Positions 1 to 64,000 of a stretch of 64,000 bases of DNA are shown here, one piece after another. Below the pieces are notes generated by a model. That model saw nothing but the letters and a program-made list of their open reading frames with translations, made no database searches and was not told the DNA's origin. The DNA is taken from positions 119,101 to 183,100 of IMG/VR virus record IMGVR_UViG_3300023223_000669; one strand, given 5' to 3'. The translations under genes were made by a program, and so were the position numbers. Numbering within the stretch: position 1 is the stretch's first letter; each line of letters begins with the position of its first letter. Origin of the DNA: a virus.

Positions 1-2
1 TT

Positions 3-1373
3 ATCCGTCCTGGTCCGATGGAGTCTAATATGCATACGGCATATCGTAGCGTGAAGAACAAGGGTGAAGCTCCGGAGTATATCCACCCCAAGCTTGAGCC
101 GATCATGGGGCCGACTTTCTCTGCCTTGTTGTATCAAGAACAGGTGATCTATATTTGTCAGCAATTAGCTGGCATGAACTCCGTGGACGCCGATATGGTT
201 CGCAAGGCGATGGGCAAGAAGAAGCCCGAGGACATGCAGAAATGGCAAGATGTATTTGTTGACGGCTGTACTGCTAATGATATTGATCCTGTCACCGCTG
301 AGGAAATTTGGGGTTACATCGAGAAGTTCGCTGGGTATGGTTTCAACAAGTCCCACGGTGTAGGCTACGCCCTTCTGGCGTACGAGACAGCTTATCTCAA
401 GGCCAACTATACCGTGGAGTTCCTGTGTGCTAAATTGCGTCACTCAGATAGTCACCCCGACAAGTTTGCTCAGATGTCTGCTCTGGTTTACGATGGCAAC
501 CTATTTAACATTGAGGTTGTGCCGCCTCGTGTGTCGCAACGCAATAAAGATTTTGCCGTGATTGACGACACGCATATTGCTTTTGGGCTTACAGCTCTTA
601 AGGGCGTGGGCGTGACAGCAGTCAACGATTTAATCAAGATTAGCCGCAAGCATGATACCTTTGAGGGTATACTATGGCATATCATGACCACTAAGACAAA
701 AGTCAATACGGGGGTTTTGATAGCACTCATTCGTGGTGGTGCCTTTGATGATCTTGTTGAACATCGTGTAGAAGCACAAGCACGATTTAAACTTTTGGAC
801 ACCCTTACTGCTAAAGAGCGTGAGACTGTGCAAGAGCTTATACCACATCAGGAAGGTGACGCTGATTGGGTACGTATCATAAGTGCGATTGCCAGTGAAA
901 AGAAAGCCCCGCTGGTTAAAGAGAAGTTTGGTGTCAAGATTCCGAATGCTCGTCGTCGTCCCAAGCTTCGTGAGGCTCTTGGTGAGTTTCATAGGCGAGA
1001 ATTGTTTGACAGCAAAGCACAGCGTATCGCGTGGGAACAACACTACCTAGGGATTTCCCTCAGTGGTAGCGAAGCCGACATTTACAAAGCAGAACACACC
1101 TGTATCGATTTGATCCGCAACAGCTTCCCCGATATGCGTTTTGAGATTGCTGTTTGTGTGGATGCCGTTCGTGAGATTGTGACTCGCAAGGGAGACCCAA
1201 TGGCCTTTGTGACAGCACGCGATAAAACCTATGTTATGGATAACATCGTTGTCTTCCCTAAGACATTCAGTTACTCCAAGAGACTACTGGAAGAAGGCAA
1301 CGTTTTGAAGATTAGGGGGCGGGTTGATGACCGTGGCTCCTTGATTGCTGACCGTGTAGAGAGAATACGATGA
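3..1373 (+). CDS. dnaE: DNA polymerase III alpha subunit (5'-truncated by window edge)
   Basis: Frame is open from nt 3 (IRPGPM motif); LYQEQV, KFAGYGFNKSH, LGLTALKGVG-like HhH region and C-terminal OB fold (GDPMAFVT...VFP). Confidence 0.95.
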   Translation: MRPGPMESNMHTAYRSVKNKGEAPEYIHPKLEPIMGPTFSALLYQEQVIYICQQLAGMNSVDADMVRKAMGKKKPEDMQKWQDVFVDGCTANDIDPVTAEEIWGYIEKFAGYGFNKSHGVGYALLAYETAYLKANYTVEFLCAKLRHSDSHPDKFAQMSALVYDGNLFNIEVVPPRVSQRNKDFAVIDDTHIAFGLTALKGVGVTAVNDLIKISRKHDTFEGILWHIMTTKTKVNTGVLIALIRGGAFDDLVEHRVEAQARFKLLDTLTAKERETVQELIPHQEGDADWVRIISAIASEKKAPLVKEKFGVKIPNARRRPKLREALGEFHRRELFDSKAQRIAWEQHYLGISLSGSEADIYKAEHTCIDLIRNSFPDMRFEIAVCVDAVREIVTRKGDPMAFVTARDKTYVMDNIVVFPKTFSYSKRLLEEGNVLKIRGRVDDRGSLIADRVERIR

Positions 1374-1615
1374 AATACGAATATGATGTTGTAACGTTAG
1401 AGCTTACTGAAGAACAACAACAGGTTATTCAGATGGGGCTTGGCGATATCGAACAGATCAATGCAATGATCTGCGATATCATTAATAAACGTGCTGCGGA
1501 CGGCTGGGAGCCGCTTTACCCGTTTTCTGTGCCGCAAGTGTGGTTTCGTAAAGAGATCAAAGCACGTAGACGCAAAAAAATTACAAAAAAGACACGACAG
1601 TCTGCTAAAAAATGA
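1370..1615 (+). CDS. Small DUF4177-like protein
   Basis: MKYEYDVVTL...DGWEPL pattern; basic C-terminal tail; overlaps dnaE stop. Confidence 0.5.
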   Translation: MKYEYDVVTLELTEEQQQVIQMGLGDIEQINAMICDIINKRAADGWEPLYPFSVPQVWFRKEIKARRRKKITKKTRQSAKK

Positions 1616-1621
1616 TATAAT
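1613..1621 (+). promoter_or_regulatory. Possible extended -10 promoter (TGATATAAT)
   Basis: TGnTATAAT directly upstream of the sigma gene; no clear -35. Confidence 0.35.
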
Positions 1622-1623
1622 GT

Positions 1624-2346
1624 ATGATTACGCAGAAGATGATGAAGCACAATATCGTATGGCTAGAAGAGTCCAGCATAATGGTTGATGAGATCTCTGA
1701 GGAAGAGGTTGAGTCTCTCCTGGATGAATATCGTCCTATCGTTACTCGCATTGCTCGATCGGCTTTCTATTCCTCAGCAGCTATTGATGTCAACGACCTT
1801 ATCCGCGTTGGTGAGTTTGCCGTCCTACAAGCTGTCAAAGCCTATGACCCCACCTGTGGTACAACCATTCGCTCTTTTGTGTCTAGAGTTGTACGAAACG
1901 AAATTTTCCATGAAGCCGCCCGCTTCTTGGGAGTGTTTACAGTAGACCACCGAGTCACCAGCCTAGCTGCCAAGGTTAATAAATTACACGCTAAGGGGCA
2001 GAGTGACACGGAGATTGCCGAGGTGCTCAATGCATCCGGCAGTCGCAATTTTGATGCGGACCATGTTCGCGATTTACGTATTGCCTATAGTCGCCGTCAG
2101 CATTCAGCTTTGACAGACGACGATGCTCTCGAAGAGTATTCTGCCGAGGAAAACACAATCCAAGAACTATTGCGGGGAGTTGTGCAAAACCCAATAGAGC
2201 AGACTATTTTAGACGAAAGGATCCTAGGCGATAAATCAGTAAAGGACGTGGCTTGTATCTTATGCCTATCGCAACGTCAAGTATACGATCTGGAAAACCA
2301 ACTCAAAGATCGTATCCGGAAAGCCATTGAAGATGTAACGGAATGA
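1624..2346 (+). CDS. RNA polymerase sigma-70 family factor (start may be 1681)
   Basis: Region 2 (DLIRVGEFAVLQAVKAYDP...SFVSRVVRNEI) and region 4 HTH (SVKDVACILCLSQRQVYDLE). Confidence 0.85.
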   Translation: MITQKMMKHNIVWLEESSIMVDEISEEEVESLLDEYRPIVTRIARSAFYSSAAIDVNDLIRVGEFAVLQAVKAYDPTCGTTIRSFVSRVVRNEIFHEAARFLGVFTVDHRVTSLAAKVNKLHAKGQSDTEIAEVLNASGSRNFDADHVRDLRIAYSRRQHSALTDDDALEEYSAEENTIQELLRGVVQNPIEQTILDERILGDKSVKDVACILCLSQRQVYDLENQLKDRIRKAIEDVTE

Positions 2347-4148
2347 ATGAGAAAAAGCGTGTATTGTTTATAGGTGAAGCCAGCAATTTGAGTACTGGCT
2401 TCTCGACCATTTATCGAGAACTATTACCTCGACTGGCAGCTACGGGTAAGTATGAAATCGCAGAGTTCGGATCATATGTTCGCCAAGATGATCCCAAGGT
2501 CCAAGAGTTTATTCAAGGACGCTGGAAGTTCTACGGTGTCATGCCCCTCACCCAGCAAGAAGGACAGGTTTTCAATCAGCCCAGCCCACACCCTAGGGCA
2601 AAGGGACTGAATACCAACCAGTTTGGCGAGTACAAGTTCAATCATGTTGTTGCCGATTTCAAGCCTGATATTGTCATCGATATTCGTGATTGGTGGATGT
2701 TAGAGTATCAAGAGCGAAGCGTGTTTCGTCCATTCTATAAATGGATTGTTATGCCTACTGTTGATGCTGAACCCCAGGCAGAGGAATGGATTCAAACCTA
2801 CGAAAATGCAGAAATGGTTTTGGCCTATTCTGACTATGGTGTTCATGCTCTGCGTCGTCAGAGTCAGTTGACTACCGGGGGACGCCGTAAGATGCGTGTG
2901 TTCCCGAAGGCCATGCGTCCTGGAGTTGATTTGGCTACATTTAAACCAATGGACAAGGCAGAGATTCGTGAACATTGGAATCTCTCTAAAGACAATCCGG
3001 TTATTGGCACGGTTATGCGTAATCAAAGCCGTAAGTTGTACCCTGATTTGATCGATGGTTTCGCTCGCATGCGAGAGAAGTATAAGGGCAATGAAGCGGT
3101 AGACAAGGCTGTTCTTTTGATTCATTCTTCGTGGCCAGATAATCAACATTCATTTGATTATCCGAGACACATTATGCGTCTTGAGTCTTATCCATGGATG
3201 CAGCATGCACAAAAAGGTATTCGAGGCAGCATTCTCCAGACGATCCACTGTCATACATGCAATGAGCCCTCTGTTGCGTTTGCCATGAGCCTGTGGGGTA
3301 AGCCTATCGAAGAAGGTAGAGTCAAGTTGCCATGTCCTCACTGTGGTAAGGTTGATGCTTCACCGCCGAATACTGCCATGGGTTTTTCACGCGAAGATCT
3401 TGCTAAACTGTATAACCTGATGGATCTCTATGTGCAATGTTCCATCTGTGAGGGTGACGGCATGCCCATTCAAGAGGCGAAAGCCTGTGGAGTGCCGACG
3501 CTAGCTACAGACTACACGGCCATGCGTGAGAAAGGAAGATTCCCCGACTACTCGCACTTTGAGGAGCTTGGTTATACTTCTCAGACGTACACTTGTCATA
3601 AGGGCGGCGAAGTGATTGATGTTGGTCGTTATTACTATGAGCCAGAGACCAGTTGTATGCGTGCTCACCCTGATATTGAAGACTTAGCCGACAAGATGTT
3701 TGCCATGATTAGCAATCAGGAGAAGCTGGATAGTCTTGGTGTAGAGGCCCGTACATGTGCCGAAGACAACTATGATTGGAATGTGCTTTGGAAACAATGG
3801 GAGTATGTTCTAGATAACGTTAAAATAAAGGATCGTTTGCAGACGTGGGATAGTCCCATCGCTGAGCACGAAGATATTGCTGCTGTGCCCGTGCCTGCTG
3901 CACTCAGCGATGAGCAATATGTTGAATGGCTCTATCTCAATGTTCTCAAATATCCCTCAGTTGATCCCGAGGGGGCAAAGGTTTGGGTACAGCATCTTGG
4001 ACTTGGTGTAACTCGCGAACAGATCATGCAACAGTTTGTAGCAATTGGTAATCAACAGTCCGATGGTAGCAAGATGCGTGATCAGATTCGTCAACAGGTG
4101 GCTGGTCTTACTATAAATCTACCGAAGCCCAAGCAGGAGTTCGTATAA
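2343..4148 (+). CDS. GT4-family glycosyltransferase with Zn-ribbon insert and DUF4214-like C-terminus
   Basis: GT-B motifs (LYNLMDLYVQCSICEGDGMPIQEAKACGVP); CHTC/CPHC insert; LSDEQYVEWLYLNVL tail. Confidence 0.8.
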   Translation: MNEKKRVLFIGEASNLSTGFSTIYRELLPRLAATGKYEIAEFGSYVRQDDPKVQEFIQGRWKFYGVMPLTQQEGQVFNQPSPHPRAKGLNTNQFGEYKFNHVVADFKPDIVIDIRDWWMLEYQERSVFRPFYKWIVMPTVDAEPQAEEWIQTYENAEMVLAYSDYGVHALRRQSQLTTGGRRKMRVFPKAMRPGVDLATFKPMDKAEIREHWNLSKDNPVIGTVMRNQSRKLYPDLIDGFARMREKYKGNEAVDKAVLLIHSSWPDNQHSFDYPRHIMRLESYPWMQHAQKGIRGSILQTIHCHTCNEPSVAFAMSLWGKPIEEGRVKLPCPHCGKVDASPPNTAMGFSREDLAKLYNLMDLYVQCSICEGDGMPIQEAKACGVPTLATDYTAMREKGRFPDYSHFEELGYTSQTYTCHKGGEVIDVGRYYYEPETSCMRAHPDIEDLADKMFAMISNQEKLDSLGVEARTCAEDNYDWNVLWKQWEYVLDNVKIKDRLQTWDSPIAEHEDIAAVPVPAALSDEQYVEWLYLNVLKYPSVDPEGAKVWVQHLGLGVTREQIMQQFVAIGNQQSDGSKMRDQIRQQVAGLTINLPKPKQEFV

Positions 4149-5398
4149 TGAAATTACTTTTTGTTGGTCCTCTTTTGGATTTTTCCGGCTTTGCTACGGC
4201 TTCACGTCGCTTCTTACAAGCACTCAACGAGAGCGACCTTGACTTGACGGCCCGTCCTCTACGGTATGATAAGTTGGATGATGGACAAGAGTTCACTCCG
4301 CCGGAATGGCTCGCCTCCCTTTTGAAGAATGATCTTCAAGGGGTTGATATGGCCCTTCAAATGACGACATCGAATACCGAGGCCGTCCCCGTGCCTGGTA
4401 TTTTGAATGGTCTGTATACCTTCTTTGAGACTGATCGTCTGCAACCTTTGTGGGCACAGAAGGCGAACGAGTTTGACTTCATCATTGTACCCTCGCGAAG
4501 CAATGGTGAGACGTTGCTCCGTTCGGGAGTGAATAAGCCTATTTTGTGTGCTGGCCCCCCTTGTGACATAGATGATTTCCAACGTGAACGTCAGCCGTTC
4601 GTCATTGAGCAGGCTGGTGACAGAACGATCTTCTATAATATTTGTCAGTTGAGTGCCAAGAAAGGGATTGATGTTTTGCTACGTGCTTACTATGCCGCAT
4701 TTGTCGGGGCACCCGATGAAGTGTTGCTTGTTCTCAAGACATATGTCAATATGGAGAACCGTCAGCAAGATGAAGAGATTGTTAAGCAGTATATCCAGAA
4801 TATCAAGCAACGTTGTCGTATTCCGGTTCCCCAACATCCTCCCGTGTTGCCATTAGTATATACCATGACGGACGATGAGATCCACGGTTTACATGTTGCT
4901 GGCCATGCGTACGTTTGCTCTAGTCGAGCAGAAGGATGGGGACTTCCCGTGTTTGATGCTTTGGCTCACGGTAAGACGGTCATCACCCACAATGCTGGTG
5001 GCTTGGCAGACTTCGTAACCCCAGAGAATTCGCTGCTCTATCAAGGCATGCCAACGTTCTTCTTTGATATGCCGCATCCTGATCCTGGTCTTTTTACTGG
5101 TGTTGAACAGTGCTTCGAGCCTTCGCCAGCACACTTAGCCCTCAATATGCGTAGGTTCCATCTACTCAGACGTGGTGCTGATGCTGGCGAGCTTGACGAA
5201 ACAATGCAGGCCGAATGGGCATCTGTACTGACGCGTCGTGAAAATGCTAAGCTTGTTGGCCAGAAGTTTGATTACCGTGCTATTGGTAAGCGTATTGTTG
5301 GTCAGCTAGAATCACTATTCGCCTCATGGAAAGAAACTGGTACAGCTATCTACACTCCGACAAATGATGAGAAACCTTCTCTGGAGGATTCGCTATGA
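4148..5398 (+). CDS. GT4-family glycosyltransferase
   Basis: KKGIDVLLRAY; SSRAEGWGLPVFDALAHGK motif. Confidence 0.85.
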   Translation: MKLLFVGPLLDFSGFATASRRFLQALNESDLDLTARPLRYDKLDDGQEFTPPEWLASLLKNDLQGVDMALQMTTSNTEAVPVPGILNGLYTFFETDRLQPLWAQKANEFDFIIVPSRSNGETLLRSGVNKPILCAGPPCDIDDFQRERQPFVIEQAGDRTIFYNICQLSAKKGIDVLLRAYYAAFVGAPDEVLLVLKTYVNMENRQQDEEIVKQYIQNIKQRCRIPVPQHPPVLPLVYTMTDDEIHGLHVAGHAYVCSSRAEGWGLPVFDALAHGKTVITHNAGGLADFVTPENSLLYQGMPTFFFDMPHPDPGLFTGVEQCFEPSPAHLALNMRRFHLLRRGADAGELDETMQAEWASVLTRRENAKLVGQKFDYRAIGKRIVGQLESLFASWKETGTAIYTPTNDEKPSLEDSL

Positions 5399-6534
5399 AC
5401 CAACAGCAAATCTATTACGAGCCGCAGATGCAATCGATTGCGGAGCGTGTCAATCAGCCGCCGCGTATTGTACAATGTATCCAAATGCACAACGAGGAGC
5501 AATTTGCCCCGTTGGTGCTGGCATCTATCTATGATGAGGTAGATCGTATTATTGTGATCGAGGGTGCCGTTGAGAACCGTCCGAACGCAACACAAGATGG
5601 ACACTCCACCGACAATACGTTGTCGGTGATTAAGAAATTCAAAGAAGAAAATGATCCAGACAATAAGATCCTGCTGGTCTCTATCCCCAAGTTTTGGAAA
5701 AACCTGGAGGAAATGAAACAGGTATTCCTTGATATGAGTATTCCGGGCGACTGGATCTTGATCAATGATGCAGACGAATTTTATAAGCCGTCTGATATCA
5801 GACGACTTAGGAAAGCTATTGAGCTTGAGCCGCACGCCTGCGAGTTTGTTCCGAACTTCCTGCACTTCTATCGTGACTGCTGGCATGTGGCCGTTCCTGG
5901 TCCCGAGTGGCAACCACAACATCAGCGGGTATTCAAATATGTACGCGGCATGATATACAATAGTCATCCGGTCGTTACTGACCCTGCGGGACATTGCACA
6001 TATTTCTCACCACATTATCAACAGCGTAGGGTAATGCTTAATGATTTCTTTATTTACCACTATGGTTATGCCCGTTCCAATATGGACGAAATCATGAGGG
6101 CGAAACAAGAATATTACAAGGGTGAGCTTGCGAAGCACGATGGGGCCGACAAGAAGTTTGATCAGAAAGTCAAGGACTGGTTTGATGGTACGGAACCACT
6201 ACTGAGGTTCGATGGAGAACATCCTCAAATCATTCAGGATCATTATCATGTGGCAAATAAGGTTGTGCCCAGAAATGTTCCTACCCTATGGCGGGACGAT
6301 CCTTTTTATAGTAAGGTGCTCAGGAATGAGCCCTATGGAAATATTTATTTGTGTATGACGCAGCAAGCAACGCCGCACATGCAACTGTATCACAACGGTA
6401 TGACTATTGAAAATGGTCTTGAAACAGAAGGCGATGTTCCTGTGGTACAGATGTCGATGGAAGAATATAAACAGGCCCTACAGTCTGGTGGCCTAGAAGG
6501 TTTTGGCTGTGGTAACCCCGCAGTCTCATGTTAG
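5395..6534 (+). CDS. GT2-like (GT-A) glycosyltransferase
   Basis: N-terminal HNEEQF, WILINDADEF DxD motif, IYHYGY. Confidence 0.75.
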   Translation: MNQQQIYYEPQMQSIAERVNQPPRIVQCIQMHNEEQFAPLVLASIYDEVDRIIVIEGAVENRPNATQDGHSTDNTLSVIKKFKEENDPDNKILLVSIPKFWKNLEEMKQVFLDMSIPGDWILINDADEFYKPSDIRRLRKAIELEPHACEFVPNFLHFYRDCWHVAVPGPEWQPQHQRVFKYVRGMIYNSHPVVTDPAGHCTYFSPHYQQRRVMLNDFFIYHYGYARSNMDEIMRAKQEYYKGELAKHDGADKKFDQKVKDWFDGTEPLLRFDGEHPQIIQDHYHVANKVVPRNVPTLWRDDPFYSKVLRNEPYGNIYLCMTQQATPHMQLYHNGMTIENGLETEGDVPVVQMSMEEYKQALQSGGLEGFGCGNPAVSC

Positions 6535-6544
6535 GAGAAAAATT

Positions 6545-6919
6545 ATGAGTTTTGCAACAGATTATATAACAGCGTATAGATTACTACGTCATGGCGACGT
6601 TCCCGACGATATTGGCAGAGCCTTAGGCTATGAAGACAAAGATATTCTGCTTCGTCTACGTGCCCGCTTTGGTCGTGTGAGTCTTCGTGAGGCGGTTGAT
6701 AAAAGTCGAGTTCGAATTTTTGGTCGCATTAAAGCTGCTATTTATGCTGTTAAGATGGTCAAAGAAATGAGACGACAAAAAGTTCTGATTACCAATATGC
6801 TTGGTCTTGAACAAGAGCCTGATGGCATTAGAGAGATTCATAAAAAATCCATCAATTTATTCCCTATTACGGTGCATCGCACAGTAGTTCAAATGCGTGA
6901 ACCCAAGGAAGATGCCTAG
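6545..6919 (+). CDS. Hypothetical protein
   Basis: Fills the gap between coupled ORFs; AGGAG upstream of ATG 6545. Confidence 0.55.
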   Translation: MSFATDYITAYRLLRHGDVPDDIGRALGYEDKDILLRLRARFGRVSLREAVDKSRVRIFGRIKAAIYAVKMVKEMRRQKVLITNMLGLEQEPDGIREIHKKSINLFPITVHRTVVQMREPKEDA

Positions 6920-7772
6920 ACTCAGTTACTTGGTTTCAACTTATGATTCTGGCCAATTTCTAGACGGTCACATTGCCGATCTCATTGACCATCAAACAGA
7001 TGGAGACTTTGAGATCGTAATAGTTAACCCGGCTTCGCCGGGCATTGATGGCCTCATTGCTGAGAAGTGGGCTCACGCGGATCCCCGCGTGAAGTATATC
7101 TACCATCACGAGAGAGAACCGTATGGAACCTCCTGGCTGCGAGCATGGCGAGCAGCCAGGGCTCCACTCGTGATGAACTCTAACACCGACGATTTCCATG
7201 AGCCCCGTACGACTGAATTAGTCCATAAGCACATGCGTCTGGCAACCAGCCCGATGCATACAGGTTCTAAGATCGGCTTTGGCTATGGTGGTATCACTGT
7301 GACAGACGCGAAGGTTCGTGCGACAGGAAGAGGCTTAAAACCTCCATTCAATTTTGAGGTCATGTCGTATGAGTGTCACGCTGGCCCGCAGGTTATCTGG
7401 CGAAACGACAAGCAATTCATTGATGATCTTGACTGGAATCTGATGCAAGAGCGTAGTGAGAGCTACAAGTCGGCATTTGACTACTGGCTTTGGCTGTACT
7501 TCATGAGTAAGGGGTATCGTGGCTATGTGATTCCTGAGTATCTTACGATTTACCGGCAACGTCCCGATTCTATTGAGAATCGAAATAAATGGGCTAATAA
7601 TTGGGAAACTTATGCTGCCATCAGTGAGTTTTTCGGTCATAATTTCGATGGCAAATTGACACATGCACAGGAGTTTAGGGATTTCGACGCTCTACCTCCG
7701 CGAGACGCATGGGTTGCTACAATGCAAGCAGGCGAACAATGGGAAAAATCAGAGATAGATGGTATAGGTTAG
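6912..7772 (+). CDS. GT2-family glycosyltransferase
   Basis: LSYLVSTYDSG...DFEIVIVN, NSNTDD, SAFDYWLWL. Confidence 0.8.
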   Translation: MPRLSYLVSTYDSGQFLDGHIADLIDHQTDGDFEIVIVNPASPGIDGLIAEKWAHADPRVKYIYHHEREPYGTSWLRAWRAARAPLVMNSNTDDFHEPRTTELVHKHMRLATSPMHTGSKIGFGYGGITVTDAKVRATGRGLKPPFNFEVMSYECHAGPQVIWRNDKQFIDDLDWNLMQERSESYKSAFDYWLWLYFMSKGYRGYVIPEYLTIYRQRPDSIENRNKWANNWETYAAISEFFGHNFDGKLTHAQEFRDFDALPPRDAWVATMQAGEQWEKSEIDGIG

Positions 7773-8200
7773 TTGCTGGCGGTCTTTTGCAGGCCAAGAA
7801 GCGTTTAGCTACTAAATTAGCTAGACAGATTGAGATTACAGCAGAACATGCAGCCCAATGGAGGATTGTCCAGAGACAATTCATCGCCCTGAAAGATGAT
7901 ATGAAAAAGATCCTTGCAGACAGAGACGATCAAATCGTTATTCTGAAAGAACATGTTAAGGCTGCCAAAGAGGGTCGAACAGATGACGTTGAGACAGCCA
8001 AGGACATTATCCGTGAACGCATGGGTATGGATCCAGACGCTCCTGGTAAGATGGACATATTACGAAAGCAGCTTCGCCAAGAGTGTGCCTATGTGATGTA
8101 TCTAGAAGACAATCTTGAGGATGGATTGACAGAGTTTAATGACATACCGAAAGAAGAACGTAAAGTCTATTTTGAGCGTGTAGATGAGCGGGCACGATGA
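7739..8200 (+). CDS. Hypothetical coiled-coil protein
   Basis: Charged helical ORF filling the gap between GT2 and cupin; start uncertain. Confidence 0.55.
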   Translation: MGKIRDRWYRLVAGGLLQAKKRLATKLARQIEITAEHAAQWRIVQRQFIALKDDMKKILADRDDQIVILKEHVKAAKEGRTDDVETAKDIIRERMGMDPDAPGKMDILRKQLRQECAYVMYLEDNLEDGLTEFNDIPKEERKVYFERVDERAR

Positions 8201-8565
8201 GCAAACAACGTATTGTGTCGCAGTCTTGGGGACGTGAGCGAGTCTTAGAAGAGAATGACAAGTATGTCCTTAAGATATTGGAAGTCGATCCTGGTCATCG
8301 ACTGAGCCTGCAATTCCATGACCGTCAAAGACTTACATTGTATTGTCTTTACGGTCATGGGACGCTCTTTTTGACCAACGACCAACACGATAGCGAAAGA
8401 TCCCTGCTGCCGGGGCGTTACGAAACAATCGAACCCGGCACCATCCACAGTCTTGAATCATCAGGAACGGCCCCCTGTATTGTGATGCAGATTTCGTGTG
8501 CAACAGCAAACGACACCACCATCTTAGACGTTGGCAGGTTCCTCGACCCCTTTAGCAATGATTAA
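8197..8565 (+). CDS. Cupin, mannose-6-phosphate isomerase type II C-terminal-like
   Basis: WG...KILEVDPGHRLSLQFH...PGTIHSLE matches the ManC/PMI cupin pattern. Confidence 0.7.
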   Translation: MSKQRIVSQSWGRERVLEENDKYVLKILEVDPGHRLSLQFHDRQRLTLYCLYGHGTLFLTNDQHDSERSLLPGRYETIEPGTIHSLESSGTAPCIVMQISCATANDTTILDVGRFLDPFSND

Positions 8566-9661
8566 AATATTACATTATCTCCGTAACCTCGGATTAGGTG
8601 GTACGGAAAAGACTTGCCAGTTGTTTTTTGAGCACGCGAGCAGTGATTTTGAAGTTACGGTTATACATGAAGAAAGTGGTGACTATACACGTATAGAGGA
8701 ATTTAATAAAGCCGCCAGGGTTAGTAAAGGATTGGTGCATGCTATTGATTCCTATGGGAGCAACCCACGACTGAAAGGTGACCCTGATCCAGCCCCTCTA
8801 CAAGAGGTTATCGACACTTTAAAGCCCGATATTTTACATGTCTATCGTAGCGGTTATAGCGAATTTCCGGCCAATTGCGTATATGTACCGCATACTGTTG
8901 AAACAAATGTATTTGGTTTTCTAGATCCATCTCTTAATGGTCGCACCCTTTTCATGAGTAAGTGGCTCATGGATTATGCACTTAAGAGTGGACGCTGGAA
9001 CGTAAAGGCTTTTGCGTGGGCAAAAGATAGGTTTGATTACGTGAACAATCCGGTTGAAATGCCCTACACAGACGCTACATTTTCTCACCTTTCAAGCGAT
9101 GCTATTTGGCTTGGTCGTTGTGGGCGTCCGGATAATGGCATCTACAATTCTGTAAGCGTAGACGCTGCTCGTCTGTTACGTCTACAGGGGTACGACATTC
9201 GCTTTTTAGTGGTGGCCGCACCACCCAATATGATCCTTGACTTGGAGCGTTACAAGATTCCTTTTGAAGCTATTGCACCCACGACAGATCCGTTAGTGCT
9301 GAGTCAATTTTACAACAGCGTGGACATTTATGCCCACGCTAGGGCGGACGGAGAAACCTTCGGTGTGAATATCGCTGAGGCAATGATCCATGGGAAACCC
9401 GTCGTGACGCATATCGCCACGCCGAGCTTCCCAGGTATGGGAGTATTCCAATCACAAACAGAGCTTGTCGAGGATGGCCTGACTGGTTTTATTGTACAAA
9501 ATAATGCAGCAGAATATGCCGAGGCACTCAAGCGTATTATCGAAGATGATCAATTGGCCGCGAAGATGCGAGTATTAGGACGTTTTAAAGCAACGCGTGA
9601 CTATCATGTTGATGCGTGCATGAAGAAGTTAGAGAGAATTTACCGAGAGGTTGTATCGTAA
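8558..9661 (+). CDS. GT4-family glycosyltransferase
   Basis: LGLGGTEK; DIYAHARADGETFGVNIAEAMIHGKPVV. Confidence 0.85.
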   Translation: MIKILHYLRNLGLGGTEKTCQLFFEHASSDFEVTVIHEESGDYTRIEEFNKAARVSKGLVHAIDSYGSNPRLKGDPDPAPLQEVIDTLKPDILHVYRSGYSEFPANCVYVPHTVETNVFGFLDPSLNGRTLFMSKWLMDYALKSGRWNVKAFAWAKDRFDYVNNPVEMPYTDATFSHLSSDAIWLGRCGRPDNGIYNSVSVDAARLLRLQGYDIRFLVVAAPPNMILDLERYKIPFEAIAPTTDPLVLSQFYNSVDIYAHARADGETFGVNIAEAMIHGKPVVTHIATPSFPGMGVFQSQTELVEDGLTGFIVQNNAAEYAEALKRIIEDDQLAAKMRVLGRFKATRDYHVDACMKKLERIYREVVS

Positions 9662-10041
9662 TGCAAACACTAAAATTTGATAAGATGTTTCTCTTGCAGA
9701 GAATCAAGGAAAACCGCAAAAGACACGAAGAGATTTTCAATGAAGCCATTGGAAACTATCGTCAAACATTGATTGAAGCCATCGAGGCACGTCTTGAACT
9801 TGTGCGGACTGATGAAGCTTCGGAGTGGCATGGTCGCATTGACCTTGAGAAACCACAACACCATATTGCCGAGTATGATCGTGTCATCATGATGATTGAG
9901 CATTGTGTGGAGACAGAGATTGAGTTGGACGAACATGAGTATGCTCAGTATGTCATGGATAATTGGACATGGCAGCGTGGATTCCTGACTTCTAATTCAA
10001 TGTATTCTACCATGGCCGCTTCTGGTTGTGCCGCACTATAA
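9661..10041 (+). CDS. Hypothetical phage protein
   Basis: Coupled ORF (TAATG at both ends). Confidence 0.6.
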   Translation: MQTLKFDKMFLLQRIKENRKRHEEIFNEAIGNYRQTLIEAIEARLELVRTDEASEWHGRIDLEKPQHHIAEYDRVIMMIEHCVETEIELDEHEYAQYVMDNWTWQRGFLTSNSMYSTMAASGCAAL

Positions 10042-11192
10042 TGAGTAAGATCAAAGTAGTACATCACACTAAATATCTTGGCTATAGTGGTACGGATCGA
10101 ACAGCACAGTTATTTTGTAAGTACCTTGCTAAATCAGATCGTTTTGAGCCATTCATTGTGTATAGAAATCTACCGGATGCCTATCCACGACTTGAGATTG
10201 TGCAGGAATGGATTGGTGCTGATCATGTGATCCCATATGAATGGGAACCCGGAGAACAAGGCAAGAAAGCTCCATACGTACCTGAGCGATGTGATTTACA
10301 GCAAGTACTAGCGGACATCAATCCTGATATTGTACACCTACATCGTACAGGGTACGCTGAGCATCCTGGCTTCCGTTATATGGCTCCGTATGCCAAGTGG
10401 GTGGAAACTAATATCTTTGGCGAAGCTGATTTCACGCCCGAAAGCCAGATTGATATGCATATCTACATTTCGGATTATATTAGAGCAAGAGCTATGGGCA
10501 ACGGTAGTCCGGATGGTCCCGTGCTTTACAACCCTATTGACCAGCCCGTTCGTGATGTTACCCCTGGACTCAAGCTATTGTGTCGCGAAGAACTATTGGA
10601 CAAGTTCAAGATTCCTCGTGATGCTCTGCTGCTTGGACGCGTCGGACGAGCAGACAACTTTGACGCCATCTCTCTAAAAGCGTTTGCAGAGATTGAGCAG
10701 ATGCACCCGGAGGCGTTCTATATCGTTGTCAATCCCTGCCCTCGCTGGAAAGACGTAGCTGAGGAGTTAGGCATTCAGAACATCAGATTTAGTGAACCTA
10801 TCATTGACGACTATGATCTATCGAATTTCTATCATGGGCTGGATATTTATGCTCATGCTCGACATGACGGCGAATGCTGTCCCTGCAACATTCAGGAAGC
10901 GATGATGCACCGACTGCCCGTTGTTTCTCATGAGTCTGCTATCTACAATGGGCAGTCAGAGATTGTTGGTAACGCGGGATTCGTGGTGCCGCTTGGTGAT
11001 TACGTTGCGTATCGTGACGTATTGCATGAGTTGATTGTTAATCCAGAAATGGCCTCTGAGGATGAATCATGTTTGATTCGCCTCAGAGAGCACTTTGGCC
11101 TTGAAGCTCGTCGTCGTGCCATGCGATACTTCGAATCGGAGTGCATGACTAGTCAACTTGCACAGTTGTATGATTGGGTGTTAGCGAAATGA
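10041..11192 (+). CDS. GT4-family glycosyltransferase (paralog of 8558..9661)
   Basis: LGYSGTDR; DIYAHARHDGECCPCNIQEAMMHRLPVV. Confidence 0.85.
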   Translation: MSKIKVVHHTKYLGYSGTDRTAQLFCKYLAKSDRFEPFIVYRNLPDAYPRLEIVQEWIGADHVIPYEWEPGEQGKKAPYVPERCDLQQVLADINPDIVHLHRTGYAEHPGFRYMAPYAKWVETNIFGEADFTPESQIDMHIYISDYIRARAMGNGSPDGPVLYNPIDQPVRDVTPGLKLLCREELLDKFKIPRDALLLGRVGRADNFDAISLKAFAEIEQMHPEAFYIVVNPCPRWKDVAEELGIQNIRFSEPIIDDYDLSNFYHGLDIYAHARHDGECCPCNIQEAMMHRLPVVSHESAIYNGQSEIVGNAGFVVPLGDYVAYRDVLHELIVNPEMASEDESCLIRLREHFGLEARRRAMRYFESECMTSQLAQLYDWVLAK

Positions 11193-11383
11193 CTATTGAG
11201 CTAGCAAAAGCCGTTTTAGAGTGGTGGGAAGACCAACCGCAAGAGCCAAAGCCTCGTTTTGTGCAACTAGCTGAGAATGAAGCCGAAAGAGTTCTCGATG
11301 AAGACGGTAAGTGTAAACGTTGTGGCGGCTGGGGTGCTCCTACTGGATGTCGCACTTGTGGCACAACTTGTATGGGTGGTTAA
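11189..11383 (+). CDS. Small Cys-rich hypothetical protein
   Basis: CKRC/CRTC pairs; coupled to previous stop. Confidence 0.5.
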   Translation: MTIELAKAVLEWWEDQPQEPKPRFVQLAENEAERVLDEDGKCKRCGGWGAPTGCRTCGTTCMGG

Positions 11384-11386
11384 TTC

Positions 11387-12115
11387 ATGACAAAAATCAT
11401 ATCTTTTTCTTTATGGGGAAACGAGCCCAAGTATTGTATTGGAGCTATCCGTAACGCGGAGCTTGCAGAGGAAATCTATCCTGGATGGGAAGTACACATA
11501 CAAATGGATTATCAAGTACCCATGTATGTCTGGCGAGCACTTGGAGAGATGGGCGACCACGTTCATGCTATTCGTCGTTTAGATCCAGAAACCCATGGTA
11601 TGGCCAAGGGCGACTGGCGTGGCATGTTTTGGCGTTTTGAGTATGCGTGTTGTCAGGGCTTGGACAATGAAGTGGAAGCATTCATTTCACGCGACTGCGA
11701 CAGCAGACTATTTCGCCGCGAAGCGGCAGCGGTTGAAGAGTGGCTAGAGAGTGGTAAAGGATTTCATATCATGAGGGATCATCCTTGGCATGGTTCACAA
11801 ATGTTGGGCGGTATGTGGGGTTGTCGCAATTATGCTCTACCTGAGTTTCTAGACCTCATGTATAATACGGATGGTACTAACAATCTACTCGGCCATCACG
11901 ATAATCGTTGGCAATGTGATCAAGACTTTCTGAACACCATGATTTATCCTCGTATCGTAAACGACGCGATGATTCATGCAAGCTTTTTGAAGATGGAACC
12001 ACACGCAAAAGACTTTCCTGTGCCCCGGCGGGGCACAGAATTTGTTGGACAGATTTTTGATGAGAACGACGCAGTTATACCTGAACACGTAGCCGCATTG
12101 GCACAAGCACTATGA
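11387..12115 (+). CDS. Putative GT-A glycosyltransferase-like protein of a virus-associated family
   Basis: IISFSLWG..KY..GA; MFWRF; SRDCDSR; IMRDHPWH...LGGMWG. Confidence 0.55.
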   Translation: MTKIISFSLWGNEPKYCIGAIRNAELAEEIYPGWEVHIQMDYQVPMYVWRALGEMGDHVHAIRRLDPETHGMAKGDWRGMFWRFEYACCQGLDNEVEAFISRDCDSRLFRREAAAVEEWLESGKGFHIMRDHPWHGSQMLGGMWGCRNYALPEFLDLMYNTDGTNNLLGHHDNRWQCDQDFLNTMIYPRIVNDAMIHASFLKMEPHAKDFPVPRRGTEFVGQIFDENDAVIPEHVAALAQAL

Positions 12116-12468
12116 AAACCTTAGATTTTGATGAAATCAAACAAGATGTCGTAAATTTCTTACTTGAAACATGTCTTGATACTCATGTAACAGGATGTGT
12201 GTTTGAAAATCGAGTCGTATTTAATGTCTATGTTAGAAATTCAACGCTCGATATAGACGAGGGTCGTCTGCAAGCAATCTTAGCAAAGTATAATTTGGTG
12301 GGAGATGATGACTTAGTACATACATTTCCAGTGAGTCCAGGAGGATTTTACAATCAGTATTTTAATATTGGTTGTACGGCTCAAGAGGCCATACGTGTAT
12401 CCATGACTTTAGATCCTAATTATCAAAAACCAAACGAAGATCCTATTGCTGTTGTACGTCCATTATGA
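12112..12468 (+). CDS. Hypothetical protein
   Basis: Coupled ORF (ATGA overlaps). Confidence 0.55.
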   Translation: MKTLDFDEIKQDVVNFLLETCLDTHVTGCVFENRVVFNVYVRNSTLDIDEGRLQAILAKYNLVGDDDLVHTFPVSPGGFYNQYFNIGCTAQEAIRVSMTLDPNYQKPNEDPIAVVRPL

Positions 12469-13547
12469 AAGCTCTAACGTTTGATGATATCTCTCTTGTC
12501 CCGCGATACAACAACATTGCTTCGCGGAACGACGTAGACACCAACGTACAGTTTGGGGGTCTCAAATTGAAAATTCCTGTGTTTTCAGCCAATATGGAGA
12601 CTGTAACTGGTGCTACAATGGCTGATAAAATGTCACAACTTGGTGGCCTTGGGTTTCTTCATAGATTTTGTTCTATTGAAGATAATGTTTCTATGTACCT
12701 TGATGCTACGCCCGGTAAAGGAATATCAAAACGAGACCACCTAGTACAAGGCACTGAAGCTGTAGTGTCACTCGGTATCAATGAGGGACTTGAGCGTTTC
12801 CATGCTCACTATGAGGTAGGTGCTCGCTACTTCTGTGTTGATATTGCACATGGTCACAGTCAGTTGGTTGGACGTATTATTCAACAGATCAAAGAATTCA
12901 GCGATGACACGTTTGTCATCGCTGGGAACGTCTGTCACGCTGCCGGGGCTGAATACCTTGCAGACAAGGGTGCTGATGCGGTAAAAGTTGGTGTCGGCCC
13001 CGGAAGCGTATGCACCACACGCATCAAAACCGGTTTCGGTGTGCCACAGTTTTCGGCAATCAAAGCTTGTCGAAGAATCAATGTCTTTGTCATTGCTGAT
13101 GGTGGTATACGGCATCCGGGGGATGCCGTAAAAGCATTTGTGGCGGGTGCAGATGCCATCATGTTAGGCGGCATGCTTGCCGGGTGCGACGAAACCCCTG
13201 GTGAAATTCAGCATGAAACTATTACGCTTGGTGGTACTTACCATGATCATAAGTTCAATGTCAAAAACTCGGGATACAAAGTATTCCGAGGCATGGCTTC
13301 CAAGGAAGCTCAGGATGATTTCATGGGCAAAATGAGCGGCTGGAAAACGTCCGAAGGCGTAGAGATTAAGATTGAGGCTAAAGGGCCTGTTGTGAACGTA
13401 GTGAACGATCTCATGGGCGGTATTCGTAGTGGTATGACTTATGTTGGAGCCAATAGACTGAAGGAACTACGAGAGCGAGCAGACTGGGTAGAAGTTACTG
13501 CTGCTGGCCGAACAGAAGGTAGCCCGCATGGCGAAGGGAGACTATGA
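12465..13547 (+). CDS. guaB: IMP dehydrogenase / GMP reductase family (no CBS domains)
   Basis: LTFDDISLVP, ANMETVT, DIAHGHS, KVGVGPGSVCTTR, IADGGI, FRGMAS. Confidence 0.9.
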   Translation: MKALTFDDISLVPRYNNIASRNDVDTNVQFGGLKLKIPVFSANMETVTGATMADKMSQLGGLGFLHRFCSIEDNVSMYLDATPGKGISKRDHLVQGTEAVVSLGINEGLERFHAHYEVGARYFCVDIAHGHSQLVGRIIQQIKEFSDDTFVIAGNVCHAAGAEYLADKGADAVKVGVGPGSVCTTRIKTGFGVPQFSAIKACRRINVFVIADGGIRHPGDAVKAFVAGADAIMLGGMLAGCDETPGEIQHETITLGGTYHDHKFNVKNSGYKVFRGMASKEAQDDFMGKMSGWKTSEGVEIKIEAKGPVVNVVNDLMGGIRSGMTYVGANRLKELRERADWVEVTAAGRTEGSPHGEGRL

Positions 13548-13975
13548 ATCAAATTCACAAACTACCGCAACGTATAATAGACAAGATTTCTATTAATGGC
13601 AAGACCGATTGTTGGGAGTGGATCGCGTGCATTGATCGTGGTGGATATGCCAGAATCCAATATCAAGGTAAATTTGCTTCTGCTCATAGAATTGTTTATC
13701 AGTTACTTTGTGGCGAAATTCATAATGAGACATTAGATCATTTATGTCGCGTGCGTCATTGTGTAAATCCAGATCATCTAGAAGCTGTTTCGAATAAGAA
13801 AAATTGTTTGAGAGGAAATGGTCCTACGGCTAAAAACGCTCGTAAAACTCATTGTAAACGCGGACATCCATTATCAGGTAGTAATTTAGCGTTATGGAAA
13901 TCTGGTGGTCGTAGATGTAAAACATGCATGAATGATCGCAAACAAGCGAGAAGGAGAGCGGGATGCGGATATTAG
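13544..13975 (+). CDS. HNH homing endonuclease
   Basis: CWEW..GY..AHR..LDHLCRVRHCVNPDHLE; KTHCKRGH tail. Confidence 0.9.
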   Translation: MNQIHKLPQRIIDKISINGKTDCWEWIACIDRGGYARIQYQGKFASAHRIVYQLLCGEIHNETLDHLCRVRHCVNPDHLEAVSNKKNCLRGNGPTAKNARKTHCKRGHPLSGSNLALWKSGGRRCKTCMNDRKQARRRAGCGY

Positions 13976-14874
13976 TATCGTACCGCGGCATTCCGCAAAG
14001 TCCAGGCTGGAGTACAGGAGACATGGTTGTCAAGGCATTTCGTGCCCTAGGTCATAAAGTTTTTCCGTATGCTAAGTACTACCAAGAGAATCGTTGGGTA
14101 GACGAACGTCCGCCATTAGATAGATACGATTGGGATTTGATTTTAGTTCTTGAATGCAACGACGGCGAGCCTCAGTATCCAGAGTTGCGTATCACGCGAG
14201 CACGAAAGAAGGCGTGTTGGCTCTTTGATACGAGCTATCACGAAGATCGTTACACGTTGTTTGCCAAGTATTTTGGTTTCGATTACCATTTTCTAGCCAA
14301 CCCACTGACGGTCCAAGAATACAAAGTATGGGAGTTTTCTAATGTCCATTACCTACCTTATGCATGCGACCGTGACCTACATGGACGTTCGTTGGAGCGT
14401 CCCAAGACGCGTGACGTGGTGCTTGTTGGCTCTATCCGGGATGATAGGCTTAAGCTTGCTCGCGAACTTAGTATTTTGGGGGTAGACCTTGAATTGATCG
14501 GGGATGTATTCCGAGAAGACTACATTGACGCCCTGGCGTCCGCCAAGATTGTCGTCAACCAAAACCCTATGGAGGGTCGTGGGCTTTTGAACATGCGTTT
14601 TTGGGAAGCACAGGCTGCGGGAGCATATGTACTTACCGAACGAGAAGATTTGTCTCTCAACGCGGAATTCATCACGCCCTGTATCGCAGGATCATACAAG
14701 GGTCCGCGGGATTTAGCCTCTCAGTGTAATAGTCTATTGTGCGAGCAGGATCTTAATCAAATTATGACTAATGCCCTGATACATAGTTCACAAAAGTATG
14801 CTTTCGAGCACCACACCTATCAGAATCGTTGTGAGACTATTCTTGATACGATATTTCCCCATGAAAGAAACTGA
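13963..14874 (+). CDS. Glycosyltransferase (CgeB/GT1_2-like)
   Basis: YLPYACD; ASAKIVVNQ; NMRFWEAQAAG. Confidence 0.75.
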   Translation: MRILVSYRGIPQSPGWSTGDMVVKAFRALGHKVFPYAKYYQENRWVDERPPLDRYDWDLILVLECNDGEPQYPELRITRARKKACWLFDTSYHEDRYTLFAKYFGFDYHFLANPLTVQEYKVWEFSNVHYLPYACDRDLHGRSLERPKTRDVVLVGSIRDDRLKLARELSILGVDLELIGDVFREDYIDALASAKIVVNQNPMEGRGLLNMRFWEAQAAGAYVLTEREDLSLNAEFITPCIAGSYKGPRDLASQCNSLLCEQDLNQIMTNALIHSSQKYAFEHHTYQNRCETILDTIFPHERN

Positions 14875-15523
14875 TACTATCAGTGTACTGATCTGTGTTC
14901 ACAGTCAGGACCAAGAACACGACGCCCTCCTACAGCGGGCACTCGAATCCTTAGTGCGGCAGACGTACGAGGATTTTCAAACGGTTGTCGTGTTAGATGA
15001 GTGCTGGGAGAGCACTCTCAGCATCGTGGAAAGCTATGGTGAAGTACTAGATATTCGTTTTTTCAAGCGTCCCCAGAAACAAGGTTTGGCTGCGGCGAAG
15101 AACTTTGGCTTATCGAAGTGTGAAGGCGATTGGGTTGCCTACCTTGATGCCGATGATAGATATATGGATTGTAAGCTTGATGTCCAGCGTAAATGGATGT
15201 TAGAACATCCAGTTGATTTTTGTGGTACACATTCTTGGGATATTCTTGATGGTTATATGGTGCCTAATTGTTTTGGTGTTACGGCATACGTGACACATAA
15301 TGAGATCATAGAAGCATTACCGGAAGAAAATGTCATGTGTCACGGCAGTATGATGATCAGAAAGATCGCTATTGATAGTCTTCATGGTTACCAAACTGAT
15401 AAGGTTTATCTTGGCCGAGAAGATTGGGAGTTATGGGTGAGAGCCGTTCAGGCTGGTTTCCGTTTTGGCCAAGTGCCGGAACGCCTCTATGTATATTCTT
15501 TAGGAACTTCTGTACCTCGGTAA
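14861..15523 (+). CDS. GT2-family glycosyltransferase
   Basis: ISVLICV; GLAAAKNFGL; AYLDADD; EDWELW. Confidence 0.88.
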   Translation: MKETDTISVLICVHSQDQEHDALLQRALESLVRQTYEDFQTVVVLDECWESTLSIVESYGEVLDIRFFKRPQKQGLAAAKNFGLSKCEGDWVAYLDADDRYMDCKLDVQRKWMLEHPVDFCGTHSWDILDGYMVPNCFGVTAYVTHNEIIEALPEENVMCHGSMMIRKIAIDSLHGYQTDKVYLGREDWELWVRAVQAGFRFGQVPERLYVYSLGTSVPR

Positions 15524-15527
15524 TGCT

Positions 15528-15959
15528 ATGCGACTTGTTGATGTATATTACGATCGATTTTTAACGAAGTATTCAATTGATTCTACGACTGAATGTTGGA
15601 TTTGGGATGGTTGTAGGGACCAAGATGGATATGGTCAGTTTCATTATCAGAAGACGGTACGAGCACATAGGTTCATCTATGAATATATCTATGGTCCTAT
15701 TCCCGATGGTATGACAGTACATCATAATTGTGGTATTAGAGAGTGTGTGAATCCAGACCATTTAGAGCTTCTGTCTTGTAGAGATAATGTTTTACAAAAT
15801 GGGGGTCCTACTGCTATCAATGCCGCCAAAACACACTGTAAGCGTGGCCATAGTTTTGACGAACCCAATACTTATGTAGATAAGTATGGTCATAGAACCT
15901 GTCGTGCATGTCGTAAGCTTCGTAAACAAAAAAGTCAGGCTAGGTATCAACAGTCATGA
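15528..15959 (+). CDS. HNH homing endonuclease
   Basis: CWIW..DGYG..RAHR..HHNC..CVNPDHLE; KTHCKRGH. Confidence 0.9.
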   Translation: MRLVDVYYDRFLTKYSIDSTTECWIWDGCRDQDGYGQFHYQKTVRAHRFIYEYIYGPIPDGMTVHHNCGIRECVNPDHLELLSCRDNVLQNGGPTAINAAKTHCKRGHSFDEPNTYVDKYGHRTCRACRKLRKQKSQARYQQS

Positions 15960-16930
15960 AAATTCTATATATAGGCTTGCTTTACAACTATGGCAAGAAA
16001 GCAGAAGGGTTTTCTTACGAACACTTTAACCTAGAAGCTGGTTTCAAGGACTGTGCTGACCGTGGCATGTTTCAAGTAGATAGTCTCTACCCCGATGAAT
16101 GTAGCAATATTCATAGTGCTGCGTTGGAACTAGTCATTGATGGTGGATATGATGCTATTTTCCATGTTGCTTTCAATGAGCATTTGGATTTCCCGGAGTC
16201 AGCAGCAAAGCTGGCCATCAAGAAAGAGATCCCCGTGATTCAATGGGACTGTGATTCGTCTTGGCGGTTTGGTCATTGGATTCAGCCACGCAAAGATCGT
16301 GTCAGTCACTTCGTTACGACACATTCGCGTACAGTAGAGTGGTATGAGCGTTTTGGCATGAAAATCATCAAGTCTCAATGGGGAGGTTCTCCGTACTACC
16401 ACCCAAAGGGTGGTGATATTCAGTATGACGTGACGTTTGTTGGTCAGAAACATGGTCGTATGCCTGATGGTCGTTTTCTACGCTCTGAGATCGTAGACTC
16501 TATTCTGGCATCAGATATTCAAATTGATCTCTTTGGTAATTATTGGGAAGGATATGAGAATTGGCATGGTTATCTCACCAGCTTCCATGATATGATCGAT
16601 GTTTTTGATACAAGCAAGATTTGTCTCAATCTGTCGAATCCGTGGCACCATGGTACTATGCCTCAAATCAAGGGTAGACACTTCGAGATCCCGCAGACCG
16701 GCAGATTGCAGGTTTGTACCCCGGCGGACGACTTGGAGTCTTATTTTGAAGATGGCAAAGAGATTGTTATTGCCAAGACGCCCGCCGAGTTGATTGAGAA
16801 GCTACAGTATTACTTGGATAACGAAGAAGAACGCGAGACTATCGCCAAAGCTGGCCGTGATCGCATGCTTGCGGACCATCAGTGGTATCACCGCTTCGAG
16901 CGTATTTTCAAAGAGGTTGGTATCCTATGA
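15956..16930 (+). CDS. Glycosyltransferase (CgeB/GT1_2-like)
   Basis: DVTFVGQ; SKICLN; IKGRHFEIP; AGRDRMLADHQWYHR. Confidence 0.8.
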   Translation: MKILYIGLLYNYGKKAEGFSYEHFNLEAGFKDCADRGMFQVDSLYPDECSNIHSAALELVIDGGYDAIFHVAFNEHLDFPESAAKLAIKKEIPVIQWDCDSSWRFGHWIQPRKDRVSHFVTTHSRTVEWYERFGMKIIKSQWGGSPYYHPKGGDIQYDVTFVGQKHGRMPDGRFLRSEIVDSILASDIQIDLFGNYWEGYENWHGYLTSFHDMIDVFDTSKICLNLSNPWHHGTMPQIKGRHFEIPQTGRLQVCTPADDLESYFEDGKEIVIAKTPAELIEKLQYYLDNEEERETIAKAGRDRMLADHQWYHRFERIFKEVGIL

Positions 16931-17577
16931 CTCAAGGCTATAACAAATTCAAAGATTCGCCTGACAATCATGACTTCATGACCAGCGATCATATCGCTGG
17001 GTTTCTGCGTAATCACAGGACTGGACTTGATAATCGAGGCCGTCATACTCTTGCTAGGCTTGTTGCATCATATGATGACCCTAAAGTCTTAGATGTTGCT
17101 TGTGGTACATGTGTGAATTGGGAAGTTTTCAAGACGGCTGGTGTTACATGTCGGTATGTAGGCTTGGATCGTACGGAAGGAATGTTGCGTGAGGCTGATA
17201 AACGTTACGGCGGCGAGATCAGTTTACATCATGGTTATGTACAAGAAACATATTTGCCTGATGATTTCGCTGACATAGTGATCATGCGACATATCCTTGA
17301 GCATCTTCAAGAGGGCTACGAAGATGCTATCCGCGAGGGACTTCGGGTTGCCTCTAAGGAACTCGTAGTGGTGTTTTTCCTGGAACCTTCTAGTGCGGCC
17401 GAGGATGATATCAGTGAATCTGAACCTGATGAGAATGGCTGCACGTACTTCTGGAACATTTATAGCTGGGACAAATTTACAGAGTTTGTTGTTGGCCTTG
17501 GCGTGCAGATGAAAGTAGGGCATGTGGCTACTCCTGGAGCGGCCCATGCGGATACTATTGTACGATTGATCAAATGA
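16927..17577 (+). CDS. Class I SAM-dependent methyltransferase
   Basis: KVLDVACGT motif I, YVGLD, DIVIMRHILEHL. Confidence 0.85.
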   Translation: MTQGYNKFKDSPDNHDFMTSDHIAGFLRNHRTGLDNRGRHTLARLVASYDDPKVLDVACGTCVNWEVFKTAGVTCRYVGLDRTEGMLREADKRYGGEISLHHGYVQETYLPDDFADIVIMRHILEHLQEGYEDAIREGLRVASKELVVVFFLEPSSAAEDDISESEPDENGCTYFWNIYSWDKFTEFVVGLGVQMKVGHVATPGAAHADTIVRLIK

Positions 17578-18392
17578 TTCCCGATATCACATACTTCATT
17601 CTCGACTACAATCCCCGCTGTCAAGAGCAGGCAACTACATATCTTGATTTATGTATGCGGTCATTGTACTCGAACCGCAATTCAAGCCTGACGAGCGAAG
17701 TCTATGTGATCGATCAGGGCAATATTTATATAGACTACAAGAATGAATTAGCTAATAAGTGTTCTGATTACTGTTTTAATTTTATCAGCCTGGATGAAAA
17801 CAAAGGCATTTCGGGTGGCATCAATCTTGCTGCCCGTCTGAGCCGCAGTCCATATCTATGTCTAGTGACCTCGGACACAATATTCACTCCTGCCCTTGAT
17901 ACGGTTCTTTTAGGAGAATTGGAAGCCCACCAAGATATCTACCAGATCACTCCTGCTGTGGATAAAGGCGATGTACCGTATCAAGTGCAGGGGTATACGA
18001 ATGATACTGACCCTATCCGTTGTATCTCTCAGGAGCTTACGATTCAATGCTGGAAACGTGAAGTGTTTAGCATGATAGGCTATTGGGATGAGCGATGGCT
18101 CGCTTGCTATGAATCGCTTGACTATCCTTTGCGTCTGTTTTTAAGAGGCCAGATGTCGGCTGCTATCACACACAAGATCGCATGCCACCACGAACACAAT
18201 ACCACGCTTCACAATGGTTCTTTGGCGGACGCCTACGGTGGTGAGTTCGAGCATGCCCCTTTGCGGCGTATGTGGGATGAGAAGTGGCCCAATCTTGATT
18301 GGGATATGATGTATGATTTGAACCAATACACAGAGAGGGTTCGTCAAAATCTTGTCTTGAAATACCTACGTAACATTAGTTTGTATTATTAA
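17574..18392 (+). CDS. GT2-family glycosyltransferase
   Basis: VYVIDQG; GISGGIN; IGYWDE..YESLDY. Confidence 0.75.
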   Translation: MIPDITYFILDYNPRCQEQATTYLDLCMRSLYSNRNSSLTSEVYVIDQGNIYIDYKNELANKCSDYCFNFISLDENKGISGGINLAARLSRSPYLCLVTSDTIFTPALDTVLLGELEAHQDIYQITPAVDKGDVPYQVQGYTNDTDPIRCISQELTIQCWKREVFSMIGYWDERWLACYESLDYPLRLFLRGQMSAAITHKIACHHEHNTTLHNGSLADAYGGEFEHAPLRRMWDEKWPNLDWDMMYDLNQYTERVRQNLVLKYLRNISLYY

Positions 18393-18397
18393 TTGCC

Positions 18398-19006
18398 ATG
18401 CTAACGATGACTGAAATTTTTGATAGCGAGGGCGGCGACAAAGGATCTTTCTTTTGTCATGTTGGCACAACCGAGAACCTTGCACATGGGTATACTGCCG
18501 TGTATGAGAAGTACATGGAGTCATGCCGCAATGAGCCAATCAAGATGCTAGAAATTGGCATCTGCTCTCCGTTTTATCCAGGTGCTTCTCTTCGGTCTTG
18601 GTATCGGTACCTGGAACAAGCAGAGATTTTTGGCATTGACATCGTTGAGTGCTCTCGATTTGAAAACGACCGGGTGCAAACCTTTGTAGTCGATCAAACC
18701 TCTAAAATTCAATTGCAGACGTTTGCGGCTGACATGCCGTCATTTCGCTTTATCATTGATGATGGCTGTCATGACCATAGGGCCATTTTGATTTCTCTTG
18801 GTGCCTTGTTTCCCAAGCTTGAGAGTGGTGGCGTGTACTTTCTTGAAGACCTACACGTTGTAGATCGTACTGAGCTTCTTGGGCTGAAAGACCGTATGCT
18901 AGTGACATCACATATCACACGAGAAGAATGTGAGTACATCAACGAGAACATAGCAGACGTAATGTTTACTGACGACAACAAGATGTGCGTCATCACAAAG
19001 AAGTAA
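18398..19006 (+). CDS. SAM-dependent (sugar O-)methyltransferase
   Basis: HGY..VYE; MLEIGI; FGIDI; FIIDDGCH; GGVYFLED. Confidence 0.8.
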   Translation: MLTMTEIFDSEGGDKGSFFCHVGTTENLAHGYTAVYEKYMESCRNEPIKMLEIGICSPFYPGASLRSWYRYLEQAEIFGIDIVECSRFENDRVQTFVVDQTSKIQLQTFAADMPSFRFIIDDGCHDHRAILISLGALFPKLESGGVYFLEDLHVVDRTELLGLKDRMLVTSHITREECEYINENIADVMFTDDNKMCVITKK

Positions 19007-19020
19007 TGAGGAGTTTGAAT

Positions 19021-19842
19021 ATGTCTAATAAAGTATGTTTCATCATAGCCCACAAGTATTTCAGAGGGTACGAGTCGTATCTCAGCTACTACATTGACAA
19101 CATTCAAAGGCTCTACCCAGAGGCATTGACCATTGTAGTTGACAACAACTCACAGTTTACAGAGGACACCTTTGGTCCCCTGAGGGAGTATGACAACGTG
19201 ATTCTATTAGAGAATGACATTGAATGCAAGTTTGAGCTTGGTGCTTATCAAGTTGGCATGAGATATCTTATCGACAATGATCTACTCGGTGAGTTTAGCT
19301 ATTGCATCTGTACCCAAGACAACTTTGTTCTTAAGAACAAGTATGACTTCAATGTCTTAGTAGAAGAAGGCACCTATGCATTACCTATCAATTCGATGTA
19401 TGCAGATGGAGCACGTCAGGACGTTTGTGATCATGTTCTGAACATATTGGGCATGAATGATAATTGGGACAAGATTAACTTTTGTTGGTGTAGTAGTTTT
19501 GTTGTTGCTACTCATAAGGTAGAACAATTGTACGGCTGGCTCAGCCAAATTGTTCAGGCTACTAGGACCGACAGTGAAGGTGCAGAAAGATATCTAGCTA
19601 GACTTTTGTGGGAACTCAACGAAAGACGAGACTGTGGCGATATCGACGGTACTGCTGCCGACCTACACATTAGGCATTATGACACATGGCAGGTAGATAT
19701 TCGCGGCGATGCCACGTCTTATTTCGTGAAGAAGGTTCAGCAGAAAACCGAGCATACTGTAGATAAAGATACTCCTCAGATTGTAGTGCCTCCTCAAGTT
19801 ATGGTTCGTACGCCCCCTATCATTAAACGAGAAAGTAAATGA
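19021..19842 (+). CDS. Putative GT-A glycosyltransferase-like protein
   Basis: IVVDNNS; FELGAY; CTQD; context in glycan cluster. Confidence 0.55.
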   Translation: MSNKVCFIIAHKYFRGYESYLSYYIDNIQRLYPEALTIVVDNNSQFTEDTFGPLREYDNVILLENDIECKFELGAYQVGMRYLIDNDLLGEFSYCICTQDNFVLKNKYDFNVLVEEGTYALPINSMYADGARQDVCDHVLNILGMNDNWDKINFCWCSSFVVATHKVEQLYGWLSQIVQATRTDSEGAERYLARLLWELNERRDCGDIDGTAADLHIRHYDTWQVDIRGDATSYFVKKVQQKTEHTVDKDTPQIVVPPQVMVRTPPIIKRESK

Positions 19843-20615
19843 CACGTTTTGCGGTTTGCGGGGATTCTGGAGCTGGAAAGACAACGATGGCGACGACTTT
19901 GGCTCGTCATTTGTCGGGTGTAGTGATTTTAGAATGCGACAGATATCATCGATGGGAACGCAATGACCCCCATTGGAAATACTATACTCATTTGAATCCA
20001 GGAGCTATTGAACTTGGTCTCATGAATAGAGACGTACAAACGTTGGAAGAACATAAGAGTATCTTTCGGAGAGGTTACGATCACGCGACAGGTAGATTTA
20101 CACCAGACCAAGAGATCAAGCCCGCAGACAATATCATTGCCTGCGGATTGCATACATTCATATGTCCAGAAGGATTGTATGATGTTAGTATTTTCATGGA
20201 TCCAGATCCCGTGCTGAAAACCCAATGGAAGATTTCCAGAGATATTGGCAAGAGAGGCTACACCCTTCAAGAAGTAAAGAAGCAAATTGCAAAGCGACAA
20301 AAAGACTATGTGTCGTTCTTGCAACCCCTTATGTTGCGTGCAGATGTCATTGTGAATTTTTGTACCGAAACTGGTATCTACACTGATTCGATTAAAGGGA
20401 TTGGAAGGTTTCTGAGGGTCTTCATTAGGGAGACCTATCAAACAAGCGACATACTGAGTAAATTTGACGAACTGGACCTTGATTATAGCTTCTCAGAAGC
20501 AAGTGATCGACCGGAGTTTTGGCAAATAGATATCAAGCAGATCAGTAGTGGTTACTATTATGATTACGTTGTACTATGCGTACTAGACATTGCGAGACAA
20601 AATGAAGCATCCTGA
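19839..20615 (+). CDS. Phosphoribulokinase/uridine kinase family P-loop kinase
   Basis: GDSGAGKTT Walker A; ECDRYHRWER; YDHATGRF. Confidence 0.85.
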   Translation: MTRFAVCGDSGAGKTTMATTLARHLSGVVILECDRYHRWERNDPHWKYYTHLNPGAIELGLMNRDVQTLEEHKSIFRRGYDHATGRFTPDQEIKPADNIIACGLHTFICPEGLYDVSIFMDPDPVLKTQWKISRDIGKRGYTLQEVKKQIAKRQKDYVSFLQPLMLRADVIVNFCTETGIYTDSIKGIGRFLRVFIRETYQTSDILSKFDELDLDYSFSEASDRPEFWQIDIKQISSGYYYDYVVLCVLDIARQNEAS

Positions 20616-21273
20616 ATTGATCGATCTAGGAATCCAGTTGTCGGATTTTGTCGTGGGTACTGAGGGTAACGTATCACAAAGAACAGAACGTGGGTTCGTC
20701 ATCAAGGCTAGTGGTAAATCCTTGAAGCACATGAATGATGACGCACTTGTACACTGTGACACTGACGGTAGACCCTTGCCTGATCAGCATGGGATGGAAT
20801 CAGTTAGGCCAAGCATGGAGGTCAGTTTTCATGTCTGGATTTACAAGAACTCAGATTACAGCTTTGTGGCTCATACACACCCCACAAACGTCTTGAAGAT
20901 TCTATGCTCCCCCTGGGCTGCCATAGGACAATTTGCAAGCAAGAGACTTTTTCCAGATCAGGTAGTATTCAATGGTGCCAGGGCTTATGTCGTTCCATAT
21001 GCTACCCCAGGTGAGGATCTGACAAATGCAATTATGAATGCGGTTCTGCCGGGCGTGTCGGTGCCTAGTCTGTTTCTACTCAAGAATCATGGCATTATTT
21101 GCTGTGCCAATTCAGTACAACAAGCCGTGACCATGACCGAAGTCTGCGAAAAAGCAGCGGAGATTTTCATTGGAGCCCACGCTCTTGGCGAACCCACTTT
21201 CTTGAGCGATCGACAGGTGCTTGCCATTCAGGGGCATCCGGATGAGGTATATCGACATGATCATTCGAGTTGA
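20602..21273 (+). CDS. Class II aldolase/adducin family protein
   Basis: GNVS; IKASG; PSME..H; AHTHP; LLKNHGII. Confidence 0.88.
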   Translation: MKHPELIDLGIQLSDFVVGTEGNVSQRTERGFVIKASGKSLKHMNDDALVHCDTDGRPLPDQHGMESVRPSMEVSFHVWIYKNSDYSFVAHTHPTNVLKILCSPWAAIGQFASKRLFPDQVVFNGARAYVVPYATPGEDLTNAIMNAVLPGVSVPSLFLLKNHGIICCANSVQQAVTMTEVCEKAAEIFIGAHALGEPTFLSDRQVLAIQGHPDEVYRHDHSS

Positions 21274-21565
21274 CATCGATGAGACCATTTGTTTTTATAA
21301 AGAGGAGATCGCTCTTGATGGTAAAAAGAACTATGGTGCGGCAATACCACACCATAAGAATATTGCCAAGATCAATGCTCTATATGATGCTGGCAACATC
21401 ATAATCTACTGGACCTCTAGAGGCAGCAGAAGCGGTATCGATTGGACTGAGTTTACAGAGCGACAACTGAACGAGTGGGGAGCAAAGCACCACGAACTAC
21501 ACTGTGACAAGCCCTACTACGACGTGTTCGTAGAAGATCGCAGCGTCAGGATTGAAGAACTATGA
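21257..21565 (+). CDS. Small HAD-family phosphatase (capsule-biosynthesis type)
   Basis: VDIDETIC DxD motif; YWTSRG; KPYYDVFVEDR. Confidence 0.8.
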   Translation: MIIRVDIDETICFYKEEIALDGKKNYGAAIPHHKNIAKINALYDAGNIIIYWTSRGSRSGIDWTEFTERQLNEWGAKHHELHCDKPYYDVFVEDRSVRIEEL

Positions 21566-22203
21566 ATCACATGGACGACATTCACTTGGAGAATAGAGGG
21601 AAGCTCATTGGAGAGAACAAAGACCTCTTAGAGCAGACGGCCTTTCTTGAGTTTGGGGTGTATCATGGAACCTCCATGTTGATGTGGCATGGCCTGTATG
21701 AGCGTTACGACGTGTCTAAAAACTTCATTGGTTTTGATTCCTTTCAAGGCATCCCAGAAGAGACAGAGGATGAGAACAGTATTGATGATTGGAAAGAGGG
21801 AAGCTTTAGCACTAATGGTGTAATCAATCCAGACTTGTGTAAGCCAGACATCCGACTGGTCAAAGGCTTCTTTAGTGATTCTTTGACTGATGATGTCGTC
21901 AAGATGTTGGGAGGCACTAAGGTTGGCCTCGTTCACATGGACTGTGATACATACTCTTCTACGAAAACAATTTGGGAATGGCTGCTCAAGCATGATCTTC
22001 TAGCGTTCGGAGCCTTGGTGGTCTATGATGACTGGGGAGGTTATCTCAAGGGTGGGTGTGGTGAATATGATCTTGGTGAGGCCAAGGCCCACCGAGAGAT
22101 TGAAGCGGAGCATAACATCCATTTCACAGACCTAGGCAGGTACATTGTTGACCCTACGTTCTACGTAGTAAAGATGTTTAGATATGAAGATTATTTCTCA
22201 TAG
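21562..22203 (+). CDS. TylF/MycF-like O-methyltransferase
   Basis: LEFGVYHG; GFDSFQG; LVKGFFSDSL; VHMDCDTY; VVYDDW. Confidence 0.82.
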   Translation: MNHMDDIHLENRGKLIGENKDLLEQTAFLEFGVYHGTSMLMWHGLYERYDVSKNFIGFDSFQGIPEETEDENSIDDWKEGSFSTNGVINPDLCKPDIRLVKGFFSDSLTDDVVKMLGGTKVGLVHMDCDTYSSTKTIWEWLLKHDLLAFGALVVYDDWGGYLKGGCGEYDLGEAKAHREIEAEHNIHFTDLGRYIVDPTFYVVKMFRYEDYFS

Positions 22204-22627
22204 AGGCAACATCCGTGGGCCTAACCCCAAAAAAGAAAACATGCCGCTGTACGTAGACGAGGCCATAGGGCTGGGTTTTGATGTAGAAGTTGATGTCAGA
22301 GTGATAGATGGTAAGGTTTACCTTGGTCATGATGGTCCTGACTATGAAGTAGATTTAGATTGGCTTCTTGAAAGAAGGCATAATCTTTGGGTCCATTGTA
22401 AGAATTTGGAAGCAGCACACTGGCTCGCTACTGACTTAAGATGTTTTTGTAGCATAAGCGATCCTTTTTGTTTCATTACTCAAGGTTATTTATGGTTAAA
22501 TGATTTAGAAGTTGAACCAACGGATAATTGTATTGTACCATTACTGCATACTGATGACCTCAAACGCTACAGGTTTATGGGTGAACCCTGGGGCGTGTGT
22601 ACCGACTATCCAATGGAGATCAAATAA
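22184..22627 (+). CDS. PLC/GDPD-like phosphodiesterase-domain protein
   Basis: IISHRGN..EN; GFDVEVD; LGHD; GVCTDY. Confidence 0.72.
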   Translation: MKIISHRGNIRGPNPKKENMPLYVDEAIGLGFDVEVDVRVIDGKVYLGHDGPDYEVDLDWLLERRHNLWVHCKNLEAAHWLATDLRCFCSISDPFCFITQGYLWLNDLEVEPTDNCIVPLLHTDDLKRYRFMGEPWGVCTDYPMEIK

Positions 22628-24168
22628 TGCCGCGTGATATTCAATTAATTATACCGATGGCTGGTAGTAGTGAAATGTTTACGAACGTTGGCCCCAAATG
22701 GCTAATTGACATAGATGGCAAACCCATGATTCAACATGTAGTTGATCAATTTCCTGGAGTTACGGACATACTATTTATTTGTAACAAAGAGGAATTACAA
22801 AATCTAGATGTGGCGAACGCACTAAAGTCATTAGGAGGTAGAGTAGTTGGAGTAAATCCAAACAGCAACGGTCCAGTGGACACTATACTTCAAGCTATAG
22901 AATACATCTCAGATGAAAAAGAGATTGTAGTGAGTTATTGTGATCATGGAATGGTTTGGAATTTTCACTCCTTTCTAGAAGAGGTTAGGCGTGGAAATTT
23001 TGATGGTGCCATGACTTGTTACAATGACTTTCATCCACATACATTGGGAACGACTGGTCTATACACCTTTTGTAGACAAAAAGACAACAAGCTCTTAGAG
23101 GTACAGGACAAGAAGCCTTTTATAGAAGAGAGGAGTTCTGAGTTTGTTTCAAGCGATGTATTTTACTTTAGGAATGGTGGTATACTGAAAAAGTATTTTG
23201 AGACGGCTATCGACAAACCGGGCATGAGTTATGATGGGAATTACTTTGTTGCTCTGGTATACAACTTGCTGATAGCAGACAACTTGAATGTTCATGTCCA
23301 TAAAATTGACACAATGTTATTGTGGGCCACACCAGAGGATCTGGAGGTTTACAAACAATGGTCAAGATACTTTGCCCAGAAGAAGCAAAAGACAGATAGG
23401 GCACCAGAGCAAGACTTCACGTTGATCCTGCCTATGTCGGGCAAGGGTACGAGATTTGCTAGGGCAGGGTACAAGTTGCCGAAACCACTACTGCCTGTTG
23501 ATGGTAAGCCGATGGTTGTTCAGGTTGCGGAGTGTTTACCAAGACATACAAATGATGTTTTTATCTGTTTGGAGGAGCACTCTATTGGTCGTACGCTTCG
23601 AGATCATTTTCCTAACTCGATAGTGCGGATTATTGATTATGTTACGGAGGGCTATGCTGCTTCGTGCGAGTTGGGAATTGACCTTATTGATGAAGATAAC
23701 CCTATCATGATTTCTCCCTGTGACAATGGAGTTTCGTATGACGAGCAAGCATTTTTGGACATGGTTGCTGACGAAGATAACGACGTGATAGTTTGGTCTT
23801 TTAGAAACAGTCAGGCGAGCAAGACAAATCCAGCCATGTATACTTGGATGGATGTTGATGAGAACAATTTTTTGTGTGACATGCTTTATAAGCAAGTGCC
23901 CAAGGGAGATCCTCTAAAGACTCATGTCAGTGTTGGCATTATGTATTTCAGAAAAGCCAAGTACCTCTTGGAAGGTCTCAGAAAGAATCGTGAACAAAAC
24001 AAAAGACCAATTGGCGAGCTTTGTATAGATAGTGTTGCACATCAACTTGCAGACAACAACTACAAGGTTAAAGTATTTGAAGTAGATCATTATGCTTGTT
24101 GGGGAACGCCCGGCGACTATAAAGCCTATCAATTTTGGGAAAATCATTTCGCATGTTCGCCGTCTTAG
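22627..24168 (+). CDS. Tandem two-domain sugar nucleotidyltransferase
   Basis: Two NTP_transferase modules: IPMAGSSEMF..GPKWLI (degenerate) and LPMSGKGTRF..GYKLPKPLL; C-terminal WGTPGD. Confidence 0.82.
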   Translation: MPRDIQLIIPMAGSSEMFTNVGPKWLIDIDGKPMIQHVVDQFPGVTDILFICNKEELQNLDVANALKSLGGRVVGVNPNSNGPVDTILQAIEYISDEKEIVVSYCDHGMVWNFHSFLEEVRRGNFDGAMTCYNDFHPHTLGTTGLYTFCRQKDNKLLEVQDKKPFIEERSSEFVSSDVFYFRNGGILKKYFETAIDKPGMSYDGNYFVALVYNLLIADNLNVHVHKIDTMLLWATPEDLEVYKQWSRYFAQKKQKTDRAPEQDFTLILPMSGKGTRFARAGYKLPKPLLPVDGKPMVVQVAECLPRHTNDVFICLEEHSIGRTLRDHFPNSIVRIIDYVTEGYAASCELGIDLIDEDNPIMISPCDNGVSYDEQAFLDMVADEDNDVIVWSFRNSQASKTNPAMYTWMDVDENNFLCDMLYKQVPKGDPLKTHVSVGIMYFRKAKYLLEGLRKNREQNKRPIGELCIDSVAHQLADNNYKVKVFEVDHYACWGTPGDYKAYQFWENHFACSPS

Positions 24169-25055
24169 ATATCAATAGGTCCAAAATCTGTTATCACACT
24201 CATCCATGCGTGTGGACTAGTGAGTATTACAAGTATTGCTTACACCTACTCATTTTGTCTTTACAACTGATTGACCAACCGATCAATATCATCTTGGGGA
24301 CTATCGATTACAATTTTCGAAACACAAACAGAACTCTTCGGTTGGACATTCAGTCAGAGCATACCTTAGTGAAGCGTGGCGGAAGAGATGTTGGCGAGAT
24401 TGTGTGGGGAGACGTGGATCTTTTGGACGAGGAGGGTAAGTACCTCATCAGGATACCAAACTATGAGTATTTCTCCAAGCTCGATGCTACCATTGAATAC
24501 AGTCTTCCAAACATGGTAAACATGAGCACTAATGATAAGTACTCAGGCTACCTTGAAACCGCGACTTACGTAGCTCCAGTCATCTATTTTTCACCAGACT
24601 TTCAAAACAGACAAGGGACAGCGACGATCACCATGTTCTCAAACAATCCATGTGAGAGGAGACTTGAGTTCTCCACGAGGGCTAGAGACATTGTGAATAT
24701 TCAAGGCGTCTTTTCCAAGGAAGACTTGAGGCAGGTTTACCATACCAGCAGGGTGATGGTCAATGTCCACCAGACTGATCATCACCACACCTTTGAGGAA
24801 CTAAGGGTATTGCCCGCATTGTGCAATGGCGTGGTGATTGTGTCCGAAGACGTTCCTCTAAAAGATAAGATTCCTTACGCAGACTCTATCGTATGGTGTT
24901 CCTACGAAGATCTCGTTGAAACGGTTGAAGATGTACAACATAACTATAAACTTTATTTCGAGAAGATCTTTACGAGTAACCTAGAGGAGCACATCAGACA
25001 GCTCCATAAAGATAACATCGAAGGTTTGACTGATTTAATCCGTCAAATAGCTTGA
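24153..25055 (+). CDS. Glycosyltransferase-like protein (GT-B C-terminal domain)
   Basis: SRVMVNVHQ..HHTFEELRVLPAL..GVVIVSE. Confidence 0.6.
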   Translation: MFAVLDINRSKICYHTHPCVWTSEYYKYCLHLLILSLQLIDQPINIILGTIDYNFRNTNRTLRLDIQSEHTLVKRGGRDVGEIVWGDVDLLDEEGKYLIRIPNYEYFSKLDATIEYSLPNMVNMSTNDKYSGYLETATYVAPVIYFSPDFQNRQGTATITMFSNNPCERRLEFSTRARDIVNIQGVFSKEDLRQVYHTSRVMVNVHQTDHHHTFEELRVLPALCNGVVIVSEDVPLKDKIPYADSIVWCSYEDLVETVEDVQHNYKLYFEKIFTSNLEEHIRQLHKDNIEGLTDLIRQIA

Positions 25056-25080
25056 CACACCTAGGGTAAATTGATATAAT
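25052..25080 (+). promoter_or_regulatory. Consensus sigma70 promoter, likely leaderless transcript
   Basis: TTGACA-17 nt-TATAAT with extended TG; ATG 5 nt downstream. Confidence 0.8.
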
Positions 25081-25085
25081 AAGAT

Positions 25086-25628
25086 ATGGGTCGTACACTT
25101 GATTTAGAAGGTCAGAGATTTGGTATGTTGGTGACTACCAATACATTAAAACTTGTTAAATATCCTTCGAGAAGCAGTACTGTGCGTTTATGTCATTGTG
25201 ATTGTGGCCAGTCAGTATGGTTACCAACTAATTATTTGACTTGTGGCAGAGTCAAGGCGTGTGGCTGTAGACGGCAAACGGCACCTGGCCGTGCGGCTAG
25301 AAATCAGATATTGGATGGATATAAACGTGGAGCAATAGAGCGTGGTCTAGAATGGAATTTAACGGAAGAAGAGTTCGATCATATTACTGCTATGAATTGT
25401 TTTTATTGTGGTCAGTTACCTAGTAGAGAAAAAATAACAAGAGGTAATAATGGTAGTTTTGTTTATAACGGAATTGATCGCAAAGATAATAGTAGAGGGT
25501 ATTTGACTGACAACATAGTACCCTGCTGCTCTATTTGCAACAGAGCCAAGCGTGCAATGTCGTTTAATGATTTTATTCAATGGTTAGAATGTTTGGTTGA
25601 GTATAGGGGTGTACAATGCGGGTCTTGA
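25086..25628 (+). CDS. HNH-like homing endonuclease (CxYCG...GIDRxD family)
   Basis: GQRFGML N-terminus; CFYCG; NGIDRKDN..GY..N.VPCC..CN.AK. Confidence 0.8.
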   Translation: MGRTLDLEGQRFGMLVTTNTLKLVKYPSRSSTVRLCHCDCGQSVWLPTNYLTCGRVKACGCRRQTAPGRAARNQILDGYKRGAIERGLEWNLTEEEFDHITAMNCFYCGQLPSREKITRGNNGSFVYNGIDRKDNSRGYLTDNIVPCCSICNRAKRAMSFNDFIQWLECLVEYRGVQCGS

Positions 25629-26620
25629 TTACCGGAAGCTCGGGCTTCGTCGGCAAGCATGTCGTCAAGGCATTAGAAAATGATCACGATATTCTGGCGT
25701 TGTCACGCAAAGGACTCGATCTTTTGAGTCCTCCCACCGGAGAGACGACAAGGGGTTTAGTGGGGGCCAATTCTGCCGAAGCATTGTCGCTGTGGTTTAA
25801 GAACTATGAACACTACAACGGTCGCATCGACGCTATCGTGCATCTTGCGGCAACATGTGGCGGCATCGGCATCAATGCGGACAACCCAGGTAGATTCATC
25901 TACGAGAATCTCCAGATGGGCATCAATGTACTGGAGGCGGCCCGACTCGCGGGAGTCAAGAAGATCGTTAACCTCGGCACGGTTTGTGCCTATCCTAAGT
26001 ATGCTACTATTCCTTTTAAAGAAAGCGAGATTTGGGATGGATATCCAGAAGAGACCAACGCCCCCTACGGCATTGCCAAGAAGACCATCATGGAAATGGG
26101 CATTGCCTACTCACGTCAGTATGGGATGGACATTACCAATCTTGTGCCGGTGAACATGGCAGGAGAGCACGATAACTTTGATGAGTATTCGTCACATGTG
26201 ATTCCTGCACTGATTCAGAAATTTGAGCATCCAGTAGAATATGAGAGCGGTCTTGAAATTGTTGATGAAGATCATTCAAGAACATTAGTACAGCTATGGG
26301 GTACGGGGTCAGCTTCACGAGAATTCTTGTACGCGGGTGATTGTGCTAGGGCCATTGCCGTTGCCTTAGAAAAGCATACTGGTCCTGACCCTATCAATTT
26401 GGGCACCGGTAAAGAAATTACTATTCGTCAGCTTGCTGAGTTAGTCAAGAAGGTTGGTGGCTATGATTCTTATATTGTGTGGGATAAAAGCAAGCCGGAT
26501 GGTCAGCCTAGACGATGTTTAGATGTCACTAGAGCAAAGCACGTTTTGCGATGGGAAGCTACAACAACGCTGGAAGAAATTATCCGTCGTACTATTTCTT
26601 GGTATAGAGAAAATGGGTAG
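25616..26620 (+). CDS. fcl: GDP-L-fucose synthase
   Basis: TGSSGFVG; HLAATCGGIG; GTVCAYP; YGIAKK; WGTG..REFLY; KPDGQPRR. Confidence 0.92.
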   Translation: MRVLITGSSGFVGKHVVKALENDHDILALSRKGLDLLSPPTGETTRGLVGANSAEALSLWFKNYEHYNGRIDAIVHLAATCGGIGINADNPGRFIYENLQMGINVLEAARLAGVKKIVNLGTVCAYPKYATIPFKESEIWDGYPEETNAPYGIAKKTIMEMGIAYSRQYGMDITNLVPVNMAGEHDNFDEYSSHVIPALIQKFEHPVEYESGLEIVDEDHSRTLVQLWGTGSASREFLYAGDCARAIAVALEKHTGPDPINLGTGKEITIRQLAELVKKVGGYDSYIVWDKSKPDGQPRRCLDVTRAKHVLRWEATTTLEEIIRRTISWYRENG

Positions 26621-27176
26621 ACCAGCATTAAATTTGGGTGGTAGGCGTTTTGGTAAACTTGTGGCTACGAATACGCTCCGTATTGCGGCGGGGAATAATC
26701 GCCAACGTTTGTGTTATTGTGATTGTGGTAATGAAACATGGCTTGGGACTACTAATCTAACCACCGGGCACACTCAAAGTTGTGGATGTTGGTTAATGGA
26801 ATTTAAATCACTACCAAGCGGTCAAGCCGCTCGGAACGAAGTTTTTAGTGGTTACAAATCAGACGCAAAAAGACGCGGGCTGGAGTGGAATTTAACTGAT
26901 GAGCAATTTGATGCTGTAGTTTCTCAATGTTGTTTTTACTGTGGCCTAGAGCCATCTAATCGTAACAGTGTGAATCGAAATGGTGGCCGTAAGAATAGAT
27001 TAAGCTCTGGAGATTTTGTTTATAGCGGCATTGATAGAGTCAATAACAATCTTGGTTATCATGCTGATAATATTGTTGCTTGTTGTAAAATTTGCAACAA
27101 GGCCAAAAGTAACATGTCACTTTCCGATTTCTTAGAATGGATTAACAGGATCAAACAACATGACATCGTTTGTTAA
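26613..27176 (+). CDS. HNH-like homing endonuclease (paralog of 25086)
   Basis: GRRFGKL; CFYCG; SGIDRVNN..GY..N.VACC..CNKAK. Confidence 0.8.
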   Translation: MGRPALNLGGRRFGKLVATNTLRIAAGNNRQRLCYCDCGNETWLGTTNLTTGHTQSCGCWLMEFKSLPSGQAARNEVFSGYKSDAKRRGLEWNLTDEQFDAVVSQCCFYCGLEPSNRNSVNRNGGRKNRLSSGDFVYSGIDRVNNNLGYHADNIVACCKICNKAKSNMSLSDFLEWINRIKQHDIVC

Positions 27177-28236
27177 ACATCCAACGGCTCTTGTCACTGG
27201 AATTACGGGCCAGGACGGATATTACTTAGCACATTTTCTATTAGAACAGGGCTATCGAGTCGTAGGACTCGTACGTCGCACCTCCCTACCCACCGATTCG
27301 CGTCTGCGAACCTTACGCGGTAGCCCTAACTTACACCTGGTACATGGCGATGTGGACGACATCACGAGTATTCAGTCAGCTATCAGAGAATTTCAACCTC
27401 ATGAATTCTATCACCTGGCGGCACAGAGTCACGTAGCTGTTTCGTGGGAAGTCCCTATTGCTACCGCTAACACTACTGGCCTTGGCGTGTTGAATTGTCT
27501 GGAAGCTTTGAGGCAGGAAAAACCGGACTGTCGATTCTATTTTGCTGGCAGTAGCGAGCAGTTTGGTAATGCGTTGCCTGATCCGGGCGGTATTATCAAA
27601 ATACAAGATTCACAAACGGGTGAAATGACCAGGCAAAAATTGCACGAACGTTCCCCCATGCGTCCGGAATCTCCATATGCGGCTGCTAAGGTGTTTGGAT
27701 ATCACATTACTAGGGTATACCGTAGATCCTTTGATGTGTTTGCAAGCTGTGGCATATTGTTTAATCATGAATCGCCCGTTAGGGGCGAAGAGTTTGTGAC
27801 TCGCAAAATCACGCGTGGTTTAGCACGCGTGAAGTGGGACCTACAAGAATATATAGAACTCGGTAATATGAACGCTTGTCGTGATTGGGGGTTTGCGGGT
27901 GATTATGTGCGTGCCATGCATGCAATGTTACAACATGATGAGCCCGATGATTTCGTGATTGCTACTGGCCAGACAAACTCGGTCAAGCATTTTTTCAACG
28001 AGTGTTGCGAGTGGTTTGACCTTGACCCCGCTGTGGTATATAAGGTCAACGATAAATTTATGCGTCCAAAAGACATTGAAGTACTTTTGGGCGATAGTTC
28101 TAAGGCACAAAGAGTATTAGGCTGGAAGCCAGAGTGTGATTTCGAGACTTTAGTCTCGAAGATGTGTCGATATGACTACCACCTACAATCCCCCGACCCC
28201 TCCATGTCGCGAAAGGCAGATGAGTTTCTTTTCTAA
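27160..28236 (+). CDS. gmd: GDP-mannose 4,6-dehydratase
   Basis: TGITGQDG; LAAQSHV; SPYAAAK; GILFNHESP.RGEEFVTRKIT; RDWGFAGDYV. Confidence 0.95.
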   Translation: MTSFVKHPTALVTGITGQDGYYLAHFLLEQGYRVVGLVRRTSLPTDSRLRTLRGSPNLHLVHGDVDDITSIQSAIREFQPHEFYHLAAQSHVAVSWEVPIATANTTGLGVLNCLEALRQEKPDCRFYFAGSSEQFGNALPDPGGIIKIQDSQTGEMTRQKLHERSPMRPESPYAAAKVFGYHITRVYRRSFDVFASCGILFNHESPVRGEEFVTRKITRGLARVKWDLQEYIELGNMNACRDWGFAGDYVRAMHAMLQHDEPDDFVIATGQTNSVKHFFNECCEWFDLDPAVVYKVNDKFMRPKDIEVLLGDSSKAQRVLGWKPECDFETLVSKMCRYDYHLQSPDPSMSRKADEFLF

Positions 28237-28250
28237 GAAGAGAGGACAGG

Positions 28251-28934
28251 ATGAATAAAAAGAAAGAGATAGAAGAGGAGCACGTAATCACCGAGCGTGA
28301 GAAGCGTGCATGGGCTAAGAGCAAGGAACGTAAGAGTAGTCGCGAACGACCTAAGTTGGATCGTTTGCAACGTATTGAATTCCTCAAGCTTGTTTCGCAG
28401 ATGGCTAGTGCTTCTACAATGGAGCGTAAGCTCAAATTGGAGCCAAGGGATGTTGCATTCTATAAGCGGGAACTCGACATTGAGAGTCCTGATGAGGCTC
28501 GCCGTATGGCCAGGAATCTCCAGGCTGAGAGCAATGAGGTTTATGAGGCTCGCGTGCTTGCACAAACCAAGAAGGCTCGGGAAGCAGAACAGATAGCCAA
28601 CCAACGGCTTGATGAACTAGATGCCAAGAGGGCTGCCGACAAGGGTGGTTCAAGCCGTAGGGTGGACGTGACCAAGATCCGCCAAGAAGATGCTGAGCGT
28701 CAGCGTCGTTTTGCAGCACAGCAGGCTGAGCTAGATGAGCCCAAAACTAAATGGGAACTTCCCATGGAAGAGGGTGCTGGTTCTGAGGCTGAGCAGATCG
28801 ATCGTTTCCGTCGTCTCATTATCTATCATGGTTTGGATGCCGTACGTCGTCAGCACGGTGCGAGTGCTGTTCAAGTCAAGTGGGAGGCCGCTCGATTGGG
28901 ATTACGTATTAATTGGGATATCGTGCGTGGCTAA
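28251..28934 (+). CDS. Hypothetical charged coiled-coil protein
   Basis: Long E/K/R-rich ORF with no alternative long frame. Confidence 0.65.
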   Translation: MNKKKEIEEEHVITEREKRAWAKSKERKSSRERPKLDRLQRIEFLKLVSQMASASTMERKLKLEPRDVAFYKRELDIESPDEARRMARNLQAESNEVYEARVLAQTKKAREAEQIANQRLDELDAKRAADKGGSSRRVDVTKIRQEDAERQRRFAAQQAELDEPKTKWELPMEEGAGSEAEQIDRFRRLIIYHGLDAVRRQHGASAVQVKWEAARLGLRINWDIVRG

Positions 28935-29656
28935 TGAAACATACCAAAGAAAATCTTGAGCGGCTTTATGCCACTATGTCCTTGGACCAGATGGCCGAGC
29001 ATCTGGACATGGCCAAGTCTACGCTGTACTATCACATGCGTAAGCTTAAGGTTGAAAGGCGTTCCAAGAGCGAGGCTCAACAACAACATCTAAGGAAATC
29101 TCCTCACCAACGTAAGGGTAAGACACATTCAAAAGAGACCCGGGAAAAGATTTCCCAGGGCACTCGTGAGTTTTGGGACTCTGACGAAGGGGAGAGTCAG
29201 AAGACACGATTGGGAGCCTTGCGTCGAAGAGAGTGGAAGAACCGTTCTGCCAAAGACCGTTCTTCTGTCGTCAAGAGACTCCAGGAAGGGATTCGCCCAG
29301 CCCCAGGCGAGCTTTCACGATTTGGTGAAAAGCTGGCCGTGTTTCTAGGCGAACATGAGAAACTTCGGACGGGAATTCAGTTGACACCTAGCCATGTTTC
29401 TGATATCATTCTAGATGACCGCAAGGTAGTGGTGGAGCTGATTCTACCTGTCGCCGTGTATGGTGACGAGCAGCAGGCAAAGATCGAGGTGAGGTATGAC
29501 CGCTTGGCGGACCAACTCAATGACATGGGTTATCGCGTAATGGTCATCGAGGACCGTTCAAATTCTATCTCGACGGCACGATGCCAACGAGTATATGACG
29601 CCCTGGTGGCGTTTTTCCAGGACAGTAGTTTACAACGCACGACTATCGTGTCATAA
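28934..29656 (+). CDS. Putative homing endonuclease: HTH + NUMOD3-like + PD-(D/E)xK/Vsr-like domain
   Basis: RKGKTHSKETREKISQ NUMOD3 motif; SDIILDDRKVVVEL; GYRVMVI. Confidence 0.6.
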   Translation: MKHTKENLERLYATMSLDQMAEHLDMAKSTLYYHMRKLKVERRSKSEAQQQHLRKSPHQRKGKTHSKETREKISQGTREFWDSDEGESQKTRLGALRRREWKNRSAKDRSSVVKRLQEGIRPAPGELSRFGEKLAVFLGEHEKLRTGIQLTPSHVSDIILDDRKVVVELILPVAVYGDEQQAKIEVRYDRLADQLNDMGYRVMVIEDRSNSISTARCQRVYDALVAFFQDSSLQRTTIVS

Positions 29657-29657
29657 T
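29629..29657 (+). promoter_or_regulatory. sigma70-like promoter, likely leaderless transcript
   Basis: TTTACA-17 nt-CATAAT; ATG at 29664. Confidence 0.6.
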
Positions 29658-29663
29658 GATATC

Positions 29664-30344
29664 ATGAGTAAAGACCTATTCGAGACAGATTGGGAGAAAG
29701 AACTCCAGGATGGAGACACTGTAACACGTAAGGAGGATGGCGACCGAATGGAAGTCGTCTTACTTGCAGGCTTGCAACGACTTGCTCGTATGGCTGGCAT
29801 TACAGGTCAGGACTGTACCATACAAACCCCCGCCCCGACGATGGTACAGGCTATTTTTAAATCCGAATTTCAAACCGAACGTGGCAGGGTAGTATTTACT
29901 GGTACAGCCGACGCCATCGTTGGAGGAACTCATGCCAACGTCAAAGGTATTTTCGCGAGCTATCCTACTGCCATCGCAGAGTCTCGTGCAGAAGCACGTT
30001 CGCTCCGCAAGGCACTAGGTATCAAGATGCTGTCTTCGGAAGAGCTTGGTTTCCGTGAAGGTGTTGGTGCTCTTGAAGCATCACCTACCGGCAAGGCCGA
30101 TACTCAATTGGTCGCAGCTATCGAGAAACTTTGTGAGACACGCGGCGTTGAACCCGTTGCTGTCCTTGAAGCCGTGCTTGATGAAGCTCGTTCCTCAACA
30201 ATCTTTGAGTTGACAGAGCTAACAGTAGATGAAGCCCAACGTGCGATGGGATGGTTGAACGACCATAAGCTCAAGAAGGCAAAACAAAGCACTCAGGCAA
30301 AGCGTGACGCACGCAAGAAGGAATTGGAAAGGAAGAAAGCATGA
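29664..30344 (+). CDS. Conserved phage protein, possibly Rad52/Sak-like ssDNA annealing protein
   Basis: LAGLQRLA..FTGTADA..AIAESRAEARSLRKALGI resembles dsRBD-fold annealase motifs. Confidence 0.4.
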   Translation: MSKDLFETDWEKELQDGDTVTRKEDGDRMEVVLLAGLQRLARMAGITGQDCTIQTPAPTMVQAIFKSEFQTERGRVVFTGTADAIVGGTHANVKGIFASYPTAIAESRAEARSLRKALGIKMLSSEELGFREGVGALEASPTGKADTQLVAAIEKLCETRGVEPVAVLEAVLDEARSSTIFELTELTVDEAQRAMGWLNDHKLKKAKQSTQAKRDARKKELERKKA

Positions 30345-30595
30345 GCGAAACATATTTTGAATTAGATGATATGGCTTCAAAACTCTTTAGCGAGTTTCAT
30401 AAAGCTATCGATGGTTTGCGTGCCGATGACACAGAAGCAAAAAAATATTTGTATGGTGCCTTTATTACGCTTCAAGAAGATATGTATTGTCTGGAAGCAA
30501 GACTAGCACCCGCGTCTCATTCGAGAGAACATCAGCGGTGTATTGCGGCAGAAGCACGCAATGGCATGTTAGCTCATTCTGATAAGAAGGACTAA
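30341..30595 (+). CDS. Hypothetical protein
   Basis: Coupled ORF. Confidence 0.5.
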   Translation: MSETYFELDDMASKLFSEFHKAIDGLRADDTEAKKYLYGAFITLQEDMYCLEARLAPASHSREHQRCIAAEARNGMLAHSDKKD

Positions 30596-30596
30596 A

Positions 30597-30959
30597 ATGA
30601 AAGTATTAGTACTATGTGGTAGCGGATCCGTTCAAGCAGAAGGTGAGAGCCATGCTGAGCTTTGGGAGCAACTTGCTCAACTAGAGGAAGCATTTGGCGA
30701 GCATCAGTGTGGTAAATGTGAAGGCACTCATGTTCGTCATGTTGTCAGAGAAAATGACGGTGGTGACAAATTCTATGAGCTACATTGTTTAAAGAAAGGC
30801 TGCCGTGCTCGTCTACGCATGAGTGTCCGTAAGAAGGGTGGTGTGTTCTATCCGAAGCGTAAGGCTGGCGAAAATGATTCGTCTGGCTTGGAGCAGGGAG
30901 CATGGTTGCCGAATGGCGGGTGGATGAAGTATAACGCACAGATCGGTAAGGAAGAGTAA
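30597..30959 (+). CDS. Zn-ribbon hypothetical protein
   Basis: CGKC...CLKKGC; AAGGA SD upstream. Confidence 0.6.
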   Translation: MKVLVLCGSGSVQAEGESHAELWEQLAQLEEAFGEHQCGKCEGTHVRHVVRENDGGDKFYELHCLKKGCRARLRMSVRKKGGVFYPKRKAGENDSSGLEQGAWLPNGGWMKYNAQIGKEE

Positions 30960-31525
30960 TGGATCCTGTTTGCATTTGTAAGGGTCTTGATCCCCGCGAC
31001 GGAAAGACCACGCACAGTCATCATTCATCTTGTCCTAGAGCAAAGCCATTTGAAGAAATGACTCCTGGTATTCGTGAGGCTAACGCTATGGCCAACCAAC
31101 GACTCAAAGAAATACTAAGACAAAGAGAAAAGACTATGTTGACTTTTGATGAATACCAGGAAAGTACTACGCATACTCGTATTTACCGCGACTCGATTCG
31201 TACAATCCTGATGGGCCTTGGCATTGAAGGTGATGCACTCCAGGCGGTAACCAAACTACTAAGTACATCTTATGCTGGTCTCGGCTTGGGTGAAACTGGT
31301 GAAGTCCAAGGTAAGCTCAAAAAGATCATTCGTGACAGTGGTGGCGTGATTGACGATGATGTGCGTCAGAAGATTGCTGGTGAACTCGGTGATTGTCTGT
31401 GGTATGTCGCTGCGACAGCGGAAGAGTTTGATCTTAGTTTAGGTGATATTGCTCAGGCTAACTTAGATAAGCTGGCCGATCGCAGAGAACGCGGCGTGAT
31501 TCAGGGTTCCGGCGACAACAGATGA
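30959..31525 (+). CDS. mazG: MazG-like nucleotide pyrophosphohydrolase
   Basis: TFDEYQ; LGLGETGEVQGKLKK; ELGDCLWY; N..KLADR..RGVI.GSGDNR. Confidence 0.88.
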   Translation: MDPVCICKGLDPRDGKTTHSHHSSCPRAKPFEEMTPGIREANAMANQRLKEILRQREKTMLTFDEYQESTTHTRIYRDSIRTILMGLGIEGDALQAVTKLLSTSYAGLGLGETGEVQGKLKKIIRDSGGVIDDDVRQKIAGELGDCLWYVAATAEEFDLSLGDIAQANLDKLADRRERGVIQGSGDNR

Positions 31526-31812
31526 GACGCCTGAATCGCAAATCAGAAGACAAACGCGTATTCACCTGTCCTCAATGCGAGAAGCATCGCATGACTCGAC
31601 CCATCGCTCATGTAGTGAGCGATGAGAAACATCCCTATAAGACGAAGACTGGTGAGGAGCGTGAGTTCTTTATCGATATCTGTGATCCTTGCAAACGCCG
31701 CAACTTCCGCAGGCATTTCGAGCCATCGCGGGAGGACATTCGTAAGGTACTCAAAACTCTAAGTGAAGATGCCACACTAGCGGACGATCAATCTCTCGAA
31801 GATTTGCTGTGA
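31522..31812 (+). CDS. Zn-finger hypothetical protein
   Basis: CPQC...CDPC. Confidence 0.55.
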   Translation: MRRLNRKSEDKRVFTCPQCEKHRMTRPIAHVVSDEKHPYKTKTGEEREFFIDICDPCKRRNFRRHFEPSREDIRKVLKTLSEDATLADDQSLEDLL

Positions 31813-32402
31813 AACTGAGATTTGGAAAATATACCGAAGCCCAACTTAGAGAAGTGATTAAAGAATCTAGGTCTATCAGACAGTCTCTTTTGAAGCTTGG
31901 TGTAAGCGTTAAAGATAATACCTATAGGGCTATCCGGCGACGTATTGATTATCTTGATATAGATACATCACATTTTACTACTAGTGGACCAGCCTGGAAG
32001 CGTGGCCGACGTACATCTATAGAAGATTATTTTAGTAATAAAGTCAAGATTACAAGCCACTTATTGCGTTGTCGTCTACTAGAAGACCGTATCTTTGAAC
32101 ACAAATGTTTCAATTGTTCTCGTTCTGAATGGTGTGATCAACCTATTCCACTAGAACTTAATCATATTAATGGCGATCACAACGACAATAGCTTTGATAA
32201 CTTGGAATTATTGTGCCCTAATTGTCATGCTTTGACGCCACACTACAGAGGTAGAAAAAACAAAAACCAAAAATATAAAACGCATTGCAAACGCGGCCAC
32301 GAACGCACCGAAGATAACTTACACTCAAATCGTGGGTGTAAAATATGCAAGAAAAATTACGACAAATTACGCAGGAATAGAAAAATTGGCCAATCATCGT
32401 AA
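31809..32402 (+). CDS. HNH endonuclease
   Basis: C..C..EW..PIPLEL.HINGDH.DN..NLELLCPNCH; KTHCKRGH tail. Confidence 0.85.
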   Translation: MKLRFGKYTEAQLREVIKESRSIRQSLLKLGVSVKDNTYRAIRRRIDYLDIDTSHFTTSGPAWKRGRRTSIEDYFSNKVKITSHLLRCRLLEDRIFEHKCFNCSRSEWCDQPIPLELNHINGDHNDNSFDNLELLCPNCHALTPHYRGRKNKNQKYKTHCKRGHERTEDNLHSNRGCKICKKNYDKLRRNRKIGQSS

Positions 32403-33621
32403 TTACTGGTTCTCAACAGCTCCAACCAGACACAGTGTCTCGTCGGGCTTAGTTCGTAATGCGGACGTGCTTATCATCGGCGGCGGTATCGCGGGTGTCA
32501 GCCTCCTGTATACCTTATTGAACGCGGGGTTCACTAACACTTATCTGGTGGAGGAATCCACCATCGCCGCCCATGCGAGCGGGCGGAGTAGTGGCCAGCT
32601 TATGCTTCGTGGTTTCAAGCTATTCAGTGAAATGCCAGAAGCCGATGGTATCGAATACCTTGAGTATGTGGGTGAAAACAATCGTCGTTTTCTCAGTGGT
32701 TTACGACGTGTAGCCTTTGACACTGACCTACGCGACTCAGGTGGATTACGCCTAGCAGTTACGAAAGAGGAACTAAAATCTCTTGAGAAGGAGTCTGAGT
32801 TTATACTTAGGCATCGTGACCTCAAGTGTCCCATGTTGACGGCTAAGGAATTACTAGGTCTTATCCCACAGACTAATTTTTTAGGCGGCATGTTCGTTCC
32901 CAATGAGGCTATTTTTAATCCATACAAAGTTGTGAATGGATTACGGGAATTCATTGAGAAGAAAGGATCTAGGGTTATTACGGATGCACAGGCGACTGCG
33001 GTAACTAAGAATACAGATGGCACTTTGGGTGTTTCAATTCGACATCGAGGAACCATTCGAGCAAAGAAAGTAATTTATGCGACCAATGCATACACACCAG
33101 AACTACTGCCTGAGTTGGCCGAGGCCATAACTCCCTATCGCGGGCAAATGATAGGTACCGATTATCTAGACGGCGAGATCGTCAGTAGCATTTTGCCTGC
33201 CATGAGCATGAGTTGTAATAACAGTAATGAATATTTCCGTGTGCATAATGGTCGTTTTTTAGTAGGTGGCATGCGACACGCGGTTCGCGGCAAGCAAATT
33301 GGTATCACGAACGATGGAGAGGTTAGTACTGCGGTGTATGAGAAGCTTCGTAACTTTGTTATTGATGCTTTTCCTTTCTTGAAAAATACTAAATTTACTC
33401 ATACGTGGTCTGGAATTATGGCTGCCACATCAGATGGATTGCCGTTGATTGGTGTCGTACCTGATAAACCTAATCAATTTATTTTGGCCGGTTTTAATGG
33501 CTATGGATTTTCTCATGCTTTACAAGGGAGCATGATTATCAAAGATCTTATCGCGACAGGGAAATCTTCTCATGCTGGCGTGAGATTATTTGATCCTGCT
33601 AGATTCCTGGAGACTGTTTGA
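32386..33621 (+). CDS. FAD-dependent oxidoreductase (DAO/PuuB-OrdL family); start uncertain
   Basis: IIGGGIAG Rossmann motif; ASGRSSG; ATNAY; WSGIMA.T.DGLPLIG; GFNGYG. Confidence 0.88.
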   Translation: MANHRNYWFSTAPTRHSVSSGLVRNADVLIIGGGIAGVSLLYTLLNAGFTNTYLVEESTIAAHASGRSSGQLMLRGFKLFSEMPEADGIEYLEYVGENNRRFLSGLRRVAFDTDLRDSGGLRLAVTKEELKSLEKESEFILRHRDLKCPMLTAKELLGLIPQTNFLGGMFVPNEAIFNPYKVVNGLREFIEKKGSRVITDAQATAVTKNTDGTLGVSIRHRGTIRAKKVIYATNAYTPELLPELAEAITPYRGQMIGTDYLDGEIVSSILPAMSMSCNNSNEYFRVHNGRFLVGGMRHAVRGKQIGITNDGEVSTAVYEKLRNFVIDAFPFLKNTKFTHTWSGIMAATSDGLPLIGVVPDKPNQFILAGFNGYGFSHALQGSMIIKDLIATGKSSHAGVRLFDPARFLETV

Positions 33622-34106
33622 TGCGACCGACTTTTTGTTCATATTGTAAGATGGAAACCATTTTACATGGTGATCCTCATTATTATTGGCAAAAATCTAA
33701 TCATATGTTAGTTGGTGGTTATTGGAAATGTAAACAGCGAAACCGTGACAATGTTAGACAATGGCGTCGTAAAAATCCCGAACGGATGCGTTTACGTTCT
33801 CATCGTGATTATGATCAAAAACATTCGCTGGAACATGATTTGGATCTTGCATTTTATTGTACTATTATCAAGGATGCATGCTTTTATTGTGGACTCACAC
33901 CAGCTAATGGTGTGGATAGGAAGGACTCATGTATCGGACATGTGCGAATGAATTGTGTTCCGTGCTGTCCCAAATGTAATATAATTTTGGGCGACATTCC
34001 TTTTGAAGCTAAGAAAGCTTTAAAACCTAATTTGCGTGATGTTCGTATACGTGGATTGTTAAAAAATTGGGATATTCCATCCAAGAGACGACAGATCGAT
34101 GAATAA
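33618..34106 (+). CDS. HNH-like homing endonuclease
   Basis: CFYCG..NGVDRKDS..GH...NCVPCCPKCN. Confidence 0.78.
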   Translation: MMRPTFCSYCKMETILHGDPHYYWQKSNHMLVGGYWKCKQRNRDNVRQWRRKNPERMRLRSHRDYDQKHSLEHDLDLAFYCTIIKDACFYCGLTPANGVDRKDSCIGHVRMNCVPCCPKCNIILGDIPFEAKKALKPNLRDVRIRGLLKNWDIPSKRRQIDE

Positions 34107-35991
34107 TGCTATGCGATTAGAAGGATTGGCACGAGATATTTTCTTACAGCGTTACGCTATGCCCGGTGAGACCGACTGGTTAGATTGTTCTAAGCGTGTT
34201 TCTGCTCATGTCGCACAACATGAGATCAATGGTCTAATTGGTGAATGGATGGATAAGTTCGATGCGGCTATTGGGATTGGAGATTTTATGCCTGGTGGTC
34301 GTATTTTATTTGGTGCTGGTCGCAGACAATTCAATATGTTGAACTGTTTTAGGCTACATCCAGAGGATACAGTCGAAAGCATCGGCAAGATGATTCGTGA
34401 CACGTATTTGATATCGTGTGGCGGCGGGGGCATTGGATATAACTTCTCTTCTATTCGTCCCAAAGGGGATGATATTCAGAACATCAGAAATTCTGCTCCG
34501 GGCTCTGTGTCGGTCATGAAGATGGTTAACGAGGTTGGCAATCATGTACGTAGCGGTAAAAATCGTCGCACGGCATTGATCGCCATTTTGAATGTAGACC
34601 ATCCTGATTTGTTTGAATTTCTACACGTTAAGCTGGATCTCGCTGAGCTGAATAACTTTAACATCTCAGTTGGTATTACGAATGAATTTATCAATGCCGT
34701 GCGACGGAATAAGTCATGGGTTTTTAAGTTCAATGGGCGTTCCTACGAACAATATCAGATGAGGCGTTCAAGTCCTGATGGATCAGACACTATTACCGTT
34801 CTTGCCCTCAACAAAGAGGATGCGGTCAATCGTGCCCAGGTGCATTATCGTAAGACTCAAGACGACAAGTTCACGCACGTCAAGTCGATAGATGTGATGG
34901 CCCGTGATATTTGGGATACTATTATTATTAACTCATGGCGAAGTGGTGATCCTGGTATCTATAATCTTGATTTGGCTAATGAGTTTACCAACGTTTCTTA
35001 TTTTGAAGACCTTGATTCGCCTAATCCGTGTGGTGAGATTCCTCTACCTCCCTATGGTAATTGTTGCTTGGGACATGTAAATTTATCAAACATGTATTCC
35101 GAGAAAATGGATGATGTTAATTGGAAACGTTTAGCCAAAGCTATTCGAATTGGTGTGCGGTTTTTAGATGACGTTCTGACAGCTAACTTCTATCCTATCC
35201 CTGAATGTAAAACGGTGGGTGAGCGTACTCGTCGCATTGGTTTAGGGGTGACTGGTCTCCATTATTTGTTGTTGAAATTGGGATACACATACGGTGACGA
35301 GAAGTGTTTGGAATTTCTTGATCGACTGTTTGCTACCTTTAGGAACGAAGCGTATAAAGCATCTATCGAACTTGCAAAAGAAAAAGGTGCGTTTCCTGAG
35401 TTTGATGCAGAGAAGTATTCTCAAGAGGGATTCTTTCAGCAGCTACCTTCACGCATTCAGAATGCCATTAGGAAATATGGAATTCGTAACGCTGTGATGT
35501 TGACAATTGCTCCATGTGGTACCAATAGCATGGTGCTTGGTGTGTCGTCGGGTGTAGAACCCATCTTTGCTCCCCTATATGAAAGACGATTCCGTGAAGG
35601 CAATGTGACACGCAAAGAGATAGTTGCTGATGCGTTGTTTGCTGAATATTTTACAGACGGCAAGTCTATGACTCATTTTCGCGGGGCACATGATGTACCT
35701 GTGGAATCTCACTTAGCAGTACAAGCAACTATTCAAAAACATATCGATTCAGCCATTTCCAAAACTACCAATCTTCCCAAGAAATATCCGGTGGAAGCAC
35801 TCAGCGACGTGATTTTAGAGCATGCTACATATGTCAAAGGATTCACCATTTATCGTGAAGGTTCCAAAGGGGACGAACCCTTGAAGCCTATCGATATTTC
35901 TGATCCTGTTAAACTTAGTGCCGCTATGAAAAAAGCAGGCGTTGGAGTGAAGTCTCTCGAAGCATGCCGTAGCGAAAGTTGCGAAATCTAG
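34099..35991 (+). CDS. nrdJ: Ribonucleotide reductase, probably class II (B12-dependent)
   Basis: PGGRIL; NCF; GGGIG; NFNISV; NPCGEI; CCLGHVNL; TIAPCGT; no nrdB in window. Confidence 0.88.
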   Translation: MNNAMRLEGLARDIFLQRYAMPGETDWLDCSKRVSAHVAQHEINGLIGEWMDKFDAAIGIGDFMPGGRILFGAGRRQFNMLNCFRLHPEDTVESIGKMIRDTYLISCGGGGIGYNFSSIRPKGDDIQNIRNSAPGSVSVMKMVNEVGNHVRSGKNRRTALIAILNVDHPDLFEFLHVKLDLAELNNFNISVGITNEFINAVRRNKSWVFKFNGRSYEQYQMRRSSPDGSDTITVLALNKEDAVNRAQVHYRKTQDDKFTHVKSIDVMARDIWDTIIINSWRSGDPGIYNLDLANEFTNVSYFEDLDSPNPCGEIPLPPYGNCCLGHVNLSNMYSEKMDDVNWKRLAKAIRIGVRFLDDVLTANFYPIPECKTVGERTRRIGLGVTGLHYLLLKLGYTYGDEKCLEFLDRLFATFRNEAYKASIELAKEKGAFPEFDAEKYSQEGFFQQLPSRIQNAIRKYGIRNAVMLTIAPCGTNSMVLGVSSGVEPIFAPLYERRFREGNVTRKEIVADALFAEYFTDGKSMTHFRGAHDVPVESHLAVQATIQKHIDSAISKTTNLPKKYPVEALSDVILEHATYVKGFTIYREGSKGDEPLKPIDISDPVKLSAAMKKAGVGVKSLEACRSESCEI

Positions 35992-36019
35992 TAGACAGTT
36001 ACGCCATTAGGCGTATAAT
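35992..36019 (+). promoter_or_regulatory. sigma70-like promoter, likely leaderless transcript
   Basis: TAGACA-16 nt-TATAAT; ATG at 36026. Confidence 0.6.
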
Positions 36020-36025
36020 GTTACC

Positions 36026-36355
36026 ATGACCCAACCTACCCCTCTTAAAAAGTATGTCTTGACTTTCCCCAAGGATGGCGAAGGTCAAGAGATGAAATAC
36101 CGTTTCATGCTCACGGTGGATCGCTGTCTTACTAATAAGACTGGATCTGGCGATGAAGATTACGGCACACGCCTACTGAAATCTCTTAGTACTATCAATG
36201 GCATCGAAGCTATTGTTCCTCAGGGTGGTAGATATACTCTTGAGGTTGGGATAGCTCGTACGTTTGATCCTAATGAGGTTATCAAAGAAATCGAGCGTCG
36301 TCTCAATGAGGAAGTGCTGACGGATATCATTCGTCCTACGCTTGTGACACCGTGA
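36026..36355 (+). CDS. Hypothetical protein (weak NifU/Nfu N-terminal-like resemblance)
   Basis: LLKSLSTINGIEAI..YTLEVG..FDPNEV pattern. Confidence 0.5.
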   Translation: MTQPTPLKKYVLTFPKDGEGQEMKYRFMLTVDRCLTNKTGSGDEDYGTRLLKSLSTINGIEAIVPQGGRYTLEVGIARTFDPNEVIKEIERRLNEEVLTDIIRPTLVTP

Positions 36356-36984
36356 ATGTATATAACAACACTGTTGAATTGTTAGGCATTTATGGTGGGG
36401 ATGAGTCGCATGCATTAAGTGCATGGACAAGCACGAGTCGTGATCTTACGGATGAGAAACGTAAACGCATGGGTAAGCTTCTTGCAATGTTGGCCGAAAA
36501 TGGACATCACACGCCGTTTGAAAAAAGCACCTTGCATTTTCTGGTCACCTGCGATACAGCCAGTCATATTCATATCATTAAACACCGTATTGGTGTGAGT
36601 GTTAATACTGAATCGGCTCGCTATAAAGAACTTAAAGAAGACAAGTTTTATGTTCCGCAAGATTGGCCAGATGTTGAGAAAGTTTATTTTGAAGATGCTG
36701 TACACAAAGTGTACGAGAGTTATCATGAATTACTTGAAGTATTGATACATTATGGTTTTTCACGCAAGCGAGCTAAAGAATCAGCTAGATTCATTTTACC
36801 GTATGCAAATCAGTTAACTATGGATGTTAGTTTTAATTTTCGATCTTTCATGCATTTTCAAGGTTTACGTAATAGTGAACATGCTCAAACGGAGATTCGA
36901 GAAATTGCCCAGCAAATGTTACAACTAGTTCGTGAGACCGGACAGTTTAATATGTCTTTAGATGCTTTTGGATATGCTGAGTAA
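36352..36984 (+). CDS. thyX: Flavin-dependent thymidylate synthase
   Basis: HHTPFE; KHRIGVSVNTESARY; ESARFILP; NFRSFMHF..LR..HAQ.EIR. Confidence 0.92.
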   Translation: MNVYNNTVELLGIYGGDESHALSAWTSTSRDLTDEKRKRMGKLLAMLAENGHHTPFEKSTLHFLVTCDTASHIHIIKHRIGVSVNTESARYKELKEDKFYVPQDWPDVEKVYFEDAVHKVYESYHELLEVLIHYGFSRKRAKESARFILPYANQLTMDVSFNFRSFMHFQGLRNSEHAQTEIREIAQQMLQLVRETGQFNMSLDAFGYAE

Positions 36985-37537
36985 AAAAGACGCTATTGGT
37001 TTTGAATCACAGAACGGTAGAATATATAAATTTGTCTGTTCTAATCCAGCGTGTGACAGAGTATTACGTGTTCGATCTTCTTACTTAAAACAACACTCTG
37101 GCCTTTGTGTGTCTTGCGTGAAGCACAAACCTCCATATTGGAGTACGTACAATAATTTACGCGGTAGTGTGAAGCGGCGTAATAAACGCCGTGGTTCAGA
37201 TCTTGAATTTGCTCTTACTTTTGAAGAATTTTTATTTTTGACGCAGATTAGGGTTTGTTATTATTGTGAGGAACCCAATATTGAATGGCTTGAGCGTGTA
37301 GGCAATGGTAAATTTCGATATAATCTAGATCGTAAAGATAACAATCGTGGTTATACATTTGACAATGTGGCTGTTTGTTGTAAAGAATGTAATCAGATGA
37401 AACGCGAATGGTTCACTTCTGATGAATTTCGAGCAATGAGGTTATTGCTTAAAAGGTGGCGAGAAGGCACACAAGAAGAACGCGATGAATTGATGTTGAT
37501 GCTGGTGTCCTGGAACAATACTGTAATACCAATATAA
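36962..37537 (+). CDS. HNH-like homing endonuclease
   Basis: CYYC; LDRKDNNRGYTFDNVAVCCKECNQMK. Confidence 0.78.
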   Translation: MLLDMLSKKDAIGFESQNGRIYKFVCSNPACDRVLRVRSSYLKQHSGLCVSCVKHKPPYWSTYNNLRGSVKRRNKRRGSDLEFALTFEEFLFLTQIRVCYYCEEPNIEWLERVGNGKFRYNLDRKDNNRGYTFDNVAVCCKECNQMKREWFTSDEFRAMRLLLKRWREGTQEERDELMLMLVSWNNTVIPI

Positions 37538-37559
37538 ATCATAACTAGACCCTCATTCT

Positions 37560-37595
37560 CTAAGGGCGGTTCCTGATATCAGGAACCGCCCTTAG
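37560..37595. terminator. Perfect 36-bp palindrome, probable terminator hairpin
   Basis: CTAAGGGCGGTTCCTGAT|ATCAGGAACCGCCCTTAG in the intergenic gap after the nrdJ-thyX block. Confidence 0.6.
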
Positions 37596-37680
37596 TGTAT
37601 TCTATTGATGGTCGCGTTTAGTTTGCCCACGAGGGCAAGTCCACTTCGCCTTATTGGCGGAGATAATAAGAGGTAAAGTT

Positions 37681-38139
37681 ATGACCAATATAGTCGCAAC
37701 CACTGTTGGGTCGGGAACCCTGCCGCAAACGCGGGCGATTCTTCCTGCCTCCCAACGAGGCAACCAGCCCCTTGGTGCAGGGATCCGTACTGGCATTCAA
37801 GTTGTAGTTGCCAATCCAGAAGATTTGAATTCTGTTGATATTGTGGCAACTTCTGGTGCTGTTGTGAGTACCATTGCAACCCAGCTTTTAGGGCCTCACC
37901 TGAATCCCCTACCTAGAACCCGTCAGGTGACTATCCAGAACTTAGGAGACAGTACGGTCTACATCGGCTTCTCTAGTTCTATTGTTGCTGCTTCTGGTGT
38001 GGGACCTACTGCTGGTTTTGCTCTAGAGCCTGATGCTGCTAGTTCACAAGTTGTGTTGCCTATTCTACATAACGTTGAGATTTGGGGCATTGCGGCCGCA
38101 GGCAGCGTGCCACAAGATGTACGTTTGTTGATTCTGTAA
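37681..38139 (+). CDS. Putative virion protein (small beta-sandwich)
   Basis: RQVTIQNLGDSTVYIG..GFAL..V.I.GIA pattern; paralog of 38605. Confidence 0.55.
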   Translation: MTNIVATTVGSGTLPQTRAILPASQRGNQPLGAGIRTGIQVVVANPEDLNSVDIVATSGAVVSTIATQLLGPHLNPLPRTRQVTIQNLGDSTVYIGFSSSIVAASGVGPTAGFALEPDAASSQVVLPILHNVEIWGIAAAGSVPQDVRLLIL

Positions 38140-38168
38140 GGGGATCTTCCGTGTAAAGGAGGTCCTTT

Positions 38169-38612
38169 ATGGTCCAGTGTAACAAATGTTTACAGAATAA
38201 GTCGCGTTCAGACTTTTATACTGATAGCCGCAATAGAAGTGGTATTGAGACTCAGTGTAAAGCCTGTAGATGTGCTCGTCAGAGACAGAGGCTTTCAACG
38301 GCTGAAGGTCTTGCTAAGCATCGTAAGTGTAGCCGTGACGGCATACAGCGTCTAAAAGACGCTGCTTATGAGGCATACGGTGGCTACCGATGCGTTTGTT
38401 GTGGCGAAACTGAGCCTAATTTTTTAAGCTTAGACCATATTCACAATGATGGTGCAATACATCGCAAAGAAGTCAGTGGCTCGAATTTCTATCGTTGGTT
38501 AAGAGATAGAGATTATCCACCCATTTTGCAGATTCTTTGCATGAACTGCAACGTGGGTAGACATCGTAACGGCGGCATATGCCCTCATAGAGTGGAGGTA
38601 TATCATGGGTAA
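38169..38612 (+). CDS. HNH/EndoVII-like homing endonuclease
   Basis: CNKC..CKAC; CVCCGE..LSLDHIHN..QILC.NCN; SD AAGGAGG. Confidence 0.78.
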   Translation: MVQCNKCLQNKSRSDFYTDSRNRSGIETQCKACRCARQRQRLSTAEGLAKHRKCSRDGIQRLKDAAYEAYGGYRCVCCGETEPNFLSLDHIHNDGAIHRKEVSGSNFYRWLRDRDYPPILQILCMNCNVGRHRNGGICPHRVEVYHG

Positions 38613-39045
38613 CTATGAGTATGCCACCACAATCGGTTCTGGTGCAATTCCTCATATTTCTGATGGGCCGCATCACGGTATAACGCCGGGCACGTTTCCT
38701 GTACCGGACCAAAGACACGCCCTACGTACGCGTAGGGGTGATGGTATGGTGGTCCTCAACCCTGAGGACTTCAGTGTATCTATCGGTCTACGCTCATCCG
38801 TTGTGTCAGTGACAACCTCGGCAACAGCGTTGCCGACAATCCCCCTAGAATTCCGCAGAGCACTTGTTATCCATAACAATGGAGCGTCAACTGTTTTCTT
38901 GGGAGCATCTGATGTCACTATTAGTACTGGTTTTCCTCTACTCGCAGGGGCGGATATTGCTTTTGACATTCAGAACAACCAAAATGTTGTAGTGTATGCT
39001 ATTGCAACGGGTACGGTTGAGGTGCGTGTTCTGGAGTTAAGTTAG
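38605..39045 (+). CDS. Putative virion protein (small beta-sandwich)
   Basis: RALVIHNNGASTVFLG..TGFPLLAG..VYAIA..EVRVLEL. Confidence 0.55.
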   Translation: MGNYEYATTIGSGAIPHISDGPHHGITPGTFPVPDQRHALRTRRGDGMVVLNPEDFSVSIGLRSSVVSVTTSATALPTIPLEFRRALVIHNNGASTVFLGASDVTISTGFPLLAGADIAFDIQNNQNVVVYAIATGTVEVRVLELS

Positions 39046-39681
39046 ATGAAACATCAGCATCAAGACATTTTTGCGGACGTTAATAATAAATCTTGTTACT
39101 GGGCAGGGTTTATTGCAGCAGATGGATGTTTGAAACCCCGAAATGGAGTTCTATCTATTGGTCTTTCTAGCAAAGATAAACAGCATTTGATAAAATTCCG
39201 TCAAGCTTTAGCTTGTACTAATCCCATAACATACAGATTAAATAATGGTTATGGCCGTAACGATTTACAGGTGACTGCTGCAAATGATCTTATTAAATCA
39301 CTCGGTCTGAATTTCAACATTACGCCACGTAAAAGCTTGATATTACAACCACCTAGATTGATTCTCGAAAATTATGTACGTGCCTTCGTTCGTGGTTATA
39401 TGGATGGTGATGGATATATTTCTCAATACGGTGGCAAAAATCGACCCAATACATATATTGGCTTTGCTGGTACACGAGAAGTATTACAATGGATTAAAGA
39501 AAAAATCCAACAGTGTGTTGATGTAGGTAATCCATCTGTTTACAAACATAAAAATTGTAATGTACATCAGTTGATTTTCGGTGGTAGGCAGGCGGAACGA
39601 ATTTTAGATTGGCTCTATATCGACTCCACTCAATCTACTCGTCTTGATCGTAAGTATGTCAAATACGAGGAGATCACCTAA
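39046..39681 (+). CDS. Free-standing LAGLIDADG homing endonuclease
   Basis: Two motifs: YWAGFIAADG and FVRGYMDGDG. Confidence 0.9.
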   Translation: MKHQHQDIFADVNNKSCYWAGFIAADGCLKPRNGVLSIGLSSKDKQHLIKFRQALACTNPITYRLNNGYGRNDLQVTAANDLIKSLGLNFNITPRKSLILQPPRLILENYVRAFVRGYMDGDGYISQYGGKNRPNTYIGFAGTREVLQWIKEKIQQCVDVGNPSVYKHKNCNVHQLIFGGRQAERILDWLYIDSTQSTRLDRKYVKYEEIT

Positions 39682-40154
39682 TGAATCTTGGTGTTGGTAG
39701 TATCATATCTGTTGGCGGCGGCACTGGTGGCGGTGGAGCTTCTAGCGGTATTCAAACTATCAATCCTGGGACTAATATTGGTCCGACTATCGAATTTCAA
39801 GGAGCCAATGGAGTTGTCGTTACTTCACCGAGCACAAACGTAATATTAATTGATGGTGCGGGTGCTTCTGGTGTTAGTGGTGGTACTACTGCTAGTGGAC
39901 TTTGTTTTGCCGCTGACTTTACTGGTATTACGGCCAGCACCATCACTCATAATCTAGGAACAACCAATGTAGTAATTGATGTATTTGATGCTTCTGACAA
40001 TCAAATGCATCCTGATGCCGTATCTATTATAGACATTAATAATATATCACTGGCATTTAATACTCCACAGACGGGAAAAGTTGTCATTGTTGCTTGCGGT
40101 GGCAATAATACCAACCTTGAAGAAGCTAAACGCTACGCATTATTGGTGAGTTAG
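39681..40154 (+). CDS. Putative virion/fibre protein
   Basis: G/S/T-rich; TITHNLGTTNVVIDVFD module. Confidence 0.55.
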   Translation: MNLGVGSIISVGGGTGGGGASSGIQTINPGTNIGPTIEFQGANGVVVTSPSTNVILIDGAGASGVSGGTTASGLCFAADFTGITASTITHNLGTTNVVIDVFDASDNQMHPDAVSIIDINNISLAFNTPQTGKVVIVACGGNNTNLEEAKRYALLVS

Positions 40155-40156
40155 AC

Positions 40157-40492
40157 ATGACATTACAAGAGAAACAACTAGGACAACTGAGACCGGCGAA
40201 TACAACGGCTGCATCATTGTATTCGCCTAGTGCTGGCGTGACTGCCATCATAAAATCTGTCTATATTACTAACACAACGCCTGGGTCGGTGACATTCAGA
40301 ATCTTTGCTGACGATGATGGAACCACCTACGATGAAACGACGGCTCTCTTTTGGGATGCTACAATTGCTGGCAACACAACGATTGAGCTTGATACGTTTC
40401 TTGCATTCAACAATGCGGCTGGCAATCTTGCCGTTCGTACATCTAGTGCAAATGCACTCACATTCACGGCCTTTGGAGCGGAGGTAAGCTAA
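40157..40492 (+). CDS. Putative virion structural protein
   Basis: T-rich jelly-roll-like pattern (SLYS..AIIKSVYITN..TFRIF). Confidence 0.55.
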   Translation: MTLQEKQLGQLRPANTTAASLYSPSAGVTAIIKSVYITNTTPGSVTFRIFADDDGTTYDETTALFWDATIAGNTTIELDTFLAFNNAAGNLAVRTSSANALTFTAFGAEVS

Positions 40493-41643
40493 TGTCTATC
40501 AATGTTTTCCCCGGTGGAGACGTCTTTGAAATCAACAGAACTGCGTTTGGAGAACTTCGTGTTGCTGAACTCACCCCGAAGGTTCAATTGAACTTCCCTT
40601 ACAATATCAATCTGCGATTGGTCAAAGACCTCAGTGGTGGTGGCGGTACACTTACCCAGGTCAGTGGTCTAGCGGTTTGTTCTAGTTCTGCTTCTACAAA
40701 TGCCAGTGGCGTACTCCAGAGTCGACGCTTTTTGAAGTATGATCCAGGCGAAGGTGCTTTGGTTCGTTTTACTGCACTCTTTACCCCTGGCGTAGTTGGT
40801 TCTAGTCAAGAAATTGGTATTGGCGATGGACTTGATGGCTACTTTTTTGGTTATGATGGTACATCTTTTGGTATTATGCGTAGGCGTGATGGTGTAGACA
40901 ACTGGACACCACAGTCAAGCTGGAACATCGATACGATGCCAGATATTGATGTTACCCTTGGCAATGTGTACCAGATCAATTATCAATGGTTGGGTTTTGG
41001 ACAGATTCTTTTCGCTATCGAAGATCCTGTGAACGGGTCTTTCAGGCCGGTCCATGCTATCAAATACACCAACACTGAACTTGTGCCATCGATTTTGAAC
41101 CCAAGTCTTCCTATGTATATTTTTGCTGGTAATACAACGAACAATACAGACGTTGTTGTCAAGACTTCATCTATGGGGGCGTTTGTTGAAGGGAATGAAG
41201 TTGGTCTTGGATTCTTGAACGCGAGCGGTGTTGCCAAGTCTCAAGGAACCACTGTATTGCCTGTTATTTCATTCCGCAACAACCTTACTTTTCAAGGTCA
41301 ACGCAATCGAACTGTTGTTCAGATTTTGCGTGCCTTTGTGAGTAATGAAGGTAACCAGGGTGTTGAGTTTGAGGTCTTTTTAAATCCAACTCTAACGGAT
41401 GCTTCTTTCAATGATGTGGATTCGAGTACATCCGTTATTTCTATCGATATTTCAGCTACCACATTTACTGGTGGATTTGAGATAATCAATAGCTTGGTGG
41501 GTAGCAATAGTAGCGATACATTCTCCATTGAAGACCTTAATGTTGAACTAGATCCTGGCGATATTATATTGATTGCTGCTCATCGTTTGAGTGGGTCTTC
41601 CGCAGACATTGATGCTGGACTTGTTTGGCGAGAACGACCTTAG
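40492..41643 (+). CDS. Putative virion protein, beta-sandwich/lectin-like
   Basis: ELRVA; LQSRRFLKY.PG; DGYFFGYDG; YQWLGFG pattern typical of phage structural proteins. Confidence 0.55.
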   Translation: MSINVFPGGDVFEINRTAFGELRVAELTPKVQLNFPYNINLRLVKDLSGGGGTLTQVSGLAVCSSSASTNASGVLQSRRFLKYDPGEGALVRFTALFTPGVVGSSQEIGIGDGLDGYFFGYDGTSFGIMRRRDGVDNWTPQSSWNIDTMPDIDVTLGNVYQINYQWLGFGQILFAIEDPVNGSFRPVHAIKYTNTELVPSILNPSLPMYIFAGNTTNNTDVVVKTSSMGAFVEGNEVGLGFLNASGVAKSQGTTVLPVISFRNNLTFQGQRNRTVVQILRAFVSNEGNQGVEFEVFLNPTLTDASFNDVDSSTSVISIDISATTFTGGFEIINSLVGSNSSDTFSIEDLNVELDPGDIILIAAHRLSGSSADIDAGLVWRERP

Positions 41644-41670
41644 TGTATTTGTTAAGAGGAGGATAATATC

Positions 41671-42477
41671 ATGGGTTTACCTTTTAATGGCGATCTGGTT
41701 CCGGTCAGTAGTGGCTTTGCGAACCTAGGCGTAGACGTAGGGACGAACAGTCAAAACGCATTCGACGCTACACAAGGGGCTATTCGCCCCTTTAATCATA
41801 TCCATCAGGTTAGCGGTATCTATCATGATCCGCTGCATGGTCAATCTGGTGTGCTTCGTTACAATCAAGACCTTGCGTGTTTTGAAGTTTCGGTTGATGG
41901 TGGTCTAGTATTTGCTTGTCTAGCTAGTACAGCTAACGTTGTTACGTCTGTTGGCCAGATTGGTGGTGCCAATCTCACTGGTGATGTTGATTTTGCAACA
42001 CCGCCTAGTGGTTTCCTCATCATTGACGACACGGGCGGCGTCAGCCCACTTATTTGGGCGGTTGATCAACTTGGTCTGTCTGGCCTGTGGGATTTCCCAA
42101 CACAGGGATTTAATGGTCGTGTCGTCAATGAGATTATTGACTTCCATGGCACAACCGCACAGGGCTCCGTCACCTTCCTGGGTATTTCTGGTATTATTGT
42201 TGACCTAGTTGGTCAAACTGTTACCATTGGTCCTGCTGAGGGTGCTGGCTTTGCCGGTTGTTTCGTGCAGGATTTCACAAGTGCCCTTGAAGTTTGGACG
42301 ATTGCTCATAATCTTAACACTGAAAACGTTCAGGTACAATTGTGGAATGGTGCTCAAGCACCTAAGGACTGGATCATTCCTGACCTTATCATAGGTGTTA
42401 ATCAAAACACTGTAGAAGCACGTTTTAATGTTGCACAGTCTGGTCAGGCTGTAGTGATTGCTTGCCCGAATACATAA
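41671..42477 (+). CDS. Putative fibre protein
   Basis: SD GAGGAGG; N-terminus paralogous to 42482; WTIAHNLNTENVQVQLW module. Confidence 0.55.
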   Translation: MGLPFNGDLVPVSSGFANLGVDVGTNSQNAFDATQGAIRPFNHIHQVSGIYHDPLHGQSGVLRYNQDLACFEVSVDGGLVFACLASTANVVTSVGQIGGANLTGDVDFATPPSGFLIIDDTGGVSPLIWAVDQLGLSGLWDFPTQGFNGRVVNEIIDFHGTTAQGSVTFLGISGIIVDLVGQTVTIGPAEGAGFAGCFVQDFTSALEVWTIAHNLNTENVQVQLWNGAQAPKDWIIPDLIIGVNQNTVEARFNVAQSGQAVVIACPNT

Positions 42478-42481
42478 TATA

Positions 42482-44257
42482 ATGGCTGTTGATACTGGTG
42501 ATCTTGTTCCGCGTGCAAGTGGTTCAGCCAGCCTTGGCGTCGAAATGGTCAATGGCATGGGTGGGCTTACTAGGGACATTCGTCCGTACGCTCAGGTTCA
42601 TCAACTCAGTGGTGTTCTACATTACGCTGGTGGATCGGGTGTATTGCGATTCGGATATGACGATAGTGGGGACCGTGCTATCCAATGCTCTACTGATGGT
42701 GGTTTAACCTTCGGAGAGCTGCCACACTCTGGACAAATCCAAGAGTCTATTGACGCTGCTCTTATTGAAGCTGGAGTTACACCACACACGTTGCAAGCAG
42801 CGTATGACGGTGGCAATGAAATGCTCATTGACAACGATCCTGCTGGTTATCATGGGCCACTTGTTTTACAGAATGAAACTGGTCGTTTGTTACCTGGTCT
42901 TTCTGCTGTAGAAATAGATCAAATTCATCTGGACTATGCCATTGGTATCAGTGGTTCTGCTGTTGATATCAATAATCCAGATAGTTTTGCGTTTACTGCT
43001 ATAAGGGCTGGTGCGATTCTTCTCAAGTCTTCTGGCCTTCTATCTCCTGCTAATAGTTTACATATGGGATTTGACGAGGAAGGCATTTCCAATGCGGCAT
43101 TTATAACCACTAGTGGCAGCCTGAATGTTCAGGCCGATAGTCTCTTGATCATGGAGTCTTTCTTTGGCAGTGTTACTCTCCAATCGCGAGCCAGTTCTAT
43201 GACTCTTTCCACTACGGATCAGAACGGTCCCGGTGGTGATATCAGCCTTGCTTCTGTACAAGATATAGTAACATCCGCTGGAGATGATGAAACGGGCCTT
43301 GGTGGACAGATTGAATTAAATGCATTCCGAGGTAGTGGTCAATTAGATTATCGATTTGGTCCTCATCAATCCTGGTATACGAAACAAACCCACTCGTCCA
43401 CAAGTGGGCCTTTTGGTGATGGTTTTAATCCGCTCGTGCCGTCTGGTCAAATCATCCAGATGATTTTGGAGAACGCCCCTGCTGGTAGTGCAACTACTCT
43501 ACAAGAAGCTTATGACGCTGGTCGCACTATCTTTATCGATGGTAATAACGATCTGGAAATTACTGGTGGAGACAGTAAATTCAAATTAGGCACCAATGGT
43601 GTCAATGCACCAGTACAATTGTCTGGTGTGCTTGATTTGCATACGACTCAACAACGCGGTGATCTTACTCATATGATTACGAGTAATTTCCAGGATGGAT
43701 TCACAGCACCTACTAGCGTTGAGGAAGCCGCAGCTCGTTCATTAGGATTGGGCGATATTGCTTTTGTTACTGCATCAGGTGTGACTAATTTGCGTGTTGG
43801 TTCTGGAATTGCAGAGTTCGTTAATCCAATCGCACAAACAGATTTAACCGTTGCTGCTGGCGAAACTCCAATTAACTGGGACTTCAGTCAATCAGATACA
43901 CATTATCTCATTGATAGTAACAGTGATATTATGATCTTGGTTCCTGGGAATTATCGTATTTCATATTACATAAATACTAGTCAGGGGGTTGGAAGCACCC
44001 GTACTATTGTAAGAGGTCGGGCCGTGATAGGTGGAACGCCACTCCTTCGCAGTACAGCTTATGGATATTCACGAATTACAACTGCACCCGAAGCTACCAC
44101 TGGCAAAACTTTCCTTGTTAATTTTTTTGCTGGTCAAATATTGCAAATTACTGTTACAAATTTAGATACAAGCACGTTGGGTACTATAGTGGGAGAATGT
44201 TCTGTCATTATTGAAAGATTAGGTCCGATTAAAGACGCCCCAGATACCGGTGATTAA
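42482..44257 (+). CDS. Putative tail/head fibre with C1q/BclA-like C-terminal head
   Basis: Repeated TLQ(A/E)AYD(G/A)G motifs; C-terminal PGNYRISYYIN..AGQILQITV beta-sandwich. Confidence 0.6.
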   Translation: MAVDTGDLVPRASGSASLGVEMVNGMGGLTRDIRPYAQVHQLSGVLHYAGGSGVLRFGYDDSGDRAIQCSTDGGLTFGELPHSGQIQESIDAALIEAGVTPHTLQAAYDGGNEMLIDNDPAGYHGPLVLQNETGRLLPGLSAVEIDQIHLDYAIGISGSAVDINNPDSFAFTAIRAGAILLKSSGLLSPANSLHMGFDEEGISNAAFITTSGSLNVQADSLLIMESFFGSVTLQSRASSMTLSTTDQNGPGGDISLASVQDIVTSAGDDETGLGGQIELNAFRGSGQLDYRFGPHQSWYTKQTHSSTSGPFGDGFNPLVPSGQIIQMILENAPAGSATTLQEAYDAGRTIFIDGNNDLEITGGDSKFKLGTNGVNAPVQLSGVLDLHTTQQRGDLTHMITSNFQDGFTAPTSVEEAAARSLGLGDIAFVTASGVTNLRVGSGIAEFVNPIAQTDLTVAAGETPINWDFSQSDTHYLIDSNSDIMILVPGNYRISYYINTSQGVGSTRTIVRGRAVIGGTPLLRSTAYGYSRITTAPEATTGKTFLVNFFAGQILQITVTNLDTSTLGTIVGECSVIIERLGPIKDAPDTGD

Positions 44258-44990
44258 CATTATGAATATATTTAATCCTAACTTAGATAGACATGATGCA
44301 TTACAAGCTCCAATTATAGTAGGAACTGGTATTGATGGTAAGACATTACAAAATATTTATATTGGCGTTCAAGTTGATGCTAGCGGCGTCATAGATCCCA
44401 ATACTGCAACTCCAATTCGCGGTTTACATACCTGTGAAACAGTATTATATGACCTAACAACTGGTGTGTCTGGTCGTCTTACTCTTAATGGCTTGAAACG
44501 CAAGCTATCTATTTTCATTGAAAATCAGATTGAAGAATTCATCCCCACGGTTAAGGCATCTGGTCAAGCTATTTTTGAAGCTTATGATTCGACAGGCGGA
44601 CAAGTTATCAGCAACGTAATATCAGCAATTCGATTCAATAACGTAAGAGTGAATACTGATCCCTCAGAATATACTCGTACACAAACCTCTATTACAGTAT
44701 TAAATGGAGGCTTGTTTGAAGTTGATGCACGGGTTACGCTTAATAATCCAACTGCTACTCGTACCACTTCGATCATGGCTATTTTTAGAAATGGTGTTGA
44801 GGAACCTGGTAGCCGTGCATTTGGTTATCATCGTAATACTGCCAATGGTGAGGCATCATTAAATACCAGGATTGTGTTGGCGGCTGTACAGCCTGGTGAC
44901 ACATTTGATATTCGTGCCGTCATAATGACCGGAAGTAACCTGACTACTGTCGCAGACGCCTCTTCCGTCTCTGTTAGAAAGCTATTTTAA
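44250..44990 (+). CDS. Putative fibre/receptor-binding protein with C1q-like domain
   Basis: AIRFNN..ITVLNGGLFEVDARV..PGDTFDIRA. Confidence 0.55.
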   Translation: MINIMNIFNPNLDRHDALQAPIIVGTGIDGKTLQNIYIGVQVDASGVIDPNTATPIRGLHTCETVLYDLTTGVSGRLTLNGLKRKLSIFIENQIEEFIPTVKASGQAIFEAYDSTGGQVISNVISAIRFNNVRVNTDPSEYTRTQTSITVLNGGLFEVDARVTLNNPTATRTTSIMAIFRNGVEEPGSRAFGYHRNTANGEASLNTRIVLAAVQPGDTFDIRAVIMTGSNLTTVADASSVSVRKLF

Positions 44991-44991
44991 C

Positions 44992-45321
44992 ATGCTATAC
45001 ATGCTCATATTACAGGCGGCTGCCGAGCCCGGTATAGGGTCCATTATCGGAGCCCTCATGGAAAAGTATGGTATCACTGGCTTGGCCTTTGGTATCTTAC
45101 TCATCCTGATGTTACGTGTCAACAAAGCCGGTGTACTTCGTATTGCGGCCTTGGAGCAACAGCAACAGGCACAGCATACTGCACACCTTGCCGATCAAAA
45201 AGAAATGATTAGCGAATATGTGGACTTGGTTAAGAATAAGACCCGCGTGTTGGCTGACCTCACGGGATGCTTGAGAGCAATCAAGGATACTCTAAATCGA
45301 ATGGAACGAAGAGGCGACTAA
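44992..45321 (+). CDS. Small membrane protein, holin-like
   Basis: N-terminal hydrophobic helix followed by coiled coil; last gene of the structural block. Confidence 0.45.
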   Translation: MLYMLILQAAAEPGIGSIIGALMEKYGITGLAFGILLILMLRVNKAGVLRIAALEQQQQAQHTAHLADQKEMISEYVDLVKNKTRVLADLTGCLRAIKDTLNRMERRGD

Positions 45322-45355
45322 CAAAAAAGGGGCGGCCAGTGGCCGCCCCTTGTTG
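45322..45355. terminator. Bidirectional intrinsic terminator
   Basis: AAGGGGCGGCCA-G-TGGCCGCCCCTT hairpin between convergent genes; A-tract gives poly-U on the minus strand. Confidence 0.85.
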
Positions 45356-45373
45356 CTTATAGACCTAGCGGTC

Positions 45374-45625
45374 TCAGATAATCTTGGGTACACCTGTACC
45401 CGGTTGCTGAGTCCGCTTTTCTTTTCGAGCTTGATCAGCCGCGATGCTTGCCTCAGCAGTCATGACCGCTGCCCCAAAGGGCTTGACCTCCGGACGCTGG
45501 AAAAAAGCAAGGATTGCTCCACGAATCTCTGCACGAACCTCAGCAGGGATCTCGAATTGTTCCAGACGTTCACGGAGAATACGATCAAGGGTAGTAGTAA
45601 CGTCTGTACTCTTATCACTTGTCAT
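45374..45625 (-). CDS. Hypothetical protein
   Basis: ATG overlaps the upstream stop. Confidence 0.5.
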   Translation of the reverse strand: MTSDKSTDVTTTLDRILRERLEQFEIPAEVRAEIRGAILAFFQRPEVKPFGAAVMTAEASIAADQARKEKRTQQPGTGVPKII

Positions 45626-46133
45626 CTGTCTTTTCTCCAAACCAAGATAGTTTAAGTCTATCGACCAGCCTCTTGCGGCCAGTCTTCCTGTTCGCCTCCT
45701 GAGTCTTGGCTTCCCTCTCAGCGATTTCTTTCCGCGTTCTGCGATCAATTTGATCGAGCATGTCACCATGCGAGGCGACGATAGACGCCTTGACATAGGT
45801 GGTCGATTGTTTGCGGAAGAACACTACCGACCGGATTGTGGGAATGACATCCCTTTTCAATGTTTTAAGCCATTCGTTACACGTTGTATCGAGTGGTCCA
45901 ATGTTGCCATTGAGTTCGTCTATGATGCGACTGTCATTATACACCATGATATCTTGTTGCACTTGGGCCGCACGTAGCTCGCAGAGTGCGAGATAGAGTA
46001 CCTTATATGCATGATGTTGTGGTGGAAAGATCTTGTCGCCATGTTCTGTCATAGCCGGGGTGCAGCGTCGAGAAATCTCGACACCTTCCCCGGCTATATA
46101 GTAACCGTCTTCGTTGAAGAAAACAGTAATCAA
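45615..46133 (-). CDS. Degenerate RNase H-like fold protein
   Basis: AYKVLYLAL..IMVYNDSRIIDELNG resembles RNase HI helix A and DS motif; other catalytic acids not evident. Confidence 0.5.
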   Translation of the reverse strand: MITVFFNEDGYYIAGEGVEISRRCTPAMTEHGDKIFPPQHHAYKVLYLALCELRAAQVQQDIMVYNDSRIIDELNGNIGPLDTTCNEWLKTLKRDVIPTIRSVVFFRKQSTTYVKASIVASHGDMLDQIDRRTRKEIAEREAKTQEANRKTGRKRLVDRLKLSWFGEKTDDK

Positions 46134-46142
46134 GGCTTCGCC

Positions 46143-46703
46143 TTAGACACCCTGGCGATAGCCAATGATTTGGCCACCGAACTCTACCTCAAGGGCTTCC
46201 CCTTCGATAACTTCCTCTGCACTAACGACGGTAGCCGAGCGTAGAGCGTCTGCTACACGAGTAAGCATTTCTTTTGTCCGTGGAGACAGAGCTACGATTC
46301 CGGTTTCCGGATCGAGCCACTCAAGGGCACCACGAGACAGAAGTTCTTGCTCAACGATAAGCAGCAGTAGTTGCACTTCTTCGCTGGTAAGACCAGCACT
46401 TTCAAGTGCGGGTAGAATGAGGGATGTAGCTCCAGATACGACAGTCTGGTCCCGTAGGATTTCCAGTGCCGTAGCAGCAGTATTGAGTTCACTTGCGGAT
46501 ACAAGATCCTCAGTGAGAGCACGGTTGGCGGCAATCTTCACGCCGAGCGTGATGTAAAGCTGCCACCTGGCATATTCAAGATCACTCATTTCTTCTAGGG
46601 CCTTGATGCCCTGTCCATCACCGGTTGTGACACAGCCGGTTACGGCACCGACGCCCAGGGCTAGACCTAGTACGCCGATTGCAATCCATTTTTTCTTTTC
46701 CAT
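46143..46703 (-). CDS. Predicted lipoprotein
   Basis: MEKKK + hydrophobic stretch + lipobox VTG-C. Confidence 0.7.
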   Translation of the reverse strand: MEKKKWIAIGVLGLALGVGAVTGCVTTGDGQGIKALEEMSDLEYARWQLYITLGVKIAANRALTEDLVSASELNTAATALEILRDQTVVSGATSLILPALESAGLTSEEVQLLLLIVEQELLSRGALEWLDPETGIVALSPRTKEMLTRVADALRSATVVSAEEVIEGEALEVEFGGQIIGYRQGV

Positions 46704-46717
46704 TACAAATTTCCTAA

Positions 46718-47290
46718 CTAGTTAGATAGATCGCGGACGTTGACGCCTTTCGGAATCTTCTGATTTCGATATGCCAGCTTGTCGTCTGCTGTCTTTTCTG
46801 GGATCCTCGTTTGACAGTCAGGACAGACACGATAAGCATAACGTCTGCCGTCACGCATGGTGGTTTGGATGCGGCCCTTGTTCATGTGTCTAGTTGGACA
46901 CTTACTCTTGGGGACACCCAATACTTTACCCACAGGACCATCCGTGGGCACTTCTCTAGGGGACTCGTCCTCTAGTACGCCAGCCTCGCGAAGCTCACGT
47001 TTCTTCTCTGCTACAACACGAGCGTCACCTTCTGGTTCTTCTTCCTCCAAATCTTCAAGCGTTCTACGGCCTGTCGCTTTCTTAGTATGAGAGGAGAATG
47101 ACCAGTAAGATTCTAGTGCGGCATCATTGCCAGCCACCAGTTGTTGCTCTAGTCTTGCAGCAGCATCAGGACTGAGATCATAGCTCCGTCCTTTAGCTTT
47201 ACCTTTCTTTTTGATTGTGATGATAACCGTTTCCTCAGGATCATACTCCTGCTTGGTCAGGTCACATTCTTGAATTACTCGTTTAGCCAT
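46718..47290 (-). CDS. Hypothetical protein with Lsr2-like N-terminus and C-terminal Zn ribbon
   Basis: MAKRVI..DL..ETV....YDLS..AA.L pattern; CPTRH/CPDC. Confidence 0.45.
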   Translation of the reverse strand: MAKRVIQECDLTKQEYDPEETVIITIKKKGKAKGRSYDLSPDAAARLEQQLVAGNDAALESYWSFSSHTKKATGRRTLEDLEEEEPEGDARVVAEKKRELREAGVLEDESPREVPTDGPVGKVLGVPKSKCPTRHMNKGRIQTTMRDGRRYAYRVCPDCQTRIPEKTADDKLAYRNQKIPKGVNVRDLSN

Positions 47291-47888
47291 TACGAATTCT
47301 ATTTAGCCATTTATGGAACAACGTTGGTACAAGATCTCGTTTAGCATAGTTGCAAATTTTACAACATGGCACAACATTATTGATAGAATAATTACCGCAT
47401 GAGTCTATACGATCTATTCCGTTAACGCGAATTGTTGCCGATAATTGCCATGGTTGTTCGTTAGAAGAGTCTCTTTCGCGTCTTTGTTTTGTTAAGTATG
47501 GATTTTTTTCTGTCAATGGTTCTATACCACAATAATGACAGTCCATTATAAAAATTGCTATTGCCTGTGTTCTGCTTAATAACCACTTTAGGTTATCTCT
47601 TTTACATCTTTGTTTATAGCTGTTAATGACGGCATTAAAGCTTGCGTCTTGTGGGTTTTTATGTTTTCTGTTTTTTGGTTGACCATATTGATATCTTTTA
47701 CATCCACAAGATAATCTTTTGCCACGTTCGCGGATCGCCCAACTAGTTGTTATTTTTTCTTGGCCACAATCACATATAGCCTTCCAATACACAACCCCTT
47801 GGCGATGGTTTTTTGGGACTTCTATGCGTTCAATAATAGTTAAATAACCAACTTTTTGTCCACTAAAATCTTGGTATTTTCTTGCCAT
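47283..47888 (-). CDS. HNH-like homing endonuclease
   Basis: GQKVGYL; CHYCG; NGIDRIDS..Y..NNVVPCCKICN.AK. Confidence 0.8.
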   Translation of the reverse strand: MARKYQDFSGQKVGYLTIIERIEVPKNHRQGVVYWKAICDCGQEKITTSWAIRERGKRLSCGCKRYQYGQPKNRKHKNPQDASFNAVINSYKQRCKRDNLKWLLSRTQAIAIFIMDCHYCGIEPLTEKNPYLTKQRRERDSSNEQPWQLSATIRVNGIDRIDSCGNYSINNVVPCCKICNYAKRDLVPTLFHKWLNRIRNG

Positions 47889-47902
47889 ACTTATTTAATA
47901 CA

Positions 47903-48592
47903 CTACATATAGTCTGATAAACCACTATTTTCATGTTTTTGATATGCTTGCAAGATTTGTTTAACGATTTGTGATCTCTGAACACAGCATATATTGTCCA
48001 TTGAAACTATACCAACTCCAGGCACGCCGTCTAAAACGTTAATGGCTTCCGGCAAGGCACTGTTACGAGAATCAATATCCATTTGATCAATATCTCCTTG
48101 TATAACCATCTTACAATTCTTACCAATACGCGTCAAGATCATCTTCATCGCCGCCCCATTGAGCGGTACATTTTGTGCCTCTTCAACGATAACAAAACAG
48201 TTGTTAAAAGAACGACCACGGCACATACTCAACACCGTAAACTCAAATTTTTGTGCCATCAACTGGTGAACATCTTGTTCGTTATTTATACAAACACGTA
48301 GGTTGTCTTTGATAGATTCGACATAGGGGAGTACCTTTTCTTCTAATGTGCCGGGGAGAGCCCCGATCCGTTCACCTGTGTTCGATGGGATATAAGGTCT
48401 GATGATTATAATTCTTTGGATGCCTCCGCGTTTTGGGGATTTTCGGATCATACTTACCGCTTCAGCGAGAGCGAGAAATGTTTTGCCCGTACCAGCCAGG
48501 CCAGTGCAAATCGTTACATCGTTTTCTCTGATGGATTTTATATAATCTTCTTGTCCTGGTTGTGGCTTAGGTGGAATGAAATTCTTGAGCAT
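47903..48592 (-). CDS. phoH: PhoH-family ATPase
   Basis: GLAGTGKT; ALPGTLEEK; RGRSF..VIVEEAQN; LTRIG..GD..Q.D. Confidence 0.93.
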   Translation of the reverse strand: MLKNFIPPKPQPGQEDYIKSIRENDVTICTGLAGTGKTFLALAEAVSMIRKSPKRGGIQRIIIIRPYIPSNTGERIGALPGTLEEKVLPYVESIKDNLRVCINNEQDVHQLMAQKFEFTVLSMCRGRSFNNCFVIVEEAQNVPLNGAAMKMILTRIGKNCKMVIQGDIDQMDIDSRNSALPEAINVLDGVPGVGIVSMDNICCVQRSQIVKQILQAYQKHENSGLSDYM

Positions 48593-48594
48593 GT

Positions 48595-49362
48595 TTACCC
48601 CTTGTTGGCCCTCGTGCTTGCTTGGGACCTTTTCTTTTTTGCTCGCCTTTTAGCGATGGCTTTTTTGCGTTGGGGGGTAAGTTTCATGCCGGGTTGACCA
48701 CGCCAACTTGACCGGCGAGACTGATTCATAGCCTCTTTTTCAAGATGATGAGTAATGAGACGACCATTCAAATGGTCTACCTCATGCAAAACGCATCTTG
48801 CCCAGAAGCCAGTGAAGGTTTCTGTATGAACCTCGCCAGCAAGGTCCATATATTCAAGAGTCACACTCTTGGCACGAGGAAACGCTGCCCCCATGCCAGG
48901 GAGTGACAGACAGCCCTCGCCGCCCTTCTTGGTCTCGCGACTCTTGGACATGATAGTGGGATTGATGTAGACATTATTCTCTGCTTCGCCGTCACCGTTG
49001 GTGCCGTTGCGAAGCAGGAAGATACGACGGGGAACTCCAATCTGTACCGCCGCTATACCAGCCGCCTCTTCATCAAGAGCATTCAGCAGATCATCCATTT
49101 CGCCAACCGCCTGTTCCTCGGCGGGACTGAGCGGGACGCCACAGGGCTGTGAGTTCATTTCCAGCAAAGGGAATCGCTGAGGATCAGCGGTAGTGATGAT
49201 AAGATTTCGCATTGCCTGTTCGGGAATGCGAGCTTGTTCTTCCGCGATGAGTTCTTCGGGGGTACTTTCCTTGCCTTCCATTTGATCTATCCTTTGTGAT
49301 ACGGCGTCGTGGATGTCTTTATGGCTGCTATGTTCGCAACCTTTGCCTTCGCATTCGCTCAT
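48595..49362 (-). CDS. def: Peptide deformylase
   Basis: GIAAVQIG, EGCLS and HEVDH motifs. Confidence 0.93.
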   Translation of the reverse strand: MSECEGKGCEHSSHKDIHDAVSQRIDQMEGKESTPEELIAEEQARIPEQAMRNLIITTADPQRFPLLEMNSQPCGVPLSPAEEQAVGEMDDLLNALDEEAAGIAAVQIGVPRRIFLLRNGTNGDGEAENNVYINPTIMSKSRETKKGGEGCLSLPGMGAAFPRAKSVTLEYMDLAGEVHTETFTGFWARCVLHEVDHLNGRLITHHLEKEAMNQSRRSSWRGQPGMKLTPQRKKAIAKRRAKKKRSQASTRANKG

Positions 49363-49366
49363 GACA

Positions 49367-49558
49367 TTAGTCTTCCCCTACGGACATTTCGATAATGTGG
49401 ACAATACGTTCTTCATCACTAAACATATCATCACCAAGGCGATCAAGCCCGGGATCATAGCGTTCTATGAAGGTGTCTACGCCAGTTCTTGTGCTGAACA
49501 CGCCGATAACGCCTACGCCGCCCTTGCGGTATTCTTCAAGTAAAATGTGAACATTCAT
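49367..49558 (-). CDS. Small hypothetical protein
   Basis: Coupled ORF, VIGVFST pattern. Confidence 0.5.
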   Translation of the reverse strand: MNVHILLEEYRKGGVGVIGVFSTRTGVDTFIERYDPGLDRLGDDMFSDEERIVHIIEMSVGED

Positions 49559-50346
49559 GATAATAATTCATAACCCTCCTCGGTCACGAGGAGACATCTC
49601 TCGGTATGTGCAGTCAGTCTCCGTTCGGCCTGCCGAACGGTCCAGCCATCCTCATCTATCATTATACCACTTGTACCCATTGTTGTAACGGGTTCAATGC
49701 AATAAGTTTCACCTATAACGAACTTTTCTCTGCCATATTTCTTAACCTCAAGGTCTTGCTTGATACGGCTTTTAGATTTATCGATAGCGTTAGGGACAAA
49801 CGGTGGTAGGTGAATCTTCTCGCCGATGCCGTGGCCGCCCCACTGTGGCATGATAGTTACGCCATAAGCTTTGGCCACCGCATCGGCGGCCTCAATCATC
49901 CTTAGAAAAGTACACTCATTTCGGACGACGGCAAGCTCAGCATCCATGATGGCATCCACGGCTTCGACTAGATGCACAGCCTCTTTTGATACTCTTCCTG
50001 GGACCAGGCGTGTCCTAGCAGCATCTACGAACCAACCCTCGTGCTCTGTGCCTACGTCGATGGTCAAGAGGTCGCCTTGTCGTAAAACATAATTACCAGG
50101 AATACCGTGAACCACTACATCGTTAGGGCTAATGCAGGCCGTATTTGGGTACGGCCTAGAGTAGCCCTCTGGTTGATAACCTTTAAAGGCGGGAGTGCAG
50201 CCAGCCTGACGTATATACCACTCAATCCCGGCGTCTAGCTCTATGAGTTTGACGCCGGGCTTGGCTAAGCCGAAGGCATAGTTGATTGCTCCCAAGTTTA
50301 CCCTGCCAGCATAACGCATACTATCTAACTTGTCGTGCATATGCAT
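49555..50346 (-). CDS. map: Methionine aminopeptidase type I
   Basis: CISPNDVVVHGIP; IDVG..WFVDAART; GGHGIG; CIEP; AHTE. Confidence 0.92.
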   Translation of the reverse strand: MHMHDKLDSMRYAGRVNLGAINYAFGLAKPGVKLIELDAGIEWYIRQAGCTPAFKGYQPEGYSRPYPNTACISPNDVVVHGIPGNYVLRQGDLLTIDVGTEHEGWFVDAARTRLVPGRVSKEAVHLVEAVDAIMDAELAVVRNECTFLRMIEAADAVAKAYGVTIMPQWGGHGIGEKIHLPPFVPNAIDKSKSRIKQDLEVKKYGREKFVIGETYCIEPVTTMGTSGIMIDEDGWTVRQAERRLTAHTERCLLVTEEGYELLS

Positions 50347-50533
50347 AAATCATTCTGTCAAGTTCTTCAGATTGGGCCCATTCCATTATTGATTCTTCTA
50401 GTGTGCTCATGTCATTCCATGAACCCGAATAGCCCTGTGCAAAGCGGTAGATGGCATGATCGTTTAATGGTTTATTTAAAGCACGTAGAGCAATTCTACA
50501 CATGGCAGCGACAGTGTTATGACAAATTTGCAT
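50321..50533 (-). CDS. Hypothetical protein
   Basis: Start moved to ATG 50533 to avoid a long overlap with the HNH gene. Confidence 0.4.
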   Translation of the reverse strand: MQICHNTVAAMCRIALRALNKPLNDHAIYRFAQGYSGSWNDMSTLEESIMEWAQSEELDRMIYAYARQVR

Positions 50534-50972
50534 ATCTTCTATTCCTCTGACGTATACGATTACATCGCCTACATTGTCGCCAACCTCGTCCATCATGGTA
50601 AGTATTATCTACTGTAAAAGCATGTCCTCGTACACAGAATGCTTTACGAGCATTGACGCCCGATGGACCATCACTACGTAGATTGTTGACACGAGTAGTA
50701 ACATGTTCTAAATGATCTGGATTAACGCAAGTTTTGTTTTGACAAAGATGATCTAATGGACCTTCTTGTAATTCTTTATATAGACTGTAAACCCACCTGT
50801 GGGCACGCCAATGTTTTGATTTACCATCACGCCTAATTGATAGTTTGCCATAACCATCCTTATCTAAGGCACCAATCCATTTCCAGCATTCTGTGTTATT
50901 CCAGAATTGTCCCGATGACTTATTAATATCTAGCTCGAAACGCTGTTCTATTGTTTTTTCTGGTCTACCCAT
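50517..50972 (-). CDS. HNH homing endonuclease
   Basis: CWKW..DGYG..RAHR..LDHLC.NKTCVNPDHLE; CVRGH. Confidence 0.9.
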   Translation of the reverse strand: MGRPEKTIEQRFELDINKSSGQFWNNTECWKWIGALDKDGYGKLSIRRDGKSKHWRAHRWVYSLYKELQEGPLDHLCQNKTCVNPDHLEHVTTRVNNLRSDGPSGVNARKAFCVRGHAFTVDNTYHDGRGWRQCRRCNRIRQRNRRYANLS

Positions 50973-51565
50973 TTCTTAACCATTCGCCAATGTGGCAAGA
51001 CTATCTTGTATCCTCGTTCTGGAGAACGCAATAAATATGATGGATGATATGTACATAGTACCTTTGTACTGTGTTGTCCCACCTGATAAGTACGCCAATC
51101 ACCACCATGTTTGGTTGGATTTTTGGGAAAAAACTGACTCAATGCCCCCTTGACACGAGAGCCCTGTAATTGTTCCACGGCAATACGACCTAACGCAATC
51201 AAAATTTGTGGCTTTAGTAATTGAATTTGTAGATCAAGTCTCCATTTGCATGCCTGTAATTCTTCATGTCGTGGGTTCCTATTCGATGGTGGACGACATA
51301 ACACAGCATTAGTGATATAGATATCATCTCGGCCTAGGCCGACAAAACTCAGGATGTCATCAAGCTTGTTACCAGCTTCCCCAATGAAGGGTACACCCTG
51401 AATATCCTCTTCTTTGCCGGGTGCTTCACCAATAATCATGATGAGAGGCTCCGTTGAACCTTCCCCGAATACTACCTGAGTACGTTCGCGGCAGAGGTCG
51501 CAAGACCCACAGTCTTGCATTTGAAGCCTTAATTCAGTTAGACCTTGCATTGTGTTACCTGCCAT
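50948..51565 (-). CDS. Uracil-DNA glycosylase family 4
   Basis: C..C.LC..R..VVFGEG; GEAPG.EED..G.PFIG; TN..LCRPP.NR.P; YHPSYLLR. Confidence 0.92.
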   Translation of the reverse strand: MAGNTMQGLTELRLQMQDCGSCDLCRERTQVVFGEGSTEPLIMIIGEAPGKEEDIQGVPFIGEAGNKLDDILSFVGLGRDDIYITNAVLCRPPSNRNPRHEELQACKWRLDLQIQLLKPQILIALGRIAVEQLQGSRVKGALSQFFPKNPTKHGGDWRTYQVGQHSTKVLCTYHPSYLLRSPERGYKIVLPHWRMVKKWVDQKKQ

Positions 51566-51761
51566 TTCTTAGTTTTGTGACATGAGCCCATAATCCTCGT
51601 GTGCCTAGTTTACCATGTGCGTCAGCACCAAGTACATTTTTAGCATAATCATATGCTAGTGCTTGACTCCATACGTTATCATTATCACCACGTACAACAA
51701 TCTCACTATCAAATCCTTTAATGGGATGATATAATGTAATACGAAAACGAGGCACGTTCAT
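51555..51761 (-). CDS. Hypothetical protein
   Basis: Coupled ORF. Confidence 0.5.
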   Translation of the reverse strand: MNVPRFRITLYHPIKGFDSEIVVRGDNDNVWSQALAYDYAKNVLGADAHGKLGTRGLWAHVTKLRNGR

Positions 51762-52696
51762 GATAGATGCCCTGTAAATAGTTCATCATTCCAATTGCCT
51801 TTCTGTTTTTTCTGTAGCGTAGCTACAGAAAAGTCTAATACGTCGGCCATGTTGTCAGCACACGACACAATCTTACCTTCAAGCGTGAAAATATTCTCAC
51901 GCTTGAAGCACATATTTTCCAGAGCTTGTCGCTTTGATTCCGGGATCTCGATTTGTAGATCAGATTCCGTGGTCAACATTAGATGGTCAATATACCTTGC
52001 ACTTGCTCGATGGATACCTGTCATATGGAATGCATCACGCGAGCGTAGGTGGTCGCCTTGAAAGCGTGTAGTTGTATGCCACCCGACGTTACGTAGGGCA
52101 CACCCCGCGATGACTAGCGACGGGCTGAACGGAAGCTCAAGTTCCTTAGCTTGTTGGATAGCGACGAGTGACAGCCGCATCGAATGTGCAATGTGAACCA
52201 GTAAGCCGCCGCGATAAGCCATTGGGCCAGTAATGCCATAGGGAGATTGCCGTAAAGCATTCAAGAGATCTAAACGATGTAGTGCATTGCCCATAATGTC
52301 ACGGTAAGTGGCATCCTCTATACTCATGATCTGATCTTCGATCTCGCCCGAGTATGCGGACAACGTGTGGGCGTTCACGCCCTTGATGTAATCAAACTGA
52401 TTCAGCGGAGTCTCCGCTCGTCTAGCATCCGAAGCCTGGGCTTGGAACTCGATGCCGCCTCGGTAGAGTTTGGTGGTGATTGCGAGCATGAAGTAGGCAC
52501 CCTCAATGAGTTCGCCATGATAATCCCACACAACACCCTCGATCTCGCCTGTGATATCTTTAAAGGTGACACGGGCGAATAGCCCAGTTGGTGTCTTCAT
52601 GCTGGCGTTCGCCTCGATCTTGGCCACCAGGAAGACTTGCTCATAAGTCTTGCCGTGTTCTATTGAGCTAATAGGGCTGTAGATTTCAACGCTCAT
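51758..52696 (-). CDS. YhaM/CBF1-like OB-fold + HD-domain protein with degenerate HD motif
   Basis: OB fold (TFKDITGEIEGVVWD); GGLLVH; AGCALRNVG in place of HD.G; ADNMAD. Confidence 0.75.
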   Translation of the reverse strand: MSVEIYSPISSIEHGKTYEQVFLVAKIEANASMKTPTGLFARVTFKDITGEIEGVVWDYHGELIEGAYFMLAITTKLYRGGIEFQAQASDARRAETPLNQFDYIKGVNAHTLSAYSGEIEDQIMSIEDATYRDIMGNALHRLDLLNALRQSPYGITGPMAYRGGLLVHIAHSMRLSLVAIQQAKELELPFSPSLVIAGCALRNVGWHTTTRFQGDHLRSRDAFHMTGIHRASARYIDHLMLTTESDLQIEIPESKRQALENMCFKRENIFTLEGKIVSCADNMADVLDFSVATLQKKQKGNWNDELFTGHLS

Positions 52697-52889
52697 ACTT
52701 TTTCTTCCGTCCGCCACGAGTGCGGTCTTCTTTTTCCTTACAACCAGCACAGCGGCCGATTTTAAGTACGATAATTGAAAGCTCGTCGGGTAGACGGTTT
52801 TCATTGCCGGGGATTAGTGTTAGCCGAGAATCCCCGGCAAAGTATGATCCGCCGCAGCAGCGACACTCAATGATCGATAGAGTTTTCAT
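52686..52889 (-). CDS. Small Zn-binding hypothetical protein
   Basis: CRCC..CAGC; overlaps both neighbours in the usual coupled way. Confidence 0.5.
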   Translation of the reverse strand: MKTLSIIECRCCGGSYFAGDSRLTLIPGNENRLPDELSIIVLKIGRCAGCKEKEDRTRGGRKKKYER

Positions 52890-53412
52890 GCTTAAGTCTG
52901 ACCTCTAGTAGATCCAAGAGACCATTGATTCTGTTAGCAATAGTGCCGTGAGATACACCATGTTCCCTGGCTAAAGCCCTAAAGGATTTGTTGTGTACAA
53001 AGTGTTCGACCAATAGATTAACGTAGCTTTGATCTGACACCTTGGCGATGATCGTTGCCATCATGTCGCGTCTTTCGACGGACGTATCGTTGTGCTCCCG
53101 ATCATCAAGTTCGGTTGCGTCTACATCAATCTGATTAGGTTTGTTACGAGTCCTTTTCAGAATGTATCGCATCACATGACCACGAATATAATGATACGCA
53201 AACGTGGTGAACTTAGCCTTCTTGGCATCGTATCTATCAACCGCAGCAAGCAAACCAATCCAAGCTTCTTGCTGTAGGTCTTCAACCGTGATCAACACGT
53301 CACGGGAACACAGTGGCAAAAGAGGAGTCAAGATGCTCAGAATAATAGCATCCCATTCGTTTTGCGGTACTGAGTCTAGCGGGCTATCGTTCGTATCCAT
53401 CGAATTGGGCAA
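52867..53412 (-). CDS. Second sigma-70 family factor
   Basis: EDLQQEAWIGLLAAVDRYD..KFTTFAYHYIRG; SFRALAREHGVSHGTI. Confidence 0.85.
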   Translation of the reverse strand: MPNSMDTNDSPLDSVPQNEWDAIILSILTPLLPLCSRDVLITVEDLQQEAWIGLLAAVDRYDAKKAKFTTFAYHYIRGHVMRYILKRTRNKPNQIDVDATELDDREHNDTSVERRDMMATIIAKVSDQSYVNLLVEHFVHNKSFRALAREHGVSHGTIANRINGLLDLLEVRLKHENSIDH

Positions 53413-53770
53413 TAAGCAATCGTATGTACGTATCTTTTTCTTCGGGTGTTAGTGTTGCCCACTGACGAAATACGCCAGCGTTTCCACCGACAGGGATTTC
53501 TTCGTTCCCTGGTGTTACTTGCTTGTGCCGATAGAGGATACGGCCTTCTTTATCTTGGACCACGAGAGTCACAATGCTATACTGAGAGTTTTCTGAAAGT
53601 GCCCAAAAGAAGTTTAGGAAATCCTTAAACTTTACAATCGATTTCTTTGGGCTCCCGTCATTCATAATCATCACAAAGATGATTTCTGTTTCGGGCGTGA
53701 GGGTAGCATTTTCACTTAAATGTTTTTCAATAGCTTTCAACTTGTCCCAATCTACATTAATATTCATCAT
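53384..53770 (-). CDS. Hypothetical protein
   Basis: SD GAGGAGG before ATG 53770. Confidence 0.6.
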   Translation of the reverse strand: MMNINVDWDKLKAIEKHLSENATLTPETEIIFVMIMNDGSPKKSIVKFKDFLNFFWALSENSQYSIVTLVVQDKEGRILYRHKQVTPGNEEIPVGGNAGVFRQWATLTPEEKDTYIRLLIAQFDGYER

Positions 53771-53798
53771 GGGTAGCCTCCTCTGCCCTAATACTACA

Positions 53799-55055
53799 CT
53801 AAGTAGCACTTTGGACCTCGGCAACGGTGCCATCTTGGATGTATACCCCCATACGGTCGTCGTTATTGCGGGAAGCGTATTCGATCCACACTTGAAAGTC
53901 TTCGTCGCTTGCCATGTCCTTCACGATTTCCATGCTCTCGTCATCCAGCAGGGAGCCGTCTGCAATGCGGATCACGCGTAGCGTAGGGTTGGCGGCCATC
54001 GCAATTCCTAGGGAAATTCGCAGCCGTTGTGCGGCAGACGCCTGACAGAAAGGCACTAACTCGTCGCCTTCACTGACTACCATGACTCCATCTGGTGTGA
54101 TCCGTAGTCCGGTAACGGGCAACGAAGACGCCTCTAAAGCCTCCGCCTTGTTGATTTCGATGAGTTCCATCTGATCATTGAGACCCTTGATGTCGTCGTC
54201 TACAACTGTCAGGGCCTCTTTGGTCTTGCGGTAGGTTTGAACCTCACGAGCACGAGCGTTGTTCTTTTCGATATTTGCAAGCTCACCCTTGAGGAAGTCT
54301 ATATCAGGCGGCTCTGGCATGTCAGATAATTGCTGGACAATCGTTGCATGCTCTGTGTTCGCTAGCGAGAGTTCTGCTTCCAGTCGTGTGATTCTATTAC
54401 GTAGCCTTTGCTCGTCGCTCGTGAGTTGTCCCATGCGAGCGATGACTTGGGCAGCGTCCGTAACAGACTGCGTAAGGTCCACGACCGATACTTCTGTGTC
54501 TGGATCTGTTGCAGTAGGTGGTGCCATCTGAGTCAGGAGCACGGTCAGCCGTCTCTTCTCTTTGTTAGCGTCCGTTCGTTTATCGTACGCCTCTTTGTGT
54601 CGTACGTCGAAGTCGGCTAGGTCCAATTCACCTTCGGTGATTTGGAATAGAACATCGGCCAGCATTTCTCGCTGTTCTGTGTCTGTCTTACGGGAGAACT
54701 CCCAGGGATCAAAGCTAAGGTCTCCGATCAAGCCATCGAGTAGCTTCTGTGGTGACGGTACCTTGTCTCCCCCTGGCTTACGAATTTCCAGGGTAGAACC
54801 AGCCGCCGTGAACTTACGAGTTACGATATAGTCGCCCAAATCAATAGTGACCAGACCTTTGTCTGTGCCTGTACGTAACGGCTGGGGCGTCTCCCTTTTG
54901 GCTGCCCTGTATTCAAGAGCCAACCAGATGGAATCTAGCACCGAGGTCTTACCCTCGCCGTTCATCCCGCTCAGGACGATAACGTCCTGAGCGGGAGTGA
55001 TATCAATAGCTTTGACACGCTTGACGTTCTCGGATTGTAGTTGGATGATTCTCAT
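53799..55055 (-). CDS. SMC/SbcC-like AAA ATPase
   Basis: MRIIQL..ENVKR; GMNGEGKTS; coiled coil; ASAAQRLR signature; IADGSLLD. Confidence 0.85.
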   Translation of the reverse strand: MRIIQLQSENVKRVKAIDITPAQDVIVLSGMNGEGKTSVLDSIWLALEYRAAKRETPQPLRTGTDKGLVTIDLGDYIVTRKFTAAGSTLEIRKPGGDKVPSPQKLLDGLIGDLSFDPWEFSRKTDTEQREMLADVLFQITEGELDLADFDVRHKEAYDKRTDANKEKRRLTVLLTQMAPPTATDPDTEVSVVDLTQSVTDAAQVIARMGQLTSDEQRLRNRITRLEAELSLANTEHATIVQQLSDMPEPPDIDFLKGELANIEKNNARAREVQTYRKTKEALTVVDDDIKGLNDQMELIEINKAEALEASSLPVTGLRITPDGVMVVSEGDELVPFCQASAAQRLRISLGIAMAANPTLRVIRIADGSLLDDESMEIVKDMASDEDFQVWIEYASRNNDDRMGVYIQDGTVAEVQSAT

Positions 55056-55092
55056 TTGAAAAATTGGAACAGGTGATATGCGAGGATTGGAC

Positions 55093-55446
55093 CTACCCAA
55101 CACCTTCGGTGTCTCTATTGAAACGCCGCTCGTTGAGTGTGTCTTGGCTATAGAATTTTAACACATAATCTCGATCGGCCTTCTGGCGACTGATGGTTGG
55201 AATTTCTTCTCGGGTCTTTAGTTTCCAGTAGCCACAATTCCAACCTTCTTCGGCATAGCCACAAAGTTTACAAACCCTAAAGGGTGGCGTAGCATAACCG
55301 AAGGAACCAGCGGGTGTATAAGCAGCCTCAAGGATTTGATCCTCGGGATGATCACACTCAGTTTGCATCGCAAGAAGCTCAGTCTCTCTCCGTTCCTTGA
55401 GAGCGTGAATCTCAGCGTCGAGTGCTTCTATTCTTTGTCGTGTCAT
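55093..55446 (-). CDS. Hypothetical Zn-binding phage protein
   Basis: CDH..RVCKLCGYAEEGW. Confidence 0.6.
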   Translation of the reverse strand: MTRQRIEALDAEIHALKERRETELLAMQTECDHPEDQILEAAYTPAGSFGYATPPFRVCKLCGYAEEGWNCGYWKLKTREEIPTISRQKADRDYVLKFYSQDTLNERRFNRDTEGVG

Positions 55447-55871
55447 GGCATGTAGTTGTAGACATACGTGAGTCTACCTTCTTTTTGTTTTTGTCTGGCA
55501 CAATCGTCACAAATAGCGATCATATATACATTGCAATCCAGTGTAGAACCGAATCCGGCAGAAATGTTTGTAGCCATACCATCACCAAAACCTTGGTGAT
55601 CTACAGTTTGCACTGTAATTTCGTCTTGATCGCCCCACCCAGCCCCCGCCTGGAGTTCTTTGCCACAGCAGACACAGGGCAGACTTTGTTTTATTATTTG
55701 AGTATTGTTATCCCGTTCTGCACACCGATTACAACATCCGAACAATCTGTCTGTGATAGTTTCGATGAGTCTTTCACCATAGCAGTATATACATCGTCTG
55801 TTTTTGCGTTGCCAAGCAGTAATGCGATCTTCATCAGACATGATCTCTTCGCGTTGTTCTTTGTGTGTCAT
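55443..55871 (-). CDS. Hypothetical Cys-rich protein
   Basis: Several CxxC pairs. Confidence 0.55.
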   Translation of the reverse strand: MTHKEQREEIMSDEDRITAWQRKNRRCIYCYGERLIETITDRLFGCCNRCAERDNNTQIIKQSLPCVCCGKELQAGAGWGDQDEITVQTVDHQGFGDGMATNISAGFGSTLDCNVYMIAICDDCARQKQKEGRLTYVYNYMP

Positions 55872-56287
55872 TGTAGTTGTTTTCTTAGTCGGTCACAAGC
55901 ACGACATTTACGAGTGCCATTCTTGGCAATGTATGTGTTCTTGCGATTGAACATGTGGCCACGTTTACACTGTGTTTTACTTGCTGCATGAGCAGCATAT
56001 GTTTGGCCACGCATAAGGTTTTCTCTACATGTTACTTCTTCAAGATGATCTGGGTTGACGCAACTAGTATTACGACATGTGTGATCAATTTGTTTGGTGT
56101 TATCTATTGTGCGGTGCTTGAAAAGGAATGATAGTCTATGTGCTCTCCAACGTTTACCATGATATCGGAAATCTCCATAGCCATCTTTGTCTAAATAACC
56201 AAGCCAATTCCAACAGCCAGACTGAATGTCAATTTCATATCGTGTGTGAAAATGTTGTTCTGTATTCCTCATCGTAACGGACGCCAA
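55868..56287 (-). CDS. HNH homing endonuclease
   Basis: CWNW..DGYG..RAHR..IDHTCRN.SCVNPDHLE; CKRGH. Confidence 0.9.
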   Translation of the reverse strand: MASVTMRNTEQHFHTRYEIDIQSGCWNWLGYLDKDGYGDFRYHGKRWRAHRLSFLFKHRTIDNTKQIDHTCRNTSCVNPDHLEEVTCRENLMRGQTYAAHAASKTQCKRGHMFNRKNTYIAKNGTRKCRACDRLRKQLQ

Positions 56288-56757
56288 ACAAATCTCTTCA
56301 CAGCAATACGATAACTCATCTTATAGCCAAATCCCTTCCATGGAACCTGTTTACAGTCCTTCATAATGGCCGCAAGAGCCTTGGGCTTAAGCATGGTGAA
56401 AGTTGGTACCTCTTCGTCGGCACCGTTGACCATCAGGATTGTCGCACCCTTTTTATGGTACGATCGCACCTGATTGATCTTTAGGTGGAAGCTTCTCGTG
56501 AGCAAAGGCTTGGCAAACTTGACTTCAATCTCGCCGTAGCCTTCAACTTTGAAATCTGGATCCGTTGAGACTTCTTTATCTTCTAGAAAGTCTCCGCTCT
56601 TACCACAACCAGTATCTTTATACTTAGGTCGAGTCCCTGTTTCTTTTTCAACAAGGTCTAGCCACAGAAGGAACAACGCACGTTCCTCCATCGTGTGATT
56701 TTTGATGTCCTTTTCAAATTGCTCTTTACTTCTATCGTCAAATCGATAGTTGCTCAT
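56269..56757 (-). CDS. Putative PD-(D/E)xK nuclease-fold protein
   Basis: DPDFKV..EIEVK motif. Confidence 0.5.
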   Translation of the reverse strand: MSNYRFDDRSKEQFEKDIKNHTMEERALFLLWLDLVEKETGTRPKYKDTGCGKSGDFLEDKEVSTDPDFKVEGYGEIEVKFAKPLLTRSFHLKINQVRSYHKKGATILMVNGADEEVPTFTMLKPKALAAIMKDCKQVPWKGFGYKMSYRIAVKRFVWRPLR

Positions 56758-56954
56758 TACCTAGTACGTTGAAGGTCGCGTTGGGCCATCGCGAAAGCAC
56801 GCTGACGTGAGTATGCTTTCTTGCGGGTATGATGGATCCATTTCCATTGGAAGGTGTCGTTGTCTTTGAGAGCATCGACCGCCACCCATCCGGCACGCTT
56901 GAGAATACGACGTTCATAGTCGCGTTGTCTTTTATTGGGATCGAAATTAACCAT
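56757..56954 (-). CDS. Small basic hypothetical protein
   Basis: Coupled ORF. Confidence 0.45.
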   Translation of the reverse strand: MVNFDPNKRQRDYERRILKRAGWVAVDALKDNDTFQWKWIHHTRKKAYSRQRAFAMAQRDLQRTR

Positions 56955-57264
56955 TGTTATGTTCCAGTTCAAATTGTCTGATTTCTCGTGGTACATGACG
57001 AGGAAGAGAGCGTGTAAAGTCTGTGAGTTTACCATCTAGAAAATACATGATCTCGACATCATCCTCACGACTGGCTCCTAAGATAACATATGCATTCCCC
57101 TTGAGTACTTCTTCAAATGGACGATCGAAAGCAATAATGATGGAGTCGTCTCGAAGTGCTGTCGGATGCTTAGGCAACCAAAGCTCGTCGCCGGAGCAAT
57201 GGTGTTCAATGACAAACTCTTTAGTTCCTCTAGTAATTGCAAAAATAGACATATCATCCTCCAA
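56947..57264 (-). CDS. Hypothetical protein
   Basis: Coupled ORF. Confidence 0.55.
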   Translation of the reverse strand: MEDDMSIFAITRGTKEFVIEHHCSGDELWLPKHPTALRDDSIIIAFDRPFEEVLKGNAYVILGASREDDVEIMYFLDGKLTDFTRSLPRHVPREIRQFELEHNNG

Positions 57265-57856
57265 TCAAGGCGGCACCAAATTCGGGGTTGCTGAATACAG
57301 TACGGAAGCGGTGCAAAATTCGGAACGTACAGATCGCATCGAATAGAGCGGCGTGATACTTGTTCTTGCCGAAGTCTGTCATGTCGATCTTGAGTGCCTT
57401 GACCGCTTGATTCAATGAAGCACCAGAAGCTACCTTATCGTGGCCAGTGTATAGACGTAATACAGATAGGCTACAGATGCCACGATAAGTGAAGTTAGCT
57501 TCAAATTCTTGTTGCGAGATACCAAACAACTGACGGGCTACAAAACGACGATCGTACTGCTCGTTATGCCCGCCGATGATTGCGGCACCGTTGTTATACC
57601 ACAGATCAGAAAAGAGAGTTTGTAGTTCCTCTGTCGGTACGCCTTGTGCAAAGGCTTCCTGTGGAGTGATCCCATGAATCTCAATAGCCTTGTCGGTGTA
57701 AACATAGTCTTCCACCGACTTGAGTCGGTGGTAAGCTTCAAACTTGTCGATGATCTCTCCGCTGTCGAGGTCTCCAACGAGAGCCCCCACCGAAAAGATA
57801 GAGTGTTTCTCGGCGTCCAGGCCGCCGGTCTCCGTGTCATACACTAGCACTCGCAT
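57254..57856 (-). CDS. DEDDh 3'-5' exonuclease (DnaQ/RNase T-like)
   Basis: VYDTETGGL; GHNEQYD; HAALFDA. Confidence 0.9.
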   Translation of the reverse strand: MRVLVYDTETGGLDAEKHSIFSVGALVGDLDSGEIIDKFEAYHRLKSVEDYVYTDKAIEIHGITPQEAFAQGVPTEELQTLFSDLWYNNGAAIIGGHNEQYDRRFVARQLFGISQQEFEANFTYRGICSLSVLRLYTGHDKVASGASLNQAVKALKIDMTDFGKNKYHAALFDAICTFRILHRFRTVFSNPEFGAALIGG

Positions 57857-58349
57857 TTGCGATTACCTCACTAGCTAAGGCCAAAAGACGACCTTCCATG
57901 TCATCAATCGAAGGACGACTACGAACTTCCATGTCTCCATAAGCCTCACCAAAATTGATAACGTTTGACATGAAGTCGTCGCCTTCATCCGGGGTAGGCT
58001 TGAAGGTCTCGCGGAACCCAGCCATGAATTCATGGGCAGACATATTCGTGTCAAGTACGACGCCAAAACGAGTCGGCGTCGGCTGTTCTCGTAGTACGGC
58101 CCTACCAGTCGGACTTTCGCCAAACTTAGTAAATTGTCCCGAAGGGGTACGCATCTTATTAATACGACCCTCGATGATTTTACGGGCTCGACTACGCGAG
58201 AAGATATCACGATGATCCTCATGCATGAGACCATTACGACTGATGCCGTCATTTGTGAACGCGAAAGCTACAAATAGTCTACCGTTTTCGGCAAAAGCAC
58301 CAACACTAACACCAGCAACGGGGCGGTGTGAAAAGATTACGTTATTCAT
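57837..58349 (-). CDS. Hypothetical protein
   Basis: 170-aa ORF, first gene after a structured intergenic gap. Confidence 0.6.
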   Translation of the reverse strand: MNNVIFSHRPVAGVSVGAFAENGRLFVAFAFTNDGISRNGLMHEDHRDIFSRSRARKIIEGRINKMRTPSGQFTKFGESPTGRAVLREQPTPTRFGVVLDTNMSAHEFMAGFRETFKPTPDEGDDFMSNVINFGEAYGDMEVRSRPSIDDMEGRLLALASEVIANASASV

Positions 58350-58481
58350 GAGGTTGTTCAGCAGGAGGTTGAACGTGACTGATTTGGTTGAGACGGACCC
58401 ACATACTAATCACCATTTTAGCGGGCATACCCACTTCACATTGCGATAGGGCTATCATCAAGCAACGAGCCTCGTCGCCAC

Positions 58482-59267
58482 TTAGTTCGACATTGGGTTG
58501 TTCTGTAGGCATTCTAGCAATCCTTGTTGCCGTAGTAGGTTACGCATGAAATCGCGAAGTTCATCAATTGTACCTTCGTTAGAGTAGAAAACATCAAACG
58601 TTACATCATCCAGGATGGTTTCGCTCGTATGGTTGTCCATGAGTCCGGTGTCGCGTGTAATGCGAACCACGAGGCCATTCTGTTCCTCGGTGATTCTCTT
58701 TTCATTGGGGAAGCGACAGTCAGTGATCAACACTACATCATACTCGCTCCAATCACGACGGAAGGGCGAGTTAGCCCATATGTCTTGTTCAAACATTTCG
58801 CGGAAAATATCTGTCCCCATGACTTGCAGGACTTCTCGAATTGTCATGGGACCAGAACGAAGCATGGGTACCATGTGTTGTCCCATAAGAGGATCTAATG
58901 ACACACTTTCTTCCCGTTTTTCTATCGAATATTTAAAGCGAATCTCTTCTGGAAAGTTATCCCATATAATATGGGTCAGTGTCTCTTTGTCCTCGTTAGA
59001 TCCATACACGAGGTCTCTATCGAGACCGAGTACGTCGATTGCTATGTTTTTGAGGACTTCTGCAAATGCAGTTACACCAACTCTCTTGCCGGCTGTTTGC
59101 AGCATGTCTATAGCCATACCCGCAGCGGTGTCTTTCCCGGTTTGCTTCTTACCAGATAGTGAGATGAAAACAGGATGGGGGTGTTGATTTGGCTGGTCAA
59201 CCATACCTACATTATACGTTCCCGTTGCCGATTTGTCAACGGAAACGTAGGAAAAGTTATCCTTCAT
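58482..59267 (-). CDS. Deoxynucleoside monophosphate kinase
   Basis: SGKKQTGKDT; FAEVLK; REVLQVMGTD; ITDCRFPNE; H.SE. Confidence 0.88.
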   Translation of the reverse strand: MKDNFSYVSVDKSATGTYNVGMVDQPNQHPHPVFISLSGKKQTGKDTAAGMAIDMLQTAGKRVGVTAFAEVLKNIAIDVLGLDRDLVYGSNEDKETLTHIIWDNFPEEIRFKYSIEKREESVSLDPLMGQHMVPMLRSGPMTIREVLQVMGTDIFREMFEQDIWANSPFRRDWSEYDVVLITDCRFPNEKRITEEQNGLVVRITRDTGLMDNHTSETILDDVTFDVFYSNEGTIDELRDFMRNLLRQQGLLECLQNNPMSN

Positions 59268-59317
59268 GGGGAACTCTCAGAAAATGCTACGAGCGTGGGG
59301 ATGCCCTATAGGAAGAT

Positions 59318-60307
59318 TTAGTAGTCGGCTAAAATAGCCTTAACAATTTCAATTCCCTCACAAATGGTAGGAACTACGAATCCACTACATTCGCGAATCA
59401 TAGCATGATTATGCTGATTACCAATAGGCGGAGGAGGTTCTTGATAAACTACAATAGCACCAGGATTATACGTTGCACGGAATCGCTCATAGATTTCTGC
59501 TTGTTGCTGGCTCTCTTTTTTTGTTTTTAGAGCAAAGCCGCGTTTACCTTTTTGATGATTTCTGCCACGTCCTTTGGTTGCTCGTGCCATTTCAATGACA
59601 GTCGCGGCCCTTGATTGTTTTTCGATCAATCGCGGCCAAATGTCTCGTAGAATAGATGCAGCTTCTTGACCAGCCGCTTGCCAAATGTGTCGCGTTTTGT
59701 TTACACGTTTATCAAACGTTGACATCACGGCACCTAAGTTACTTACTTCTGCAAGACGATCGATTACTGCTTTGCAGTTCATTTCAACTCGAACCTGAGG
59801 TTTGTATGTATAGTTTCCAGATTTGAGTTTATTTTTTTTAATATCTATATGACCTTCGCCATCGACAATTCCAGCGAACCATCCCCTTTCTTCAAAAGGG
59901 ATGACCGGCCAAGATTCTTCTTCCATCACCAACACAATTGGGCGTCGTTTGCTATCAGCCCAGGCAATTTCCATAATGGTTCCTATGGAGAGTTTCTTTG
60001 CTCCCAATAGGTTTACGAAAAGGACGGTACAATTCATGCAATCAAATCGATCTCGTGTTGTGATGCCACGTTGGTTACTCATGGCTTTGACATAAGATGC
60101 GATATCCTCTTGCGTCTCTGTCGCTGGGGATGCCTGATCGATCCTATCGCCTTGCATTTCTCGAATATATACCTTGTTCCTAATAGGCGATAAAGCCCTG
60201 ATGCCGACCTCGCGAAGCTCTATCGTAACTTTATCACGCCACGATGTAGCCTCACTATATGTGAGCCCGCTGATCGTTCCTGCTAGGTAGACTGTCTTAT
60301 GTACCAT
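59318..60307 (-). CDS. Nucleoside 2-deoxyribosyltransferase-like protein carrying an in-frame LAGLIDADG insertion
   Basis: VYLAG.I; RD..C; SIGTIMEIAWA; C-terminal GNQHNHAMIRECSGFVV resumes after the insert. Confidence 0.8.
   Translation of the reverse strand: MVHKTVYLAGTISGLTYSEATSWRDKVTIELREVGIRALSPIRNKVYIREMQGDRIDQASPATETQEDIASYVKAMSNQRGITTRDRFDCMNCTVLFVNLLGAKKLSIGTIMEIAWADSKRRPIVLVMEEESWPVIPFEERGWFAGIVDGEGHIDIKKNKLKSGNYTYKPQVRVEMNCKAVIDRLAEVSNLGAVMSTFDKRVNKTRHIWQAAGQEAASILRDIWPRLIEKQSRAATVIEMARATKGRGRNHQKGKRGFALKTKKESQQQAEIYERFRATYNPGAIVVYQEPPPPIGNQHNHAMIRECSGFVVPTICEGIEIVKAILADY
59423..59914 (-). mobile_element. In-frame single-motif LAGLIDADG homing endonuclease insertion (codons 132-295)
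   Basis: GWFAGIVDGEG motif; no intein C-terminal HN or +1 C/S/T. Confidence 0.75.
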
Positions 60308-61513
60308 TCAGGCGACCTCCACGGTAGCCTCGTCCTTCACTTGCTGTAAAACAAGTTTCCAAATCTTATCTTCAATGTCTTTGTTATCGAGTAGTGCGAA
60401 CACGAAACCGCATTCAGTATTCTCAACGTATTCTTGTACCCAAAGTGCATATGCTTTTCGCGGTTGGTTTTCACCAACCACATGCTTCATTGTATTGAGA
60501 CTGCCGTATGCTCTTGCGTAGAGATTATCGTACATGCCCTGTACGTGAGCACGTACATCATCAAAATCGCAGGCTATTGCCTTCGGAAGTTGCTTCACCG
60601 TGGCCCCGTATTCTGAGCCACGAATCAACTCTACCACGCCCTTCGGGCTTAGATAATTGAGGAGCCTGTGAATCCTAAGGTACGTTGGGCTCTTAATCTT
60701 CACTCGTAGGCCGCTTTCGAAACGAGCTACATATCCCTCGCTGTTCTCATCGAACGGAATCTCGCCGCGTAGATCAATATCATATCTACGAGGACGGCGG
60801 AACCCACAAAGCTCTGCAATTTGATCTACGCGGCGAGGGTGCCACTCAACTCCGTTGTGATCGAAAATCGCCAGCAATACCAAGAATGTCTCACCTTTGT
60901 AGTCAACTACAATGCGATTTTCGGGGTAGATGATTTCGAAGACCGGAGTGCAGTCCAGCGGCAGAGCCGCTAGATTGTAACGCTTATCGACCCAGAACAA
61001 TGGATCGAGTTCCTCGGATCCGGCCGTATAGATGGTTTCGTTTAGGATACGAGTGCCCTCAAGAGCCTGATCTGATTCCATACTACCCGGCGTAGCTAGA
61101 CGCCATTCATATCGACATGGATCGATTGGCCCAGCGTTGAAGACCGCTTCAACTACTGAATCATCATGTTCGATTCTACCTTGTGGCTCTAGACATACGA
61201 GTTTTCTGTAACCGATACCACACGAGCCATCCATCTTTTCAAAGACCTCGACGCCCTCCGACCACGGTAGGGCGTCGGGCATAGTCTCCGCACGTTCGTT
61301 CAAGTTGAAGAACTTGGGGAACGGGCGAGCTACGACAGTACCGTCCGCAGCAAAAATAATCCCGCGAGCCAGTCGGTTCACGTCATTCCACTCATCTTTG
61401 ATGTGAGTGTCCTGAGTATATTTGAAGATAGTAAGCGACCCCGACTGGCTCGCAAGCACGCGGCCAGCTTCTACCTCTTTCCAAAGTTTGTTAAGTAGAA
61501 TTGGGTCCTTCAT
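60308..61513 (-). CDS. T4 Rnl1-like RNA ligase
   Basis: FKY; ARGIIF; RPFPKFFN; EKMDGS; FEIIYP.NRIVVDY; EGYV; KIKS..Y. Confidence 0.88.
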   Translation of the reverse strand: MKDPILLNKLWKEVEAGRVLASQSGSLTIFKYTQDTHIKDEWNDVNRLARGIIFAADGTVVARPFPKFFNLNERAETMPDALPWSEGVEVFEKMDGSCGIGYRKLVCLEPQGRIEHDDSVVEAVFNAGPIDPCRYEWRLATPGSMESDQALEGTRILNETIYTAGSEELDPLFWVDKRYNLAALPLDCTPVFEIIYPENRIVVDYKGETFLVLLAIFDHNGVEWHPRRVDQIAELCGFRRPRRYDIDLRGEIPFDENSEGYVARFESGLRVKIKSPTYLRIHRLLNYLSPKGVVELIRGSEYGATVKQLPKAIACDFDDVRAHVQGMYDNLYARAYGSLNTMKHVVGENQPRKAYALWVQEYVENTECGFVFALLDNKDIEDKIWKLVLQQVKDEATVEVA

Positions 61514-61518
61514 GCTCG

Positions 61519-61887
61519 CTACTCTCGCGACATTTGTTCTTCAAAATCGGTAAGCCAATCAAAGGGTTCAATTTCAATACCAGGATACCAAGCTAATTCT
61601 AGACGTGCATTGGTCCTGTATTCTTTTTTTACGTTTATTCCGGCGTGTTCTAGTTTGTCTATCTCATCTTGGAAAAGAGGAATTTCTGGCAAGTCCTTGT
61701 GTATCATATAAACTACATCATCCTCCCATTGTGGATTTGTCTTATACCATACGGACATATCTATTGTCTGTACAAAGAATTGTTTATAGATTTTACCCAT
61801 GATAACACCACCAACAATACCCGTACTTACAGGACTAGTCAATCCTTTCGACCTAACTTTGCTACCAATTTGAATAGGATCCTTCAT
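61519..61887 (-). CDS. Hypothetical protein (SH3/KOW-like start)
   Basis: IQIGSKVRSKG..GIV. Confidence 0.5.
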   Translation of the reverse strand: MKDPIQIGSKVRSKGLTSPVSTGIVGGVIMGKIYKQFFVQTIDMSVWYKTNPQWEDDVVYMIHKDLPEIPLFQDEIDKLEHAGINVKKEYRTNARLELAWYPGIEIEPFDWLTDFEEQMSRE

Positions 61888-62132
61888 TCGAGTCCCATAG
61901 CTTCTAGGTCTAGCTCACGCCACGTTCCGCCGCACAGGATACGTCCTGCCGTGCTTGACATGCATGTTTCCACGCCTATTTCAAAGTCCCCATGGTCACC
62001 CGGTTCTGATTTGACACGAAATATGTCGTCGGGAAACTCCTGGCTCAATTTAGTGACGATGGTGTCATACTTGCTGCGGCGAGGTGCTTTGTATATAAGT
62101 TTCATTTTACGTCGGTCCAAATTCCGGATCAT
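61884..62132 (-). CDS. Hypothetical protein
   Basis: Coupled small ORF. Confidence 0.45.
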   Translation of the reverse strand: MIRNLDRRKMKLIYKAPRRSKYDTIVTKLSQEFPDDIFRVKSEPGDHGDFEIGVETCMSSTAGRILCGGTWRELDLEAMGLE

Positions 62133-62349
62133 GTTGTCCCGTTACACGGTCCCGTCCACACTTTACGCAAGAACCTCCGTAAAAGTGAGTATGGCCACAC
62201 CATTTACAGCCCTCTTCATCATGTTCATCTTCAAGTTCCTCTCTTTCCGCGAGGAGTTCACCAATAATAGCGAGCTGATCCTGGTATTCGAGAGCTAAAA
62301 TTTCTCGGGCACGCTGGACGTGTTCTGGTTTTCGTTTTACGTCATTCAT
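62107..62349 (-). CDS. Hypothetical Zn-ribbon protein
   Basis: CKWC..CVKC. Confidence 0.5.
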   Translation of the reverse strand: MNDVKRKPEHVQRAREILALEYQDQLAIIGELLAEREELEDEHDEEGCKWCGHTHFYGGSCVKCGRDRVTGQHDPEFGPT

Positions 62350-62354
62350 GCTCG

Positions 62355-62615
62355 CTACGCTCGTGAATGTGGGTCGCCTCGTTGTAAAATGTTTTCTACA
62401 CCCTCTTGGAGTATGTCCCATGAGTAGAGGTATGTGAAAATACGTCTGTAGTTTTCAGCGAATAGTTGACGTTCCTTTTGAAGCTCGTCCGACGCTCCAG
62501 TGAGTACTCCCCTGGCAATACAATGTTCCAATATTGATTCCACTACTTTGTGATGACGTAAGATTTCTTCACGCCATAGATTATCTTCATAACTAGTATC
62601 TACATGACAAGGCAT
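62355..62615 (-). CDS. Hypothetical protein
   Basis: Tightly packed small ORF. Confidence 0.5.
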   Translation of the reverse strand: MPCHVDTSYEDNLWREEILRHHKVVESILEHCIARGVLTGASDELQKERQLFAENYRRIFTYLYSWDILQEGVENILQRGDPHSRA

Positions 62616-62617
62616 AA

Positions 62618-62869
62618 TTATATCTCGAACTCAATAGGTTGTACTGGTCTGCATCCTATAACATCACGGACAAGTTCCGCAGCATTTTTAGGTAGTCGTT
62701 TGTAACCCGTAACTCCTGAGCTATATTGATCTACACCTACACTGATGTACCCCAACTTTCTCCACCATGGAAGTTGACGCGTTAAAGCTCTTGCTATAAC
62801 GCATTTTGTAGAATCAAATTTATCGGGCGTGCCTAGGTCGATATCTTCTTGTGTTACTCGAATTTTCAT
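62618..62869 (-). CDS. Conserved small phage protein
   Basis: KIRVTQEDID.G...C.IARA pattern. Confidence 0.55.
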   Translation of the reverse strand: MKIRVTQEDIDLGTPDKFDSTKCVIARALTRQLPWWRKLGYISVGVDQYSSGVTGYKRLPKNAAELVRDVIGCRPVQPIEFEI

Positions 62870-63129
62870 TTTTCAGGATACCTGTATGCAGATTCACGGG
62901 CTTGTTGATAGCCCTCTTCGTATGTCTTGTCCCAAACAATCCTTCCGGCCCCTTCGTGGAGGTGTATGGTTTGAAACTGGTCTATGTTTGCGTAGACGGC
63001 GGTGCTAGCGTAAGTTGACAGCCAGCGGACAACCACCGTGCCATCTGTGAATTCTACACCCTCCAGCACCTTGCCGGTGCCGCTGATGCCAGAGACATCA
63101 CGGTCGCGGACCATGTGAAATGTTCTCAT
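62866..63129 (-). CDS. Conserved small phage protein
   Basis: RD.DVSGISGTG.V.EGV.F.DGTVVVRW pattern. Confidence 0.65.
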   Translation of the reverse strand: MRTFHMVRDRDVSGISGTGKVLEGVEFTDGTVVVRWLSTYASTAVYANIDQFQTIHLHEGAGRIVWDKTYEEGYQQARESAYRYPEK

Positions 63130-63635
63130 ATTACTGATCTAGTATCTATGTGCCTCCATGTCTCGCCGGCTAATATGTAATAAATATTACCGTGAGAGCA
63201 TTTGAATTGTGTAGCTAATTTTCTATGGCTATACCTTCCTGTGGCATATAGTTCTCTGATTTTTCTAACAGTACTTTCAGTTAATCTAGACATCTGTTCG
63301 CCACGGGCCTGACGATTCTTGATGTTTCTGTCTTTGATGTTTGTTTGTGCGTTACCTAAAAACAAATGAGACAGTCTAACGCATCTTGGATTATCACAAT
63401 GATGGCAAATGAATTCTCTAGGTGAAATTAGTTGCCCTGTATGTAACATCCATGAAAATCTATGAACTCTATATGTCTTCTTACGAATGCCTATGTGTCC
63501 ATAGCCCTTATGCATCAAAGCACCAGTCCATTCCCAGCATTCAGACGGATATTTTCCGTCTGAGCCGAAAACCCCTGGACGTTTGTTTACACGCCGCCAA
63601 AAGTTTGCAATCACCTTTTTGCTAAAATCCAGCAT
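63126..63635 (-). CDS. HNH homing endonuclease with C-terminal HTH
   Basis: CWEW..GYG..VHR..CHHCDNPRCV..HLFLG..N; start at ATG 63635 overlapping the cca stop. Confidence 0.88.
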   Translation of the reverse strand: MLDFSKKVIANFWRRVNKRPGVFGSDGKYPSECWEWTGALMHKGYGHIGIRKKTYRVHRFSWMLHTGQLISPREFICHHCDNPRCVRLSHLFLGNAQTNIKDRNIKNRQARGEQMSRLTESTVRKIRELYATGRYSHRKLATQFKCSHGNIYYILAGETWRHIDTRSVI

Positions 63636-63999
63636 CTCGCAAAGCCTTAGTTCTGGCAACTTCGATACGTTGAGCAATCTTCGGACCATCCTGTAGGTGA
63701 GCAAATTCGTGGCCTCGTACCGTCCGCATAATCGTAGCCGCACGCAAGAGATCGTCCCCTTGCGGGTATGCCGCGTCTTTGAACGTTGGGCCTCGGCCAC
63801 GGGCGTCAGCCTTGGCTGCAAGGACGACTCGACGGGCAAGCAAGTTATTCTGAATTACACCGAGGCGTACGAGCAGCCTAACCTTTTTCACCGCCCTCAA
63901 GTCGTCAAAACGGTGAATATTCAGGTGTTCCTTGGCTGTCGCAGTAGCCGTCTTGCGATGCGTGTTCGGAACATGCAGACGATTGCATACTTGATGTAC
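63622..63999 (-). CDS. cca: CCA-adding tRNA nucleotidyltransferase, C-terminal part (5'-truncated by window edge)
   Basis: Frame is open to the window end: VCNRLHVPN..EH..IH..ADARGR..YPQG parallels the E. coli Cca tail (LCQRLRVPN..ADVRGR..YPQG). Confidence 0.8.
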   Translation of the reverse strand, partial: VHQVCNRLHVPNTHRKTATATAKEHLNIHRFDDLRAVKKVRLLVRLGVIQNNLLARRVVLAAKADARGRGPTFKDAAYPQGDDLLRAATIMRTVRGHEFAHLQDGPKIAQRIEVARTKALRDAGF

Positions 64000-64000
64000 C

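Follow-up and report, generated by a model that had tools for sequence, protein, structure and literature searches.

A phage gene island for cytoplasmic glycan synthesis, with the phage's own virion proteins as candidate acceptors

Results and Discussion

The uncultured phage represented by the complete IMG/VR record IMGVR_UViG_3300023223_000669 (183,100 bp, with direct terminal repeats) devotes 14% of its genome to an island of soluble glycan enzymes. We propose that this island is a cytoplasmic glycan factory whose product most likely ends up on virion proteins of the phage itself, a situation known from chloroviruses and mycobacteriophages, and we give this reading an even chance of being correct. 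Positions refer to the window analyzed, the final 64 kb of the record, and all features given with window coordinates lie on its plus strand. The island (2343 to 28236) comprises about 34 co-oriented, almost gapless open reading frames (ORFs), which bears out the ~26-kb run of glycan synthesis genes described in an earlier, sequence-only reading of this DNA.

That reading also placed the island correctly, between dnaE and sigma genes on one side and nucleotide metabolism genes on the other. Upstream are the C-terminal part of a DnaE-type DNA polymerase III alpha subunit (18 to 1373; Pfam DNA_pol3_finger, HHH_6, and OB fold), whose ORF begins before the window start, and a phage sigma factor gene (1624 to 2346; Pfam Sigma70_r2, E = 4.9e-7) that overlaps the first glycosyltransferase (GT) gene and is kept in the related genomes G001 to G003. 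MazG, RNR, and ThyX genes lie downstream, and the window holds the MazG gene together with genes for a dNMP kinase and a nucleoside deoxyribosyltransferase-like protein. A location among replication and nucleotide metabolism genes would suit phage DNA as the acceptor, with the GTs glycosylating modified bases and thereby evading restriction. Phage GTs are described as decorating 5-hydroxymethylpyrimidines with mono- to oligosaccharides (Pyle et al. 2024, as summarized in PMC12619734). The genome encodes a normal ThyX, however, and searches of the complete genome, backed by positive controls for the ThyA family, returned neither a ThyA-family dCMP/dUMP hydroxymethylase nor a C5 DNA methylase, which makes DNA an unlikely acceptor; a Tet_JBP search of the genome gave no match, nor did its positive control. 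Pfam families specific to DNA glucosyltransferases were absent among the island ORFs and, to our knowledge, 13 GTs and 3 methyltransferases far exceed the needs of any known DNA glycan. DNA, one of the acceptors put forward in the earlier reading, is thus disfavored, and we consider it very improbable.

Ten island GTs scored at or above Pfam cut-offs, one was weak, one was fold based, and one was motif only, in agreement with the earlier count of about 13. The first gene encodes a 601-amino-acid anchor GT (2343 to 4148; Pfam GT-B/GT4-like core) with an EX7E motif (E370 and E378), a CxxC...CxxC insert, and a C-terminal DUF4214 domain; it is present in all of at least 32 related contigs. The best PDB fold match of its structure model (pLDDT 78.8) was the chlorovirus NY-2A GT B736L (3oy2; TMt 0.80), a homolog of PBCV-1 A546L, with nearly equal scores for MshA, BshA, and PimB'; further matches were the methylmannose-polysaccharide mannosyltransferase 7qsg and sucrose-phosphate synthase. 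The nearest Atlas clusters are 88 to 100% viral. Three of four distant marine loci that we inspected also retain the second conserved GT-B enzyme (4148 to 5398; Pfam Glycos_transf_1), which weakly matches GT4-conflict. Next come a GT2-like enzyme that is kept in relatives (5395 to 6534; borderline in Pfam, with a score of 23.4 bits for a cut-off of 23.3), a GT2 (6897 to 7772; Pfam E = 1.5e-11), and two Pfam-supported GT-B paralogs with 29% identity (8531 to 9661 and 10026 to 11192). ORF 11387 (11387 to 12115), from a virus-dominated family, has no Pfam match; its AlphaFold model (pLDDT 88.6) shows a GT-A fold, and its DxD motif (D103 and D105) is invariant in the family alignment. Its top fold matches, all weak, include glycogenin, PBCV-1 A064R, and Skp1 AgtA; the nearest Atlas clusters found by its features are at least 94% viral, and bacterial structural look-alikes carry TPR repeats. 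The remaining enzymes are two CgeB-like GTs (13963 to 14874 and 15956 to 16930; PF13524, E = 7.5e-11 and 6.9e-30), a GT2 (14798 to 15523; Pfam E = 4.7e-20), and three GTs or GT-like ORFs of the variable module described below, among them ORF 24135, with a weak CgeB-like match (PF13524, 19.6 bits, under the cut-off), and ORF 18985, called GT-like from a VVDNNS motif alone. Two further GT genes, absent from the earlier reading, stand outside the island directly upstream of the terminase/portal genes: a GT2 and a CgeB-like GT, the latter a paralog of the enzyme at 15956. The pair is kept in G001 and G003.

Some of these matches would also fit a soluble cytoplasmic product, such as a polymethylated polysaccharide or glycoside comparable to mycobacterial methylmannose polysaccharide, or glycosylation of host proteins that redirects metabolism or blocks defense. 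The fold matches of the anchor GT to 7qsg, MshA, BshA, and sucrose-phosphate synthase and the many methyltransferases carried by relatives point in this direction, as does the GT4-conflict match of the second GT. The anchor GT matches are generic for GT-B enzymes, however, and 13 different GTs and a serotype-like slot are hard to square with an internal metabolite. We know of no phage precedent for such a product and judge this alternative unlikely.

Genes for sugar nucleotide supply are found along the island. At its right end, gmd (27160 to 28236; Pfam GDP_Man_Dehyd, E = 2.3e-105; NCBIfam gmd, E = 2e-101) encodes a GDP-mannose 4,6-dehydratase, and fcl (25616 to 26620; NCBIfam GDPFucSynFcl, E = 1.4e-74) encodes a GDP-L-fucose synthase (GMER). 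These assignments were the best NCBIfam and PDB matches, yet both fall below the equivalog cut-offs; in an alignment of Fcl to E. coli GMER, with catalytic residues numbered as we assume them to be in that enzyme, the Cys, Tyr, Lys, and His positions are retained. A small cupin (8197 to 8565; Pfam MannoseP_isomer, E = 2.2e-9; weak NCBIfam GMP_PMI match) resembles the C-terminal domain of type II mannose-6-phosphate isomerase. An enzyme of the IMPDH/GMP-reductase family that lacks the CBS subdomain (12465 to 13547; Pfam IMPDH, E = 3e-92; best PDB match, 3r2g), whose gene is inside the island in G001 to G004 as well, likely tunes guanine nucleotide supply, judging from its family.

A class I SAM methyltransferase (16882 to 17577; Pfam Methyltransf_11), conserved in G001 to G004, forms the left edge of a variable slot. 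Here the slot contains a 10-gene module (17574 to 25055; annotated with Pfam and NCBIfam) encoding, by start position, a GT2 (17574), a weakly matched methyltransferase (18398), the motif-only GT-like ORF (18985), a PRK-family kinase (19839), a class II aldolase/epimerase (20590), a weak HAD-like ORF (21221), a TylF methyltransferase (21562), an ORF without family assignment (22184), a tandem nucleotidyltransferase (22597), and the weak CgeB-like ORF (24135). The three methyltransferases, gmd, fcl, the cupin, and the tandem nucleotidyltransferase had all been recognized in the sequence-only reading and were confirmed by Pfam and NCBIfam, with 18398 the weak case. The module's probable role is to provide an additional activated, methylated sugar and to transfer it. 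The earlier reading had listed neither the IMPDH-family enzyme, the PRK-like kinase, the aldolase/epimerase, and the HAD-like protein nor the four homing endonuclease-like genes discussed last.

Synteny in related genomes showed a fixed locus: at least 32 related IMG/VR contigs, including a marine group with only ~35% identity in the anchor GT, carry the island in the same position behind dnaE, and in close relatives it follows dnaE plus the sigma gene. The island core is conserved. Between the methyltransferase and fcl, however, relatives exchange the contents of the slot in the manner of a serotype locus. The module is common as a block only to this phage and G002; G001 retains only its GT2, and G003 and G004 carry different genes.

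No island ORF had several transmembrane segments in a Kyte-Doolittle scan, as the earlier reading had noted, and the absence of export machinery extends genome-wide. We found no transporter-like polytopic protein in this complete genome (G000), in G001 (99% complete), or in G003 (89%), where scattered hydrophobic stretches are confined to tape-measure and tail proteins; nor did these three genomes yield an initiating phosphoglycosyltransferase, a flippase, a polymerase, or an ABC permease. The view that the island is a self-contained, soluble, phage-specific system is therefore supported and, since export genes are absent, the glycan chain is probably carried on the phage's own particle. The earlier step from a missing exporter to a cytoplasmic acceptor is less secure: the exporter is indeed absent, but host carriers and transporters could serve. 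GT-B and GT-A enzymes of ABC transporter-dependent O-antigen pathways are likewise soluble or peripheral; O-antigen GTs act on a host undecaprenyl-linked primer, and a host transporter then exports the product, so a missing exporter is not decisive against modification of the host surface.

The phage GTs might accordingly extend a host undecaprenyl-phosphate-linked primer at the cytoplasmic side of the membrane, with host Wzx/Wzy or Wzm/Wzt exporting a new, methyl-capped polymer; the altered cell surface could then confer superinfection exclusion, reduce progeny loss on debris, or help the cell avoid grazers. Genes of the same kinds, for GT4 and GT2 enzymes, methyltransferases, a P-loop kinase, and GDP-sugar synthesis, are found together in ABC transporter-dependent O-antigen loci. 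In the E. coli O9a locus, manBC-wzm-wzt-wbdDABC, which encodes the enzymes WbdA-D, the likeness lies in the GDP-sugar supply, the GT4 transferases, and the presence of both a methyltransferase and a kinase that might cap the chain; unlike such loci, this phage has no wzm/wzt, initiating transferase, or ligase. A serotype-like slot would be in keeping with a surface antigen, and analogous cyanomyovirus clusters are usually read as host cell surface genes (PMC12801897). According to a preprint, the RTX-DUF4214 protein Psh may bind O-antigen, in a complex that its DUF4214 domain is suggested to stabilize. With no membrane-step genes in the three genomes, however, host-envelope remodeling would need to borrow every membrane step. 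In addition, the core GTs come from families that are nearly all viral and not host-like, the tandem nucleotidyltransferase and PRK-like kinase are only distantly related to cellular proteins (30 to 38% identity), and additional GTs lie within the packaging/structural block. We regard envelope remodeling as possible but doubtful.

Four observations point, weakly, to virion proteins instead: the viral character of the core GT families, the conserved GT pair just upstream of the terminase genes, the chlorovirus GTs as best fold matches (although GT-B/GT-A fold likeness says little about acceptor identity), and the Ser-Gly richness of tail and fiber proteins. All are indirect; they favor virion proteins, one of the two acceptors proposed in the earlier reading. 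The Ser-Gly excess is restricted to tail, fiber, and decoration-like proteins and may be structural only. In one such protein, of 1622 amino acids, Ser-Gly occurs 38 times for an expectation of 14.8; the corresponding figures for the island enzymes are 26 and 27.2. Candidate acceptors are encoded between 40492 and 44257: a virion structural protein (40492; PHROG 1645, E = 7.6e-43), a Ser-Gly-rich head decoration-like ORF (41671; weak PHROG 2647 match), and a Ser-Gly-rich fiber-like protein (42458; weak BclA_C-like end, below the cut-off). Ser/Thr-rich C-terminal tails, which are reportedly the glycosylation sites of mycobacteriophage capsid and tail-tube proteins, were not found in the large structural proteins of this phage, a point against virion glycosylation.

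A candidate sigma-70-like extended -10 promoter (1594 to 1621; 10/12 matches with TG in a consensus scan) precedes the sigma gene and is a candidate start of a sigma-plus-island transcript. A perfect sigma-70 consensus promoter with TG (25052 to 25080) occupies the 30-bp gap before ORF 25086. All intergenic gaps from genome position 108519 to 156638 are ≤35 bp, and the extended gene train that holds the island stops at the first strong intrinsic terminator downstream of it (37560 to 37595; 16-bp stem). Since the island shares one gap-free train with sigma and replication genes, synthesis of its enzymes probably precedes that of the late proteins. A putative late-promoter motif, TTAGTGTATT, stands before structural genes and is found neither in the island nor just before it, which counts against virion proteins as the acceptor.

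The island's composition, solubility, conservation, and modularity are observed; in the following scheme, the step order, the sugars beyond fucose, and the acceptor are inferred. Gmd and Fcl would convert GDP-mannose to GDP-L-fucose, with the cupin, tandem nucleotidyltransferase, and IMPDH-family enzyme plausibly feeding the GDP-sugar pool. The module kinase, aldolase/epimerase-like enzyme, HAD-like phosphatase, and nucleotidyltransferase probably make a further activated sugar by a route (kinase, phosphatase, and nucleotidylyl transfer) resembling the GDP-heptose pathway. About 13 soluble GT-B, GT-A, and CgeB-like GTs and the 3 methyltransferases would build a heteroglycan, either branched or long, and O-methylate it; the first steps would probably fall to the two conserved left-end GTs, with the swappable slot determining the outer, variable part. 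Placed on virion proteins in the cytoplasm, the glycan would give tail, fiber, or head decoration proteins a variable sugar coat.

Clusters resembling this island have already been described in cyanophages, so that the novelty claimed in the sequence-only reading was overstated. The cyanomyoviruses S-SRM01 (MW015081, 190.6 to 209.3 kb), S-SCSM2R, S-SCSM1, and P-SSM2 have comparable "LPS / cell-wall synthesis" clusters, in which one co-oriented block of a lytic phage genome combines gmd and fcl with genes for an NDP-sugar synthase, a small HAD/PNKP-type phosphatase, methyltransferases, and many soluble GTs. S-SCSM2R carries 13 GTs (PMC12801897), and S-SRM01 has homologs of gmd (44%), fcl (38%), and ORF 11387 (39%). 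The backbone of our phage is different: T4-like genes and psbA are both absent, and the TerL proteins of Bacillus Slash-like phages and Microcystis phage MaeS share 24% identity with its own. There is no orthology between the GTs, the locus here is fixed after dnaE with a conserved DUF4214 anchor GT, and S-SCSM2R has a gene for the export protein PgaA, whereas this genome has no export gene.

Autonomous glycosylation of the major capsid protein by chloroviruses PBCV-1 and NY-2A likewise uses virus-encoded GMD and GMER. PBCV-1 GTs are mostly soluble, early expressed, cytoplasmic, and without signal peptides, and methyltransferase activity is present (PMC5408694). The likeness to B736L and to A064R domain 1 is at the fold level only (13 to 14% identity); chloroviruses are giant viruses of eukaryotic algae with scattered GT genes, in contrast to the island here. 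In the virion O-glycosylation of mycobacteriophages Che8, Corndog, and Myrna, soluble phage GTs reportedly modify the phages' own structural proteins in the bacterial cytoplasm without export genes (Freeman et al. 2023, via PMC12363180 and PMC12619734); the targets named in PMC12619734 are C-terminal parts of capsid and tail-tube proteins. We found no sequence-level homology to these systems, only distant fold matches to Arthrobacter and Gordonia phage GTs. Mycobacteriophage systems have only a few GTs, plus methyltransferases in some, in contrast to the ~13 GTs and sugar nucleotide synthesis of this phage. In the Bacillus subtilis spore crust (CgeB, CgeD, and Sps), soluble CgeB-family GTs glycosylate a protein shell in the mother cell cytoplasm with no exporter, and our phage has three CgeB-like GTs in the island and one beside the terminase genes; this likeness to a cellular developmental system is at the level of Pfam domains, and spore crust protein homologs are absent here.

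The four homing endonuclease-like genes are scattered through the island. Two match Pfam HNH_3: one at 13544 to 13975, which is not at the equivalent place in relatives, and one at 15528 to 15959 (E = 2.6e-15). A Cys-rich HNH-like ORF (25086 to 25628), recognized by motif and as a member of a five-copy paralog family, had no match in a Pfam search and is probably a mobile endonuclease. A second such ORF (26523 to 27176) is 47% identical to it.

Gene content of the island and absence of export genes

The glycan biosynthesis island at 2343-28236 is a real, well-delimited system. Every gene lies on the + strand, and neighbors abut or overlap except at two gaps of 195 bp (11192-11387, with a possible 69-aa ORF inside) and 30 bp (25055-25086). 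Families were assigned by Pfam and NCBIfam searches, and ORFs are named by their start positions in the window. Pfam matches identified GT-B/GT4-like glycosyltransferases (GTs) at 2343, 4148, 8531, and 10026; GT2 enzymes at 5395 (borderline), 6897, 14798, and 17574; and CgeB-like proteins (PF13524) at 13963, 15956, and 24135 (weak). ORF 11387, which is conserved and has no Pfam match, was recognized as a GT-A-fold protein from its structural model, and ORF 18985 is GT-like by motif only. Pfam and NCBIfam also placed methyltransferases at 16882, 18398 (weak), and 21562 (TylF), a PMI-type cupin at 8197, a two-domain (tandem) nucleotidyltransferase at 22597, and gmd at 27160, with fcl (25616) identified by NCBIfam. 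Once the fold-based 11387 and motif-based 18985 are counted, the sequence-only reading of about 13 GTs and three methyltransferases was correct. The other genes that it listed were also recovered, but it had overlooked an IMPDH/GMP-reductase-family enzyme without a CBS domain (12465; best PDB match, 3r2g), a PRK/uridine-kinase-family kinase (19839), a class II aldolase/epimerase-family protein (20590), a weak HAD/PNKP-type phosphatase (21221), and four HNH-type genes. Two of these last are HNH_3 genes (13544 and 15528), and the others, a Cys-rich paralogous pair bracketing fcl (25086 and 26523), are putative HNH genes by motif only. ORFs 6503, 9616, 12112, 18985, and 22184 had no family in Pfam (E value up to 1) or PHROGs; an ISHRG motif suggests that 22184 may be GDPD-like.

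When Fcl was aligned to E. coli GMER (1e7q), the C, Y..K, and H positions were kept, which we take from the GMER numbering to be the catalytic Cys, Tyr, Lys, and His (Cys/His being the epimerization pair). The position of Ser107 is occupied by Val, with a Thr one residue earlier, and the NCBIfam score of 251 bits falls under the 500-bit equivalog cutoff. Downstream of the island, an FAD-dependent oxidoreductase of the DAO family (32332-33621; E value of 6e-54), with one N-terminal hydrophobic segment, lies between MazG and ribonucleotide reductase genes.

The Cys-rich pair belongs to a five-member family (25086-25628, 26523-27176, 33618-34106, 36962-37537, and 47283-47888) that shares the motif CCxICNxAK, has no Pfam or PHROG match, and is scattered among conserved genes. 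A probable role for its members is that of free-standing homing endonucleases of the HNH type.

When all ORFs of ≥50 aa were scanned by the Kyte-Doolittle method, none of the island proteins had a hydrophobic segment. The scan also found no transporter-like polytopic protein in the complete phage genome (183,100 bp with direct terminal repeats, of which the window is the final 64 kb) or in two related IMG/VR contigs, G001 (154 kb, 99% complete) and G003 (178 kb, 89% complete). The claim that the island has no export machinery therefore holds for the whole genome, with no flippase or polymerase found elsewhere in it. In contrast to a Wzx/Wzy- or ABC-dependent surface polysaccharide locus, the membrane steps are absent: no multi-TM initiating polyprenyl-phosphate phosphoglycosyltransferase of the WecA/WbaP type was found in the island or in the three genomes, no Pfam family of that type was found among the scanned ORFs, and hydropathy revealed no flippase, ABC-2 permease, polymerase, or chain-length regulator in the three genomes.

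The glycan could nevertheless be destined for the host envelope, a possibility that we regard as on the unlikely side. In ABC-dependent O-antigen pathways, soluble GTs act on host lipid carriers, and soluble island enzymes might do the same. The analogous clusters of cyanomyoviruses have been interpreted in this way (PMC12801897).

A fixed locus with a variable slot

Relatives of the anchor GT, the first gene of the island (2343..4148, + strand, 601 aa), were found on 32 IMG/VR contigs. The span from anchor GT to gmd is 20 to 27 kb in four long relatives (59 to 78% identity). The genes that form the conserved core are ORFs 6897, 8531, 10026, 11387, 13963, 14798, and 15956 together with the first three GTs, the IMPDH-like gene, methyltransferase 16882, fcl, and gmd. 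The block at 17574-25055, between methyltransferase 16882 and fcl, is common only to this phage and G002; the same slot holds a 2.4-kb remnant in G001 and, in G003 and G004, a HAD_2 phosphatase, a single-domain nucleotidyltransferase, several methyltransferases, unknowns, and a LAGLIDADG gene. The junctions occupied by homing-endonuclease-like genes differ from relative to relative. In G004 (L045:10151-11983), the IMPDH-family gene is a single 610-aa ORF with HNH_3 at residues 188 to 226 and the IMPDH barrel after it, which reflects either a miscalled start or fusion to an endonuclease in frame.

A distant, partly marine group has ~35% identity in the anchor GT. Its gene order runs from a split dnaE to the anchor GT, usually the second GT, and then unrelated ORFs of 140 to 330 aa, and in 3 of 4 loci the run closes with homologs of window ORF 28913, 29595, or 30597. 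Conservation in both sets of relatives indicates that the locus is old and fixed, with an "inner" part that is conserved and an "outer" part that is swappable, as in a serotype locus.

Candidate acceptors of the glycan

Four indirect lines of evidence favor virion proteins as the acceptor, a reading that we consider evenly balanced. The first is the viral nature of the core GT families. In the ESM-Atlas, the clusters nearest to the anchor GT, one of which has 448 members, are 88 to 100% viral; the protein combines an EX7E motif and a CxxC...CxxC insert with a C-terminal DUF4214. ORF 11387 likewise falls in a virus-dominated family, and its structural look-alikes in bacteria bear TPR repeats.

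The second line is the direction of the fold matches. The top match of the anchor GT model (pLDDT of 78.8) was the chlorovirus NY-2A GT 3oy2 (B736L, a homolog of PBCV-1 A546L) with a TMt of 0.80, generic GT4 enzymes scoring nearly as well. Sequence searches of the PDB returned no match for either the anchor GT or the CgeB-like GT. The model of ORF 11387 (pLDDT of 88.6) shows a GT-A fold, and the DxD is invariant; its weak matches to glycogenin, PBCV-1 A064R, and Skp1 AgtA, which act in the cytoplasm on protein-linked glycans, have scores too low to be given weight. In CAKLQH020000005.1, a record labeled Acinetobacter phage MD-2021a that resembles a bacterial chromosome contig (recN, coaE, gspEF, and rlmB), a homolog of ORF 11387 lies within a protein whose annotation is SPINDLY-family O-GlcNAc transferase.

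The third line is a second GT cassette close to the TerL and portal genes, at genome positions 64143-66173 (L102:2143-4173), 53 to 55 kb ahead of the window start. It consists of a CgeB-like GT (PF13524, 84.8 bits) and a GT2 gene, with small ORFs, TerL, and portal directly downstream, and this synteny is kept in G001 and G003. The two ORFs upstream of it (271 and 260 aa) had no family.

The fourth line is an excess of Ser-Gly restricted to tail-tip, fiber, and decoration-like proteins. Observed and expected counts were 38 versus 14.8 in a 1,622-aa tail protein, 11 versus 3.1 in another protein, and 7 versus 1.9 and 14 versus 6.8 in window proteins in the 41671/42458 region, while the island enzymes had 26 versus 27.2.

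Against virion proteins stands the lack of Ser/Thr-rich C-terminal tails, which the capsid and tail-tube proteins of mycobacteriophages carry. Such an extension was sought on the capsid, tail-tube, and other structural proteins of this phage and none was found; the C termini are ordinary, and the highest Ser/Thr count per 25-residue window in structural proteins was 10.

Far from the main structural module, a small group of virion genes forms a satellite cluster at window 40492-44990. It includes a 383-aa virion structural protein (40492; PHROG 1645) with about ten N-x-S/T sites by hand count, a 268-aa ORF that is weakly head-decoration-like, and a 599-aa fiber-like protein with a weak BclA_C-like end; the last two have a common N-terminal motif.

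The sequence-only reading had proposed a cytoplasmic acceptor, either virion proteins or phage DNA, rather than the host surface. This interpretation is partly supported. Its virion part is favored by the four indirect lines; its DNA part fared badly, and the host envelope keeps the standing given to it here. For T4-type DNA glycosylation, the route to a hydroxymethylated or derivatized base was missing: ThyA-family hydroxymethylase (PF00303) and C5-methylase (PF00145) are absent from the genome in searches whose controls worked, ThyX is present, and no DNA-glucosyltransferase-specific Pfam family was found among the island ORFs. Glycosylation of phage DNA is thus highly improbable. A PF12851 (Tet_JBP) search gave no match in the genome, and its positive control gave none either. 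Some other cytoplasmic target is improbable as well, to a lesser degree.

Expression of the island

Genome positions 108,519-156,638 (window -10581 to 37538) form an ~48-kb gene train in which all intergenic gaps are ≤35 bp. A Ser-Gly-rich 238-aa protein is encoded first, followed by RecA, DnaB, DnaE, sigma, the island, and nucleotide-metabolism genes. The first strong + strand terminator (37560-37595, 16-bp stem) closes the train. Sigma-70-like promoters lie at 1594-1621, before the sigma gene, and, with a perfect consensus, at 25052-25080, before the HNH-like ORF 25086.

The 10-mer TTAGTGTATT occurs 11 times in the genome (~0.35 expected by chance), always on the + strand and 10 to 100 nt upstream of the next start codon (~700 nt in one case). 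The sites (window 37592, 41640, and nine more) lie mainly ahead of structural genes, often just past a terminator, and the motif is kept in G001 (5 copies) and G003 (3 copies). TTAGTGTATT may serve the phage sigma factor as a late promoter. It was sought in the island and was absent. Because the train is gap free and the island is without this motif, the island looks coexpressed with the replication genes and sigma and not with the late genes. Timing therefore lends a virion target no support, and the missing link to late genes counts against it. PBCV-1 GTs have the same timing as that inferred for the island (PMC5408694).

Comparison with known systems

The cyanomyovirus-type combination of co-oriented gmd, fcl, an NDP-sugar synthase, and many soluble GTs and methyltransferases also occurs in this phage. 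In the freshwater cyanomyovirus S-SRM01, a 14-kb cluster combines gmd and fcl with genes for an NDP-sugar synthase, a PNKP-type phosphatase, fucosyltransferases, GT2, GT25, an FkbM methyltransferase, and a homolog of ORF 11387 (39% identity). S-SCSM2R encodes 13 GTs, described as perhaps the most of any marine phage (PMC12801897). The genes of chlorovirus-type autonomous glycosylation, namely, virus-encoded GMD and GMER, soluble GTs, and a methyltransferase, are present here too. As to possible homology with the GTs of mycobacteriophages Che8, Corndog, and Myrna, a tblastn search of 50,697 phage records with three island proteins matched no actinophage, and Arthrobacter and Gordonia phage GTs were matched at the fold level only. 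Several features are new: the locus keeps its place after dnaE throughout a deep clade, its anchor is a conserved viral GT4-DUF4214 enzyme, the variable slot is defined, an IMPDH-family gene is embedded in the island, and a second GT pair lies beside terminase genes.

In a fuller scheme, which we consider doubtful, a whole clade of uncultured phages from water and mats would carry a serotype-like glycan factory at a fixed locus, in which the conserved viral GT4-DUF4214 enzyme would start a chain on Ser-Gly of tail-fiber and head-decoration proteins and swappable modules would vary the outer sugars. The homing endonucleases scattered in the island would possibly aid cassette exchange. If this scheme is true, phages would own an O-antigen-like virion coat diversified by cassette exchange.

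Cyanophages have been known for twenty years to carry large sugar gene clusters to which no function is assigned, and virion glycosylation has, to our knowledge, been proven so far only for giant algal viruses and for mycobacteriophages. The present lineage is a clean case for a test, with a complete exporter-less genome, conserved phage-specific anchor enzymes, one varying slot, and candidate acceptors. If the glycan is virion borne, variable sugar coats would be common on tailed phages in nature and would bear on adsorption, stability, resistance to proteases and grazers, and how visible therapeutic phages are to the immune system. If the glycan is placed on the host surface, it represents an unusually large investment by a lytic phage in remodeling the infected cell.

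Affiliation of the phage

No DNA match to cultured phages, near or distant, was found, and megablast of 20 kb of the island against the 50,697 phage records gave none. DnaE has ~30% identity to scattered phages, and TerL has 24% identity to Bacillus Slash-like phages and Microcystis phage MaeS. No psbA was found in the genome and no tRNA within the window. PhoH, peptide deformylase, MazG, and ThyX lend a cyanophage-like flavor that is only weak. A T4-like cyanomyovirus backbone with a cyanobacterial host was considered and set aside, given the lack of a cultured DNA match, the TerL relatives elsewhere, the missing psbA, and a PRK-like kinase that is no more than 30 to 38% identical to cyanobacterial PRKs.

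The tandem nucleotidyltransferase has a single full-length cellular homolog, in a Woesearchaeota MAG (30%). The PRK-like kinase has 30 to 38% identity to PRKs, found in 289 of 301 Cyanobacteriota genomes. Its best cellular match (35% identity; E value of 6e-39), in a genome of the Cyanobacteriota sample (L100:1291-3366, - strand), is the C-terminal domain of a 691-aa protein whose N-terminal half weakly resembles GT87 and DUF2079 (membrane GT-C-like). This domain pairing hints that the kinase subfamily may be tied to glycan synthesis, not the Calvin cycle.

Follow-up and report, generated by a model that had tools for sequence, protein, structure and literature searches.

Textbook accounts hold that a homing endonuclease lodged within another gene survives only by means of a self-splicing intron or an intein, or more rarely by way of a split gene. 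The locus described here raises the question of how a LAGLIDADG endonuclease can sit within the reading frame of an enzyme when neither kind of element is apparent. It lies in the window, by which we mean the whole 64-kb stretch of DNA that was analysed, namely the final part of a virus record of 183,100 bp that is complete and bears direct terminal repeats. The first-pass annotation of this DNA described a deoxyribosyltransferase-like sequence running to codon 131, followed by a LAGLIDADG domain and then by a resumption of the host protein. Pfam matches and alignments agree with this description, leaving the boundary ambiguous by about one codon. The annotation offered two explanations, either a domain insertion that homes without splicing or a non-canonical mechanism of excision, and these are weighed here together with further possibilities.

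The locus and its domain architecture

The whole fusion open reading frame occupies positions 59318..60307 of the minus strand and comprises 329 codons plus a stop, encoding a protein of 329 amino acids. Its ATG abuts the TGA of the upstream neighbour, an RNA-ligase gene (60308..61513; PHROG 562), and a dNMP kinase gene lies downstream (58482..59267; PHROG 139). The fusion carries the sole nucleoside 2-deoxyribosyltransferase (NDT) gene copy of the complete 183-kb genome, the one on which the phage would depend. An internal promoter or terminator that could allow separate expression of the endonuclease was sought in the locus, and no signal over background was found.

The insert (residues 132-295; 59423..59914, minus strand) is a complete, single-motif LAGLIDADG domain of the I-CreI type, as indicated by alignment, Pfam, PHROG and an AlphaFold2 (AF2) model. 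Its 164 amino acids lie in frame between E131 (in ‘VLVMEEE’) and G296 (in ‘GNQHNHAM’). These boundaries were set by reference to homologues that lack the insert, from Bradyrhizobium phage BDU-MI-1 (155 amino acids, and likewise adjoining a dNMP kinase gene) and Tunturiibacter phage Tunturi_5, and to many metagenomic alleles. Deletion of the insert in silico leaves a protein of 165 amino acids; the usual size in the insert-less family is 146-175 amino acids, which bears out the earlier statement that the insert-free protein is of normal size. Base composition at third codon positions (GC3) is 0.299 in the insert and 0.294 in the 3′ exon, whereas the 5′ exon reaches 0.466. The low values of the insert and 3′ exon are no more than suggestive of a recent import, and 6% of same-size windows of this mosaic genome have a GC3 as low as that of the insert.

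The host enzyme

The N-terminal part of the host enzyme (residues 1-131; 59915..60307, minus strand) is defined by Pfam, by invariant columns, by alignment with BlsM and MilB and by fold comparison. Its residues 4-131 match the Pfam families Nuc_deoxyrib_tr and Nuc_deoxyri_tr2 (PF05014 / PF15891) with scores of 25.3-25.6 bits, slightly below the cut-offs of 28.8 and 30. These scores fall short because the insert splits the domain, and both families are present in insert-less relatives. The C-terminal part (residues 296-329; 59321..59422, minus strand), recognised from alignments and fold comparison, carries a conserved N-x-H-x-H motif and is 73% identical to the corresponding segment of the insert-less allele P0176.

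Across ten aligned fusion proteins, the host residues Y7, R85, D86, S107, G109, E113 and H301 are invariant and H299 is nearly so. The segment around E113 aligns with the glutamate segment of BlsM and MilB (‘GT.xEiaWA’), and E113 is presumed to be the catalytic glutamate. An AF2 model built from a 144-sequence alignment (mean pLDDT 91.4, pTM 0.80) contains two complete domains with the host fold closed around the insert, in answer to the suggestion in the first-pass annotation that a structure model be made. The host domain of the model adopts the flavodoxin-like NDT fold, with Z scores of 14.9 (7m5h), 14.2 (7o62), 13.7 (6qai), 13.4 (MilB, 4ohr) and 11.2 (RCL, 2khz). Superpositions of this model on NDT, MilB and RCL structures run from residue 1-4 to residue 324-329, which implies that the C-terminal 34 residues complete the host fold. 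The host is thus an enzyme of the NDT superfamily, most likely either a nucleotide N-glycosidase or a deoxyribosyltransferase.

The inserted endonuclease domain

Within the insert, the Pfam family LAGLIDADG_1 matches residues 145-192 at a sub-threshold E value of 0.005, and PHROG 5046 spans residues 140-260. The LAGLIDADG motif itself, GWFAGIVDGEG, was identified from the sequence at residues 142-152 (59852..59884, minus strand), with E151 at the catalytic acidic position. Among the ten aligned fusion proteins W143, A145, G150, G152 and K230 are invariant, and D149 and E151 nearly invariant. The codon for K230 (59618..59620, minus strand) lies in the segment ‘PRLIEKQ’ (‘LIxK’), and this lysine is the putative counterpart of I-CreI Lys98.

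In the AF2 model the insert contains the helices 138-151, 179-189 and 214-226 and the strands 152-160, 166-176, 193-199 and 204-212. This succession corresponds to the alpha-beta-beta-alpha-beta-beta-alpha core of about 150 residues expected of such enzymes. Residues 133-287 superpose on I-CvuI, I-MsoI and I-CreI with Z scores of 14-15 and Foldseek TM scores of 0.70-0.75; for I-CvuI, 131 residues are aligned over model residues 133-284 (Z 15.2, rmsd 3.1). Only about 6 residues at the N-terminal end and 17 at the C-terminal end of the insert lie outside the I-CreI-like fold, as linkers. The earlier remark that both ends are proline-rich holds for the window, but across the family the ends are variable linkers in which P291 is the only invariant proline.

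A family of fusions in one host loop

The same architecture, in frame and in the same host loop, recurs in 11 further diverged sequences, making 12 with the window. Ten of the others (P0003, P0027, P0028, P0031, P0034, P0070, P0089, P0122, P0296 and P0297) came from an exhaustive HMMER search with the insert alone and from word-indexed searches that used the complete protein or a profile as query, and the eleventh (L008, fusion locus at L008:2662-3618) from a scan of viral contigs. Two other sequences, P0029 and P0032, consist of the endonuclease and the C-terminal part of the host only, and may represent either split genes or truncated gene calls. Other insertions with the same ends had been proposed as a check on the locus; the loop is indeed the same in 11 more sequences, but the residues at the ends are not conserved.

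The insertion loop lies about 15 residues past the presumed catalytic glutamate, after the following strand and immediately before the NxHxH motif. Among empty alleles its length varies by 0 to 19 extra residues. A permissive loop that is encoded beside conserved DNA meets the needs of a homing endonuclease.

The reading frame is open through both junctions in all twelve fusions, with inserts of 155-175 amino acids, although the junction residues are unconserved and the linkers vary in length and sequence. Mean identity among the fusions is 32% for the endonuclease parts and 39% for the host parts, so that the endonucleases are the more diverged. That the frame, the C-terminal segment of the host and the nuclease residues have been kept at such levels of identity fits selection on a translated two-domain protein rather than on an excised intron.

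These observations also bear on the simplest alternative, in which the host gene is dispensable and has merely been disrupted, the open 3′ frame being without meaning for the enzyme. The slightly sub-threshold Pfam scores of the window protein would agree with this, as would the long branches on which several fusion alleles stand in the host tree, and which may stem from a relaxation of constraint on the enzyme or simply from sparse sampling. Against it stand the preservation of the frame in every fusion, the conserved residues retained in the 34-residue C-terminal host segment, the high-confidence closure of the host fold in the AF2 model, and the lack of a second NDT copy in the genome. Mere disruption is therefore barely credible.

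Junctions and splicing elements

If the insert were removed at the level of protein, elements of an intein would be expected. No Hint or intein family was found in the window protein by Pfam at E ≤ 1, and the insert ends in ...PPPI with glycine at the +1 position and without a His-Asn pair. The first-pass annotation had likewise reported neither a C-terminal His-Asn nor a +1 nucleophile. In the family as a whole, the first residue of the insert is S, V, L, G, E, T, I, Q or P, the +1 residue is G, S or N, and His-Asn is absent. The 6 and 17 or so residues left over beyond the endonuclease fold fall well short of what a splicing domain requires.

A non-canonical reaction might nevertheless be imagined, in which the endonuclease is released by proteolysis, or the two host parts are rejoined once the protein has been made; the insert of the window begins with Ser132, and its proline-rich linkers could be accessible to proteases. 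However, there is neither a Hint fold nor any intein block, the endonuclease fold leaves only some 23 residues of the insert unaccounted for, and the first and last residues of the insert as well as the +1 residue vary across the family. We consider protein excision of this kind highly improbable.

Removal at the level of RNA would instead require an unrecognised or degenerate intron, self-splicing or host-assisted and coding throughout, whose loss from the mature mRNA would yield the 165-amino-acid enzyme. No group I or group II intron matched any Rfam model at the permissive threshold of E ≤ 10, either in positions 58500-61500 of the window or in positions 2300-3900 of L008, in line with the earlier statement that no group I core was visible. 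The leftover 18 and 51 nucleotides are too few to hold a ribozyme outside the coding sequence.

Two structural features pointed out earlier could be taken as traces of such an intron. The 10-bp RNA hairpin directly inside the 5′ junction (59880..59903, minus strand) is real and stable (dG -19.1, z -2.9), but a counterpart was not evident in L008, the second DNA of the family to be compared, and it is possibly without function. The end-to-end pairing of UCUUGG with UCAAGA can also be made, but it spans only 6 bp, a match no better than chance would give, and L008 has no counterpart. The closest structural relatives of the insert, enzymes of the I-CreI type, are themselves borne by introns, which would sit comfortably with a cryptic intron. 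In contrast, the folding energy of the whole insert is ordinary (z -1.48), and its ends, where a ribozyme core and splice helices would be expected, are its least conserved and most length-variable parts. Furthermore, an intron offers no cause for an in-frame, stop-free 3′ junction in twelve lineages. Cryptic RNA splicing is accordingly very unlikely, if marginally less so than protein excision.

A hidden reading frame of the kind described for the ShiLan domain (see below) was also considered for the insert and rejected, as the other five frames carry 5-11 stops each.

As far as the alignments can tell, nothing is conserved at the junctions that could serve either protein or RNA splicing. Of the two explanations in the first-pass annotation, non-canonical excision is thus disfavoured by junctions that lack conserved splicing features. 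Splicing-free domain insertion is favoured by the frame kept in all twelve fusions, the unconserved junctions, the I-CreI-like fold that fills almost all of the insert and the invariant active-site residues of the host to either side of it.

Distribution, phylogeny and mobility

The search for insertion-less alleles that had been recommended yielded more than 330 at E ≤ 1e-8. The insert is missing in all of the 80 best metagenome loci, and a genome scan returned no NDT fusion. The host part of each fusion is nearer to insert-less alleles than to that of any other fusion. For the window, identity is 68% to P0176 and does not exceed 45% to any other fusion, and the host part of L008 is 76% identical to that of phage BDU-MI-1. 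Mapping the insert onto the host tree takes 7-8 state changes, and a single clade of fusion alleles is rejected by the AU test (delta lnL 169, p 3e-6).

Two syntenic pairs of occupied and empty loci show the presence and absence of the insert at an identical position. One is formed by the window and L089, in which the RNA ligases are 68% and the dNMP kinases 50% identical, and the other by L008 and phage BDU-MI-1, with neighbouring genes 80-82% identical. Site-specific mobile elements classically show such a distribution. The patchiness might also stem from an ancient insertion that has since been lost, precisely, on many occasions.

The endonucleases have a history of their own. Among 97 relatives, 13 of the 14 NDT-borne endonucleases form a pure clade with an SH-like support of 94, the exception being the long-branch sequence P0122. 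The host and endonuclease topologies of the twelve fusions conflict (p-AU 0.001 and 0.0005). When three long-branch rows are left out, rejection of the endonuclease tree by the host data persists (0.0003) and the reverse test becomes marginal (0.059). Near-identical endonucleases in divergent hosts were sought among the twelve fusions and none was found, hence no recent transfer is seen. A scan for target symmetry covered the joined exons of the window and nine insert-less loci. The best pseudo-palindromes at the empty sites reach 5-7 of 9 arm positions, with scattered centres, and do not rise above the level of many windows.

The most serious alternative is that the insert is a domesticated or fossil domain. 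It would have entered once, long ago, and be immobile, persisting as a passenger or as a DNA-binding module, and its patchiness would then stem from repeated precise loss or allele replacement. The age and greater divergence of the endonuclease parts and the lack of visible recent transfer are in keeping with this idea. So are the endonuclease data, which do not significantly reject the host topology once long branches are removed (the marginal test above), and the published methylase case, which looked vertically inherited (PMC9957025). However, a fossil would need neither the nearly invariant acidic residues of the motif nor the invariant lysine, all of which are kept. The fusion alleles, moreover, make up a very small minority and each lies within a group of alleles that lack the insert, and rejection of the endonuclease topology by the host data is strong. 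On balance a fossil domain is unlikely, though distinctly less so than any form of excision. We infer homing of the insert from its distribution together with the incongruence of the trees; whether it is still mobile is an evenly balanced matter.

Related inserts and known systems

In viral contigs, the relatives of the insert are mostly free-standing open reading frames of 150-200 amino acids. The long open reading frames that were checked all proved to be N6_N4 DNA methylases split in frame by an endonuclease and without a Hint match. This set comprises 7 loci from viruses, 10 proteins from metagenomes and 6 loci from bacteria or MAGs, and the endonuclease occupies at least three different positions in them. 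One further locus, L208, encodes a dCTP deaminase that carries a LAGLIDADG domain in frame. These inserts and that of the window fall into one broad group of single-motif LAGLIDADG domains. They likewise split a host domain in frame without a Hint match, but they occupy different host genes and insertion sites. A match in Xylella phage Bacata was set aside as it is not an insertion; it is a free-standing endonuclease between kinase and topoisomerase genes.

The closest published parallel is the LAGLIDADG domain in nine methylases of F-cluster actinophages, the Taj_79 group, where it lies outside an intein (Gosselin et al., 2023; PMC9957025). In the AlphaFold prediction it stands as a domain of its own, and it was discussed as a possibly independent selfish element, with no evidence of transfer (PMC9957025). 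That neither an intein nor an intron is detectable there has since been restated (PMC11855218). The Taj_79 methylases resemble the present case in carrying the LAGLIDADG domain in frame, with no detectable intein or intron, as a separate predicted domain that leaves the host fold intact (PMC9957025). They differ in that they form one clade with vertical-looking inheritance, whereas the host here has the NDT fold and the insert is patchily distributed over a large allele tree. A tblastn search of a phage collection with P0065, a methylase-borne relative, gave no match at 1e-10, and tblastn with the window protein did not retrieve the actinophage methylases.

The ShiLan domain is likewise a stop-free, in-frame insertion in a phage gene. 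It belongs to neither the inteins nor the introns, its distribution is disjunct, and the protein has been proposed to retain it (Arsenault et al., 2025; PMC11855218). There, however, the in-frame sequence is a featureless loop that hides an HNH endonuclease in another frame (PMC11855218), whereas here the in-frame domain is itself the endonuclease.

With I-CreI, I-MsoI and I-CvuI the insert shares fold and size, a single LAGLIDADG motif and the acidic catalytic residue. Those enzymes, however, are free proteins encoded in group I introns of rRNA genes, whereas the insert lacks an intron and forms part of a host polypeptide; its sequence identity to them is about 14-17%. LAGLIDADG inteins such as PI-SceI and PI-PfuI also place an endonuclease in frame within a host protein, near conserved active-site motifs. 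Unlike these two-motif enzymes, the insert has one motif, no Hint domain, and neither conserved junction nucleophiles nor His-Asn.

A literature search for a link between homing endonucleases and NDT-family genes found no paper. To call the arrangement unprecedented would nevertheless be too strong, since the methylase domain had been published (PMC9957025) and many more cases were found here.

A proposed model for splicing-free insertion

Taken together, the locus is probably best explained as a splicing-free, in-frame domain insertion that is translated as a fusion and that was once, or is still, mobile. Translation as a fusion, dual activity, dimerisation and homing are what we infer from the comparisons above. 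The gene of an I-CreI-like endonuclease of the homodimer type would have been inserted in frame into a length-variable surface loop of the host. Nothing would then be removed; the mRNA would be read through both junctions to give a 329-amino-acid, 38-kDa protein of two domains. The host fold would close around the insertion and work, while the endonuclease would hang on two flexible linkers and borrow the transcription and translation signals of the host gene.

NDT-fold enzymes are oligomers. By analogy with I-CreI-type homodimers, the single-motif domains of two subunits might pair into a nuclease, possibly aided by oligomers of the NDT fold. Such a nuclease would cut insert-less alleles in co-infecting phages at the conserved coding site VME|GN.H.H, and recombinational repair would copy the insert into the cut allele, which would constitute homing.

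In a wider and more tentative form, to which we would give slightly less than even weight, the proposal is that this I-CreI-like clade has a third intragenic lifestyle. Its members would remain unremoved in permissive loops of oligomeric enzymes (NDT, methylase and dCTP deaminase), using host expression and perhaps host oligomerisation to form the nuclease dimer, and would still home. The window protein would then be a bifunctional enzyme and meganuclease.

Significance

The NDT superfamily is a new host family, unrelated to the methylases, for a kind of element that has rarely been documented and that the literature mentions only once. It comes with better evidence for mobility, and it is not categorically new. 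The NDT case is better suited to testing than the methylase one, as the host is a small single-domain enzyme of 165 amino acids with hundreds of empty alleles. There are also a dozen scattered occupied alleles, conserved nuclease residues and two syntenic pairs of phages with and without the insert.

For annotation, the split host domain is under-scored here by gene callers and by Pfam. If the proposal is true, natural meganuclease domains would be tolerated inside other folds, which would be relevant to protein engineering as well as to annotation. If the fusion is stable and doubly active, splicing would not be a prerequisite for intragenic homing.

LAGLIDADG insertions in other enzymes

Relatives of the endonuclease in the fusion gene are also found inserted in frame in N6_N4 DNA methylases (PF01555), occurring at 13 loci (L012, L018, L022, L033, L045, L051, L065, L173, L174, L175, L179, L188 and L191) and in 12 proteins (P0041, P0051, P0052, P0054, P0059, P0080, P0102, P0116, P0144, P0163, P0065 and P0097). 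The insertions occupy at least three distinct positions of the methylase profile (about 65, 125 and 180), and no match to a Hint domain was found in these methylase/LAGLIDADG sequences. They come from viral contigs, metagenomes and bacterial genomes, including those of Streptomyces and Hydrogenophaga, and their range is far wider than that of the nine published methylase cases from F-cluster actinophages (PMC9957025). A dCTP deaminase (PF22769) from an uncultured Gemmataceae MAG likewise contains an in-frame LAGLIDADG domain, placed ahead of profile position 39 (L208:2039-3199, plus strand); this ORF gave no intein match.

The fusion gene in its phage genome

Outside the window, LAGLIDADG_1 has one further, weak match in the complete phage genome (E 4.6e-4; G000:C1:86303-86497, plus strand), which lies within an apparently free-standing open frame of 185 aa.

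Within the fusion gene, the insert and the 34-codon 3′ host segment form a stretch of low GC3 (window 59321-59914, minus strand), with values of 0.299 and 0.294, respectively; the 5′ host segment reaches 0.466 and the neighbouring genes 0.47-0.54. The low-GC3 stretch may represent a co-conversion tract from a donor of lower GC, but equally low values occur in 6% of same-size windows of the same mosaic phage genome.

Directly downstream, a perfect match to the sigma-70 consensus (TTGACA, 17 nt, TATAAT; 12/12 positions; window 59211-59239, minus strand) falls within the initial codons of the dNMP kinase ORF (58482..59267). Since the PHROG match of this ORF begins only at residue 21, the kinase probably starts at a Met near 59207, with a predicted promoter of its own directly past the fusion gene.

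Variation among homologues of the host enzyme

The nearest host relatives of P0003, another NDT/LAGLIDADG fusion, are the insert-less alleles P0008 (317 aa) and P0009 (309 aa), both of which bear an N-terminal extension of ~160 residues without Pfam annotation. P0029 (205 aa) and P0032 (206 aa) are predicted proteins that begin with the host residues 'ME' right ahead of the junction and comprise only the endonuclease and the C-terminal part of the host enzyme; each could reflect a split gene, an internal start or truncation at a contig end. In the NDT homologue P0011 (300 aa), an Endonuclease_7/HNH-type domain is fused in frame N-terminal to the enzyme; a second, different kind of nuclease is tied here to the same host gene.

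Some insert-less alleles (L004:2622-3101 / L094, P0023, P0024 and L150) have 9-19 additional residues exactly at the endonuclease insertion loop, for example NPVSGEERQIGSLTD. We read the NDT loop at the insertion site as permissive, although these residues may alternatively be footprints of imprecise endonuclease loss.
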